64,000 nucleotides of DNA from NCBI RefSeq assembly GCF_006345805.1, contig NC_043025.1:372001-436000 (forward strand), written 5' to 3'. This DNA is from Octopus sinensis. Taxonomy: Eukaryota. The position numbers and the translations under genes are program-made. Below, in pieces: positions 1 to 64,000 of this stretch (the stretch's first letter is position 1; each line of letters begins with the position of its first letter). A model generated the notes under the pieces. That model searched no databases, was not told the origin of the DNA, and saw only the letters and a list, made by a program, of their open reading frames with translations.

Positions 1-1898
1 TCGTCAGGGATGCCCCCTCTCGTCGCTTCTAAACGTATTGACTCTCGAGCCACTATTGCGGAAGCTGGCAACTCTGAGAGGCATCCCGTGAGAACTGGGA
101 TGCGGGACGAGCGTGTCTGCATACGCGGACGACGTCACCGTCATAGTGTCTAGCCACGAGCACATCGAGCAGGTCGGCGAGACACTGAAAAACTACGAAG
201 CAGTGACAGGAGCAAAAATCAACCGGGAAAAGTCAGTGGGCTTGCGACTAGGCACCTGGAGAAGCAAACCCATGCCGTCCACCAGCGCCTCCGTTGTGGG
301 ACGCTGGACCGACGGTCCGGTCGAGTTGCTCGGGGTCTGGTTCAGTCCGGACCTCCAAATGGAGAAGAACTGGAACGAGATAACGAGTAGGGTGGTCACT
401 CTCGCCCAGCAATGGGCCGAGAGGAAACTGTCCCTAAAAGGTCGGGCGGAGGTGGCGAACACGTACATCGCGTCCATCATCTACTACCGCCTGACCGTCG
501 TGCCTTGTTCCGACCCTACCGTCACCAAACTAGAACGTATTCTCTTTCGTTTCTTGTGGAAAGGATGCGTCCCGATGGTCTGACGATTCATTTGCTGCCA
601 ACTCCCGTTAAAAGGAGGGCTGGGCATGCCGTGGTTGATGATGCGCAGACATGCGCTGAGACTGCGACATCTCAGGCTCTTCGTAGACGACGGTGAACAG
701 GTGTGGTCACCGTTTGTGAGGCACGCGTTCCCGCAGCTCGTCTCCATGACCGAAATGCAATCGTAGATCAAAATGAGGCCGAGGAAGGGCGAATGGCATC
801 GCGAGTGTCGCGTTGCTCTCAAGCAACTTTGCCGTCTTGGGTCAACCTCGAGTGACTCCATCACAACCAAAGCATTCTATAGGGGATTAGTGGAGGAGAG
901 GTACGACGATGAGCTCGGGGCGAACCTGGACGTCGACGAGGAATACCTAACCCGCCTTTTCGGGACTACTTTCGGGCCAGGGCCCATGGACAACTTCCAG
1001 AGATCCCTGGCCTGGCAGTGCTACCGAGAAGCGCTACCCGTTCGGGATAAGCTCTACAGACACGGCTCGAGAAACATGGGGCCGACCTGCCCGAGATGCG
1101 GTCAGAGCGACGAAACTGTTCTGCACGCACTCGTGCAGTGTCCAACAATTTCCGACCTGTGGGCTTATGTCGAACAACTGCTGTTACGTGTGGGACGAGT
1201 TGGTTTATCAGCTGAGTCTATTGTCAATATTGTCACGCCTCCTTCCTTCAAACGGGAAGGAAGAGCTATTTTCATCATCCTTGTGGCTATGGCGAAAGAA
1301 ATGCATCTGGTGGACGCGTCTGAAAGGATTGGAGAGAAACACTTTCCTCTCTGGTCAATCTCTCATCAACTTCTTCAAGTATCACTTGAAGAGGAAAGTG
1401 AGAGTAGAGAGGCAAGTTTTGTCTAGTGAATGTTTTAAAAAAAGATGGGTGACTTTAGCAAGGATGGCACGTATGAATGACGAAGCCACCTTGAGCATAA
1501 TCCTATGAACCCAGAAATTGAAAACAGAGGATTACCCACTTGCAAACAAATGTGGTAACATATAACAATATTGACCGAGGTTACCGTTGTCTTTTTCGTA
1601 GGCTTTTCTTCCCACGGATAAACCTTATCTGCCTCCCCCTTTACACCGTACATCATGACACTGTGATACACGATCCCTATTGATCGTTTATGTTCCTCTT
1701 CCCCTTTTTCCTCTTTTTTCTTCTTTTTTTTTTTCTTTTCTTTTGTTTCTTTTCCTTTTTTATCTTTTTTTCTTTTCCCCCTTTTACGATCCCTTTTGAT
1801 CGAAAACCTACGCCACTTTTTTTTCTTCCCCCAAAAGAAAAGCTCTGCCTTGTAATTTGTCCCATCTGTGTGCAGCCCTGTGTGGCTAATAAAGAAAC

Positions 1899-1899
<1 letters not shown>
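1..1899 (+). mobile_element. Tx1/L1-clade LINE, 3' part of ORF2 (RT, zf-RVT) plus 3' UTR; disrupted
   Basis: Motifs RQGCPLS and SAYADDVTV, C-terminal CPRCGQSDETVLHALVQC zinc knuckle; in-frame stops and frameshifts; ends AATAAAGAAAC into (TATC)n. Confidence 0.85.
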
Positions 1900-1953
<54 letters not shown>

Positions 1954-1962
1954 CCTATCTAT
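1900..1962. repeat. (TATC)n microsatellite
   Basis: Direct reading. Confidence 0.95.
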
Positions 1963-2069
1963 TGATGTCGATCTCTCTACGTCTCAGTTACTCTCTCTCC
2001 CTCTCCCTCTCTCTCTCTCTGTCTCTCTTTTTTCCCTTATTATATATATATCGCTATATAACTCCGGCT

Positions 2070-2300
2070 TAATTGTTTATTGCCTACAAGGGGCTAAACA
2101 TAGAGGGGACGAACAAGGACAGACAAACGGATTAAGTCGATTTCATCGACCCCAGTGCGTAACTGGTACTTATTTAATCGACCCCGAAATGATGAAAGGC
2201 GAAGTCCACTTCGGCGGAATTTGAACTCAGAACGTAACGGTGGACGAAATGCCACAAAGCATTTGGTCCGGCGTGCTAACGTTTCTGCCAGCTCGCCGCC
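2070..2300 (-). mobile_element. tRNA-derived SINE (GGCGGCGAGCTGGCAG... family)
   Basis: Reverse complement matches the copies at 42165-42600; B-box-like GTTCAAATTCC. Confidence 0.85.
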
Positions 2301-2319
2301 ATCTTATTGATTCTCTTAC

Positions 2320-2680
2320 TTCAAATTTTTTTTTTCTCACATCCGCTTTCTCCCCCCTCTCTCTCTCTCTCTCTTTCCTACCCTCTCCCCCTCTCTCTCT
2401 CTCTATTCCTCGCATCTACATCATATATTCGAGTTATCCCTCTTTCTCTCCTTTCTCTCACCATCTCGTTACACATTCATTTCAATCTCTCCACCTCCCT
2501 TGCTACATCACTTACCTTATCCTCTCCCTCACTTGCCGCAACTCTATGTCTCATACTCACACCCTCTCTTTCTCTGTTACCCCCATGCATTAACCTATCA
2601 CACCCCGCCCTCTCCCTTTTCCCACTCCCCCCACCGCATTATACATTACCCTTTCCCTCTTCCTTTAATTTTATTTCTCA
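2320..2680. repeat. CT-rich low-complexity tract
   Basis: Degenerate (CT)n; a similar tract lies at ~3310-3700. Confidence 0.85.
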
Positions 2681-3704
2681 GACGCTTCTGTCCTTCTAAT
2701 AAATTATATTTTCAGATTTGCCTTAAAATTGTTTTCTTGTTTACGTTGATTACTAACTAATTAATTATTTAATTAATTTAATGAAAATAGTTCAGTCATT
2801 GAAGGACAATTTAAGAAACCTTTATTAAAAGAACTGTCTTATAGAGGACTTCACTTTATGCTAGAAATAACTGTCAATTGCACAGAAATTTGTGTTCTTT
2901 TTCATAGAGAACTGAAAGGTCTTAAAGAATCATAAATCTGCCCCCGTCAAAGTGGTCAGTATTGATGCTGAAAACACAAACCAAGGGACTTCAAATTCCC
3001 TTTGTTTATCCTTTGTTATGTATGTAAGTGAAGGATAACTTCAGAAAACTTTATGAAACAATCTGACCCCTATATTGTCTCGCATCATTCAAGAAAGACC
3101 AACGATGCTTCGTATTGTACTACAGGTGGTCCGGTATCTTGCTAGAAATAATAGCTCATTGTATCATTTTCATGCACGACTGAAGGATACTTTAAAAAGC
3201 ATCTGGAGAAATATTGTCCATCTGGTGGTCTTACGTGATGCTAGAAATAACAGCCACGTACGCTAAAATTTTGTATTGTTTTCCTATAAGAAATAAGGAC
3301 ACTTAAAAAACCCTCTACACACACACACACATATCCTTCGCTGTGCTTCTCCAATTCTTTCACTCCCTCTCTCAACCGATACACTCCCTCTCCCATCGTT
3401 GTCTCAGAGGAGACCCCCTCACTCTCTCTCTCTCTCTCTCTCTCTCCTCTCTACCACCTCATATATCATAATATCCCTCTACTTCTTTTGCTTTCTCGCC
3501 CACGTCAATCCCTCCCCCCTCAATTTCCAAACCTCTCTCTCTCCCCCCACCTCATTATATGACTACGCCTTCTTTGCTTTTATCTCTTACCTCATACTTT
3601 CCCTCTTTTGCTAAGCTTATATATCCCTCTTTACTCCCTTTCTATCTCTCTCTCTATCAGTCTCTCTCTCTCTCTCTCTCTCTGTCGCTTTGTCTGTCTC
3701 ATTA

Positions 3705-3804
3705 NNNNNNNNNNNNNNNNNNNNNNNNNNNNNNNNNNNNNNNNNNNNNNNNNNNNNNNNNNNNNNNNNNNNNNNNNNNNNNNNNNNNNNNNNNNNNNNN
3801 NNNN
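3705..3804. other. Assembly gap (100 N)
   Basis: Run of N. Confidence 1.
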
Positions 3805-3949
3805 AGTCTAGGAATGTGTCGAACAAATGATGATAAACAAATGTCAGAGGTGCGGGAGCATAGGAGGAACCTAATTTCACTGTAGCTAGACTAGAAGAAA
3901 GCCTTTCACTGTGTCCCCAACCTATAGATGCTAGAAGCCTTTCGGCTTG

Positions 3950-6900
3950 CTAAAGTTTCAGTGAACATTGTAAAAGCCATAGCTGACCTGACTTCATCTT
4001 AGGTCTCCATCTTGAAGCTAAATACAAGGAATGATTGTATTATAAGATACAGTATCACAGAAGTATATTCCAAGGGGATAGCCTCTCTGTGACGCTGTTT
4101 ATACTCTTTGTACCCCCACACCCGTCATTCATGCTAAGAAAATCTGAACGGTATCTCACCGGTTCACAAGGAAACAGAACTACCAAAATTACACACTGTT
4201 TTTTTTTTGTGAATGACTTGAAACTATATGCAAAGACTATAAATGAGATGAAGAAAAGCCTTGACCTGCTTACAACATTCTCAAAGGATATGGTAATGGA
4301 GTCTGGTTAGTATAAATGTTACTATAAGGTTGGGAAAAAAGGAAAACTGTAAACCAGAGTAGCAACATCTCCATCAATGACTTAACCGTTTCCCCTGTAT
4401 CTGATAAAGAATGTTACAGGTATCTGGTGGGGTGGATGAAAACATATTTTACGTTGGCACCTGTAACAAAACACGTGTCACTAAAATATATTACAGTCGA
4501 ATAAAGAATATAAGGATTTCAGAATTCACTGCTTTCAATAAAACAATGGTCCACAATTTGTTTACATATTCAGACCAACATGTGGGCTATTTGATTGGTT
4601 GCTTGATGAAATTCGAACCATTGCTGTGAAAATCCCGAAGATATTAAGCAGCACAACTATTTTCTATATCAACAGCGACGTACGAGGGACGTTCAATAAG
4701 TAATGCCTCTGACCCACTTGCAGTTGTTTGATCTAGCTGAAATTTTGCATGTGCAATCATTTATATCTCTATAGAGTAAGTGGCAAATTACAGCTGAATT
4801 AATTGTGGTTTCTGATTTACAGGTGTTTGAACCGAGTCAAGTGTGAAATGGAGCCTGTTGAGTGTCGAGCAGTGATCCGGTTTTTGTATTTGAAAGGACG
4901 CACACCACGGGAGACTTTTGGTGAAATGAAAGTAACTTATGGTGATGATGCCCCATCATATGACCTTGTAAAACGCTGGCATCGTGAATTCAAACAGGGT
5001 CGGAACTCTGTGGAAACAGCTCCCAGATCTGGTCGCCCCCTTCTGCCATTGATGAGGCATCTGTCCGTCAAGTTGAGGCTGCCATTTTGGAAGATCGACG
5101 CATAATTATTCGCCAAATAGCCCATGAGGTCAAGATTAGTACCGGGTCTGTGGAAACTATCATTCATGACCATTTGCATATGCAAAAGGTGTCTGCCAGA
5201 TGGATTCCCAGGTTGCTCACGCCTTTCCAGAAGCAAGAACGCGTCGAGTGCTCGAGGGTGAATTTGGAGATGTGCCAAGAAGATGAGTCAAAATTTTTCA
5301 AAAGACTGATTACACAGGATGAAACCTGGGTCCATCACTATGATCCAGGGACCAAAGCCCAGTCAATGCAGTGGAAGCACCGTGACTCACCCCCTCCAAA
5401 GAAGGCAAGGGTGAAGCCCTCCGCTGGCAAGGTCATGTTCACAGTCCTCTGGGACCAGGACGGAGTAGTGATGACAGATTTCCTGGCAAAGGGTACCACA
5501 ATTGCAGGAGCCTATTATGCTTCACTTTTGAGGAAATTAAGAGAAGTTATCAAAATCAAGAGGCGGGGCAAGATCAGCAAAGGCATCTTCCTCCTGCAGG
5601 ACAACGCTCCGGTCCACAACTCGCTTGTCGCCAGATCAGAAGCACAGGCGTATGGCTATGAACTCCTCTCCATCCCCCTACTTTCCTGACCTTGCACCCT
5701 CTGATTTTCACCTCTTCCCAATCATGAAGTTGTTTTTGAAAGGAAAGCGTTTCCCAGATGATGCAGCCTTGATTTCTGAAGTCACGTTGAGGTTGGAGGA
5801 CCAAGCTGGGTTCTTCTACAAAAACTGTCTCCAGAGCCGCATCAAACGATGGGAGAAATGCGTAACTCTGGGTGGTTCCTATGTAGAAAAAGACTAATAA
5901 CTGTGCCAAGTTTCGTTGCCCTACTGCTATGGGAAGTGGGTCAGGGGCATTACTTATTGAACGCCCCTCGTAGGTCACCTCTACCTAAAATGAAAACAAG
6001 GTTGAACACGCTTAACATCGATCCAGACTGCCTTTGAATGTCGTATTAAAATCCTTTCAGCAACATTTTTTAACCACCAAGTGTTGAAGTGCATCACTTG
6101 ACCAAATTTGCATACACGAGACAGATAACACTGTTCAAAGATGTCGCACGACTCTAACGCAACATATCATCAAATGAAAGGATGCGCGTATATCAGCAGA
6201 AGATCATGCATGGATAAGTTTGAAGAAAGCACCGGGATGATTGTAACATTGATCATAAAAGCAATCTACCATGGACCAACGACCGGACTGCAAACTCTCA
6301 CACTGACCGCTATGCTTTTGCAATTCAAGAATAGGAAGTATCAGTCAAATGCTTGATGCACAAAAGGTTCAAAGACGCTGGTAAAATACCAAAATATGAT
6401 AAACGATGCAGACTTTCTGGAGTTAACACCATGCTGTCACCCACATCATAAGCAGTTGTTCGAAAACGTCATCGCAGTATTATCAACCGATGTGATATGA
6501 TGTGACTAAGACACTGTATAACAAAATCCGTCGGAAGGATAACCCTGAGCCCAAAGAAATAAGAATCCACATTTTCGTAGAGGACATAGCCACTCATAAT
6601 AAGAAGGAGTACTGATGGAATGTCCCAGTGAAAAGCCTCAATAAAATTTAAGCATAATAAGACTGACATAGTGATGGAAAAGGGAAACTGTGTGCAGTTG
6701 TGGAAATTAGCTGTTCAGCGGATGTTAACATAAAGATCAGCGAAAAAGAGAATACCTACGCTGAATTATTGAGAAATATACTGTTACTCTACCCCGATTA
6801 CAAGTTCAGGGTTATATCTCTAATTATTGCGGTACTGGAATATATAACACGTTGCCTAAGTACCATTCATGAGAAATTGGGCTTCTCGAAACCAGGAAGG

Positions 6901-6990
6901 GAAAAGTTGATTCGAAGACTTTGAATCTAGGTTAAAAATCGGGTCTTTCTCTATTGGCAAGAAATCTCGAAATGAAACTGAATAAGGACC
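3950..6990 (+). mobile_element. Old R4/Dong-like LINE remnant (RT to RLE), interrupted by a mariner
   Basis: SIFQGDSLS, FVNDLKLY, INSD|VGHLYL across the insertion, RLE-like MEISCSADVNIKISEKENTY. Confidence 0.7.
4681..5972 (+). mobile_element. Full-length mariner (DD34D) transposon with TIRs and TA duplication; transposase frameshifted only in C runs
   Basis: ~35-bp TIRs TACGAGGGACGTTCAATAAGTAATGCC / GGCATTACTTATTGAACGCCCCTCGTA; WIPRLL, QDETW, QDNAP, PDLAPSD motifs; 1292 bp. Confidence 0.95.
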
Positions 6991-7034
6991 TACATAATAT
7001 ACGCACTCGTATATTAACATTTATGCAGGTTTTT

Positions 7035-7465
7035 TTTTTTACTTGTTTCAGTGATTAGACTGCGGCTATGCTGGAGCAGCTTGAATAATTTTCAGTCGAG
7101 CAAATCAACCCCAGTATTTATTTTTTGAAACTTGGTACTTATTTTATCGGACACTTTTGCTGAACCCCTAGGTTACAGGGACGCAAACACACCAATACCG
7201 GTTGCCAAGAGGTAGTGGGAGACAAATACAGACGCAAGCACGCATGCACAAATGTGCGCACGCACAAACACATACACACGTACACACACACACACACCAC
7301 ACACACACACACCACACACACACACACACCACACACACACATATATATATGCACACACACCAAATCTTCTCACAAAGCTTTTGTCTGCCAGAGACAATAG
7401 CAGAAGACAGCTGCCTCGGTGCCACGCAGTGGGATTGAACCCGGTACCGTGTTGTTGCAAAGCAT
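7035..7465 (-). mobile_element. tRNA-derived CORE-like SINE with internal (CA)n
   Basis: GGTTCAATCCCACTGCGTGGCACC head on the minus strand; same family as 56498-57000. Confidence 0.75.
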
Positions 7466-7597
7466 ATACACGAATGAGTGGATAAACGAAGAAAGAGTTT
7501 GATTGAGTTCGTTGCTATTTCAAGTTTCGAAGGCCCATAACAAGATCCCAACTCTTCTAGAATACCGATTCGGCATATGTACACATACGGGAAGGTG

Positions 7598-7830
7598 CGT
7601 GGCTTAATGGCCAAAGTATTCAACACATTCCACTCAAGATCTGAAAGTCCTGAGATCGCTTCTCAGTGATGGCTTTTGCCGTCGAGAAGAACACTATTTC
7701 TCGTTGCTCCGGTCCACTCAACTGGCAAAAATGAGTTTTCCAAAGGCCCAGCCTGGTAACGTTCGTTGTGTCACTCTGAATTTCCCAGGGAACCAAGTTA
7801 AATTGTACGTGTGACAGTGAAGTGCTCAAT
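7598..7830 (+). mobile_element. Degenerate tRNA-derived SINE
   Basis: GCGTGGCTTAATGG head and TTGCTCCGGTCCACTCAACTGGCAAAAATGAG central domain. Confidence 0.55.
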
Positions 7831-7943
7831 CACATGCTCTTTAATTTCAAAAGTACGCTGTTCTGTTGATCGAATCAACTGGAACACTCCTTGTAACCGA
7901 CAGAGAGCCAAGGTATATATGCACATATATACATATATGCACG

Positions 7944-7946
<3 letters not shown>

Positions 7947-8009
<63 letters not shown>

Positions 8010-8010
8010 C
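7947..8010. repeat. (AG)n microsatellite
   Basis: Direct reading. Confidence 0.95.
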
Positions 8011-8029
8011 ACACACATACACATGCGTA

Positions 8030-8948
8030 TACATACATATAATTCTTTGTTTTATAACAATGAAGAGTTACATCATCACTTTTCTGATAACATTGTGAGT
8101 TTTCTCTTGTAAATCAATTTTTGTGAACCCATGCATAGATCAAAAATTTGTGTTGTTTATGAATATGAGTTCAGTCGTGGAACCAATGCATTCCAGGCAG
8201 CTCGAAGCATCAACGAGGTTTTTGGTGAAGATGTGGCGAATGAGCGCACTGTACAGCAGTGGTTTGAGAAGTTCCGGTCTGGTGATTCTTGAAAATCAGC
8301 CTCGAGGTAGACCTGAGACCAAGGTGGATAATGATGAACTGGAAACTGTAGTGGAAGCGAATACATTTCAAACTACGCGTGTGTTAGCAGCAAGGTTTGA
8401 TGTTTTGATTCCACCTGTTTTGTACCATCTGAAACAAATCGGCTGGGTAAAGAATCATGGACAAGTAGGTACTACACAGACTGAACGAACGTCAAATGAC
8501 ACGTCGCATTGAAACTTGTTCTTTACTATCACAACATAAAAGTGAACCATTTTTGCATCGTGTTGCTAACTGTGAGGAAAAATGGATTCTTTTCAACAGT
8601 AGCAAGCGTTCTGCACGGTGGTTGGATAGAGACGAAATGCCAAAACATAATCCAAAAAAGAATATTTATCAAAAATATTTAATGGTCTGTTTGGTGGACC
8701 AGCGCTGGTATCACCCACTACAGATTCATGAGACCTGGTAAGTCAATTACAGCGGATGTATACATCAACTAGTTGGATGAAATGATGAGTGAACTTGCAA
8801 TTAAACAACTGAGATTGGTCAACAGAGACAGGCCAATTCTCTTGCAATACCATGTTCGACCACATGTTGCAGAAAGAACGCTATTCAAGTTACAGGAACT
8901 GAAGTAGGAAGTACTCTGTCATCCACCATATTCATCAGATCTTGCATC
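8030..8948 (+). mobile_element. Decayed mariner (Hsmar1/cecropia-like) transposase remnant
   Basis: YEFSRGTNAFQAARSINEVFGEDVANERTVQQWFEKFRSG, PRGRP, EEKWI, PPYSSDLA. Confidence 0.85.
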
Positions 8949-9079
8949 ACACAGGTGGAAATATAGCAAAAATAGAAGTTAAAAATGCGCCACTGAGAAT
9001 AGTTAAAATATATTCTTATTATATTTAAAGATTTAACCGGTTTCACAGTTTACACTGATTTTCAAGAAGTTGAAATAGA

Positions 9080-9431
9080 AATATGAGGCTTATGTCGCGC
9101 TTGTCTCGGTTTTGATGCTGTGATGAAACCACCACTCTCCACTTTGCCACTGGTCGGAATGTTTTCGTCTCGCCGTGTTTTGCAAACGCTTCAGAACCAC
9201 CAAGCAAAAATATCTGGTTAACAGTTTGTCCAGGAGGAACAAATTCTGTGTGGACAATTCTTTTCGAATCGGTCAAACAAATCATTATCGTCTTGAATTT
9301 GGACTCCACTTGACTCATTTTGGGGGTGGGGCGTGGTGATATCGAATGCTTCCATCGAATTGATTGCTGTATCATTTCCGGGTTGTGGCTATAGCACCAG
9401 CTTTCGTCACTAGTGAGGGCCTTCAAAAAAA
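9080..9431 (-). mobile_element. Mariner remnant, catalytic-domain half (continues at 12376-12971)
   Basis: LKALTSDESWCYSHNPE...HTEFVPPGQTVN. Confidence 0.85.
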
Positions 9432-12375
9432 TTAAAAAAATAAAAATAAGAATGTATCCGGGCAGATATATCCGGTACAACAATCATAATAACAGCAAAT
9501 ATCCAGGGTCTTTATCCGAAAACAAAACAGTGTAAAGTCCCTTTCTTGGAAGAATTAGCAACAGAAAACAACTCCAAAATAATTGGAATTACTGAAAGTC
9601 ATCTCCACGAAAACATCCGCAACAGCGAAATCACAATCAATAGATTCAACATCTTCAGATGTGATAGACAAGGCAGATCCCATGGGGGCGTTATCATGTA
9701 TATCCATGATACCTATGCATGCATAGAACTTGTCAATGAATCAAATGCCTACTGCAACCTGCTGTGCATAAAAATCATCCAACTTAATACAGTTGTAACA
9801 ATAATGTACAGACCGCCAAACAGCCCAACATTATCCTTCACTGAGCCACTGACGAAGCTCCAACAAATTCTGGGAAACATGGTAAGTCCAATGCCAGACA
9901 TTATCCTCCTTGGTGACTTCAACTTCCCTAACATCATCTGGCCACATGGACACATACTAAAACTGGGGACAAAAGCTGAACAAATACAGGCAGCCAAACT
10001 GTTGGAAGTCACAGAGAAATTATACCTCAAACAAATGATGACAGAAGCAACAAGAAATAATAATACGATCGACTTGGTTTTCACCAACAACGAGGACACG
10101 CTATTTGACCTTCACTCAACCCCAACAATCCTTTCAGACCACAATATTATTGAAATGCATTTACACATTGGTAATGAGCCCAATGCCACAACTCTTAAAC
10201 AAAAGGACATGCCAAAGCTATGCAGGTATGATTATCACCAGGCAAATTGGGAAACTATTAACAACCAGTTACAAATCATTGACTGGGATCTCTACCTTAC
10301 TGGGCCAGATAAACACAAGAAATTCTTAAACAAGATCGAAGAAATATGTGAAAAAAATGTTCCTCTAAAGAAAACCAAGTCCACAAAAAAACCTGTACCA
10401 CGGGAGCGAAAGATCCTGATGCGCAAAAGGTCAAGACTAAGAAACAAAACATCTAAGCTGACATCAAAACATGAATTACAGAAAGTCCTTGACCAATATA
10501 CAGATTAGAAGACAATCTAAAACAACACTATGATGAAGAATGTAACAATGCAGAAAAGAGAGCCATAGAAAACATCAAGAAAAATCCAAAATGTTTCTAC
10601 AGTTTTGCAAAGAAATACTCGAACACCAAGTCAACAATAGGACCTCTCCAGAGACAAAATGGGGATGTAGTGAATAACCCTATTGAAATGGCAGAAATGT
10701 TGGGTCAACAGTATGAAAGTGTCTTCAGTGAGCCATCTAAAACCATGAAGATCCATGACCAGGAAAATTCTTCAAGGATATCGACCATACTAAACCTACC
10801 CTATCCGACATTGATTTCAACCCAGAAGACATAGCAAGAGCCATAGACAAGCTCTCCATGCACTCGGCTGCGGGGCCTGACGGTTTCAATGCCATGATAC
10901 TTAAAAACTGCAAGGTACAATTGTCGAAACCCCTTTACATGATATGGAGGGAATCTATGGAGAATGGCAAAATACCAAATACATATAAAGAAGCACACAT
11001 AACTCCAATACATAAAGGGGACAGCAAATCAAAACCAAAGAACTACCGACCAATCTCACTGACATCACACATTATCAAGGTCTTCGAAAGAATAGTTCGT
11101 GGAAAACTGGTTGAGTTCCTGGAATTCAACAATCTGATGAATTGCAACCAGCATGGATTCAGGTTAGGTAGATCATGCCTAAGCTAGGAGTAGGAGGAAA
11201 AGTTGGTACATGGATACATGAGTTCCTTACAAATAGAACTCAAACAGTCACTGTGAATGGAACCCATTCAACACCATCACCTGTGACCAGCAGTGTTCCT
11301 CAGGGTACAGTACTCGGCCCAATCCTGTTTCTCATCCTCATCTCTGACATAGATGAAGATACAACCAGCAACGTCTCATCCTTTGCTGATGACACCAGGG
11401 TCATGAGACAAATCAAAGACGAGGTGGATACAGAGGCCTTACAAAAGGACCTGACCACCATATATAAATGGCAGGAAACAAACAACATGTTGTTCAATGA
11501 TAAGAAGTTTGAACTAATTCGCTACGGAACAGATCAAGATCTGAAAAATACAACAAACTACAGAAACCCATCAGGACAACAAATAATGGAAAAACAGTAT
11601 GTGAAAGATTTAGGCATCTACATGGGAACCAACCTAAAATTCAGAGAACACCTTGACTCAGTCTGTCTTACTGCAAGAAAGTACAGCGGGTGGATCTTGC
11701 GCACCTTCAAATCAAGAGATACCTCAACAATGAAAACCCTCTGGAACAGTATGATACTTCCGAGGATTGACTACTGTTCTCAGTTGTGGTCACCAACAAC
11801 AAAGGGCCAACTATCTAAGATAGAATCGCTCCAAAGAAATTTTACCTCATACTTCTCAGAAACGAGGGACCTGGACTATTGGCAAAGACTCAAAACCTTG
11901 AGGATGTACTCAATAGAAAGAAGATTTGAGCGATACCGAATTATATACATTATATACATTTGGAAAATGATAGAGCAGAAGGTGCCAAACTTTGGTATCA
12001 CTGCGCCACCGAAGACGCTGCCAGCTGCCACCAATCAACAAAAAGGCTGGCCAGGCAGCAAAAACCCTGCGAGAATCAAGTCTGTTGGTTCGAGGAGCAC
12101 AACTGTTCAACTCCATTCCGGTACATGTCAGAAATCTATCAGGATGCAGTGTGGAATCATTCAAATTGCAACTGGATAGATACTTAAGCACCATTAGAGA
12201 TGAACCCCATCTCCCAGGATATACACAACGAGCACAAACTGACTCAAACTCGCTCCTACACATGTCAAAATTAAGCAGAGAATACAACCTGGCAACCACA
12301 CCAGACTCTGAGGGTGGAGTCTTCGACTTGGCCTGAGCATGGACTCAAACCCAAACGAAATGAAATGAAATGAAG
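9432..12375 (+). mobile_element. CR1-clade LINE ORF2 (APE endonuclease + RT), disrupted, (GAAAT)n tail
   Basis: GITESHL, LLGDFN, DLVFT, SDHN (APE); NYRPISLTS, QHGF, PQGTVLGP, FADD (RT); internal RT deletion at ~11180. Confidence 0.92.
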
Positions 12376-12971
12376 AAAAAAAAGAAAGGTTCGGATCAAA
12401 TTCCAACTCATCTTTCATTTCACGAAACGCATTTATTCGTGACTGTTTTTGAACTTTCGTGTGCAAGTGAGGCACAAATTTTGCTGTAACTCTTCATTCG
12501 CAATTCCTCGCTCAAAATTCACTGGAAGAAGTTCCAGGACACACCAGTTATATCAACACGTTCGTCAAGTGTTCGGTGACGGTCCTCCAAGATCAGTTCA
12601 TGAAAGTTCGTGATGTTTTCCTAAAGCGTGAAAACCACTCGTAAACTTGTATTTTGCTCCTCATGGCAGAATCCTTGTAAGCTGTTTGAAGCATAACAAC
12701 TGTTTCGGCTGCCGTTTTCCAAGCAGAAAAAAAACAGAATTTCACGGAAGCACGCTGTCCCTTCGTTTCATCCATCGCAATAATCTACGAACAGGGGAAA
12801 GCACCGCAAATCAAAGACGTGCCACGTGACAGTACGACTCCTGACGATGACGCTAGCCGGCACACTGATACCCGAGGGATGCATCAAGTGGCTTCTACTG
12901 GCGGAAGCTTAAACTACAACGGGTTTGTCCCGCAGAGGACGTTTCCGGTTACTTTTCGGTACCCCTTCGTA
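12376..12971 (-). mobile_element. Mariner remnant, 5' TIR and N-terminal half
   Basis: TIR TACGAAGGGGTACCGAAAAGTAACCGG; QRASVKFCF...YEWFSRF, KFVPHL, DPNLSF joining the 9431 piece. Confidence 0.8.
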
Positions 12972-12989
12972 TTGGTGTTGACAAATAGT

Positions 12990-13930
12990 TATGTGTCCCC
13001 TAATATTATGATGGTGCTTCTCTCATGAGCGGAGAAATCGCTGGTGTTCAAGCGAGATTGCATGTCACAGCCCCATCTGCAACTTGTGTCAGCATCCACC
13101 AACTGAATCTGACTGGGGTTTACTTCTTAACAAAAACCTAAAGGCTATCGGGTAATCTTTCGTCATATAGCTGCAACTTTACCTGTTTATGGATCGATTC
13201 AGAGTTTATCTATCGATTCAGAGGGTTTACAGGGAAAAAAACAGGAGAACATCCAGTAGATCTTATCCAATATAGGATGGATCAGTCAGCAGGTACCGTG
13301 CTATGCTGTTCATTATGAATTTTCATTTATTATAAACGTTCTCTCTCATTTCAGTGGGTTTATCAAATCATAGGAGAGGCAAATTAAAGACAAGTGCTTC
13401 CATTACGTTTGTCTATGAAAGTTTACGTTTTCGTCTTCTCTAAACAAGTTTTAATACGAATCAAGTCTTTAGCAAAGATATTACAAATTTTCACTCCTGT
13501 GACTACAGAAACAGAACTGATATCCATATGCATTGAACTTCTTGATGTCCAACGAAACTAACCTTTTCTGGCCACCAATTAAATAACAGATCAGGGAAGT
13601 TATTAAGGTCAACCAGCAGACTCGAGAGAAGCCTAATCTGCAAGGCAATCTTAGCATTTGGAGGTCTCAGCGGCTAGTGTGAGCGGCTGAAAATTCAAAC
13701 CACAATTCCTATATTGAACCAGGTTTGCTTAGAGTTCCGACACCGATTTTCGGCTAGAATGGTGATATCATGATGAACCATTCTTATCTTAATCCCTAAA
13801 TTCCCAGATTCTGAATATTGTTTGTCTCAGATTCATAGCAGACGCATTTCAACTCAATTTGGACACCTTGAACACAGTATGCCACTGTGCAAACAGTCTC
13901 ATTGTGTGGATTCATCATAACTTATAGCAG
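12990..13930 (-). mobile_element. Very old RTE-like RT remnant (tentative)
   Basis: Weak collinear similarity (IRMVHHD; NIFAKDLIRIKTCLEKTK; DADTSCR) to RTE-BovB-type RT. Confidence 0.3.
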
Positions 13931-15087
13931 ATACTGCTAACTTTTTATTTATTTTTGACTTTTCAATCACATTGTGAAGTTGACTTCAAATTTGATCTAT
14001 TAATTTAAGACTGAAATTATTATCTATGTAAAATCTTTGCCCGTATTTTTTTAAAACTAAAAATGTCAAGGCTTCAACACACAAATTGGCTCACCATTGC
14101 TCCAGAACATTAATCCTCTAAAATTCGATCTCTGATCACATTTTCTTTATACAAATATTCAAACGAAATATTAACCGTATCGATCTCACCAATCCACAAA
14201 GGCTTGAAAACATCACGTCGATCCCACTCCCATCTCCCCTCTTCACCAAACTATAAACAAAGAATCCAATATTAATCTAAAACTTAACCAATGAAAACAA
14301 AAGGAACATTTTTACGACATTTATGGTCAATATTTCAATTTATGTTTTTCACACCGAAAACTATTTCAACCTTTCGATAACCTGAAAGAAATTGTTGAGC
14401 TGCTGAGTTTCTGAGCGAATGTCTATTAAATTTCGTTTTTCGTATAACTGATTTCCTATTTTCGTTTAACCTGTACTTCACCCTGCAAATAAGTTGCTGA
14501 GGGCAAAATATCGCCCAAAGAGAACATAAAATTCTTATTTTAATTTCACTCTATAATCCTTGATAAAGACAGTTTAGATCAGCCAGCGTAAATAGTTTCT
14601 GAGAGACCAGAGGTAAAACTCAAATTAACAATCATGTTACCTAATATTTTTGGTGCTTTCTTACATTGGAATAGATGTACAATAATTCCCGTAAACTGTT
14701 TACCATATTCTTCAGAAAAGTTTTCGCTGTTGCTTTCCTCAATTTGTTTTTTTCTCTCTTTTTTTTTTTTAGTTTGAATAACAAATCATTTCAATTTTTA
14801 AGAGAAATCAATCGAATGCAATTATTTTATTTCATATATTATTTAGATGATGGGTAAGAAGCGTTAAAGATTCGGTTGACTGCTTCTGGTATTTAGTTAA
14901 GACCTGTTACGTTTTGAGATCAAATGTTGTCCAAGTTAATTTAGTATTTAATTCTTTAAAGGTCGATAAAATAATGCCCCAGTGCTCTATTGGTACTCAG
15001 GTAAATTCAATAATCTTATAAACCTTAAAACGAAAAATATTAGCAACAAATATAAATTAACAAAATATTTATCTGAATTAAATTGAC

Positions 15088-15093
15088 TTTATT
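15088..15093 (-). terminator. Candidate polyadenylation signal AATAAA of the PAN gene
   Basis: ~120 nt after the stop; conserved in the paralog at 42966-42971. Confidence 0.5.
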
Positions 15094-15214
15094 GATAAAG
15101 AAACACACATTTTATCTTATATTTATAGATATAGATAATTATTATTTGATCCTTTGAAGTCTTGCTCACATTTCATTGAGATGTAAATAATTTTCAAGTA
15201 AATTCCATTAAAGT

Positions 15215-15405
15215 TCAGACCAGTTTCTTTAGTAGGCACTTAGTGTTAGTATATGAAAAGGCGGTACATGTAGAAGATACCATACATAAACGTGAACAAC
15301 CCAAGACCGAGCGAGCAACCATTTGGGCCTCGGTTATAAGGTTGTGATATGGATTTGGTTTGAAGGAAAAAGTTGAATAAGCCGTCAAATCATTAATTTC
15401 TTTTT
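15215..15405 (-). CDS. PAN/apple-domain gene, exon 4 (terminal; PAN3)
   Basis: Acceptor TTTTTTTATTGCAG|, phase 1; ...GCSRLCMVSSTCTAFSYTNTKCLLKKLV* fits C-x3-C-x5-C-x2-F-x-Y...C-L. Confidence 0.75.
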
Positions 15406-15824
15406 CTGCAATAAAAAAAGAAAGAGAAATCACAAGAATATAACTATATAAATGAAATTATTTCTCTTCATTGACAATGTACAAGGCAAACAAATAGATA
15501 GGGCCTATTGATTCGATAGATCGATGTTATTAATGTTCCGTTTGGACATCTTTAGGTTAGTGTGAGTAGGGAGTGAGTTCCTGAGTGTTGCATAATCTAG
15601 AAAGGAAGGATTAGGAATAATAATTGATGGGAGATCTGGCTGGTGAAATAGCATGTGTGACTGGAGAGTGAGAAGGGGCTTGTGGCTGGTTATCTCGGTG
15701 GTAGAGTGGTTCTCGTATTACCAGCGAGATGCATTAAGGTATTTCCGAGCAAGTTAGTAATGAAGCGTGTTGTGCTATTTAATGACAGTTAGGATTAATA
15801 TTAACCTATCTACCAGATTTTAAA

Positions 15825-17127
15825 TGAAGATGATGTATTAAACAGTTCCCGGACTAGTTCTGTAGCGCGCCAACAGATGGCAGCACACGGTTGAGTGCGC
15901 AGTAGGAGCTAGCAGTGATGGTGATGAGGCACTGGGATGAGTGATATTGCTGCGTTTACTTTGCAAGATGTGAAATTTTTGATATTGTAAGCTGCAATCT
16001 GCGATTTCGTGATGGGCAGGAGGTTGGAACAAAGAGCCAACGTGGAATTTGGCGTTAAATTTGGTACGACTTCTACAGAGACATTGATTATGCTTTGGCA
16101 AAATTACGGTAACGAGGGAATTGATTTTACGCAATGTTACGAGTGGCACGTGCTCTTCTAAAACAAAATAACATCCCTGGAAGACGAAGAGCGATCTGGA
16201 AGATTTACCACGGGCGTCACCCCAGGAGATTGGAGAAAATTCCTCAACTTGGGAATGATGATCGCCGGAGGACAATCAGCGACATTGATGATGTTGTTGG
16301 TCTGTCGTGTGGATTCGTACAGACAATCTTAACATCTGAACTGGACATCCGGTGTGTCTCTGCCAAGTTTGTCCCTCCTACTGAACAATCAGTAGAAAGA
16401 ACATTGCGTCAATGTCTGTCAAGATGTCAGTCAGCCTGCCGCTGTTGACTGATCCTTCATGTCAAGGATCATTATTGGTAATGAGAGTTGGATCCACAAA
16501 TACGACCCTGAGATGAAGCAGCAATTGTCACAATGGAAAATCCCTTCATCTCCACGACCTAAGACAGCAGGACAGAACCGCAGTTCAATCAAGAGCGTGC
16601 TGATCGTTTTTGTTTTCAACATCTGCATTATTGTGCATCAAGAATTCATCCCCCAGAGCCACACAGTGAATTGGCAGTTCTTACTACGACGTTTTGAGAA
16701 AGGACATTCGGCGAAACGACCGGTTATGCAGATCGCGAAAAACCGGATTCTTCATGGCCACAATGCACCCTGCTACCGAGTTCTCCTCACTCATGAATTT
16801 CTCGCCAAAAACTACACGGTATCGCTTCTACATCATCCCTATTCGTCACATTTAGCCGACTTCCTGCAGACATCCATCTCTTCCCCAAGACTAAAAGGCA
16901 ATCGAAAGGTCGCCATTTTAACACCTTTGTCCTTTTCCTGAACCGAATCGCAGATGGTCCTCGAGTCGCTTAAGGAAAACGACTTTCAGGTCGGATACCA
17001 AAAGTGGCAGGAACGCTGAGACCGGTCTATTTCCGCACAAGTCGACTATTCTGAAGGAGATGATGTGAAAACTTGGACAATTTATTTTTCAATAAACATA
17101 ACGGGAAGTTTTTGGTACCACTTCGTA
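15825..17127 (+). mobile_element. Decayed near-full-length mariner
   Basis: EQRANVEF, AKFVP, IGNESWIHKYDPE, HGHNAP, PYSSHLA; 3' TIR GGGAAGTTTTTGGTACCACTTCGTA. Confidence 0.9.
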
Positions 17128-17885
17128 ATTGTGGATCAGTTTTACTACATCTTTTAAAAAGGCTTATTAATTATTAAATTAATGCTAATCTATTTAACAA
17201 AGAATAAGTAGGACTAATAATGCGATGAAGAAGAAAGCGATATTTATTAATTTCTATATATTTTTTCGGCAAGAACTGGACACAGAAGATCAATGAATAA
17301 AAGATGAACAAGAAACAGAAACAAAGAACGCAAAAAATAAACAATAAAAATTGGTCTTACTGTCAAGAATATAATAAGAGTCGAAAACTCTTATACCACA
17401 TCCCACGGAGTTAATCTTCTCCAGTGTAAGGGACTGGTTAAGGTCATTCCAAAGTTCTGAAATGGAATAAAAGTAAAAAAGACCGTCGTAGTTTTAATGT
17501 TTTCCATGATTTCTTTAATATTAATCAAGGAATTCTAATCTCTTTCATACAATCGACTTTCCTATTTATATAAGACGATTTTATATAAGAAATCATGACT
17601 TTTTAAATATATGTTGTTTTATTTACTATCAGTTATTTCTAGTATTAACACAAGGCCTCATGTATGAAGGGAGGGAACAGACGTTTAGAAAGGTTCTACG
17701 ATGTTACTGGTGTGTTACCGATATATTATTTCATGTGTAATTAGACCGTATTGGAAAAAGAAAACCGATATTCTTCTTTGAGCGTTTGATGACTTATGTA
17801 GAGTATAAATGAATCATTTTTAACGTTGTATGCTATGTTTTAATATAGAAAAATAAACAATACAACACACAAGTCTGTCCTACAC

Positions 17886-18950
17886 ATGATAGCAGACGTT
17901 CGAGGTTACTCCTCAAGTTATCAACGCTTGGGCACTGAACGAGTTTGTGCAAAACACTTGTGTCCTTTGTACTCATCTCAAGCATACTTCAATTCACAAC
18001 GTTTTTATGTGGCGTGTATAGTTTATACCGAGCTAGTAGTGTCTACTAGTAGGACAACCAGGCCCAAAAATCTTTGGAAATTATCTCTGGGCTCCGGCTT
18101 GCAGGTAGAAGGGACCAGCCTGTTGACGTTTGCCGACACCCAGAGTCTTCTCGACAACGCCGTCGCTCTTTCTTTACCACAGTTCGACCGTAGAACGCCA
18201 AACTGGGGTTTCTGTATTGGTTGACTGGCAGAGGGTTGTGAGCGTCTGACTACACTCTAGATGTGTCAGAAAATCTGTCTTAGTCTACGTTTGATCCTGC
18301 TTGACTGTAACACTTCCAAAGAGACGAGCTGCGGAAAAGTGAGTCTGAGAAACGGCGACCACACCTGCTGAGTGCCAATCAAACTCTGGAGGTGTCGCAA
18401 CCGCAGCGCACGACTGCCCATCGTCAGCCAGGGTATGCCCAGTTTTCCATCTAGTAGGTGTCGACAGCAAATGGATCGTATGACGAGTGAAACGTGTGAA
18501 TTCCAAAGAATGCGGAAAGACAGGTGGCAATATATGATGGAAATGGTGTAAGCATTCGCCGCCTCTGTTCCACCTTCCAAGGATAACTTCTTCTCGGCTA
18601 ATTTCTGAGTAAAGTTGGTCACCCTGCTCTTTCCAGAGCTTCTCTACATGGAGATCTGGACGAAACCAGTTACCGAGTAATTTTCCCTACCCGTCCATCC
18701 AGCGCATAATGTTGTTGTTGGACTGATCGACCAACATCTCTAGGCACAGAGCTGCAGAACGAGTTTTGATGACACTGCCTCGTATTCCCGTAGAGGTTGC
18801 TGTCAGACTCTGTGACAATGCGTTTAATAAAGTTATAGTCCGAAAATTATCACGAGATTCCCGTTGTTCGGGTTACTTCCCAGCTGTGATACCACTGTCC
18901 TACTCACAGCAATGGGAATTACCCTGTTTTACAGTCATTCCTAGTTAATA
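17886..18950 (-). mobile_element. Tx1/L1-like LINE remnant
   Basis: AEKKLSLEGGTEAANAY...LRLRHL resembles the element at 1-1500. Confidence 0.75.
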
Positions 18951-19379
18951 TTTGTCAAGAGGTCTTCAAAGAAGTGTGGCATGCAAAAGTAAAATTCATA
19001 GGGCAGAACATCGAGACCAAGAGATTTTTTTCTCCAACATCCATTCAGTCAACCGTCAATCCCCGTATTTCAGCAGCCTTATCAGCTCTTGGCAGCACTC
19101 CGCCTACACACACACAGAGACTGGCATGCAGGAATACACACGTAGGTATGTCTGTACGTAAGTATGCATGTATGTATACGTGTATGTATACATGTATGTA
19201 TGTGTGTGCATATATGTGTGTATGTGCATGTATGTATGTACGTATATATGCATGCATGTACGTATATATGTATGTATGTATGCATGTACGTACCTATGTA
19301 TGTCGGCCACAGCCAGACACACAGTGTCCTTTCTCTTCCTTTCATGTGATATCCTGGGTCATCGTCGACAACAACGGAA

Positions 19380-21500
19380 GAACTAATAATGTATAGTATA
19401 ATAAAACCCATCCCAGAAGAAACGGAAGCTCGAAGATAATTAATGGGAAAATGGCAACAGAGGAAAGGCAGACATACTATCGGAACCAGGAAAAGTGAGA
19501 GCACAGAGCAATAAGGCAAAATAGAAGTCCACGGATGAAGAAATCCACGTAGAATTCAGCAGAACTAGGAATGGAAATGAGAAGAACTGAAATATCTTTG
19601 ACTCTGAGGTAAAGGCACCAACTAGATTTTTTTAATTCTGAAACTATCTTGGAAATGGAACACGTTGCCGACAACCGTCTCCTAAAGAAAAAAAAGAAAA
19701 ACACAAACAAATGATGCACGGACACAGTTCTATAGTGAGCAAGAGAACCAAAACCAGTTCTATTCTCAAGAAAAGCATAAAAGACCGATCCCAAACTTCA
19801 TTGTCACCTCTCGAATGAATGACATCGATATTTCACCAAAGGCCAAGCAATCTCTAAGTCGACATTACAATTTCCCTTCCTCATAAGGAGAAACAATCAA
19901 CGAAAACTAACCGAAAGACACCAAAGGAACCTAAATTCCAAAAAAGTCACTGAACAACCACTGACATATACATCAATGTTACCTGGACAAATGATTTGAA
20001 ATTAAGGTCAATAAAAACAGGTCCTGCACGTGAAGTCCACCGTCTCTAGAATTTTTTAGATATCCCCCTGAAGCCATTTCTCAAGTATATCAAAGCTTCG
20101 TAAGAGATGACCTAGATATTCTAAATCATTTCCCGAAAATACTCAACGAATAAACTTCGGTAGTATCTTTCAATGCAGTGAATTTTTATTTAAACTCCTT
20201 TCGCCGCTTGGGAATTGAGGTTATGCAATTCTTTTTGGTTAATAATATAGATGGACTCACCCATCGCATAAAAAGAAGAATTTATAATAGAGCGGCTAAA
20301 ATTTATTTCAGAAAATAATTACTTTACGCTCAATGCCAACATTTTCCGACAAAAAACTGGAACTGTCTGCGTTGCGACCGAAAACAGAACCCGCATTTGC
20401 GAATCTAGTAATTACACTATACTAAATAAAAAAAGAAAACATGAGGAAAATATGGAAACTCTTTCTCCATATACAACAAAAAAAAACTGGAAAAGCTCGA
20501 CGATTGCATCTTTCTTCGGAATGGAAGCTTAAGGAAGCTAAAAGAATTTGAAACACTCTTCAATAAAATTAAGGAAAATATTCAATTCAATATAGAATAT
20601 AGTCATAAACAATCTTCATTTTCGGAATTCCTTATGACGAATGTCTCAACCAAATAGAAATGGACATTTATTATAAACCAACGGACGCCAGACAATATCT
20701 TTCATTCAATTCATGCCATCAGAGGCATACCAGAATGAATGTCCCTTGTAACAAAGCTAAAAGTATTTGTACAATAGTATCTGATACAAACATCCGTGAC
20801 ATAAGACCCCCAAGAACGGAATGATGCATGTCTTGATAGGAATAATTCATATTAAATTCCATAACATGCAGTTACTGAAGAAAGACCGCAAATTAAGCCA
20901 AATCCTCCAGACAAACTATCTTAAAGAGTAATAGACAACTGAAATTAATAACAAAATATTTAACAAAGACCAAACTTCCCACAATAGCGATAAAAGAGAA
21001 AAAGAAGCGTAAAAAATGCGGAAGATTCAAATGTGGTTTATGTTTCAGTCTAAGAGAAGGGACAGAGAACCGTTTAGGCAAGGACAAGTCTTCACATTAA
21101 CAAAAATCTTTATTTCTGCAACTGAAAACTTAATCTAGGCAATAACATTCTCAGGATGTGTGACATTTTACATCGGATAGGCAAAAAACGTTTTAAGGCA
21201 TCGCATGAGCCTTCGTCGATCGGAAATTAAAATACAGGAATACAGAAGATAGGATTCAGTGAATATATAGAAACAGGCGCAAGCAGAAACAACCAAACTT
21301 TACGATGTTTTCTCTCAATGAATTTGGTGGTTATACAATTGAACGGCAATATACCAATGAAGAAATGTCTTTCATAACAAAATACTAAACGAGTCTAATT
21401 CATTTGGCAGAGAAAGGGAGGCAACAACAATCAACGAGAATACTGCAACCCTTATTTGGGTTACTATGGACATTGGGAAAACGTCTTAGAAAATTTTAAA
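19380..21500 (+). mobile_element. Penelope-like element (RT + GIY-YIG), decayed
   Basis: NNYFTLNANIFRQK, EPAFANL, KPTDARQYLSFNSCH, and a downstream GIY-YIG-like remnant. Confidence 0.75.
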
Positions 21501-21753
21501 GTACCACAAAAAACCGTTAGAAGGAAAAACTTTTAAATGCTGAGAAAACCTCTCAGATTTTCTGACAACGATTCACAAAATCTCGGAAAATATCAAAGAA
21601 TCTCAAAAGTGTTTTTGAAAAGTCTCAAAAGTTTTAATGTTCTAAAGTTTCAGAAGATTCAAAAAGATCCTGCATGTCAGACATAGAGGGGGAGATAGAC
21701 TGATAGAGAGGGAGGTAGATTGAGAGGGAAGTAGATATATAGATAAATTATAT

Positions 21754-22440
<687 letters not shown>

Positions 22441-22446
22441 ATATAT

Positions 22447-22504
<58 letters not shown>

Positions 22505-22510
22505 TATATA

Positions 22511-23297
22511 TACGTGGTCTCATCAGTAATTATCCAGACAGTGAAGCCGCTTGGCACAGATTGACCTTGAATACTAATCCGCAGGAGCACTAAGATTTAA
22601 CTCTCTAGCTCTATTCCGCTGTTTGCTGTTTACAGCAGTGTTTAGAAGGAAGGTGTGTAGCGAGTGATTGTCGTATTGACCATGACAGAACCTGCATAAA
22701 ATCTTGACAAAATCTTGGCAATACTGTTCAGAGGCCTCTGTAAAGTTTTCAAAATGGTTCATCGTTCTCGAGGATATCTTGTGCAACTGAAACCGAGTTT
22801 CTTGGCAGACACTCGTCTCATACCCAAATCCCCAGTGATAATGGACTAAACTAAACCGTAACTAATCTACACACATTCTGATAATTCAAGGATGCTGATT
22901 CGACGATTTCCCATCGCAGCTACACGCACATCTGCGATGCTTTCTTCAATTCTGCTGGTTGTGGGTCTCCCAGAACATTCGTCAATATAATATCGATATA
23001 TTTTCGGGCATCTTGCAAACGCCTGAATCACTCATACACTCCTCTACATACACTTACTGAAATTTTTCGTAGGCCTCTGAGCAGGTATCGCTGACAACTT
23101 TTCATGGTCAGTGAGACGATCACACGCTACACATGTTCCTTCCAAGCACTATTGTAAACAGTGGAAGTGAGATAGACGTTAAAATTTAGTGCGTATGCGC
23201 AGCAGAGCTCAAGGCCAACCTTTGCTGGGCGGCTTACTCTGAGTACTTTAGCCTCGTTACTATAACATCAGTCCGGATACTCATGGATCAGACCTAG

Positions 23298-23299
<2 letters not shown>
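22511..23299. mobile_element. Non-autonomous mariner-like element with TIRs
   Basis: TACGTGGTCTCATCAGTAATTATCCAGAC ... GTCCGGATACTCATGGATCAGACCTAGTA; TA flanks; paralog at 49441-49931. Confidence 0.7.
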
Positions 23300-23344
<45 letters not shown>

Positions 23345-23719
23345 CGGAGAGAGAGAGAGAGAGAGTGAGCGAGAGTGAGAGAGAAGACGTGGGGAGAGTG
23401 AGAGAGAGGAGTACAGCTAATTATATACACACGACGGTAAAAAAAGTATATAGATAAGTAGACAGTTAATTAGGTAGATAGGTTAGATAGTTCTATGAAT
23501 AGATGGATACATACATATATCAATCCAAGAACAAGCAATAAAAAACAACGCGAGGACGTGGAACAAGTACTGTGTTATTAGACGCTCAGAAAAGGAAAGA
23601 AAATGAAAGAGGAACTCACACTTCGAGCGGAGCTCTTCATCAAAGATATAGAAAAAGCCCAAAGACTTCCTACACATGTGCGTTGGAGAATGGTCAGTAG
23701 CAAGGTGTTTAACTTGTAG

Positions 23720-24359
23720 TTTGAAGTATGTGTGTGTATGCGTGTATGTATTTGTTGTGTGTGTCTGTGTGTGTGTGTGTGTTTGTGTGTGTGTGTATGC
23801 GTGACGTTGTGTGGGGGGATGTGTCTGTTGTGTAAATGTAAGTTACTCTGTGTGTGTGTGTGCGTGTGAGTGTATGTGCGTGTGTACACGTGTGTATATG
23901 TATGTGCGTGTGTATTTTGTGTGTGCATGTGTGTGTGCGTGTGTATGTTTGTATGTGTGTGAGAACGTTGGGTTGTGTGGGGAAGTATATGTGCGATTTT
24001 TTGCGCGTGTATGTGGGTGAGCGTGTGTATTTGTGTGTAGTTGTGTGTGCGTGTGTATATGTGAGTATATGTAAGCGGGTGTGGATACGTGTATGCGAGG
24101 GGTTGTGAGTGTTAGGTATGTGTGCATTCATGTGCGTGTGTGCGCGTGCGATGGCGTGCGCATGTGCGTGTGTGTGTATGTGCGCCTATATGTGTATGCG
24201 TATATGTATGTGTGTGCGTATATGTATGTTTGTGTATGAGTTTTTGTATCCGTGTGTGCGTAGGGTTGTGTGTGGCGTTTGTGTAGGGGCATATGTGCGT
24301 CCCTGTGTGTATGTGCGTGCGTGTGCTTACGTGCGTGTGTGCGTGTATATGCGTGTGTG
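23720..24359. repeat. GT/GC-rich degenerate dinucleotide tract
   Basis: Direct reading. Confidence 0.9.
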
Positions 24360-25020
24360 TATTAGGTTGTCAAGAAAGTTCTTGCGGTTTTTAGTCTTTA
24401 AATTCAGATGCACATATCTCGGTTCAAACAAAACTTTATTAATTGAATTAGACACCATCAGAATCAACCCACTTTTGCCAAGATTTTTTTATGCCAGTAG
24501 CGTAAAATCCTGTGTTCTGGTGGTGATGAAGTTGTTGAAAGCATGTTTGGCATTGTCTTGGCTTTTGAAGTATTTCTCACATAGGAAGTTGTCGAGATGC
24601 TTGAAAAAGTGGTAGTCGGTAGACGAGAGGTCTGGTGAGTATGGGGGATGAGGCAGAGTTTCGTAACCCAATTTGTTAAACTTCTGCAGGGTCAGCTGTG
24701 CGACGTGCGGCCAAGAGTTGTCGTGGAAAAGAATTGGTCCTTTTCTATTGACAAATGCTGGCTGTGATTATCGGAGTTTCTTATGTATTTCATCCATTTG
24801 CTGAGAGTACATCTCCGCTGTAATGGTTTCGTCTGGATCCAAAAAGCTGTGATGGAGGAGACCGGCCATAGACCATCAAACAGTCACCATGGCCTTCTTT
24901 TGGTACAACTTTGGCTTCGGGAATTGCCGTGGGGCTTCTTCGGCGTCCAACCACTGAGCTGAGCGTCGCCGGTTGTCGTAAAGAATCCACTTTTCATCGC
25001 GTTGATGGTGAGTGAAAGAT
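24360..25020 (-). mobile_element. Hsmar1-like mariner, 3' remnant
   Basis: TIR TTAGGTTGTCAAGAAAGTTCTTGCGGTTTT; GYETLPHPPYSPDLSSTDYHFFKHLDNFL. Confidence 0.85.
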
Positions 25021-25021
25021 A

Positions 25022-25340
25022 GTGTCTAAAGGTGAGGCTTCGTCTCATGATTTTGAAGAGGAGACCAGATCTTTTGGCCAGGATGTCAACCTCCGTGCTG
25101 TAAGCGAGAATGCCCTTCAACTGTATCACTTTTCTTGGCAAGCCTACTGTGAGCTCTCCTACCTGTCTTTTGGTGATCACCTCATCCCATCTACCTTTGG
25201 AGTCAAACAGAGTGACTCACTTGGTCCTTCTCTATTCACATTGGGTATTGGCAATGTTACCAAGATGATAGCCGACCTAGACTTAACTGTCTGGTACCTC
25301 GATGACGCTTGTTTGGAAGGCTCTCCTGACGAGTTGTTTG
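25022..25340 (+). mobile_element. CRE-clade-like RT fragment
   Basis: GVKQSDSLGPSLF...WYLDD; paralog at 50760-51052. Confidence 0.55.
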
Positions 25341-25807
25341 CAACTGGGAGGGCAATGAACGAGGAACTTGGTTGTAGGAACCTTGCATTTGTTGATTGCC
25401 CCTCGTTCTATCGTGGTTCATCCTTCGTCAGCCAGAGGCTATAGCAGAAGACTCCTGCTCGTGTTTCCAAGCAGTGGAACTGAACCCAGAAACATGTCGT
25501 TGGGGAGCAATCTCCTTACCATATAGTCACACATATATAAAACACACATATGCACACGCATACACAAACGCAAACATACACACGCAGACACACATATGTG
25601 AAACATGTGTGATCAATAGTTGTGCATTTGCTTAGTCCATCAATTGACATCTTTTATGGCCAAGTTGCACTCAATCATTTGGTAAAGAGTAAAGGAAACC
25701 ATTTAGGGGTGGCATAACAGTCTAAAGCTTTTCAAGGTGGTACCTCAGTACCGTCTAAATAGACTGGGACTAAAAGTAAAAAAATTATAAAACGAATTTG
25801 CACTTAC

Positions 25808-26038
25808 TTCTATTTATTTCAGTGTAAATGTCACCATCGAGGCGACTCAAACTTGCATGGGTATGGTTATAGGTTGACATGTAGCAAGCTTTCAAATGAA
25901 AGGTGTAGTCAAACGATTGACAGTTTGGTATTGCTTCACAAATGTAGAAACACTGCGTATAATTAACACCATACGTGACACCCAAAGTATTGCCACCAGA
26001 AATGTAACCGTTGTAAACAAAATCCACCGGACATTTTC
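25808..26038 (-). CDS. PAN/apple-domain gene, exon 3 (PAN2)
   Basis: TTTATTCTTTCAG| acceptor, |GTAAGT donor, 231 nt, phase 1-1, open; KCP...QCFYICEAIPNCQSFDY...ACYM. Confidence 0.85.
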
Positions 26039-26164
26039 CTGAAAGAATAAAATATAAATGAACGTTTTGGTTCGGTTTTCGTAATTGCGGTGGGCTGCTT
26101 TTATGGTGAAGTGTTTTATTGATTTAGATTAATGAGAAATAATAAGTATATAAAAATATTGGGT

Positions 26165-26328
26165 AAAGATATAATAATAACGATAATAATGATAATAATA
26201 ATGATAATAATAATGATAATAATAATGATAATAATGATAATAATTATGATAATAATATTAATAATAGTAAAAATAATAATATTAATAATAGTAAAAAAAA
26301 AAAAAAAATAATAATAATAATAATAATG

Positions 26329-26363
<35 letters not shown>

Positions 26364-26365
26364 AC
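26165..26365. repeat. (AAT)n array (Dong target)
   Basis: Direct reading. Confidence 0.95.
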
Positions 26366-26379
26366 ATCCAAAACAAAAT

Positions 26380-29177
26380 ACAAAAAATGAAAAAAAGATC
26401 TGTCGATTATTAATGAAATCAGCAAACAATCAACGCTACTGAGCAACAAAAAGAAAACAAAAATACTCCGCAAATATAACATCACGGAAAAAGATTTACC
26501 TGAGATAAAAGAAAAGCTGAAGCAAGATATCCTTGCCAAAGCACAAGAATCCGCCGGTATGAAAAACGCCAGCGCTTCTTTGAACAAAACAAAAAGTTCA
26601 ACTCCAACCCCAAAAAGTACCAAGAACTAGGCAAAAATAAAATAGAAATAACTGCAGCATCAGCGGCAGAAGAAGTGGAAGAATTCTGGAGAGAAATATG
26701 GTCGGCGAACGAACCACCAAAAAAAAGAGTATGAAAACAACAAACTCAGCATCTGAGCAACTTTGGACCCCCATAACAACCGAAGAGGTCACCCAGGCAC
26801 TGCAAAGACTAAGCAACTGGAAGGCACCTGGGCATGACAAGATCCCCAACTTCTGGTTGAAATATCTAACAGGAATGCACAAAAAGCTGGCTGAAAACTT
26901 TAACAACATACTAGCAGAGCCAGAGACAATGCCTGAATGGCTCACGAAGGGGAAAACCATCTTAATTCCCAAATCAAATGAGACAGCAAAACCAGAAAAC
27001 TACAGATCAATAACCTGTCTCCCTACTATGTACAAGGCATTTACTGCAGTGATATCGCAAAGGCTGAACAAGCACCTGAACGAAAACAAACTGTTTCCAG
27101 AAGAGCGGAAAGGATGCCGCAAAGGCTCATATGGCTGTAAAGATCAACTAATGATTAATAAAGCCATAACTGAAGACAGCCACAGAAAGAAGAAAGGCCT
27201 CAGTATGGCCTGGATCGACTACAAAAAGGCGTTTGATAGCATCCCCCCACACATGGATCCTCGAAACACTAGCCATTAACAAAGTAGCACCAATAATTAT
27301 AAAATTCATAGGCACTCTATGAATAAATGGCAAACAGTCCTACACCTCCAAACAAAAGAGAGACTCATGAAAACCAAAGACTTCCCCATTAGAAAAGGAA
27401 TATTCCAGGGAGACACGCTCTCTCCACTCCTTTTCTGCTTTGCACTGTCACCTCTATCTGATATGCTAAATAGAACTGGATGCGGATATAAATGTTACGG
27501 CAAAACGATCAGCCACCTTTTATATATGGATGACCTAAAACTATACGCTGCAAATGACAAACAGCTGGAAATACTATTAAAGACAGTTCATGGATTTACC
27601 AAAGAAATAGATATGAAATTTGGATTAGAAAAATGCGCCAAAGTAACCATGAAAAAAGGAAAACTAGTTAAGAGTAGCAACATCACACTAGATAAAACCA
27701 ATGAAATAAAAGAATTAGACCAAAGCCAAACTTACAAATACTTAGGAATCCATGAACTAGATAAGACACAACACACACAAATGAAAGAGAAAATAAAAAA
27801 CGAATATTATAGACGAGTTAGATCAATACTAAAAACAGAGCTCAATGCTAAAAACAAGATAATAGGTATCAACACTTTAGCTGTCCCAGTTATAAGTTAC
27901 AGCTACAATATCCTTAACTGGACACGAAATGAACTGTCCAAAATAGATAGGAAAACAAGAAAAATAATGACAGGATCTAGGATGCATCACCCAAAATCTG
28001 ACATAGAAAGACTATATATACAACGTATAGAAGGTGGTAGAGGCCTTATACAACTGGAAAACTACTATAAAATAACCACCATAGGACTGCAAAAATATCT
28101 ACTTCAGAAGGAAGGAAAACTGATACAAATAGCGGCAAAACACGAGCAAAACAAAACTGTACTCAGTATTTAAGGAAGCTGACAAATACAAACAAGAAAT
28201 CATACCACCTAATAAATATGAAGAAGAAGAAGAAGAAGAAGATGAAGAAACAACAAAAGCTATAAAACAAATGAAATCCAAACTAAAAATAGAACACCAA
28301 CGAACCATGATAAAACGATGGCAAGAAAAGCCCCTTCATGGTAAATACTGGACTAAACTAAACGCAAAAGAAATAGACAAAGAAAAATCCCAGCAATGGT
28401 TGAGAAGCTCAGGACTCAAAGCAGAAACAGAGGGATTTTTAATTGCAGCACAAGACCAAAGCCTCCCCACCAGGAATTACCAAAAACATGTAATGAAAAG
28501 AAATATACAAGTAACTGCAGAATATGTGGAGATGGACAAGAAACAATAAATCATATTATCTCTGGCTGCCCAGTCCTGGTTAAGAAGGAATATATTCACA
28601 GACATGACAGAGTTGGAACCTACATACATTGGAAGCTATGCCAACATTATGGAATAACAACAGAAAAAAGATGGTATAGGCACACACCAGAAAAGGTCAC
28701 AGAAAACGAGAAAGCAACCATACTCTGGGATATGCCGATACACACAGATAGAGAAATTAAGGCCAACAGGCCAGATATAGTTGTCAGAGATCATGAAGAA
28801 AAAAATGCTTTCTAATTGATGTATCAATACCGGCAGATGACAACGTGTCTCTAAAAGAAATGGAGAAACTCTCAAAATACAAAGACCTGGAAATAGAGGT
28901 AACCAGAATGTGGAATCTAAAAACCGAAACAATTCCTATCATAGTAGGTGCATTAGGCATGATAAAAAATATTCAGACAAATACATAACAAAAACACCAG
29001 GACTTACAAACACATATAACAAACAGAAAATTGCACTACTAGGCACTGTACACATCCTACGCAGAACACTTTCCATACAATAACCATCAGAGCATCACAA
29101 CAAATCACAGCACATACCCAAGGCACACAGAGCTGCACTCGGTAGTGAAGTGAAAACACGCTATAAAAATAAAACTA

Positions 29178-29180
<3 letters not shown>
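26380..29180 (+). mobile_element. R4/Dong-like RLE LINE, family A, 5'-truncated
   Basis: WKAPGHD, YRSITCL, WIDYKKAFDS, GIFQGDTLSP, YMDDLKLY, CRIC...H, RHD, RPDIVV...KY; 3' end joins (AAT)n. Confidence 0.9.
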
Positions 29181-29236
<56 letters not shown>

Positions 29237-29273
29237 TAATAACAATAATAATAATAATAATAATAACAATAAC

Positions 29274-31409
29274 AAAGGGTGCCGCCGAGGCTCTTACGGA
29301 TGCAAAGATCAACTGCTAATTAATCGTATGATCCTTGAGAACTGTCACAACAAGCGCAGAAATCTCAGCTCCTCATGGATTGACTATAAAACGTCGACAG
29401 TATACCGCATCCATGGATCTTGAGATCGCTGGACATCTTCAAAATTTCCCCTGTGATTTCAAACTTCCTGAAGCACAATATGTCGTTGTGGAATACGAAT
29501 CTCCAATTATACCACTCTAATGGAGTACTTGCCTCAGAAAATATAAACATCAACTGTGGAATTTTTCAAGGTGACTCACTTTCACCTTTAATATTCTGCA
29601 TAGCCCTAATACCCCTTACAAGTGAATTAAACAGAACAGGGTATGGGTATAAAATTGCCAATAAAAAAATAAGCCATCTATTTTATATGGATGACATAAA
29701 ACTTTATGGTAAAGACAATAATGAACTTGAAGGCCTATTGCGCACTGTGAAAGCATTCAGCGATGACATCGGGATGGAGTTTGGACTTGAGAAGTGTGCC
29801 AAGGCCACTTTCCAGAAAGGGAAAGTGAAGACCACAAATTCAGTCGTGTTAGATGTTGGCACAGTCATAAGAGAGCTTGAGCAAGAACAAACATACAAAT
29901 ATTTAGGGATAAATGAAGGCTCTGGTATTCAGCATGCAAGCATGAAAGAGAAGATCAGGAAGGAATGTTATAGGAGAGTTCGTGCAGTCCTGAAATCTGA
30001 ACAAAATGCTCGTAACAAGGTGTTAGCTATAAATTCCTTAGCAGTTCCAGTTGTTACTTATAACTACAATGTGTTGAACTGGAATATGAGTGAAGTAAAG
30101 AATATAGATAGGAAAATACGCAGGCTGCTGAGTTGTAATAGGATGCACCACCCAAAGGCAGACGTAGATCGCCTTTACCTTTCCAGAGCCCAAGGAGGTC
30201 GAGGCCTGATCCAATTTGAACTAGCTTACAAAACAACCACATTGGACTGGCCAAATATCTCGAAATAACGAATGACTGGATGCTAAAGCTCGTGGAAAAT
30301 CACGAGAGACGAAAGAAGCTTCATTCTATCATAAAGGAAAGCAAAAAATTTGCTATTGATCTCGTGCAGGATACCCAAACTGAACAACCCGAGGGAAGTA
30401 CGGCAACTATTGCTGCAAAGAAGGTGAAAATAATGGCAACGAAAAAAGAGCATGAGCAATTGGCTGATAGGTGGGAGGAGAAACCTCTGCACGGCAAATA
30501 TGTGGCCCGCAGCAAACAAGCTGATGTTGACCAGAAGCAAACCCATCAGTGGCTACGGAGCTCAGGGCTAAAAGCAGAGAGCGAAGGTTTCATCCTGGCT
30601 GCTTAAGATCAAAGCCTATTAACCCCGAACTACCAGGCCAATGTGATGAAAAATGGAGCAGACCCAAAATGCCGATTCTGCAACGACATGATTGAAACAG
30701 TGGACCACCTAATCTCTGGATGTAAAGTCTTAGCACCAGTGGAGTATAAATTAAGACATGACAGTGTTGGCCAATATCTACACTGGCTAATAAGTCGGCA
30801 TTACAATATCAAAACTGCCGACAAGTGATATAATCACCACCCTGAGGCTGTAACTGAAGGAGAAAATGTAACGATTCTGTGGGACTTTCCAGTACATACA
30901 GACCGAACCATCAAGGCCAATAAACCAGATATTGTTGTGAAAGACCAAAACAATAAAGTTTGCTTATTGATCGACATGAGCATCCCCTGTGATCATAATA
31001 TCTCAGCGAAAGAGTTTGACAAGCTCAGAAAATATAAAGACCTACTCATTGAAATTGAGAAAATGTGACATCTCAAGGCGGTTACAATACCAGTGATCGT
31101 AGGAGCACTAGGAATGATCAAGAAGGGAACCGAAAATTATATGAGAATGATCCCTGGCTTACCATCCCTGCAAGAAGTGCAAAAAATTGTCTTAACTGGT
31201 ACATCACACGTATTGAGAAGAGCATTATCGATGTGAGAACTGTTGCTGCTCATGTATTTTAATATAACTTTAAAAAAAATTAAAAAAATGAACGAACTAT
31301 TGATTTTGGTTTAATGGCCTACCAATGTATACTATGAGTTTCTTTGTCCTAGGAGTCGGGATGACACTCGGCAAGAAATGGAAGCAAATTTGAAAGAAGA
31401 AAAAAAAAG
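29274..31409 (+). mobile_element. R4/Dong-like LINE, family B, 5'-truncated
   Basis: GIFQGDSLSP, YMDD, CRFC, RHD, KPDIVV; (AAT)n on both sides; close to 60020-62153. Confidence 0.9.
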
Positions 31410-31422
31410 TAATGATAATAAA

Positions 31423-31468
<46 letters not shown>

Positions 31469-31483
31469 GTAATAATAATAATA

Positions 31484-31518
<35 letters not shown>

Positions 31519-31882
31519 TATTATTATTATTATATTATTACTATTATTGCAACAACACTAGTTTTCTATACTTGGACATAGAAACGATCTTGTTTAGAGA
31601 ATTTAAAACTTTAATATCTACAATTTTCTATGAAAATTTTACCCCTTTTTCCTTCCTGACTGCTCGAATATGCAAACATACCATTTATTGCAAGAAATTA
31701 AACGCACGATATAAATAAATGAGACCAACACCTGCCAATATATACAAACTGCACAATTACGAAAACTATAAACTACAGAAAAACCTATAAAAAGAAAATG
31801 AAAACATAAAAAATTATCCCGCCCCTAAACCGCATAAAATTTAAAAAATCAACGATGTGTGTGTGTGTATATATATATATAT

Positions 31883-32432
31883 ATACTAAGTAATTAAGGG
31901 TTTAGCAACGATTTGCCTCACCACAGACCGAATTTAGAAATAGCAGTCAAAGAGTTATAGCTATTCTTTCTACTAAAAGGGAGATCTCAGTAAAACCACA
32001 GCACTTGAAAGGCAAACACAGACAGGCAAGAGAGAAAGAAATGACGGCAATCTATCATACAATTTTAAGTCACCTACGGACGTACGTTTCGAAATTAAGT
32101 TTTAGGAAAGCATAAGATGCTTTCCTAAAACTTAATTTCGAAACGTACGTCCGTAGGTGACTTAAAATTGTATGATAGATTGCCGTCATTTCTTTCTCTC
32201 TTGCCTGTCTGTGTTTGCCTTTCAAGTGCTGTGGTTTTACTGAGATCTCCCTTTTAGTAGAAAGAATAGCTATAACTCTTTGACTGCTATTTCTAAATTC
32301 GGTCTGTGGTGAGGCAAATCGTTGCTAAACCCTTAATTACTTAGTATTACTTAAACTTTCCTCGAATGAGGCTTTTACATGCCGAAATCTACTTGGTGAA
32401 ATTAATGATTATTCCAAATTAATTGATTTCAC
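31883..32432. mobile_element. Perfect 231-bp-arm palindrome with hammerhead-like tail (Penelope-type)
   Basis: 31883-32113 is the exact reverse complement of 32117-32347, loop AAG; GA-GGC...GCC-GAAA follows. Confidence 0.75.
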
Positions 32433-32456
32433 CCTATATTATTACTGATATATATA

Positions 32457-32517
<61 letters not shown>

Positions 32518-32560
32518 ATACTATGTTATTATTATTATATTATTATTATTATTATTATTA

Positions 32561-32609
<49 letters not shown>

Positions 32610-32629
32610 TTTCTATCAATAATTAAAAA

Positions 32630-33315
32630 CAGAAGGTGAATTGTTTCTTTCCAATGCCAAGTTCAGCGCTCTCATTGATCGCTGGTTGTAGTAACACATT
32701 TGAAGTCTGTTGACTGCAAGCGTGTGACGTTTCTTTTGTTCCCTAATCGCACAGGAATGCGAGGCTCCATTGCTGATCTCCTCCTCACCATTTACAGACT
32801 TGTGGAATTTGGTCCATTTACCAAGCTGCTTCTCTTTCTCCTACTATCTCCTCAAACCCATACATATTTATGTTTATCTCAAGAACAAGACAACGTCGAA
32901 GTTAAACAACATTTAAGGAGCAAAGAGTGCATCTCAAGACGGTTACAATACCAGTGATTGTAGAAGCACTTGGGACGATCAAAAATGGAACTGAAAATTA
33001 TTTGAGAATGATACCTGGATTACCATCCCTGCAGGAAGCGCAAAATATTGTCTTAACTGGTATGTCACACGTATTGCGTATTGAGAAGAATATTGTCGAT
33101 GTGAAATTTCTTTCCCGTTTTGTCCTATATTTTTTCTGTTTACTGTTATATTTTATATCTTTTCTTATCTTTTTCTTCTACTTTTTTCTATCACATGACT
33201 TTGTAGCTGAACACTTTGGTGTGATTATTTTAAAGACCTATAAATGTATACAGTGCGTTTCTATGCTCCAGGTGTCAGGATGGCACTCAGCAAGAGAAGG
33301 AAACAGAATTGAAAG
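32630..33315. mobile_element. Inverted RT fragment fused to a Dong-like 3' end
   Basis: Minus-strand RT-like piece followed by plus-strand TVTIPVIVEALG...LTG; paralog at 57720-58415. Confidence 0.6.
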
Positions 33316-33989
33316 AAGATAATAATGAAAGTGATAATAATAATAATAATAATATAATAATAATAATAATAATAAGAAGAAGAAGAGAAGAAGAAGAAGA
33401 AGAAGAAGAAGAAGAAGAGAAGAAGAAGAAGAAGAAGAAGAATTAATGGAAACCATAACGAAACCAAGCAAAAGAACGGCGGTCGGTTAATCATAACTCT
33501 TGTAAGATGGTTGATTTAGAAGTCACACACAAACGCAAACACACACTCTACTATGCAACACCCCTCCAAAAACATACAAGAATAAACTCATACTGCAAAT
33601 ATCCAACAAAATTGACAAAACCCACAACATGTGTCATAGAAGGTTGATAACCGACAGAAGAAGACAACCTGCGCTACACAAACAACACACAAGATAAAAA
33701 CTAACAGAATCGAAGACTCAAAAAAAAGCCCATAAGAAAACGTACTGATACAATGCAATATCTCTTCCCCACCACCAATAAAATGCAGCATAGCACCCCA
33801 CCGTACAAAAGTACAACAACTGATGAAATAGAAAGATATTGAGAAATAATAGTGGTGATGACGATGGGGACGAACGTTACCTTACCTATGTTTATGAGAG
33901 ACAGGAGTTTCTGAAAAACTTGGTTGTAACAGCGAAAATGAAGCTGGGCCTTTAAGCGATGGCCTCTCGCTTGGTAGTGGTTCAGTAAA

Positions 33990-35760
33990 GATGCAGACTG
34001 ACCACAACTGTCATCCTAATACAGCATCTGCAGATAACAGAGCAAAGAGGAGGAAGTGGACCAGCGAAGAAAGCAGGATAGCGATACAATGCTACTTAGA
34101 AAGTGAACCTAAAAGGGGATATATAATACGGATGTTAACACTTTGGGTAGAGAAGGGTTTGTTTAAAGTGACTGAGCAGAGATTAGTTGATCCAGCTAAT
34201 GCTATTAGGAGAAGAAAGTGGCTGACAGAATTGGAAGTAGAAGAGATCATAAGAGAACTAGAAAAGAAAGACGTGGCAGTGGGAAAGACAAACAGCAGCA
34301 TAAGAGATACAGTTCCAACCAAAGAAGAAGAGGAAGATCAGAAGATTTTAGATGCGTTGCGGGATGTAATGAGTAAAGAAGTAAGAAAAAGAACGCCAGC
34401 ATTAAAATGCCCTAACAAAAGGAAGCTGCTAGAAATGACCAGAAAAATAGATTCTATTATCAGGAGGATAGATACTAAAAATATAGAAGACACTAGTTTA
34501 TTTATGTAGGAGAGGTAGTAGTCACCAGAAGATTAGATATCTCCCAGGGAGAGATTAGAAAAAAAAGACAAATGTGGAAAAGGAGACTATAAAATAAAAT
34601 GAAGACTTTAAGAGAAGATCTAAGTTGAACAGAAACCTGGAAAATAAACGAGTTAGAAAACATAACCTTCGTATTTCCCACTTTAAATCGTCATAGTTGT
34701 TTATTTTTCCTTCTTCTTTCACATTGATCCTTTTGTCACTGGGTTATAATATATCAATTATCATAAATGTTCTGTCCTTTTTATTCACCACAACAATGTC
34801 CGGTTTCCGATGTCTGGTCAGGTGATTGCACAAGATTTTGCAGTTCTCATTTTCGATGTCACCTTCTGGGGTTTTCTCACACCACGTGTTTGCTCTTTGT
34901 AGGCCGTGATTTCCACAGAGCTCCCATAGGATCATTCTTGCTACATTGTCATGTATTCGCGTTGTGCCAATTATGACATTCGCTAACGATGTGACATACC
35001 ATTTCACTCCTCTCACCACCCATTCTGCATTTGTCACTATCGGTAGTGTTGCCAATTCTGCACTTCATATAATTGGTCCTTAACACTTTTATTGAGCTGC
35101 GCACATGAGTGTTTCTGTCTCTAATTTCAAGTCACTCCTTACCCCTAGCTACTGGTCGTCTGTATCTGTGTTGGCGTTCACATCTCTTGCAAACTTGTTC
35201 GTTTCTTGTTTAAAATTTTTTTTAGTTATACAATTTTCATTTTTGATGACACCAGCCTTCTTCATGTATTTCAACAGGGACACAGGAAATTTTTCATATT
35301 CCACCCAAGGCTGTTTTCTTCTGCCTTGGTACAAACCTAGCAACTGATCAAACCTCTCCCACCCTTCCTTCTGAACAAGTACAGCCTATCGGTTTCACTA
35401 TTAGGGTGGAAAACTCCTTGTACTGTCAATATTTTTCATTTCTTTCTTTTGCCATTTTATAATTCCCGCTCCATACCGAAGTGATGCTATCGCCCACGTA
35501 TTAACTGCTTCGATTTTATTTATCCAGTCAATTTTCAGCGCACCAACAACCTCAGTCTTTGGAAAGACTCCATCCTCAGTCGCTCTTTCACTTCCTTTTC
35601 TATTATTTCGTTGCACTCTAGTACACCAAGTAATATATATTCTTTCATTCCAATTTGCTTAATCAAGTCTCTATTCGGTAATTCTAACCCGCTAGGGACT
35701 GTACTTGGTTTATTTTTAGGCTGATTATTCCGCACGTCTTAAGTCCAAGTTTCATTCTAA
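33990..35760. mobile_element. Old R4/Dong-like LINE, N-terminus on + and C-terminus on -
   Basis: RRKWTSEE...QRLVD...WLTELEVEEI (+); RIHDNVA...RKPDIVVVNK (-). Confidence 0.65.
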
Positions 35761-35769
35761 TATCAGTAC

Positions 35770-36900
35770 TAAAACAGTGGACCGTATTCACCAAGGAACT
35801 CACTTGTGTCTCAAATAGGCATCCGACCAATTCTTCAACGCGAAACAGGGAGGTTGAGTTGTCAGAGGTAAGGCACGAGCACTTAGACACGAAGGGACGA
35901 AAGCCGTTCAATGATCTGCAATGGTAGAGGCACAGTGTGGCAGTAAATCCACGATTCGATGCTTGCCGGGTCATGACGAACAAACGATAACTAATCCGTG
36001 ACAGATGTGTGCGGCCTTTCAGCAGCGCTTCGCCCAACAGTCCGAGAGTAGCGGTGAACCGAGTCACAGGATGGGTTTCACGTATTACCTCGACAGGATG
36101 CTGCAGCTCTCGACGACGAAGGCGGAGCACTGGGAAAGGCCGATAACAGCCTTTGCAATATGGGAAGCAATGGCTAACTACACGAGGTATAAATCGTCTG
36201 GTTTAGATGGTCTGCCCTACCAGTTTCACGCTTATACATCAGACTTGTTGGGCGACCTCTTAGCAAACGTTTACTGGAAGTGACGACAGAATGAAAGAAT
36301 TGTTAGTTTTGTGAGCCGAGGACCGGTGTCGTTGCTGAGGAAAAACACGAACAAGGGGAATTGTATTGACAACTCTAGGCCCATAACTCTGCTGAATGCA
36401 GAGTTGAAAAATTTTAGCGAAGCTGTTAGCTACGAGGTTGGCGCTTGTCGACTGGGATCTGGTAGGGGAGGCACAGACATACGTCATCCAGAAAAGATAT
36501 ATCACCGACAACCTTGACGTCATACGAGACATCACAAAGTTGTAAAGCTAAAGAATCGGGTATAGGTGGAACCCTGTTCAATTCAGATCAGTCTAAAGCT
36601 TTCGCTAGGGTCGACCACCTGCACCTGCCGGTGGCCGTCAAGGCATCTGATTTTGGGTCTGTATTGAGGGGCCGGAGAGATGCAATGCGCAGAGACATAT
36701 GTCCGGTGGTCCGAATGAACGGTAACTTCTCAGAACCGTTCAATATCAAGCGTTTGATCTGGCAAGGTTTCCGCCTCTCGTCTCCCTTGTATGTACCGAT
36801 TCTCGAGCAACTGCTACACAAACTGGAGACATTGAGTGACAAAACTTTAAAACTAGCTGAAATGAAAACGCTACACGTATTTTTTTATTTACAGACACCA
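35770..36900 (+). mobile_element. Tx1/L1-like RT remnant
   Basis: KSSGLDGLPYQF, RPITLLNAELK, DQSKAFARVDH. Confidence 0.7.
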
Positions 36901-37017
36901 TTCTACGTTGACAAGAGAAATCGTACAGACTTTTCAAATGCCGACAGTATTGTCTCTCTTTCGACTAAAACATAGAATACAAGTCAAAAAATGAAATAAA
37001 GATTCAAATTTGCTTAC

Positions 37018-37275
37018 CGTCTCTATACTCGGTCGGCACAGATCTTCTCAACTGATAAAAATTAGTATTAGTTGCTTCTTTTGGTATCCTTTCTGTTGAG
37101 TCATCTTCGTATAAAATACATCTTGGACTTATCGCTCTGCTCACGAAGGATTTACATGTAGAAATTTCCAAACACCTCTCCGCACAGCTGGAGACATCCA
37201 CATGAAGTGTCATCAATGTTTTACCGTCTTTCAGCGCACAGTGGTGTACTTTTATAAAATAGTTCAGATATTCAA
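37018..37275 (-). CDS. PAN/apple-domain gene, exon 2 (PAN1)
   Basis: TTTGTTACAG| acceptor, |GTAAGC donor, 258 nt, phase 1-1, open; HC...SCAERCLEISTCKSF...RCILY. Confidence 0.85.
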
Positions 37276-37820
37276 CTGTAACAAAGTCAGGAAAATTAAA
37301 CAACTAAAATAGGAAGAAGAAAATAAAAGATTGTGAAAATAGATAATAATATGCAAGTAGAATATTAAATGTTTCACGATCAACATGAATATTTTTGACA
37401 GGAAGAAGAGATGAAGTTGTTACTACCATAGTGTAGGTACAAAGCATCTTGGAATATATATATTTTTTAATGAAAATGACTGTGAATGAGTTTTTAAAGT
37501 TGTTTAATATTATTCTGTTATTTAAATGATTCACATGCTATGTTCTACAATGTTTAACGGTTGTATGTTGTAAAGTTTGCCCCAATGTCAGCACTTAGAC
37601 AAATTTAACAAAATGCTTCCGTTGGAAATTATGTCAAGAATTGAAATCACCATCATGCGGCTGTTGTATCTTAAAATCAGAATTTTAAATTTTCTTTCCA
37701 ACAAATTTATTTTGAGAAGGAAATCGTTTTCCTGTATTGAACTTATAAATCAAATATTTGTGTAGTGATTTTCACAATTTTCATACATATAAGTCTATAG
37801 ATTGATATAATTCTACTCAC

Positions 37821-37890
37821 GCCCATTTCCAAAATTCATTGAGAAGTAGAAGAGAACTGCAACGAAAATTTATTTTGTAAAATATTTCAT
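37821..37890 (-). CDS. PAN/apple-domain gene, exon 1 (signal peptide) with in-frame TAA at 37870-37872
   Basis: MKYFTK*IFVAVLFYFSMNFGNG, then phase-1 donor |GTGAGT; splices in frame to exon 2. Confidence 0.65.
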
Positions 37891-38539
37891 ATTTCCCATT
37901 TACGTTAAATAATTAATTTGCAAACAATAAAGAATAAGAAAGAGAAGTGCTACAAGCATAATTCGATAACAAATACGACGATGACCACCACTGCATCACC
38001 ATAAAATTATCCATTTAAATAAGGAGGGAGAGCGATAAATTAGAGAGGGAAAGGAAGATAGAAAATAAAAAAAGAGAGAGAGAGAGAGGATGAGTGCGGA
38101 GAGATAAAGAGATAGGAACAAAACTAGAAAAAATTTAGTGAAAAATTTATCCTGTTAAGATCAGGAGATAGTGTGAATGTAGGGAACCAAAAAGATTTTT
38201 TAATTAATCGAAATTATACACGAAATGAAGAAAAAATACAATTATTTGATCTAATAATAACCGTTGGAGATGGAAGGGAGAGAATTACGAAATTGTAATT
38301 GATTAAAAATAATCAAGAGGTAAGCAGTGGGGAACAAATTTAGTTTTTAGTAGGTTTGGGGTTAAATCCGGACATGTTTTGGTCTAACCAGATATTCGTT
38401 GGGCAATATAGCCTAATTTTGGCATGAAAATTACTCACTGAATAGGCACTAATTTAAAATAAGATGATGTAAAGTTTTGTAAAACTTCCTTCTGCATGCA
38501 CAACGCTATACAACCAAATATGTAATGAAAGTTGACCAC

Positions 38540-38900
38540 ATCCTTTGTAATAAACAAGAGCACCCAGAGAGTACTAACCTTCGCGAAGGCAACACCAACG
38601 TTCTCTGAATGAATAGCCAGAGATGGTTTTGAAAATGAGAATATCTGAAATAAATTTGACTGCGCTCACAAACGAGAAAACAAAAAATGAACCCGACTGC
38701 TCTCAAAAATAAGAAAAATAAGAAAAATAATCCAAAATCCTTGCTCTGTACCGAATCGATCCCAAACTCTAATCAGTTTATTCCAGTCATGAGGCCAAAC
38801 ACCCCTGAAAGTTTCATCGGAATCTATCCAGCAGTTTTTGAGATATCTTGTCCACGGACAAACAAACATGACTGAAAACAATACCTTCACCTTCGATAAG
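38540..38900. mobile_element. Non-autonomous interspersed element, Helentron/HINE-like (tentative)
   Basis: Subterminal palindrome CCTTCGCGAAGG and related end motif ACCTTCACCTTCG; non-coding. Confidence 0.35.
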
Positions 38901-39039
38901 TACAAAATATGATAAAATCATAGAGAAAATCCTAAAAGGCTATATCAAGGTTATCCTCATTCCCAAAGAATCACAGCGAAACAATGTAACACAACACACG
39001 CGAATCAATAACTCTCCAATAAAATAGACATATATTCAT

Positions 39040-39043
39040 ATTC

Positions 39044-39103
<60 letters not shown>

Positions 39104-39495
39104 AAAGAGTAACATTTGAAAAGAAGCTACAAAATGAAATGCATATTTATTCATGCATAAGTCTAAGATATATATATATACACACATATACAGAAATACA
39201 TACATTCTTATATATGCATATATATACATACTTATATATACATACATGCATATATATATATATTATATATAATATATATATATATATAATATATTATATA
39301 TATATATATATATTATATATATATATATATATCAGAATGGACATTTTTATTCCATCATTTCATTATTATATTATATTATATTATTAGGAGATTGTAAATA
39401 AAACGTGAAAATCAGAAAAAGTTGGAATTTCTTACAGTAATATATCTTCTATACACAATAATACACACCAGTGTATGTATATGTATGTATGTATA

Positions 39496-39538
<43 letters not shown>

Positions 39539-39977
39539 CATGCATGCATACATGCATACATACATACATACATACATGCATACATGCATACATATATACA
39601 TACATACATAGAAGGTGAGTTCTTAAGTGGTCTCAGTTGTGATGGCTAAATCTATAAAGAAAAATCTTTATATATAAGAAATGATGATAAAATGTTTACA
39701 TACAAATAAATTGAAGGTAATTCCAGTGCAGCATCCTGTCTGTCTTCTAGGTAGAAATGAGTGTCAAGAAGAAGATGTTATTAGTTTAAAATCTACCTTC
39801 TTTATGAAGGCTAATTGTTATATCAACTTCGTATCGATTTATCAATATTAGCTGTCAGGTGAAGTTTTTTTGTATTTATGCAGTAAATCCTTTTGAAATT
39901 GATCCTGATCAAAAGATATCGACTTACAACTTAAGATGCTATAAAATCACAAACACACTCATATGTATATATATATG

Positions 39978-40014
<37 letters not shown>

Positions 40015-40023
40015 TATATATAT

Positions 40024-40055
<32 letters not shown>

Positions 40056-40080
40056 ATTTTATATGTGTGTGTGTGTGTGT
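39040..40080. repeat. (TA)n/(TACA)n microsatellite cluster
   Basis: Direct reading. Confidence 0.9.
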
Positions 40081-42164
40081 GTATAAGCAGCAGGATATCC
40101 AGAGGTCATGCAGTAGGAACGTTTCAAGCGGCTCCATGTAATGATTTCCGGTATTTACTAATGGAATACTTGGGCGATAAAACATGCTAACTATATATCA
40201 ATAATAAGCTAAGAGGAATGATATAAGTTGTGAAGTTGCCGGCGATATTATATACAAGCTAATATAATTTCCTTGGGGTACATAATTAGGAGGTCTTACA
40301 TAAAGGACATTATAAAAATAATAATATGATCAGTAGGTTAGAACACCATAGAAAGGAATAAATAGTTTAATCACTAAAACCATTACTTGATTTATTTAAT
40401 TTAAACTCAAATTATTATTTATATAAAATTTTTGCCCGTGCTTTTTTAAAACTAATCATCATCATCATCGTTCGACCGTGGTCGAGACAATTGTAAATTC
40501 CATAGTCTTTTCAAATGGCTAATAATGTGTGCGCGCGCCGTTGCTACACGCATTGGAAAGCATTGTACAACCAAGCACCAAAGAAGGTCTTTCCTCCTCC
40601 ATGAAACAAAGCTGTTCCCGCTGGACGTCAACTCAGTATTTCTAAGCTACGGACCGAGTGATTTATTGTAAGGTTATCTCCCTAGACAGATTGCCTTCAC
40701 TACGGCTAAGGGAGCCCTTTCTACCCCACTAATACAGGTTGTACTGGTTTACAGTTTACCGGTAGTAGGATCCGATGCTGCATACATCGAACCTGACCTG
40801 ACAAGGGCAGCCTAATAGCTTTTTGATTCACTTCATTTCATAAGGCCAAGGGAGGGGGATAAAGAGAGGGAGAGAAATAGAAAAAGAGAAGGAAAGAGAT
40901 AAGAAAGAGAAGAGGAGATAATAGAAAGAGAAGAGAGGAATATAGGGGGCAGCACCAGTGAAGGAGGAGGAATTGGGAAAAGAGTTAACTTAAGGGGTGT
41001 TAACAAATTCCTGGACAGAACAAAACATAAGAAAGCCCACGAAGTATGTGTGAGAATAGACAACTGTTATAATTGTGGGAGGAGGGATATCCAGTAGGGA
41101 AGCACAGTAGAGATATCCGGTACTGGTGGTGGGGGTGGGTGAAGGCGGGCACACAGCGACAAGCAAGTTAGCTTAGGGACGATGTGGTGAAAGAAACGGA
41201 ATTAAACAAGAGGAGAAACGAGTAATTTACTTAACGAAATTCTAAGAAATGGAATTAAAATTATCTTTTGAGGGGTCATTGCCAATGGTTAGCTTACGGA
41301 AGAAAAACAACTACAAGCTGTCAATAATAAAACATTTAAGGTAATTAACGGCGAATGGAACCCAGGAATGGAAAAATGTGAGAGAAGGAAGAAGAAGAAG
41401 AGGAAATGTTTTTAGCTTGGTGTCTCGGGCATCGTTTGGTAAAGAAATGGAAGGGATCACATGACGCTAAGGGTTTTAAAATCGCAAGCTGCAACCGGAA
41501 GCGAGTTTAGCACAGTGAACTAAAGCTGACAGCGATTGGGTCCCCACTGCTCCAGAACATCCCCTGAAATTCAATCCCTGATCCCATTTTCCCAACAGAT
41601 GTCAATACACAAATCTCCAAGCTAAAGATTAACCGTATCGATCTCACTAATCCATAAACTTCTGCAAACGCCGTGTCTACTGCCACCTCTCCTCTTCACC
41701 AATATTAGTCTAAAGCATAACCAACGGGCACAAAAGCAACATTCTTACGATATTCATTGTCAGTGTTGCTATTCAATTTGTCACAGTAAAATCTATTTTA
41801 AACTTTCTTTGCGCTGCTGAGTTTTGCTACGAGTTTCGTATTATTGATTTCGTATTTTCGTTTAATCTGTAGCATCCGTGTATGCAAATGATTTGCTGAA
41901 ACGCAAAATTTCGTCCAAAGAGAAAAAAAGAAAAGATTTTTATATTAATTTCACTTTGTAATCCTTGATAAAATTTGTTTAGATTTGCCAGCTTTGACTG
42001 TTTCTGAGAGACCAGAGCTAAAAACTCAAATCAACAATCAGGGTACCTAAGATTTTTGGTGCTTTCTTACGTTGGAATAGACGTACCATAATTCTCGGAA
42101 AGTATTTGCCATATTCTTCAGAGAGTTTTTCGATATTACCTTCATCATTATTTTTCAGTTTGAA

Positions 42165-42600
42165 GGCGGCGAGCTGGCAGAAACATTTGCACGCCAAGCG
42201 AAATGCTTAGCGGCATTTCGTCTGTCTTTACATTCTGTGTTCAAATTCCGCCGAGGTCTGCTTTGCATTTCATCATTTCGGGGTCGATAAATTAAGTACC
42301 AGTTACGTACTGAGGCCGATTAATCGACTTAACCCGTTTGTTTGTCCTTGTTTGTCCCCTCTATGTTTAGCCCCGTCTGGGCAATAAAGAAATAAGAAAC
42401 GTTAGCAAACCGGGCAAAATGCTTAGCGGCAGTACGTCTGTCTTTACGTCCTCAGTTCAAATTCTGCCGAGGTCGACTTTGCCTTTAATCCTTTCGAGGT
42501 CGATAAATTAAGTACCAGTTACGTACTGGAATCGATCTACTCGACTGGCCCCAAATCTCCCCAAATTTTGGGCCTTGTGCCTAGAGTAGAAAAGATTATT
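42165..42600 (+). mobile_element. Tandem SINE dimer (GGCGGCGAGCTGGCAG family)
   Basis: Two head-to-tail units; absent from copy A. Confidence 0.85.
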
Positions 42601-43086
42601 TTTTACTTTGAATTTCAAACAATCTCACTTTTCAAGAGAAATTAATCAAATGCTATTGTTGTATTTCGTTGTATTTCGTATATTATCTAGATGATGATTA
42701 AGAAACGTTAAGGATTTCGGCTGTCTATGGTATTTAGTAAAGACCCGTTACGTTTTGTGATCAAATTCTGTCCAGGATAACCTTATGTTTCATTTTTTGA
42801 AGGTCGATTAAATAATACCCAAGTGCTCCAGGGGTACTTGGGTAAATTCACTAATCTTATAAACCTTCAAATGTGTGAATAGATTTATAAGAGAAGACTA
42901 ATTTAATACGAAAAACATTAGAAATAAATATAAATTTACAAAAGAATTATCATAATTAAATTGATTTTATTGATAAAGAAACACACATTTTATCTGATAT
43001 AATTATTATAAGCAAATGTGATCCGTTGAAGTCTTGCTCACATTTCATGGAGAAGTAAATAATTTTGGGGCGAATTCCAATAAAAT

Positions 43087-43277
43087 TCAGATCAGTTTCT
43101 TTAGTAGGCACTTAGTGTTAGTATATGAAAAGGCGGTACATGTAGAAGATACCATACATAAATGTGAACAATCCAAGACCGAGTGAGCATCCATTTGGGC
43201 ATCGGTTGCAAGGCTGAGATATGGATTTGGTTTGAATGAAAAAGTTGAATAAGCCGTCAAATCATTAATTTCTTTTT
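43087..43277 (-). CDS. Paralogous terminal PAN3 exon (gene copy B; may be a pseudogene)
   Basis: Same acceptor, length (191 nt) and stop as 15215-15405; 9 amino-acid differences, all Cys kept. Confidence 0.7.
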
Positions 43278-43699
43278 CTGCAATAAAAAAAGAAAGCGAA
43301 ATCACAAGAAATATAACAATATAAATGAAATTATTTCTCTTCATTGACAATGTACAAGGCAAACAAATAGATAGGGCCTATTGATTCGATAGATCGATGT
43401 TATTAATGTTCCGTTTGGACATCTTTAGGTTAGTGTGAGTAGGGAGTGAGTTCCTGAGTGTTGCATAATCTAGGAAGGAAGGATTAGGAATAATAATTGA
43501 TGGGGGATCTGGCTGGTGAAATAGCATGTGTGACTGGAGAGTGAGAAGGGGCATGTGGCTGGTTATCTCGGAGGTAGAGTGGTTCTCGTATTACCAGCGA
43601 GATGCATTAAGGTATTTCCGAGCAAGTTAGTAATGAAGCGTGTTGTGATATTTAATGACAGTTAGGATTAATATTAACCTATCTACCAGATTTTAAATG

Positions 43700-44998
43700 A
43701 AGATGATGTATTAAACAGTTCCCGGACTAGTTCTGTAGCGCGCCAACAGATGGCAGCACACGGTTGATGCGCAGTAGGAGCTAGCAGTGATGGTGATGAG
43801 GCACTGGGATGAGTGATATTGCTGCGTTTACTTTGCAAGATGTGAAAGTTTTGATATTGTAAGCTGCAATCTGCGATTTCGTGATGGGCAGGAGGTTGGA
43901 ACAAAGAGCCAACGTGGAATTTGGCGTTAAATTTGGTACGACTTCTACAGAGACATTGATTATGCTTTGGCAAAATTACGGTAACGAGGGAATTGATTTT
44001 ACGCAATGTTACGAGTGGCACGTGCTCTTCTAAAACAAAATAACATCCCTAGAAGACGAAGAGCGATCTGGAAGATTTACCACGGGCGTCACCCCAGGAG
44101 ATGTGGAGAAAATTCCTAAACTTGGGAATGATGATCGCCGGAGGACAATCAGCGACATTGCTGATGTTGTTGGTCTGTCGTGTGGATTCGTACAGACAAT
44201 CTTAACATCTGAACTGGACATCCGGTGTGTCTCTGCCAAGTTTGTCCCTCCTACTGAACAATCAGTAGAAAGAACATTGCGTCAATGTCTGTCAAGATGT
44301 CAGTCAGCCTGCCGCTGTTGACTGATCCTTCATGTCAAGGATCATTATTGGTAATGAGAGTTGGATCCACAAATACGACCCTGAGATGAAGCAGCAATTG
44401 TCACAATGGAAAATCCCTTCATCTCCACGACCTAAGACAGCAGGACAGAACAGCAGTTCAATCAAGAGCATGCTGATCGTTTTTGTTTTCAACATCTGCA
44501 TTATTGTGCATCAAGAATTCATCCCCCAGAGCCACACAGTGAATTGGCAGTTCTTACTACGACGTTTTGAGAAAGGACATTCGGCGAAACGACCGGTTAT
44601 GCAGATCGCGAAAAACCGGATTCTTCATGGCCACAATGCACCCTGCTACCGAGTTCTCCTCACTCGTGAATTTCTTGCCAAAAACTACACGGTATCGCTT
44701 CTACATCAACCCTATTCGTCACATTTAGCCGACTTCCTGCAGACTTCCATCTCTTCCCCAAGACTAAAAGGCAATCGAAAGGTCGCCATTTTAACACCTT
44801 TGTCCTTTTCCTGAACCGAATCGCAGATGGTCCTCGAGTCGCTGAAGGAAAACGACTTTCAGGTCGGATACCAAAAGTGGCAGAACGCTGAGACCGGTCT
44901 ATTTCCGCACAAGTCGACTATTCTGAAGGAGATGATGTGAAACTTGGACAATTTATTTTTCAATAAACATAACGGGAAGTTTTTGGTACCACTTCGTA
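43700..44998 (+). mobile_element. Decayed mariner, duplicate of 15825-17127
   Basis: Near-identical sequence. Confidence 0.9.
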
Positions 44999-45779
44999 AT
45001 TGTGGATCAGTTTTACTACATCTTTTAAAAAGGCTATTAATTATTAAATTAATGCTAATCTATTTAACAAAGAATAAGTAGAACTAATAATGCGATGAAG
45101 AAGAAAGCGATATTTATTAATTTCTATATATTTTTTCGGCAAGAACTGGACACAGAAGATCAATGAATAAAAGATGAACAAGAAACAGAAACAAAGAACG
45201 CAAAAAATAAACAATAAAAATTGGTCTTACCATCAAGAAAGAAATAAGAGTCGAAAATGCTTATACCACATCCTACAGAGTTAATCTTCTCTAATGCACG
45301 TGACTGCTTGAAATCATTCCAAAGTTCTGAAATGGAATAAAAATAAAAATAGTTTCCTAGTTCCCTCGTGGATGTGATAACATTAATGATTTCTTTAATA
45401 TCAATCAAGAAATCCCAATCTCCTTAATACAATCGACTTCCCTATTTATATAAGACGATTTTATATAAGAAATCATTACTTCTTTAATATATGTTGAGTT
45501 TTATTTACTATCAGTTATTTCTAGTATCGGTTGAAGGCCTAAGTTATGAAGATAGGGGGCAGACTTTTAGAAAGGTTCTAGGATGTTACTGGTAGTTTTG
45601 AAATCTCATTGAAACCTTTCTTTATGTGTAATTAGACCGCATTGGAAAAGGAAAACCAATATTTTTCTTCCTTGAGAGTTTGATGACTTATTTAGAGTAT
45701 ATCTAAATCATTTTTATTGCTGTATGCTATATTTTAATATAGAAAAATAAACAACAACAAAAAACAAATCCGTCGTACA

Positions 45780-46800
45780 CGCGACATCAACGCTTGGGTA
45801 TTGAGCGAGTTTGTGCAGAACACTTGCGCCATTTGTGTGCGTCTCAGGCAGACTTCAATTGACAGCGTTTTTATGTGGCGTGTATAGTTTATACCGAGCT
45901 TGTAGTATCTACTGGCGCAAAACCTTTGGAAATTATCTCTGGGCTCTGGCTTGCAGATAGAACGGACCAGTCTGTTGACGGTTGCCGACACCCAGAGTCT
46001 TCTCAACAACACCGTCGCTCTTTTTTACCACAGTTCATCCGTAGAACACCAAACTGGGGTTTCTGTATTGGTTGACTGGCAGTGGGTTGTGAGCGTCTGC
46101 CGACGCTCTAGGTGTGTCAGAAAATCTGTCTTAGTCTACGCTTGATCCTGCTTGACTGTAAAACTTCCAAAGAGACGAGCTGCGGAAAAGTGAGTTTGAG
46201 AAACGACGACCACACCTGCTGAGTGCCAATCAAACTCTGGAGGTGTCGCAACCGCAGCGCACGACTGCCCATCGTCAGCCAGGGCATGCCCAGTTTTCCA
46301 TCTAGTAGGTGTCGACAGCAAATGGATCGTATGACGAGTGAAACGTGTGAATTCCAAAGAATGCGGAAGACAGGTGGCAATATATGATGGAAATGGTGTA
46401 AGCATTCGCCGCCTCTGTTCCACCTTCCAAGGATAACTTCTTCTCGGCTAATTTCTGAGTAAAGTTGGTCACCCTGCTCTTTCCAGAGCTTCTCTACATG
46501 GAGATCTGGACGAAACCAGTTACCGAGTAATTTTCCCTGCCCGTCCATCCAGCGCATAATGTTGTTGTTGGACTGATCGACCAACATCTCTAGGCACAGA
46601 GCTGCAGAACGAGTTTTGATGACACTGCCTCGTAGTCCCTTAGAGGTTGCTGTCAGACTCTGTGACAATGCGTTTAATAAAGTTATAGTCCGAAAATTAT
46701 CACGAGATTCCCGTTGTTCGGGTCACTTCCCAGCTGTGATACCACTGTCCTACTCACAGCAATGGGAATTACCCTGTTTTGCAGCCATTCCTAGTTAATA
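45780..46800 (-). mobile_element. Tx1/L1-like remnant, duplicate of 17886-18950
   Basis: Collinear homology. Confidence 0.75.
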
Positions 46801-47089
46801 TTTGTCAAGAGGTCTTCAAAGAAGTGTGGCATGCAAAAGTAAAATTCATAGGGCAGAACATCGAGACCAAGAGATTTTTTCCTCCAACATCCGTTCAGTC
46901 AACCCGTATTTCAGCAGCCTTATCAGCTCTTGGCAGCATTCCGTCTACACACACACAGACTTGCATGCATGAAAACACACGTAGGTATGTTTGTACGTAT
47001 TTTTGTACGCATACACACACACGTACACACACACACACATACACGCCCCCCCCCCGCCACAGAAACTCCAATCAACGCGCGCTATCCGT

Positions 47090-48800
47090 AATGAGAAAAC
47101 CATGCATAATGTGAAAAGGCCAAAATCAATCGTCAGTAAAACAAAAAATAATGAGAATCTTTAGAATATTAATAAATTTATACCCAGAGGGTCTCACAAG
47201 GGACAAGTAACAAGACTCTTTTACAAACTTCCGATGCAAATCTAAATTCTTCAATGGCGCACCAAATATTCACAAAAAGTGAAGAAATTAGTGAAGTTTG
47301 GAAAAGAACCACTGACATATACATCAATGTCACCTGGACAAATGATTTGAAATTAAGGCCAATAAAAACAGGCCCTGCACGTGAAGTCCACCGTCTCTAG
47401 AATTTTTTAGATATCCTTTGAAGCCATTTCTCAAGTATATCAAAGCTTCGTAAGAGATGACCTAGATATTCTAAATCATTTCCCGAAAATACTCAACGAA
47501 TAAACTTCGGTAGTATCTTTCAATGCAGTGAATTTTTATTTAAACTCCTTTCGCCGCTTGGGAATTGAGGTTATGCAATTCTTTTTGGTTAATAATATAG
47601 ATGGACTCACCCATCGCATAAAAAGAAGAATTTATAATAGAGCGGCTAAAATTTATTCAGAAAATAATTACTTTACGCTCAATGCCAACATTTTCCGACA
47701 AAAACTGGAACTGTCTGCGTTGCGACCGAAAACAGAACCCGCATTTGCGAATCTAGTAATTACACTATAATAAATAAAAAAAGAAAACATGAGGAAAATA
47801 TGGAAACTCTTTCTCCATATACAACCAAAAAAAACTGGAAAAGCTCGACGATTGCATCTTTCTTCGGAATGGAAGCTTAAGGAAGCTAAAAGAATTTGAA
47901 ACACTCTTCAATAAAATTAAGGAAAATATTCAATTCAATATAGAATATAGTCATAAACAATCTTCATTTTCGGAATTCCTTATGACGAATGTCTCAACCA
48001 AATAGAAATGGACATTTATTATAAACCAACGGACGCCAGACGATATCTTTCATTCAATTCATGCCATCAGAGGCATACCAGAATGAATGTCCCTTGTAAC
48101 AAAGCTAAAAGTATTTGTACAATAGTATCTGATACAAACATCCGTGACATAAGACCCCCAAGAACGGAATGATGCATGTCTTGATAGGAATAATTCATAT
48201 TAATTCCATAACATGCAGTTACTGAAGAAAGACCGCAAATTAAGCCAAATCCTCCAGACAAACTATCTTAAAGAGTAATAGACAACTGAAATTAATAACA
48301 AAATATTTAACAAAGACCAAACTTCCCACAATAGCGATAAAAGAGAAAAAGAAGCGTAAAAATGCGGAAGATTCAAATGTGGTTTATGTTTCAGTCTAAG
48401 AGAAGGGACAGAGAACCGTTTAGGCAAGGACAAGTCTTCACATTAACAAAAATCTTTATTTCTGCAACTAAAAACTTAATCTAGGCAATAACATTCTCAG
48501 GATGTGTGACATTTTACATCGGATAGGCAAAAAACGTTTTAAGGCATCGCATGAGCCTTCGTCGATCGGAAATTAAAATACAGGAATACAGAAGATAGGA
48601 TTCAGTGAATATATAGAAACAGGCGCAAGCAGAAACAACCAAACTTTACGATGTTTTCTCTCAATGAATTTGGTGGTTATACAATTGAACGGCAATATAC
48701 CAATAAAGAAATGTCTTTCATAACAAAATACTAAACGAGTCTAAATTCATTTGGCAGAGAAAGGGAGGCAACAACAATCAACGAGAATACTGCAACCCTT
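47090..48800 (+). mobile_element. Penelope-like remnant, duplicate of ~19960-21500
   Basis: Near-identical from ~47300. Confidence 0.75.
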
Positions 48801-49110
48801 ATTTGGGTTACTATGGACATTGGAAAACGTCTTAGAAAATTTTAAAGTACCACAAAAAACCGTTAGAAGGAAAAACTTTTAAATGCTGAGAAAACCTCTC
48901 AGATTTTCTGACAACGATTCACAAAATCTCGGAAATATCAAAGAATCTCAAAAGTGTTTTTGAAAAGTCTCAAAAGTTTTAATGTTCTAAAGTTTCAGAA
49001 GCTTCAAAAAGATCCTGCATGTCAGACATAGAGGGGGAGATAGACAGATAGAGAGGGAGGTAGAGAGATGCATAAATGAATATATATATATATATATATA
49101 TATATGGATT

Positions 49111-49322
49111 CATACATATGAGAGGGATGACCACTATGTGGACAACCATTTTGCTAGAAGTATATCGCTATGGTCTTACCACTATGAAATATTCTTAATA
49201 AAATTTAGCAAACACCAGATCACCTAAATTTTCTTGAGAATATTTCTTAGTGGTAAGATCATAGCGGATCTACTTCTAGCATAATGCTTGTCCACATAGT
49301 GGTCATCCCTCTCATATGTATG
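49111..49322. mobile_element. MITE / fold-back element
   Basis: Long TIRs CATACATATGAGAGGGATGACCACTATGTGGACAA ... TTGTCCACATAGTGGTCATCCCTCTCATATGTATG. Confidence 0.85.
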
Positions 49323-49440
49323 TAATACAATTTACTGAGTCTTCAGATGTTAATATGCTAGACCACTGGTTTTAAATTGATGTTAATCAAATTAATTTCC
49401 AATGTTTCACCCTCATTTCAAATATATATATATGTATATA

Positions 49441-49931
49441 TACGTGGTCTGATCAGTAAGTATCCGGACCGTTGCCATACTAACGAAGCTAAAGCATATA
49501 TAGTGAAGCTGCTTGGCAGACCTTGACCTTGAATACTAATGTGCACGCACTCTAAGTTTTAACGCTGTAGCTCACTTCCGCTGTTTACTGCGGTGCTTGG
49601 ATTGAAGGTGTGTAGCCGGTGATCGTCGCATTGAAGATGACAGAGAACCTGCATCAAATTTTGACAAAAGCTTGGCAATACCTGCTCAGAGGCCTCTGCA
49701 AAGTTTTCAAAATGTTTTCATTGTTCTCAAGGATATCTTGTACAACTGAATCGTACAATTGTGTATGGTTCATACACTCCTCTCCATACACTTTCTGCAA
49801 CTTTGTGTAGGCCTCTGAGCAAGTATTGCTGACAAATTTTTCATGGTCAGCGAGACGAGCACACGCTACACATGTTCATTCCAAGCACTGTTGTAACCAT
49901 AGCAACGGATACTTATTGATCAGAACTCGTA
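49441..49931. mobile_element. Non-autonomous mariner-like element (paralog of 22511-23299, shorter)
   Basis: TIRs TACGTGGTCTGATCAGTAAGTATCCG / CGGATACTTATTGATCAGAACTCGTA. Confidence 0.7.
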
Positions 49932-49953
49932 TATATATATATATATATATATA

Positions 49954-49984
<31 letters not shown>

Positions 49985-51052
49985 CGGGGGACAGAGAGAG
50001 AGATGTGTAGCTAACGATATACGCAACCAGATAAAAAATTGATAGGTAAATTAGTTAATTAAGTAGGTAGATCGGATATATAGATACATCGATAGATGAA
50101 TATATATATATGTATATATGTGTATATATATCAAGATAGGGTGGGAGAGGGAGACAGCTAGAGCGATAGAAAGATAGACAGACGGTTGAAAGGTAGATCG
50201 ATAGTAAAATATTTTGAGAGAACCTACATGTGGCGTGTAATATGTGGAGAGTCTTGTTGCTGGTTGTTAAGTTTAATCATGTGACGGTTTTCGGATGAAA
50301 GATTCTTCAGCAGAGGTTCTTTCTTTTTGCTTTTGTTTTTGGTCGTTGTTAGAGCTGGTCAAAGGCTCGGAAGTAGTAGATGTACTTCTAGCCTTCGAGC
50401 TCATTCCGGTTGTTCAAGTTGGGTAATTTATTCCTAATGAAGTGTGCCATCGTAATTCTAAGATTGACTGCGACCCTTCCCCACACTTGGATCTGTCCCC
50501 ACTCTCCTGTACAAGGGTGGACAAAACCCGACCACATTGCTGGTGGTGTTGGAACACGGCACTGGGTGGTGTGGCCTTGTGGAGATGCTCCTTCCCTCTA
50601 ACGTGCATCTGTCTTTTGGGCGATCCCATGTATGTCTCCCACCAAGATCACCTCATGAGATGTAAAACAGCACTGGACGCTGTCCGTTGGCTGCCTTGCT
50701 TTCATTGGACAATGGTTCCAACAGCATGTGTCCGGTGCATTGTTGGTGTGTGAGAGATAGTGTCTAAACCTGTGGTTTCGTCTCAAGATTTTGAAGAGGA
50801 GACCAGATATTTTGATCAGGATGTCAACCTACGTGCAGGAAGCGAGAATGCCCTTCAACCGTATCACTTTGCTTGGCAAACCTACCGTGAGCTCTCCTAC
50901 CTTTCTTTTGGTGGTCACCTCATCCCATCCACTTCTCGAGTCCACTTGGTCCTGCTCTATTCACAATGGGTATTGGCGATATGACCAAGATGATAGCCGA
51001 CCGAGACTTAAGTGTCTGGTACCTTGATGACGCTTCTTTGGAAGGCCCGCCT

Positions 51053-51380
51053 GAAATGGAGAAACTTTCAAAATACAAAGACCTGGAAATAGAGGTAACC
51101 AGAATGAGGAATCTAAAAACAGAAACAATTCCTATCATAGTAGGTGCATTAGGCATGATAAAAAAATATTCAGACAAATACATAACAAAAACACCAGGAC
51201 TTACAAACACATATAACATACAGAAAATTGCACTACTAGGCACTGCACACATCCTACGCAGAACACTTTCCATACAATAACCATCAGAGCATCACAACAA
51301 ATCACAGCACATACCCAAGCACATACACAGAGCTGTACTCGGTAGTGAAGTGAAAGCACGCTATAAAAATAAAACTACTG
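51053..51380 (+). mobile_element. Dong family A 3' end at the deletion junction
   Basis: Matches 28857-29180. Confidence 0.85.
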
Positions 51381-51448
51381 AATGATAATAATAATAATAT
51401 TAATAATAATAATAATATAATAATAATAATAATGATAATAATAATAAC

Positions 51449-51493
<45 letters not shown>

Positions 51494-51495
<2 letters not shown>

Positions 51496-53677
51496 GGCAT
51501 TTACTGCAGTGATATCGCAAAGGCTGAACAAGCACCTGGACGAAAACAAACTGTTCCCAGAAGAGCAGAAAGGATGCCGCAAAGGCTCATATGGCTGTAA
51601 AGATCAACTAATGATTAATAAAGCCATAACTGAAGACAGCCACAGAAAGAAGAAAGGCCTCAGTATGGCCTGGATTGACTACACAAAGGCGTTTGATAGC
51701 ATCCCCCACACATGGATCCTCGAAACACTAGCCATTAACAAAGTGGCACCAACAATTATAAAATTCATAGGGCACTCTATGAATAAATGGCAAACAGTCC
51801 TACACCTCCAAACAAAAGAGAGACTCATGAAAACCAAAGACTTCCCCATTAGAAGAGGAATATTCCAGGGAGAACACGCTCTCTCCACTCCTTTTCTGCT
51901 TTGCACTGTCACCTCTATCTGATATGCTAAATAGAACTGGATGCGGATATAAATGTTACGGCAAAACGATCAGCCACCTTTTATATATGGATGACCTAAA
52001 ACTATACGCTGCAAATGACAAACAGCTGGAAATACTATTAAAGACAGTTCATGGATTTACCAAAGAAATAGATATGAAATTTGGATTAGAAAAATGCGCC
52101 AAAGTACCATGAAAAAAGGAAAACTAGTTAAGAGTAGCAACATCACACTAGATAAAACCAATGAAATAAAAGAATTAGACCAAAGCAAAAACTTACAAAT
52201 ACTTAGGAATCCATGAACTAGATAAGACACAACACACACAAATGAAAGAGAAAATAAAAAACGAATATTATAGACGAGTTAGATCAATACTAAAAACAGA
52301 GCTCAATGCTAAAAACAAGATAATAGGTATCACACTTTAGCTGTCCACGTTATAAGTTACAGCTACAATATCCTTAACTGGACACGAAATGAACTGTCCA
52401 AATAGATAGAAAACAAGAAAAATACTGACAGGATCTAGGATGCATCACCCAAAATCTGACATAGAAAGACTATATATACAACGTATAGAAGGTGGTAGAG
52501 GCCTTATACAGCTGGAAAACTACTATAAAATAACCACCATAGGACTGCAAAAATATCTACTTCAGAAGGAAGGAAAACTGATCCAGAAAGCGGCAAAACA
52601 CGAGCAAAACAAAAAACTGTTCTCAGTATTTAAGGAAGCTGACAAATACAAACAAGAATCATACCACCTAATAACATGGAGAAGAAGAAGAAGAAGAGAA
52701 GAAGAAGAAGAAGAAGAAGAAGAAGAAGAAGAAGAAGAAGAAGAAGAAGAAGATGAAGAAACAACAAAAGCTATAAAACAAATGAAATCCAAACTAAAAA
52801 TAGAACAGCAACGAACCATGATAAAACGATGGCAAGAAAAGCCCCTTCATGGTAAATACTGGACTAAACTAAACGCAAAAGAAATAGACAAAGAAAAATC
52901 CCAGCAATGGTTGAGAAGCTCAGGACTCAAAGCAGAAACAGAGGGATTTTTAATTGCAGCACAAGACCAAAGCCTCCCCACCAGAATTACCAAAACATGT
53001 AATGAAAAGAAATATAACAAGTAACTGCAGAATATGTGGAGATGGACAAGAAACAATAAATCATATTATCTCTGGCTGCCCAGTCCTGGCTAAGAAGGAT
53101 ATATTCACAGACATGACAGAGTTGGAACCTACATACATTGGAAGCTATGCCAACATTATGGAATAACAACAGAAAAAAGATGGTATAGGCACACACCAGA
53201 AAAGGTCACAGAAACGAGAAAGCACCATACTCTGGATATGCCGATACACACAAATAGAGAAATTAAGGCCAACAGACCAGATATAGTTGTCAGAGATCAT
53301 GAAAAAAAATGCTTTCTAATTGATGTATCAATACCGGCAGATGACAACATGTCTCTAAAAGAAATGAAACTCTCAAAATACAAAGACCTGGAAATAGAGG
53401 TAACTAGAATGTGGAATCTGAAAACAGAAACAATTCCTATCATAGTAGGTGCATTAGGCATGATAAAAAATATTCAGACAAATACATAACAAAAACACCA
53501 GGACTTACAAACACATATAACATACAGAAAATTGCACTACTAGGCACTGCACACATCCTACGCAGAACACTTTCCATACAATAACCATCAGAACATCACA
53601 ACAATCACAGCACATACCCAAGGCACACAGAGCTGTGCTCGGTAGTGAAGTGAAAGCACGCTATAAAAATAAAACTA

Positions 53678-53680
<3 letters not shown>
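51494..53680 (+). mobile_element. R4/Dong-like family A, 5'-truncated copy
   Basis: Matches 27034-29180; (AAT)n on both sides. Confidence 0.9.
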
Positions 53681-53745
<65 letters not shown>

Positions 53746-53748
<3 letters not shown>

Positions 53749-55003
53749 GTGGGAGGCCGTGGTCTTTTGCAACTGGCAATAACAATGAAGATTGCTACAA
53801 TTGGCCTAGACACCTACCTGAAAAACTCTGAAGACTGGATGTTAAAACTTGTCTCAAAACATGAAAACAAAACAGGTCACAAAACAGGCAATGGAATATC
53901 TAAGTGAATTCCGAATACAACCAATTTCGGAATTAGAGATAGTCATACAAGAAACAAGCACAGAAAAAGCTAGGCGCATGAAAACCCGTGCCAAAACTGC
54001 GGCCTTAGATATTCTGAATAATAAATGGCAAGAAAAAACCTCTCTATGGCAAATACCCAAAGAGAGCGAATAATGCAGATATTGACAAAGCCCTGACCCA
54101 TCAATGGCTAATGGCCTCTGGCTTAAAATCTGAAACAGAGGGGTTTATCATAGCAGCTCAAGATCAATGCCTACCAACAAGAAACTACCAGGCCAACATA
54201 TTAAAGAACGGCAGTAGCCCAACATGTCGTGTATGCCGACAACAAAATGAAACCATTGATCATGTGGTCTCCAAGTGCAGTCTTCTAGCGCCTACAGAGT
54301 ATCTCAACAGGCACGATAGAGCTGCACAATATATTCACTGGGTAATTTGCAAAAACCTGGATTTGCCCCATGAAAAAAACTGGTGGGAACACAATCCACC
54401 TCCAGTGCTTGAAAATGACCACATCTCACTCCTCTGGAACTTCACCATTCAAACTGACAGGAAGATAGATGCAAATAGGCCAGACAACATATTGAAAGAC
54501 TTCAGACAAAGAACATGCCTCCTCATTGATATGACTGTCCCAATCGATATAAACGTATCTGTCAAGACCTACCAAAAACTGAGCAAATATAAAGATCTTG
54601 AAATAGAAATCAACAAAATGTGGAAGCTGAAGACTAAAACAATACCTGTTGTCATAGGTGCCCTGGGAATGATAGCGAAAGGAACTGATTGCTACCTAAC
54701 TCAGATACCAGGAAACCCCAAAATGGCAGAAATTCAAAAGATAGTGCTCATGGGAACTGCTCATATCCTACGCAAAATACTCTCTATGTAATCCCAAGGT
54801 TTAAAACAAACTTTTTTTTATTTAATTATTTTTTTTTAAATTTTATTTATTTATTTTTTAAAAATTTTATTTTTATGTATTAGACATTCACTAGTACAAC
54901 ACCAAAAAAAAGCTCCAAATATATGGCACAGAACTTCCAACCTGTTGTCTCTTGAGGTCTCTGGGTGAGACTTGGAGCCAACTTGTACAGACATAAAGCA
55001 AAA
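53746..55003 (+). mobile_element. R4/Dong-like family C, 3' fragment
   Basis: GGRGLLQL, CRVC, RHD, RPDNILKD...KYKDL; (AAT)n flanks. Confidence 0.85.
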
Positions 55004-55018
55004 GTAATAATAATAATA

Positions 55019-55063
<45 letters not shown>

Positions 55064-55066
<3 letters not shown>

Positions 55067-55466
55067 CACAGATTTGCTTGTCAGTTGTTTGACCTTAACC
55101 AGTTGACCATGTCCCTTAGTGGCTGATGATCTCTGATCACGAGCAGAAGCAGTGGGGGAGCATCATAGCCATGTATAGAGAGGGATTCTTTGGGGTTTGA
55201 ATAATTCACCTCTGCAAACATGGGTGTTTCGTTCAACATCCTTATTCAGGGGCCTTTTGAGCGGGATGGGTTACTCGACCAGAAGAAAATTCTAACTGGG
55301 CCCCAACTGCAATCTCATGTGCTGTTTATCTTGATATGGGATGACCATGTCGCGCACATATGGTCGTAGTGCATGTGCCTAGTGCACCCTTCTCAGACGG
55401 GTGGTCATGATGGGTATACTAGGCTTCGTATATTTTACCCCGGTGTCTCTTTGATGGCATGCGCTT
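55064..55466 (+). mobile_element. Non-coding SINE-like element in (AAT)n, copy 1
   Basis: Similar to 55603-56079; AAT flanks. Confidence 0.6.
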
Positions 55467-55602
55467 AATAATAATAATAATAATAATAAAATTAATAATA
55501 ATAATGATAAGGACTCTCACTCAATAACAGCAATAATAATAATAATAATAATAATGATAATAATAATAATAATAATAATAATGATAATAATAATAATAAT
55601 AA

Positions 55603-56079
55603 ATTCTTGGTATAAAAGATGGGCTACAGCAAATATTCTGCTCAATACCACAGATTTGCTTGTCAGTTGTTTGACCTTAACCAGTTGAGCATGTCCCTTA
55701 GTGGCTGACGATATGTGCATCTCTGATCACGAGCAGAAGTAGTGGGGGAGCATCATAGCCATGTGTTGAGAAGGATTCTTTGGGGTTTGAATAATTCACC
55801 TCTGCAAACATGGGTGTTTCGTTCAACGTCCTTAAACAACCCTTTTTCAGGGACCTTTTGAGCGGGATGGGTTACTCGATCTGAAGAAAATTCTAACTGG
55901 GCCCTACCTGCAAGGTCATGTGCTGTTTATCTTGATATGAGATCACCATGTCGCGCACATATGGTTGTGATGCATGTGCCTGGTGTACCCTTATCAGACG
56001 GGTAGTCATGATGGGTATACTGGGCTTCGTATATTTTACCCCAGTGTCACTTTGATGGCAAGCTCTGCTCGCTCACTCA
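55603..56079 (+). mobile_element. Non-coding SINE-like element in (AAT)n, copy 2 (longer 5' end)
   Basis: Similar to 55064-55466; AAT flanks. Confidence 0.6.
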
Positions 56080-56439
56080 ATAATAATAATAATAATAATA
56101 ATAATGATAATTACTATTATTGTAAGAACACTAGTGTTCTACATTTGGACATAGAAACGATCATCTTTAGAAAATTTAAAACTTCAATACCTACAATTTT
56201 CTATGAAAATTTTACCCTTTTTTCCTCCCTGACTACTCGAATATGTAAATATACCTTTTATTGCAACAAACCAAACGTATGATATAAATAAAGGAGATCA
56301 GCACTTGCCAATTTATACAAAGTGCACAATTACGAAAACTATAAACCACAGAAAAATCTATAAAAAGAAAAGGAAAATATAAAAGATCCTCACCCTCAAA
56401 TCCACCGAAATTCAAAACTTCAGTGATGTATATATATAT

Positions 56440-56497
<58 letters not shown>

Positions 56498-56498
<1 letters not shown>

Positions 56499-56775
56499 TA
56501 TTTTATTTGCTTCAGTCATTTGACTGTGGCCATGTTGGAGCACCGACTTTAGTCAAGCAAATCGACCCCAGGACTTATTCTAGTATTTATTCTATAAGCC
56601 TAGTACTTATTCTATCGGTCTCTTTTGCCGAACCGCTAGGTTCGGGGACGTAAACACACCGGCATCGGTTGCCAAGCGATGTTGAGGGGACAAACACAGA
56701 CACAGACACACAGACACACACATACATACATACACACGTACATACATACATACATACATACATACATACATACTC

Positions 56776-56826
<51 letters not shown>

Positions 56827-57000
56827 TACATACATATATACGACGAGCTTCTTTCAGTTTCCGTTTACCAAATCACTCACAATGATTTGGTCGGCCCGAG
56901 GCTATAGTAGAAGACACTTGCTCAAGGTGCCACGCAGTGGGTCTTAACCCGGAACCATGTAGTTCGTAAGCAAGCTACTTAACACACAGCCGCTCCTACG
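56498..57000 (-). mobile_element. tRNA-derived CORE-like SINE with internal microsatellite
   Basis: GAAGACACTTGCTCAAGGTGCCACGCAG core; same family as 7035-7465. Confidence 0.75.
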
Positions 57001-57033
57001 CCTATATATATATATATATATATAATTATATAT

Positions 57034-57124
<91 letters not shown>

Positions 57125-57535
57125 ATATTCTTTCTTTCTCTCCGTTGTAGCTGAACAAGGAAGACGTGTTTTTGTCTGTCTCCTGTCCAAGCCTGATTTA
57201 CATGTTAGCCACCACAACCTTGTTTAGGCTTATCAGCCCTTCCTGTTTGTTTTACTGTCCTATTTGTGTTACCAATTTTGAGCCTCCGGAAAATCCCAAA
57301 TTTGATTTAATTTGCTTTGCGGGTGTGACTGTTTTATCGAAAGCGTATATTATTGTTAAATTCTCGAAATACGAGATTTGAAAAACACCCAACAACTGAT
57401 GAGGGGTCGTTCTATGTGTTGTTTGTCTTGTTTTCCACTTGTGTCTTTCGTTGTTCGAAAAAATACTTCATAGTCCAAGTACTCGTACTTCGTATTTTTT
57501 GTTGTACATGTTACATGTGGCCTGTACCCACATAT

Positions 57536-57581
<46 letters not shown>

Positions 57582-57644
57582 ATAGAGATGTAGTGTGACA
57601 TATACGCATGTATATATGCATATATATATTATTTATATTATTAC

Positions 57645-57712
<68 letters not shown>

Positions 57713-58499
57713 ATTATTATTATCATTATTTTTCTATCAATATTAAAACAGAAGGTGAACTGTTTCTTTCCAATGCCAAGTTCAGCGCTCTCATTGATCG
57801 CTGGTTGTAGTAAACACATTTGAAGTCTGTTGACTGCAAGCGTGTGACGTTTCTTTTGTTCCTGATCGCACAGGAATGCGAGGCTCCATTGCTGATCTCC
57901 TCCTCACCATTTACAGACTTGTGGAATTTGGTCCATTTACCAGCTGCTTCTCTTTCTCCTACTATCTCCTCAAACCCATACATATTTATGTTTATCTCAA
58001 GTACAAGACAAACGTGGAAGTTAAACAACATTTAAGGAGCAAAGATGGCATCTCAAGACGGTTACAATACCAGTGATTGTAGAAGCACTTGGGACGATCA
58101 AAAATGGAACTGAAAATTATTTGAGAATGATACCTGGATTACCATCCCCGCAGGAAGCGCAAAAGATTGTCTTAACTGGTATGTCACACGTATTGAGAAG
58201 AGCATTGTCGATGTGAAATTTCTTTCCCGTTTTGTCCTATATTTTTTCTGTTTACTGTTATATTTTATATCTTTTCTTCTATTTTTCTATCACATGACTT
58301 TGTAGCTGAACAATTTTGTGTGATTGTTTTAAAGGCCTAAAAGTATACAATACGTTTTTCTGCCCCAGTGTCAGGAAGGCACTCAGCAAGAGAAGGAAAC
58401 AGAATTGAAAGAAGATAATAATGAAATTGATAATATAATAATAATAATAATATAATAATAATAATAATAATATAATAATATAATAATAAAATAATAATA

Positions 58500-61400
58500 C
58501 GGACATGGATGGTCACTTGAACGGGAAATCCCCCAACTCGAGCCCTCCAAGTTCACCACCACAACCACCACAGAAAAAAATGTAAGCGGAAAATGGACCC
58601 GAGAAGAGTATAAAGAAGTAATATACGCTTATTAATATGCATTAGGTAGGCCATCTCAAGAGAGACACACCGCAAACTCTTACAGTATATGGAGAACACG
58701 GAATCAAGACAGTAGGACCTATTTGGATGAGAACAAATTAGCAAATGTGAGGAGGGATATCCTTAGAAATAACAGACTCACAGACAGTGAAATAAGCGCG
58801 ATCAAGCACGCAACGGAAAATGACATAAATATAAGACACAAAGGAAATGAAGAATCAGATGAACAGTATAGCCCGCCACGAGGCTTAATTGAAAGACTGC
58901 CATCTGACCAAAGTACGCAAAGGCCTGAAGATACAAGAAATTCTATTGTACCTGTTAAGATAGCCAGGAAAACGAAAAAACAACAGTAACTGAAGATCTC
59001 GCATTTGCTGAAGAACACAGAGAGTCTATGGCAGAAATGAAGCAGAAAATCCTGAATACGCTTGAAGTTGTAAGACATACAAGTATGAATGATAGAGAAT
59101 CACTTCATAAACTCTCAAATACAAACCAAAATAAAAACAAATCCAAATTGGCAACTATGTAACAAATGAAATAATACGAGAATTAAAACCTGATTTTACT
59201 GAGTTAAATGAAATTATTTACGCTTCTGCTAGGGCAATTGAACCAGCTGTATGCTCCCGAAAAAACAAAGAAAACAAAACCTGGGAAGAAATCAACCTGG
59301 AGAAGTAAAATTGAAAAAGAGATTGAATTTATGAGAGGGGAAATATCAATATTAAATGAACTAATATGTGGAAATGATGTAAGATCCAGAACAGGAAGAA
59401 AGATGAAGAGAAAATTCGGATCCTCACCAAGAGAAGAACTGATATCAATAAAAGAAACGCTGAAACAAAAAGTCCAAGCAAAAGCCCAAAGAATACGAAG
59501 ATTTGAGAAGAGAAACAAGTTTTACAAGCAAAATAAGCTGTTCACATCCAATGCCAAAAAATTCTACAGAGAAATAGGGAAGGAGAAAGTAACCGTTAAA
59601 GACCCCCCCCTCCCATGGAAGAAGTTCAAAACTTTTGGAAAAGGAGTTGGAGTGACAAGAAGACGTACAACATAAATGCAGACTGGATGATACAAACTGA
59701 AGGATCCTACCAAAATTTACAACAACAAGCATGGGAAGACATCACAATAACAGACCTAAGAAAGGCACTCACGAAGGCCCATAATTGGAAATCCCCCGCT
59801 AGTTCAGCTGTTCAATGGAATTATGAGAGACCCAAAGAAAACACCTGAATGGTTAGCAAGTGGCATTACTTACCTACACCCAAAGAATAACGAAACCAAC
59901 CTTCCAAAAAACTATCGGCCTATAACATGTCTATCCACCACGTATAAAATCCTAACATCTATCCTGGCGGAGAAAACATATGCATTCATGGAGAAGAACG
60001 ATATTTTCCCCTTTGAACAAAAAGGGTGCCGCTGAGGCTCTTACGGATGCAAAGATCAACTGCTAATCAATCGTATGATCCTTGAGAACTGTCACAACAA
60101 GCGCAGAAATCTCAGCACCGCATGGATTGACTATAAAAAGGCCTTCGACAGTATACCGCATCCATGGATCTTGAGATCGCTGGACATCTTCAAAATTTCC
60201 CCTGTGATTTCAAACTTCCTGAAGCACAATATGTCTTTGTGGAATACGAATCTCCACTTATACTACTCTAATGGAGTACTTGCCTCAGAAAATATAAACA
60301 TCAACTGTGGAATTTTTCAAGGTGACTCACTTTCACCTTTAATATTCTGCATAGCCCTAATACCCCTTACAAGTGAATTAAACAGAACAGGGTATGGGTA
60401 TAAAATTGCCAATAAAAAAATAAGCCATCTATTTTATATGGATGACTTAAAACTCTATGGTAAAGACAATAATGAACTTGAACGCCTATTGCGCACCGTG
60501 AAAGCATTCAGCGATGACATCGGGATGGAGTTTGGACTTGAGAAGTGTGCCAAGGCCACTTTCCAGAAAGGGAAAGTGAAGACCACAAATTCAGTCGTGT
60601 TAGATGTTGACACAGTCATAAGAGAGCTTGAGCAAGAACAAACATACAAATATTTAGGGATAAATGAAGGTTCTGGTATTCAGCATGCAAGCATGAAAGA
60701 GAATATCATGAAAGAGAAGGAATGTTATAGGAGAGTTCGTGCAGTCCTGAAATCTGAACTAAATGCACGTAACAAGGTGTTAGCTATAAATTCCTTAGCA
60801 GTTCCAGTTGTTACTTATAACTACAAGGTGTTGAACTGGAATATGAGTGAAGTAAAGAATATAGACAGGAAAATACGCAAGCTGTTGAGTTGTAATAGGA
60901 TGCACCACCCAAAGGCAGACGTAGATCGCCTTTACCTTCCCAGAGCCCAAGCAGGCCGAGGCCTGATCCAATTTGAACTAGCTTACAAAACAACCACAAT
61001 TGGACTGGCCAATATCTTGAATTAAACGAATGACTGGATGCTAAAGCTCGTGGAAAGTCACGAGAGACGAAAGAAGCTTCATTCTATCATAAAGAAAGCA
61101 AAAAATTTGCTATTGATCTCGTGCAGGATACCCAAACTGAACAACCCGAGGGAAGTACGGCAACTATTGTTGCAAAGAAGGTGAAAGTAATGGCAACGAA
61201 AAAAGCGCACGAGCAATTGACTGATAGGTGGGAGGAGAAACCTCTGCACGGCAAATATGTGACCCGCAGCAAACAAGCTGATGTTGACCAGAAGCAAACC
61301 CATCAGTGGCTACGGAGCTCAGGGCTAAAAGCAGAGAGCGAAGGTTCATCCTGGCTGCTCAAGATCAAAGCCTATTAACCCGGAACTACCAGGCCAATGT

Positions 61401-62153
61401 AATGAAAATGGAGCAGACCCAAAATGCCGATTCTGCAATGACATGATTGAAACAGTGGACCACCTAATCTCTGGATGTAAAGTCTTAGCACCAGTGGAGT
61501 ATAAATTAAGACATGACAGAGTTGGCCAATATCTCCACTGGCTAATAAGTCGGCATTACAATATCAAAACTGCCGACAAGTGGTATAATCACCACCCTGA
61601 GGCTGTAACTGAAGGAGAAAATGTAACGATTCTGTGGGACTTTCCAGTACATACAGACCGAACCACCAAAGCCAATAAACCAGATATTGTTGTGAAAGAC
61701 AAAAACAATAAAGTTTGGTTATTGATCGACATGAGCATCCCCTGTGATCATAATATCTCGGCGAAAGAATTTGACAAGCTCAGAAAATATAAAGACCTGT
61801 TCATTGAAATTGAGAAAATGTGGCATCTCAAGGCCGTTACAATACCAGTAATCGTAGGAGCACTAGGAATGATCAAGAAGGGAACCGAAAATTATATGAG
61901 AATGATCCCTGGCTTACCATCCCTGCAAGAAGTGCAAAAGATTGTCTTAACTGGTACATCACACGTATTGAGAAGAGCATTGTCGATGTGAGAACTGTTG
62001 CTGCTCATGTATTTTAATTTAACCTTAAAAAAAAAAATGAACGAACTATTGAGTTTGGTTTAATGGCCTACCAATGTATACTATGAGTTTCTTTGCCCTA
62101 GGAGTCGGGAAGACGCTCGGCAAGAAATGGAAGCAAATTTGAAAGAAGAAGAA
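58500..62153 (+). mobile_element. Near-full-length R4/Dong-like LINE, family B (~3.65 kb)
   Basis: N-terminal KWTREEYK...NKLANVRRDI, RT, CCHC, RHD, KPDIVVKD RLE, 3' UTR; (AAT)n on both sides; broken into several frames. Confidence 0.9.
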
Positions 62154-62435
<282 letters not shown>

Positions 62436-62454
62436 GCAAAAAAAGAGAAGTAAT

Positions 62455-62850
62455 GAGACCAGAAAAATATTGAGCGACACCGATAGGCTGTACTTGTCCA
62501 AACGAAAGGGTGGGAGAGTTTTGATCAGTTGCCAGGACTGTATCGAAGCAGAGGAAAACAGCTTACGGTGTCATAAACAGATGTCGTAGTTTCCAAATTA
62601 TTACAGGGTACCATGGCGAAGTGGAATTCACGTCTCTTTCTAAACCATAGTAATGGGATGAGCCAATCTAATAACATCAACATTGAACGAGACATCTCTC
62701 AAAGGTGACTCCTTCAACCCATTACTCTTTTGCATGCCATTGATCCCACTCTCAAACGAACTGTGTAACACCAGGCATGGGTTCAAAATGTATAATATAG
62801 TAAATCATCTGTTTTATATGAACGATCTGAAGCTGTCTACAACTGGTAAA
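62455..62850 (+). mobile_element. Old R4/Dong-like RT fragment
   Basis: KGDSFNPLLFC...HLFYMNDLKL. Confidence 0.65.
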
Positions 62851-62889
62851 AAGAAAAAGAAAGAAAAAGGAGGAAAAAGAAAAGAAAAG

Positions 62890-63795
62890 AGAAAAGAATA
62901 GAGAAGAATCAAACAATTTTGTGTAAATATGATGGGATTCTCCTGTCATTTTAGTCATTCCTCCTGGGCGCGATGTTAATAACACGCAAACATATTTCTT
63001 CTCATGCATTTTGAGTATTAAACGTGTAGCAAATTCAGAATATTTTCTGAGAATACGCACTTTCAAGTCTTTTTCAAAATTGCATCCGTTTACAGCAAAA
63101 TGTTCGGCAAGTTCTGTCGAACTACTGTCATTGTGCCTGACGTCATATCTGTGCCCATTAAATATTTTGTTTAATTGTTCTGTTGTACAACCAACATAAA
63201 TAAAGTTGTCTTTCGTGCATTCTGCCGCGTACACCAAATGGGAATCTCTACATGTCCCACCTTGTGTATAAATTATAGCATTTCTGTTGTGATTCCTGAT
63301 GGAATTCACTTGACACATGTTGCACAATGAACAAGCTTTTCCTCTCTTGCGGCTGTTTTTAAAGGAACAGCGTGCAGAAGAAGAGGTTAATAGTTCTCTT
63401 ATATTCTTATCTCATCTAAACACTACAATAGGCGGCTGAGGAAATATTTGTTTGAAACGAGGATAAGTTTCCGCAACATGTTGGTAACTTTCATGCAACA
63501 CTTTTGAAATGCCAGCGAAATTTCGGTGTCAGTTAATTACTAAATGAATTATGTCACATATTGTACTAAAGTTGTTTGCTAAAATTATTCGTGAAAGTTA
63601 GACTTTCTTTGCTAATCTTAGCTATCTCATTTGCTATTTGCTTTTATCGTGATTCACTGTAACCGCGTTTGACATAATGGTGTACAAGAGCATTTGCATG
63701 TTTCCAGAAACTCCTCCCTTGTCTGTACAATCCCCATTTATCCGCAAAAATTGGGAATTCGGATTTGACTGAATTATATGATGTGGATGATCAGA

Positions 63796-63800
<5 letters not shown>
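62890..63800 (-). mobile_element. Penelope-like element remnant with GIY-YIG endonuclease
   Basis: CNMC...HLVYAAEC...IYVGCT...FNGH...LAEHF (ORF 62752-63327). Confidence 0.8.
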
Positions 63801-63838
<38 letters not shown>

Positions 63839-63848
63839 TTATCAACCA

Positions 63849-63922
<74 letters not shown>

Positions 63923-63965
63923 GTACCTACCTACCTACCTACCTACCTACCTACCTATCTGTCTG

Positions 63966-64000
<35 letters not shown>
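63797..64000. repeat. (CT)n/(TATC)n/(TACC)n microsatellites
   Basis: Direct reading. Confidence 0.95.

What the first reader, a model, noticed from the sequence alone, without database searches (positions are those of the whole stretch)
15215..37890. Hidden 4-exon gene for a secreted triple-PAN/apple protein
Four small exons across 22.7 kb splice with canonical GT-AG sites, all phase 1, into ~250 aa: signal peptide, PAN1, PAN2, PAN3. PAN2 carries N-glycosylation sequons NYT and NHT. No catalytic or transmembrane domain is present. PAN domains mediate protein and carbohydrate binding. A PAN-only secreted protein in a tandem, diverging cluster suggests a lineage-specific recognition or effector family (immune, mucus, venom or reproductive; inference).
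Basis: partly seen in the sequence, partly recalled or inferred. Interest (0 to 1): 0.75.

Follow-up and report, generated by a model that had tools for sequence, protein, structure and literature searches.

The report
Octopus secreted three-PAN-domain gene, six exons
The window holds a real, intact octopus gene for a small secreted protein made of three PAN/apple binding modules, but it has six coding exons rather than four, and it belongs to an octopus-only, tandemly duplicated, fast-evolving family that databases already list as uncharacterized.

Summary
The core of the finding holds. On the minus strand, exons at 37018-37275, 25808-26038 and 15215-15405 encode PAN modules and splice GT-AG in phase 1. 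The sequons NYT and NHT are present.

- Its "signal-peptide exon" starts at an intronic ATG (37890) and has an in-frame TAA at codon 7. The real start is a 31-nt exon outside the stated range (39704-39734), spliced to a 36-nt exon (37821-37856).
- It misses a 96-nt exon (17361-17456) that supplies the N-terminal half of the third module.

The corrected six-exon model gives an intact 280-aa protein. The same structure gives intact 280- and 282-aa ORFs at the matching loci of Octopus bimaculoides and O. sinensis.

Pfam PAN_1 scores 56 bits. An AlphaFold model of the window's PAN2 exon (pLDDT 91) superposes on plasminogen, HGF and apicomplexan apple domains (TM 0.74-0.86). Close relatives come only from octopods, lie in tandem arrays and carry no function in databases or in the papers searched.

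The coding sequence changes as fast as its flanks (dN/dS about 0.7) yet has no stops or indels, which points to selection.

Verdict: a new member of a known kind, of modest interest. What it binds is unknown.

The parts
39704..39734 (-). Coding exon 1: ATG at 39734, encodes MLHWNYLQFI plus one base, donor gtatgt.
   Evidence: Sequence read. It is conserved as ATG...ATTT|gtatgt in O. bimaculoides L001 10001-10031 (NCBI start of LOC128249715) and in O. sinensis L002 2690-2720.
37821..37856 (-). Coding exon 2, 36 nt, phase 1 to 1. It encodes (F)LFYFSMNFGNG, the end of the signal peptide. Acceptor cgttgcag, donor gtgagt.
   Evidence: The same exon is present in L001 12088-12123 and L002 9348-9383. 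The N-termini of homologues read ...IFLFYISLTFGNG|LEYL.
37857..37890 (-). ATG at 37890, in-frame TAA at 37870-37872.
   Evidence: Translation gives MKYFTK*. The same 'MKYFMK*' with a stop sits at the matching intronic position in O. bimaculoides (L001 12054).
37018..37275 (-). Coding exon 3, the PAN1 module (258 nt, phase 1 to 1).
   Evidence: Pfam PAN_1 28.3 bits and PAN_2 24.3 bits for the exon alone. Family HMM E = 9e-52. Splice sites.
25808..26038 (-). Coding exon 4, the PAN2 module (231 nt, phase 1 to 1). Carries the sequons NYT and NHT.
   Evidence: Pfam PAN_1 30.0 bits. AlphaFold2 pLDDT 90.8, pTM 0.80. Foldseek TM 0.74-0.86 to PAN/apple structures.
17361..17456 (-). It encodes LWNDLNQSLTLEKINSVGCGIRVFDSYYILD, the N-terminal half of module 3, and carries the sequon NQS.
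   Evidence: tblastn with seven homologues, 65-79% identity. Acceptor ccatttcag and donor gtaaga. Family HMM E = 1e-16.
15215..15405 (-). Coding exon 6: the C-terminal half of module 3 (a truncated PAN) and the TGA stop at 15215-15217.
   Evidence: Pfam PAN_1 20.4 bits for the exon alone and 19.3 bits for exons 5+6 together, matching profile positions 17-53 of 76.
15088..15093 (-). AATAAA, a candidate polyadenylation signal 121 nt after the stop codon.
   Evidence: Pattern scan. This is a consensus match only.
45231..45326 (-). Copy B, a paralogous copy of exon 5 with intact frame and splice sites.
   Evidence: Family HMM E = 1e-15.
43087..43277 (-). Copy B, a paralogous copy of exon 6 with its own TGA. 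It is 84% identical in protein to exon 6 of the main gene.
   Evidence: It is closest to O. sinensis LOC118766692 (dN 0.046, dS 0.124).
41535..62294 (-). Tandem duplicate (copy B) of 14085-33374. It is colinear and mostly 82-98% identical, with the core blocks at 90-98% and the outermost block at 70%. The stretch that would hold the PAN2 exon (equivalent to 25330-27033) is absent, and any 5' exons would lie beyond the window.
   Evidence: Self-blastn. The family HMM finds no other PAN exon anywhere in the window.
26698..30268 (+). Decayed non-LTR retrotransposon fragments (reverse-transcriptase ORFs) inside intron 3, antisense to the gene.
   Evidence: Pfam RVT_1 at 41-55 bits.

Best explanation
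The locus is an intact minus-strand gene of six coding exons: 39704-39734, 37821-37856, 37018-37275, 25808-26038, 17361-17456 and 15215-15405. All introns are GT-AG and phase 1. It encodes a 280-aa precursor.

The precursor has a leader of about 22 residues (MLHWNYLQFIFLFYFSMNFGNG). Two complete PAN modules follow, then a third, C-terminally shortened PAN-like module. There are 15 cysteines and three N-glycosylation sequons. No catalytic domain, membrane span or anchor is present.

It is the counterpart of O. bimaculoides LOC128249715. It belongs to a family restricted to octopods (Octopus, Argonauta) and arranged in tandem arrays.

Inferred mechanism:
- The protein enters the secretory pathway, is disulfide-bonded and glycosylated, and is released.
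- It then acts purely as an extracellular binder of a protein or glycan through its PAN modules.
- Its surface residues change quickly on a fixed cysteine scaffold.
- Because every module is bounded by phase-1 introns, modules can be lost, skipped or duplicated without breaking the frame.

Shown here: the gene structure, the PAN identity, the fold of module 2, the taxonomic restriction, the tandem duplication and the maintenance of the reading frame.

Inferred only: secretion, glycosylation, disulfide pairing, the binding role and any physiological setting.
For: Structure:
- The corrected splice gives 843 nt, or 280 codons, with no stop. All five introns are gt...ag and phase 1.
- The same six exons with the same splice dinucleotides give intact 280-aa and 282-aa ORFs in O. 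bimaculoides (L001) and O. sinensis (L002).
- The corrected protein aligns end to end with O. sinensis LOC118766713 at 74% identity.

Orthology:
- The window is colinear with the LOC128249715 locus, mostly at 77-91% nucleotide identity and 84-89% in the larger blocks.

Selection:
- In the sequence around the exons there is about one gap opening per 95 nt, which predicts 8.9 indels in 843 nt. None is seen (P about 1e-4).
- Only 2.5% of neutral substitution simulations keep the ORF open.
- dN/dS is 0.72 overall, 0.43 in module 3 and 1.48 in module 1.

Domain identity:
- Pfam PAN_1 scores 56.4 bits with three stretches.
- AlphaFold2 of the window's PAN2 exon gives pLDDT 90.8.
- Foldseek matches the plasminogen PAp domain (TM 0.85-0.86, rmsd 1.6-1.7), the HGF N domain (0.80-0.82), SML-2 (0.74) and the FXI/prekallikrein and TgMIC4 apple domains.

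No other domain or membrane span was found.

Family:
- There are 12-14 clusters, all from Octopus.
- The exhaustive search finds strong hits only in octopods.
- Tandem units are present in the window and in O. vulgaris.
Against: - No transcript evidence was available for this window, so the exon junctions rest on conservation and on homologous gene models.
- The leader is only moderately hydrophobic (Kyte-Doolittle 1.2 over 15 residues). It lacks the basic residue that paralogues have, and no signal-peptide predictor could be run.
- Pairwise dN/dS values are not clearly below 1.
- PAN1 and PAN3 were modelled with low confidence (pLDDT 20-57).
- Module 3 alone falls below the Pfam threshold.
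- The cysteine count of 15 is odd, so at least one thiol is unpaired or forms an intermolecular bond.
- Nothing tested here says what the protein binds.
Confidence: 0.82

Rival explanations
1. Translation would start at ATG 37890 and exon 5 would not be used, giving about 249 aa.
For: Three of its exons and all of its phases are correct. Skipping the 96-nt exon keeps the frame. Two database models (O. sinensis LOC118766702 and one O. vulgaris model) also lack that exon, so an isoform without exon 5 is possible.
Against: - There is an in-frame TAA seven codons after ATG 37890.
- The same stop is present at the matching position in O. bimaculoides.
- The N-termini of homologues match the upstream exon at 39704-39734 instead.
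- Six of the nine homologue models that span the PAN2 to PAN3 junction include exon 5. One further model reads into a transposon instead.
Confidence: 0.03
2. The locus is a recently duplicated, unexpressed or decaying copy (a pseudogene) whose open frame survives by chance.
For: - The coding sequence differs from the O. bimaculoides counterpart by 12.5%, as much as the flanking sequence does (10.9%).
- Overall dN/dS is 0.65-0.84.
- The neighbouring copy B has lost its PAN2 exon.
- No expression data were available.
Against: - There are no indels where about 9 are expected, and no stops.
- All ten splice dinucleotides are conserved in three genomes.
- The core cysteines are nearly invariant across the family.
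- dN/dS is 0.43 in module 3.
Confidence: 0.1
3. The exons are part of a much larger multi-PAN gene, like the 1,730- and 2,643-aa octopus proteins with many PAN repeats, rather than a small stand-alone gene.
For: Large octopus proteins with 7-13 PAN stretches are the next-best hits (E = 1e-45 to 1e-52). Copy B's exons lie only 3.4 kb upstream on the same strand.
Against: - A conserved ATG exon with a hydrophobic leader and a conserved stop codon bound the unit in three species.
- Full-length homologues are 276-282 aa.
- Copy B's last exon ends in its own TGA.
Confidence: 0.03

Closest known systems
Octopus bimaculoides LOC128249715 (XP_052830106.1), with the O. sinensis LOC118766692/766702/766704/766713 cluster and the O. 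bimaculoides 'Apple domain-containing protein' LOC106868906
   Same: - The genomic locus is colinear, mostly at 77-91% nucleotide identity.
- The six coding exons and the intron phases are the same.
- Protein identity is 75-77% to the re-spliced counterparts and 74% to LOC118766713.
- The layout is the same: leader, PAN, PAN, PAN-like.
   Different: - The window is from another, unidentified octopus species or paralogous locus. No database protein is more than 77% identical.
- The public models at the compared loci differ from the structure found here. LOC128249715 ends in a transposon-derived exon, LOC118766692 lacks the first two exons, and the O. vulgaris model CAI9735246 fuses two tandem genes.
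- None has an assigned function.
Apicomplexan microneme apple-domain lectins (Sarcocystis muris SML-2, PDB 2yil/2yio; Toxoplasma gondii MIC4, PDB 4a5v/2ll3)
   Same: - These are small secreted proteins built only of tandem PAN/apple modules that act by binding. The solved SML-2 complexes contain a galactose analogue (entry titles).
- SML-2 and MIC4 are among the five weak sequence matches in the PDB, and the only PAN/apple proteins among them (E = 0.13-0.48).
- The structural match has TM 0.69-0.74 at 22% identity.
   Different: - There is no detectable common descent beyond the PAN superfamily.
- The sugar-contacting residues were not compared.
- The octopus modules lack the sixth cysteine of the apple subtype.
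- The organism and biological setting are different.
PAN module of plasminogen (PAp) and N domain of hepatocyte growth factor
   Same: These give the best structural superposition of the window's PAN2 module: TM 0.80-0.86, rmsd 1.6-3.0 over 75-81 columns. They share the four-cysteine core.
   Different: In those proteins the PAN module is a single N-terminal appendage to kringle and protease domains. Here PAN modules are the whole protein. Sequence identity is 12-15%.
Leech anti-platelet protein (LAPP, PDB 1i8n)
   Same: It is a small secreted invertebrate protein consisting essentially of one PAN module that works by binding alone. It appeared among the structural matches to the family model.
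   Different: - It has a single module.
- The match is weak (E = 0.014, against a low-confidence whole-protein model).
- Nothing links the octopus gene to salivary tissue or to haemostasis. This is an analogy only.

Membership tests
PAN/apple domain superfamily (Pfam PAN_1 PF00024 and clan) | Profile-HMM match above the curated threshold | tested here: met
   The whole protein scores PAN_1 56.4 bits against a cut-off of 21.4, with three stretches. PAN1 alone scores 28.3 and PAN2 alone 30.0. Module 3 alone scores 19.3-20.4, just below the cut-off.
PAN/apple domain superfamily | Four core cysteines spaced C-x3-C-x5-C-x9-11-C, which form two nested disulfides | tested here: met
   Cysteines at 53/57/63/75, 138/142/148/160 and 254/258/264/274. 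These are invariant or nearly invariant across the family alignments. The actual pairing is inferred, not shown.
PAN/apple domain superfamily | The fold: a curved antiparallel beta-sheet packed against one alpha-helix | tested here: met
   The window's PAN2 exon gives an AlphaFold2 model with pLDDT 90.8 and order b-b-a-b-b-b. TM is 0.74-0.86 to solved PAN/apple domains. For PAN1 and module 3 the model confidence was too low to judge.
Apple subtype (factor XI / prekallikrein type) | A third disulfide linking a first and a sixth cysteine at the two ends of the module | tested here: not met
   Each module has five cysteines. There is an extra N-terminal one (C35, C111, C205) and no sixth after the core. 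C35 is replaced by Ala or Gly in some paralogues. 'PAN' is therefore the safer label than 'apple'.
Octopod small triple-PAN family (LOC128249715 / LOC118766713 group) | Leader plus three modules in about 280 aa, the same six-exon phase-1 structure, and a tandem genomic setting | tested here: met
   End-to-end alignment at 56-74% identity. Identical exon boundaries in L001 and L002. Synteny with L001. Tandem units in the window and in L003.
Secreted proteins with a cleaved signal peptide | An N-terminal hydrophobic core followed by small residues at positions -3 and -1, with no later membrane span | tested here: inconclusive
   Residues 6-20 are the most hydrophobic N-terminal stretch (Kyte-Doolittle 1.2). 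G-N-G precedes the first module. No 19-residue window exceeds 1.1. The equivalent residues in the homologue were modelled as a helix, at very low confidence. No signal-peptide predictor was available.
Galactose-binding apple lectins (SML-2 / MIC4 type) | Conserved sugar-contacting residues in the binding pocket | not tested
   Only the overall fold was compared. Residue-level comparison with the ligand complexes was not done.

The most novel reading that the evidence does not exclude
The octopod-restricted triple-PAN family may be a diversifying recognition or effector system. One option is a secreted lectin-like pattern recogniser. Another is a salivary or reproductive binder comparable in logic to leech LAPP or to apicomplexan apple lectins. 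In that reading, tandem duplication, phase-1 module loss or skipping, and near-neutral or positive substitution rates on a fixed cysteine scaffold generate binding diversity. It would then be a cephalopod-specific invention of a variable binding repertoire.
Probability: 0.15. Interest if true: 0.55.

Novelty: new member of a known kind. Interest (0 to 1): 0.3.

Why it matters
- The work gives a corrected, cross-species-validated structure for a gene family whose public models at the three loci compared here are faulty.
- It shows the family is confined to octopods, tandemly amplified and evolving about as fast as non-coding DNA while keeping its frame. That pattern is usual for recognition, reproductive or secretion-borne proteins.
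- It offers a defined candidate set for anyone studying octopus immunity, mucus, saliva or fertilisation.
- It does not overturn anything. PAN-only secreted proteins and phase-1 module shuffling are well known.

Tried and rejected
2. Further family exons were sought in the window by tblastn and by a family HMM against all six frames. Only the six segments reported were found, so copy B has no PAN1 or PAN2 here.
I folded the homologue P0001 instead, which gave a poor model (pLDDT 42.8). I then folded the window's own PAN2 exon, which gave a good model.
4. A sequence search of the PDB gave only marginal hits.
5. Seven literature searches by domain, taxon, gene and accession found nothing on this family.
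6. Species identification failed. An exact look-up of a window ORF found nothing. The loci from O. bimaculoides, O. sinensis and O. vulgaris are each mostly only 72-93% identical away from shared mobile elements.
7. A second profile search added only two more Octopus fragments.
8. A first dN/dS run on copy B used coordinates that were off by one. It was discarded and redone.
Full report
**What is in the sequence**

The feature lies on the minus strand.
- 37018-37275, 25808-26038 and 15215-15405 have AG acceptors; the two internal ones have GT donors.
- They join in phase 1.
- They encode cysteine-rich segments.

The NYT and NHT sequons lie in the middle exon. Pfam scores the spliced product at 57.4 bits for PAN_1 (cut-off 21.4) with three separate stretches, and reports no other kind of domain. 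The PAN observation is real and far beyond chance.

The proposed first exon (37821-37890) translates to MKYFTK*IFVAVLFYFSMNFGNG. A TAA at 37870-37872 interrupts it after six codons.

Homologues found in the protein database begin MLQRNCFQIIFLFYISLTLGNG|LEYL.... The closest gene is O. bimaculoides LOC128249715. I fetched its locus as L001.
- Its start codon lies in a separate 31-nt exon (ATG...ATTT|gtatgt).
- That exon is spliced to a 36-nt exon that begins after ...cattgcag.
- The 'MKYFMK*' pseudo-start, stop included, is also present there, inside the intron.

The window has the same two exons.
- ATGCTGCACTGGAATTACCTTCAATTTATTT|gtatgt lies at 39734-39704.
- TTCTCT...ATGGGC|gtgagt lies at 37856-37821.

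The real first coding exon is 1.8 kb outside the stated range.

**A missed exon**

tblastn with the homologues found a further segment, LWNDLNQSLTLEKINSVGCGIRVFDSYYILD, at 17361-17456. It is flanked by ccatttcag and gtaaga. Six of the nine homologue models that span the PAN2 to PAN3 junction include it.

**Corrected model**

| Exon | Coordinates | Length |
|---|---|---|
| 1 | 39704-39734 | 31 nt |
| 2 | 37821-37856 | 36 nt |
| 3 | 37018-37275 | 258 nt |
| 4 | 25808-26038 | 231 nt |
| 5 | 17361-17456 | 96 nt |
| 6 | 15215-15405 | 191 nt |

- The six exons sum to 843 nt and give an uninterrupted 280-aa protein.
- All five introns are GT-AG and phase 1.
- The protein aligns end to end with O. sinensis LOC118766713 at 74% identity.
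- An AATAAA lies 121 nt past the stop.

**Cross-species support**

The window is colinear with L001 over the whole gene, mostly at 77-91% nucleotide identity. All six exons are found in order in L001 and in the O. sinensis LOC118766692 locus (L002). Using the same boundaries, every splice dinucleotide is conserved. The ORFs are intact at 280 aa in O. bimaculoides and 282 aa in O. sinensis.

The public models at these loci differ from this structure.
- LOC128249715 leaves PAN2 for an exon inside a transposon-like ORF. That ORF also sits in the window's intron at 18291-18806.
- LOC118766692 starts inside PAN1.
- An O. vulgaris model fuses two complete tandem units.

**Is the frame maintained by selection?**

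- Between the window and L001, the aligned sequence around the exons has 0.0106 gap openings per nt. That predicts about 8.9 indels in 843 nt. The coding sequence has none (P about 1e-4).
- With the observed 105 substitutions placed at random, only 2.5% of simulations keep the ORF open.
- The coding sequence differs by 12.5%, against 10.9% for the flanks.
- dN/dS is 0.72 against O. bimaculoides and 0.65 against O. sinensis 692. By module it is 1.48 (PAN1), 0.66 (PAN2) and 0.43 (module 3), on small counts.

I read this as a constrained scaffold carrying rapidly changing surface residues. That reading is an inference.

**The protein**

- Residues 1-22 form a moderately hydrophobic leader ending in G-N-G. 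No later segment approaches membrane-span hydrophobicity. The mature protein would be about 29.5 kDa with pI 7.9.
- There are 15 cysteines. Each module has the PAN core pattern C-x3-C-x5-C-x9-11-C plus one extra N-terminal cysteine. None has the sixth cysteine of true apple domains.
- Module 3 ends six residues after its last cysteine. It matches only positions 17-53 of the 76-position PAN_1 profile and scores 19.3 bits alone, just under threshold. The protein is thus two full PAN modules plus a shortened PAN-like one.

The spliced protein could not be submitted for folding.
- The O. sinensis homologue folded poorly overall (pLDDT 42.8), apart from PAN2.
- The window's own PAN2 exon folded with pLDDT 90.8 and pTM 0.80.
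- It superposes on the plasminogen PAN module (TM 0.85-0.86, rmsd 1.6-1.7 Å), the HGF N domain (0.80-0.82), the Sarcocystis lectin SML-2 (0.74, 22% identity), and the factor XI/prekallikrein and Toxoplasma MIC4 apple domains.
- The whole-protein model hit the same set of structures.

**Family and distribution**

Word-indexed searches found 12-14 clusters, all from Octopus. They are named 'uncharacterized protein' or 'Apple domain-containing protein'. O. sinensis has at least four loci on one chromosome and about a dozen on unplaced scaffolds.

An exhaustive HMMER search of 1.84 billion representatives gave seven hits below 1e-30.
- All seven are octopod (Octopus species and Argonauta hians), including two very large multi-PAN proteins.
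- The next tier consists of generic PAN-repeat proteins from an annelid and from unnamed assemblies.
- Both octopod genera belong to Octopoda, Incirrata.

Seven literature searches found no paper on these genes.

**Surroundings**

- The window carries a tandem duplication. The segment 14085-33374 is repeated at 41535-62294, mostly at 82-98% identity.
- The copy keeps intact versions of exon 5 (45231-45326) and exon 6 (43087-43277), with splice sites and its own stop. These are closest to O. sinensis LOC118766692.
- The stretch that should hold the copy's PAN2 exon is missing. No other PAN exon exists anywhere in the window. Its 5' exons, if any, lie beyond 64 kb.
- The introns and flanks are full of decayed mobile elements: reverse transcriptase, endonuclease and mariner-type transposase.

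**How it most likely works**

The product most likely enters the secretory pathway and is disulfide-bonded and N-glycosylated. It would then act outside the cell only by binding, as other PAN-only proteins do. Phase-1 introns around every module allow module loss, skipping or duplication without frameshift; this is a textbook feature of shuffled extracellular modules (established knowledge). Which ligand it binds and in which tissue are unknown.

**Verdict**

This is a new member, with a corrected gene model, of an uncharacterized but already catalogued octopod PAN family. Interest is modest.

Noticed in passing
window 14085-33374 and 41535-62294: A tandem segmental duplication of about 20 kb, mostly 82-98% identical. 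It is more similar within the window (91% over 4.4 kb) than either copy is to O. bimaculoides (about 86%), so it probably arose after that split. The upstream copy has lost the stretch with the PAN2 exon next to a retrotransposon fragment.
   Followed up: partly
L001 (O. bimaculoides CM046617.1), L002 (O. sinensis CM016875.1), L003 (O. vulgaris OX597830.1): Public gene models of this family look wrong at all three loci. LOC128249715 ends in a transposon-derived exon although intact exons 5 and 6 lie downstream. LOC118766692 lacks exons 1-2, which are present upstream. O. vulgaris CAI9735246 fuses two complete tandem genes.
   Followed up: yes
window 18291-18806 (-) and 46117-46668 (-); weaker copy at 98-777 (+): A repeat-borne ORF with no Pfam match, similar to the tail of a retroelement ORF. 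It serves as the terminal coding exon in the NCBI model of LOC128249715. It sits in the same intron in the window.
   Followed up: partly
window 9546-12179 (+), 26698-30268 (+), 51494-54791 (+), 60075-61991 (+), 5087-5689 (+): Decayed mobile elements. Non-LTR retrotransposon pieces carry endonuclease (Exo_endo_phos) and reverse transcriptase (RVT_1) domains, and one mariner-type transposase fragment (Transposase_1) is present. Most lie on the strand opposite to the gene.
   Followed up: partly
window 62752-63327 (-); matches L001 6424-7948 at 87%: A 191-aa ORF whose sequence resembles a GIY-YIG nuclease module of Penelope-like retroelements. The resemblance is recalled from memory and was not tested. 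It probably explains a high-identity match between the window's end and the region upstream of the O. bimaculoides gene.
   Followed up: no
window 14672-14740 (-) and 42078-42155 (-): Short segments downstream of each exon-6 copy resemble the odd C-terminal tail of the O. sinensis LOC118766702 model (65-73% identity). This hints at an alternative 3' exon, or at a recurrent annotation artefact.
   Followed up: no
L001 2405-6321 (-): In O. bimaculoides an inverted partial paralogue (PAN2, exon 5 and exon 6; annotated as a 119-aa protein) lies head-to-head upstream of LOC128249715. At the corresponding place the window has a same-strand tandem copy. The array has therefore been rearranged between species.
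   Followed up: partly
window 19000-19400, 23500-24300, 26100-26450, 33240-33500, 62046-62501: Long microsatellite and low-complexity tracts: CA/TG-rich runs that read as His-Thr or Cys-Val repeats, and AT-rich runs. They produce many spurious ORFs in the mechanical ORF list.
   Followed up: no
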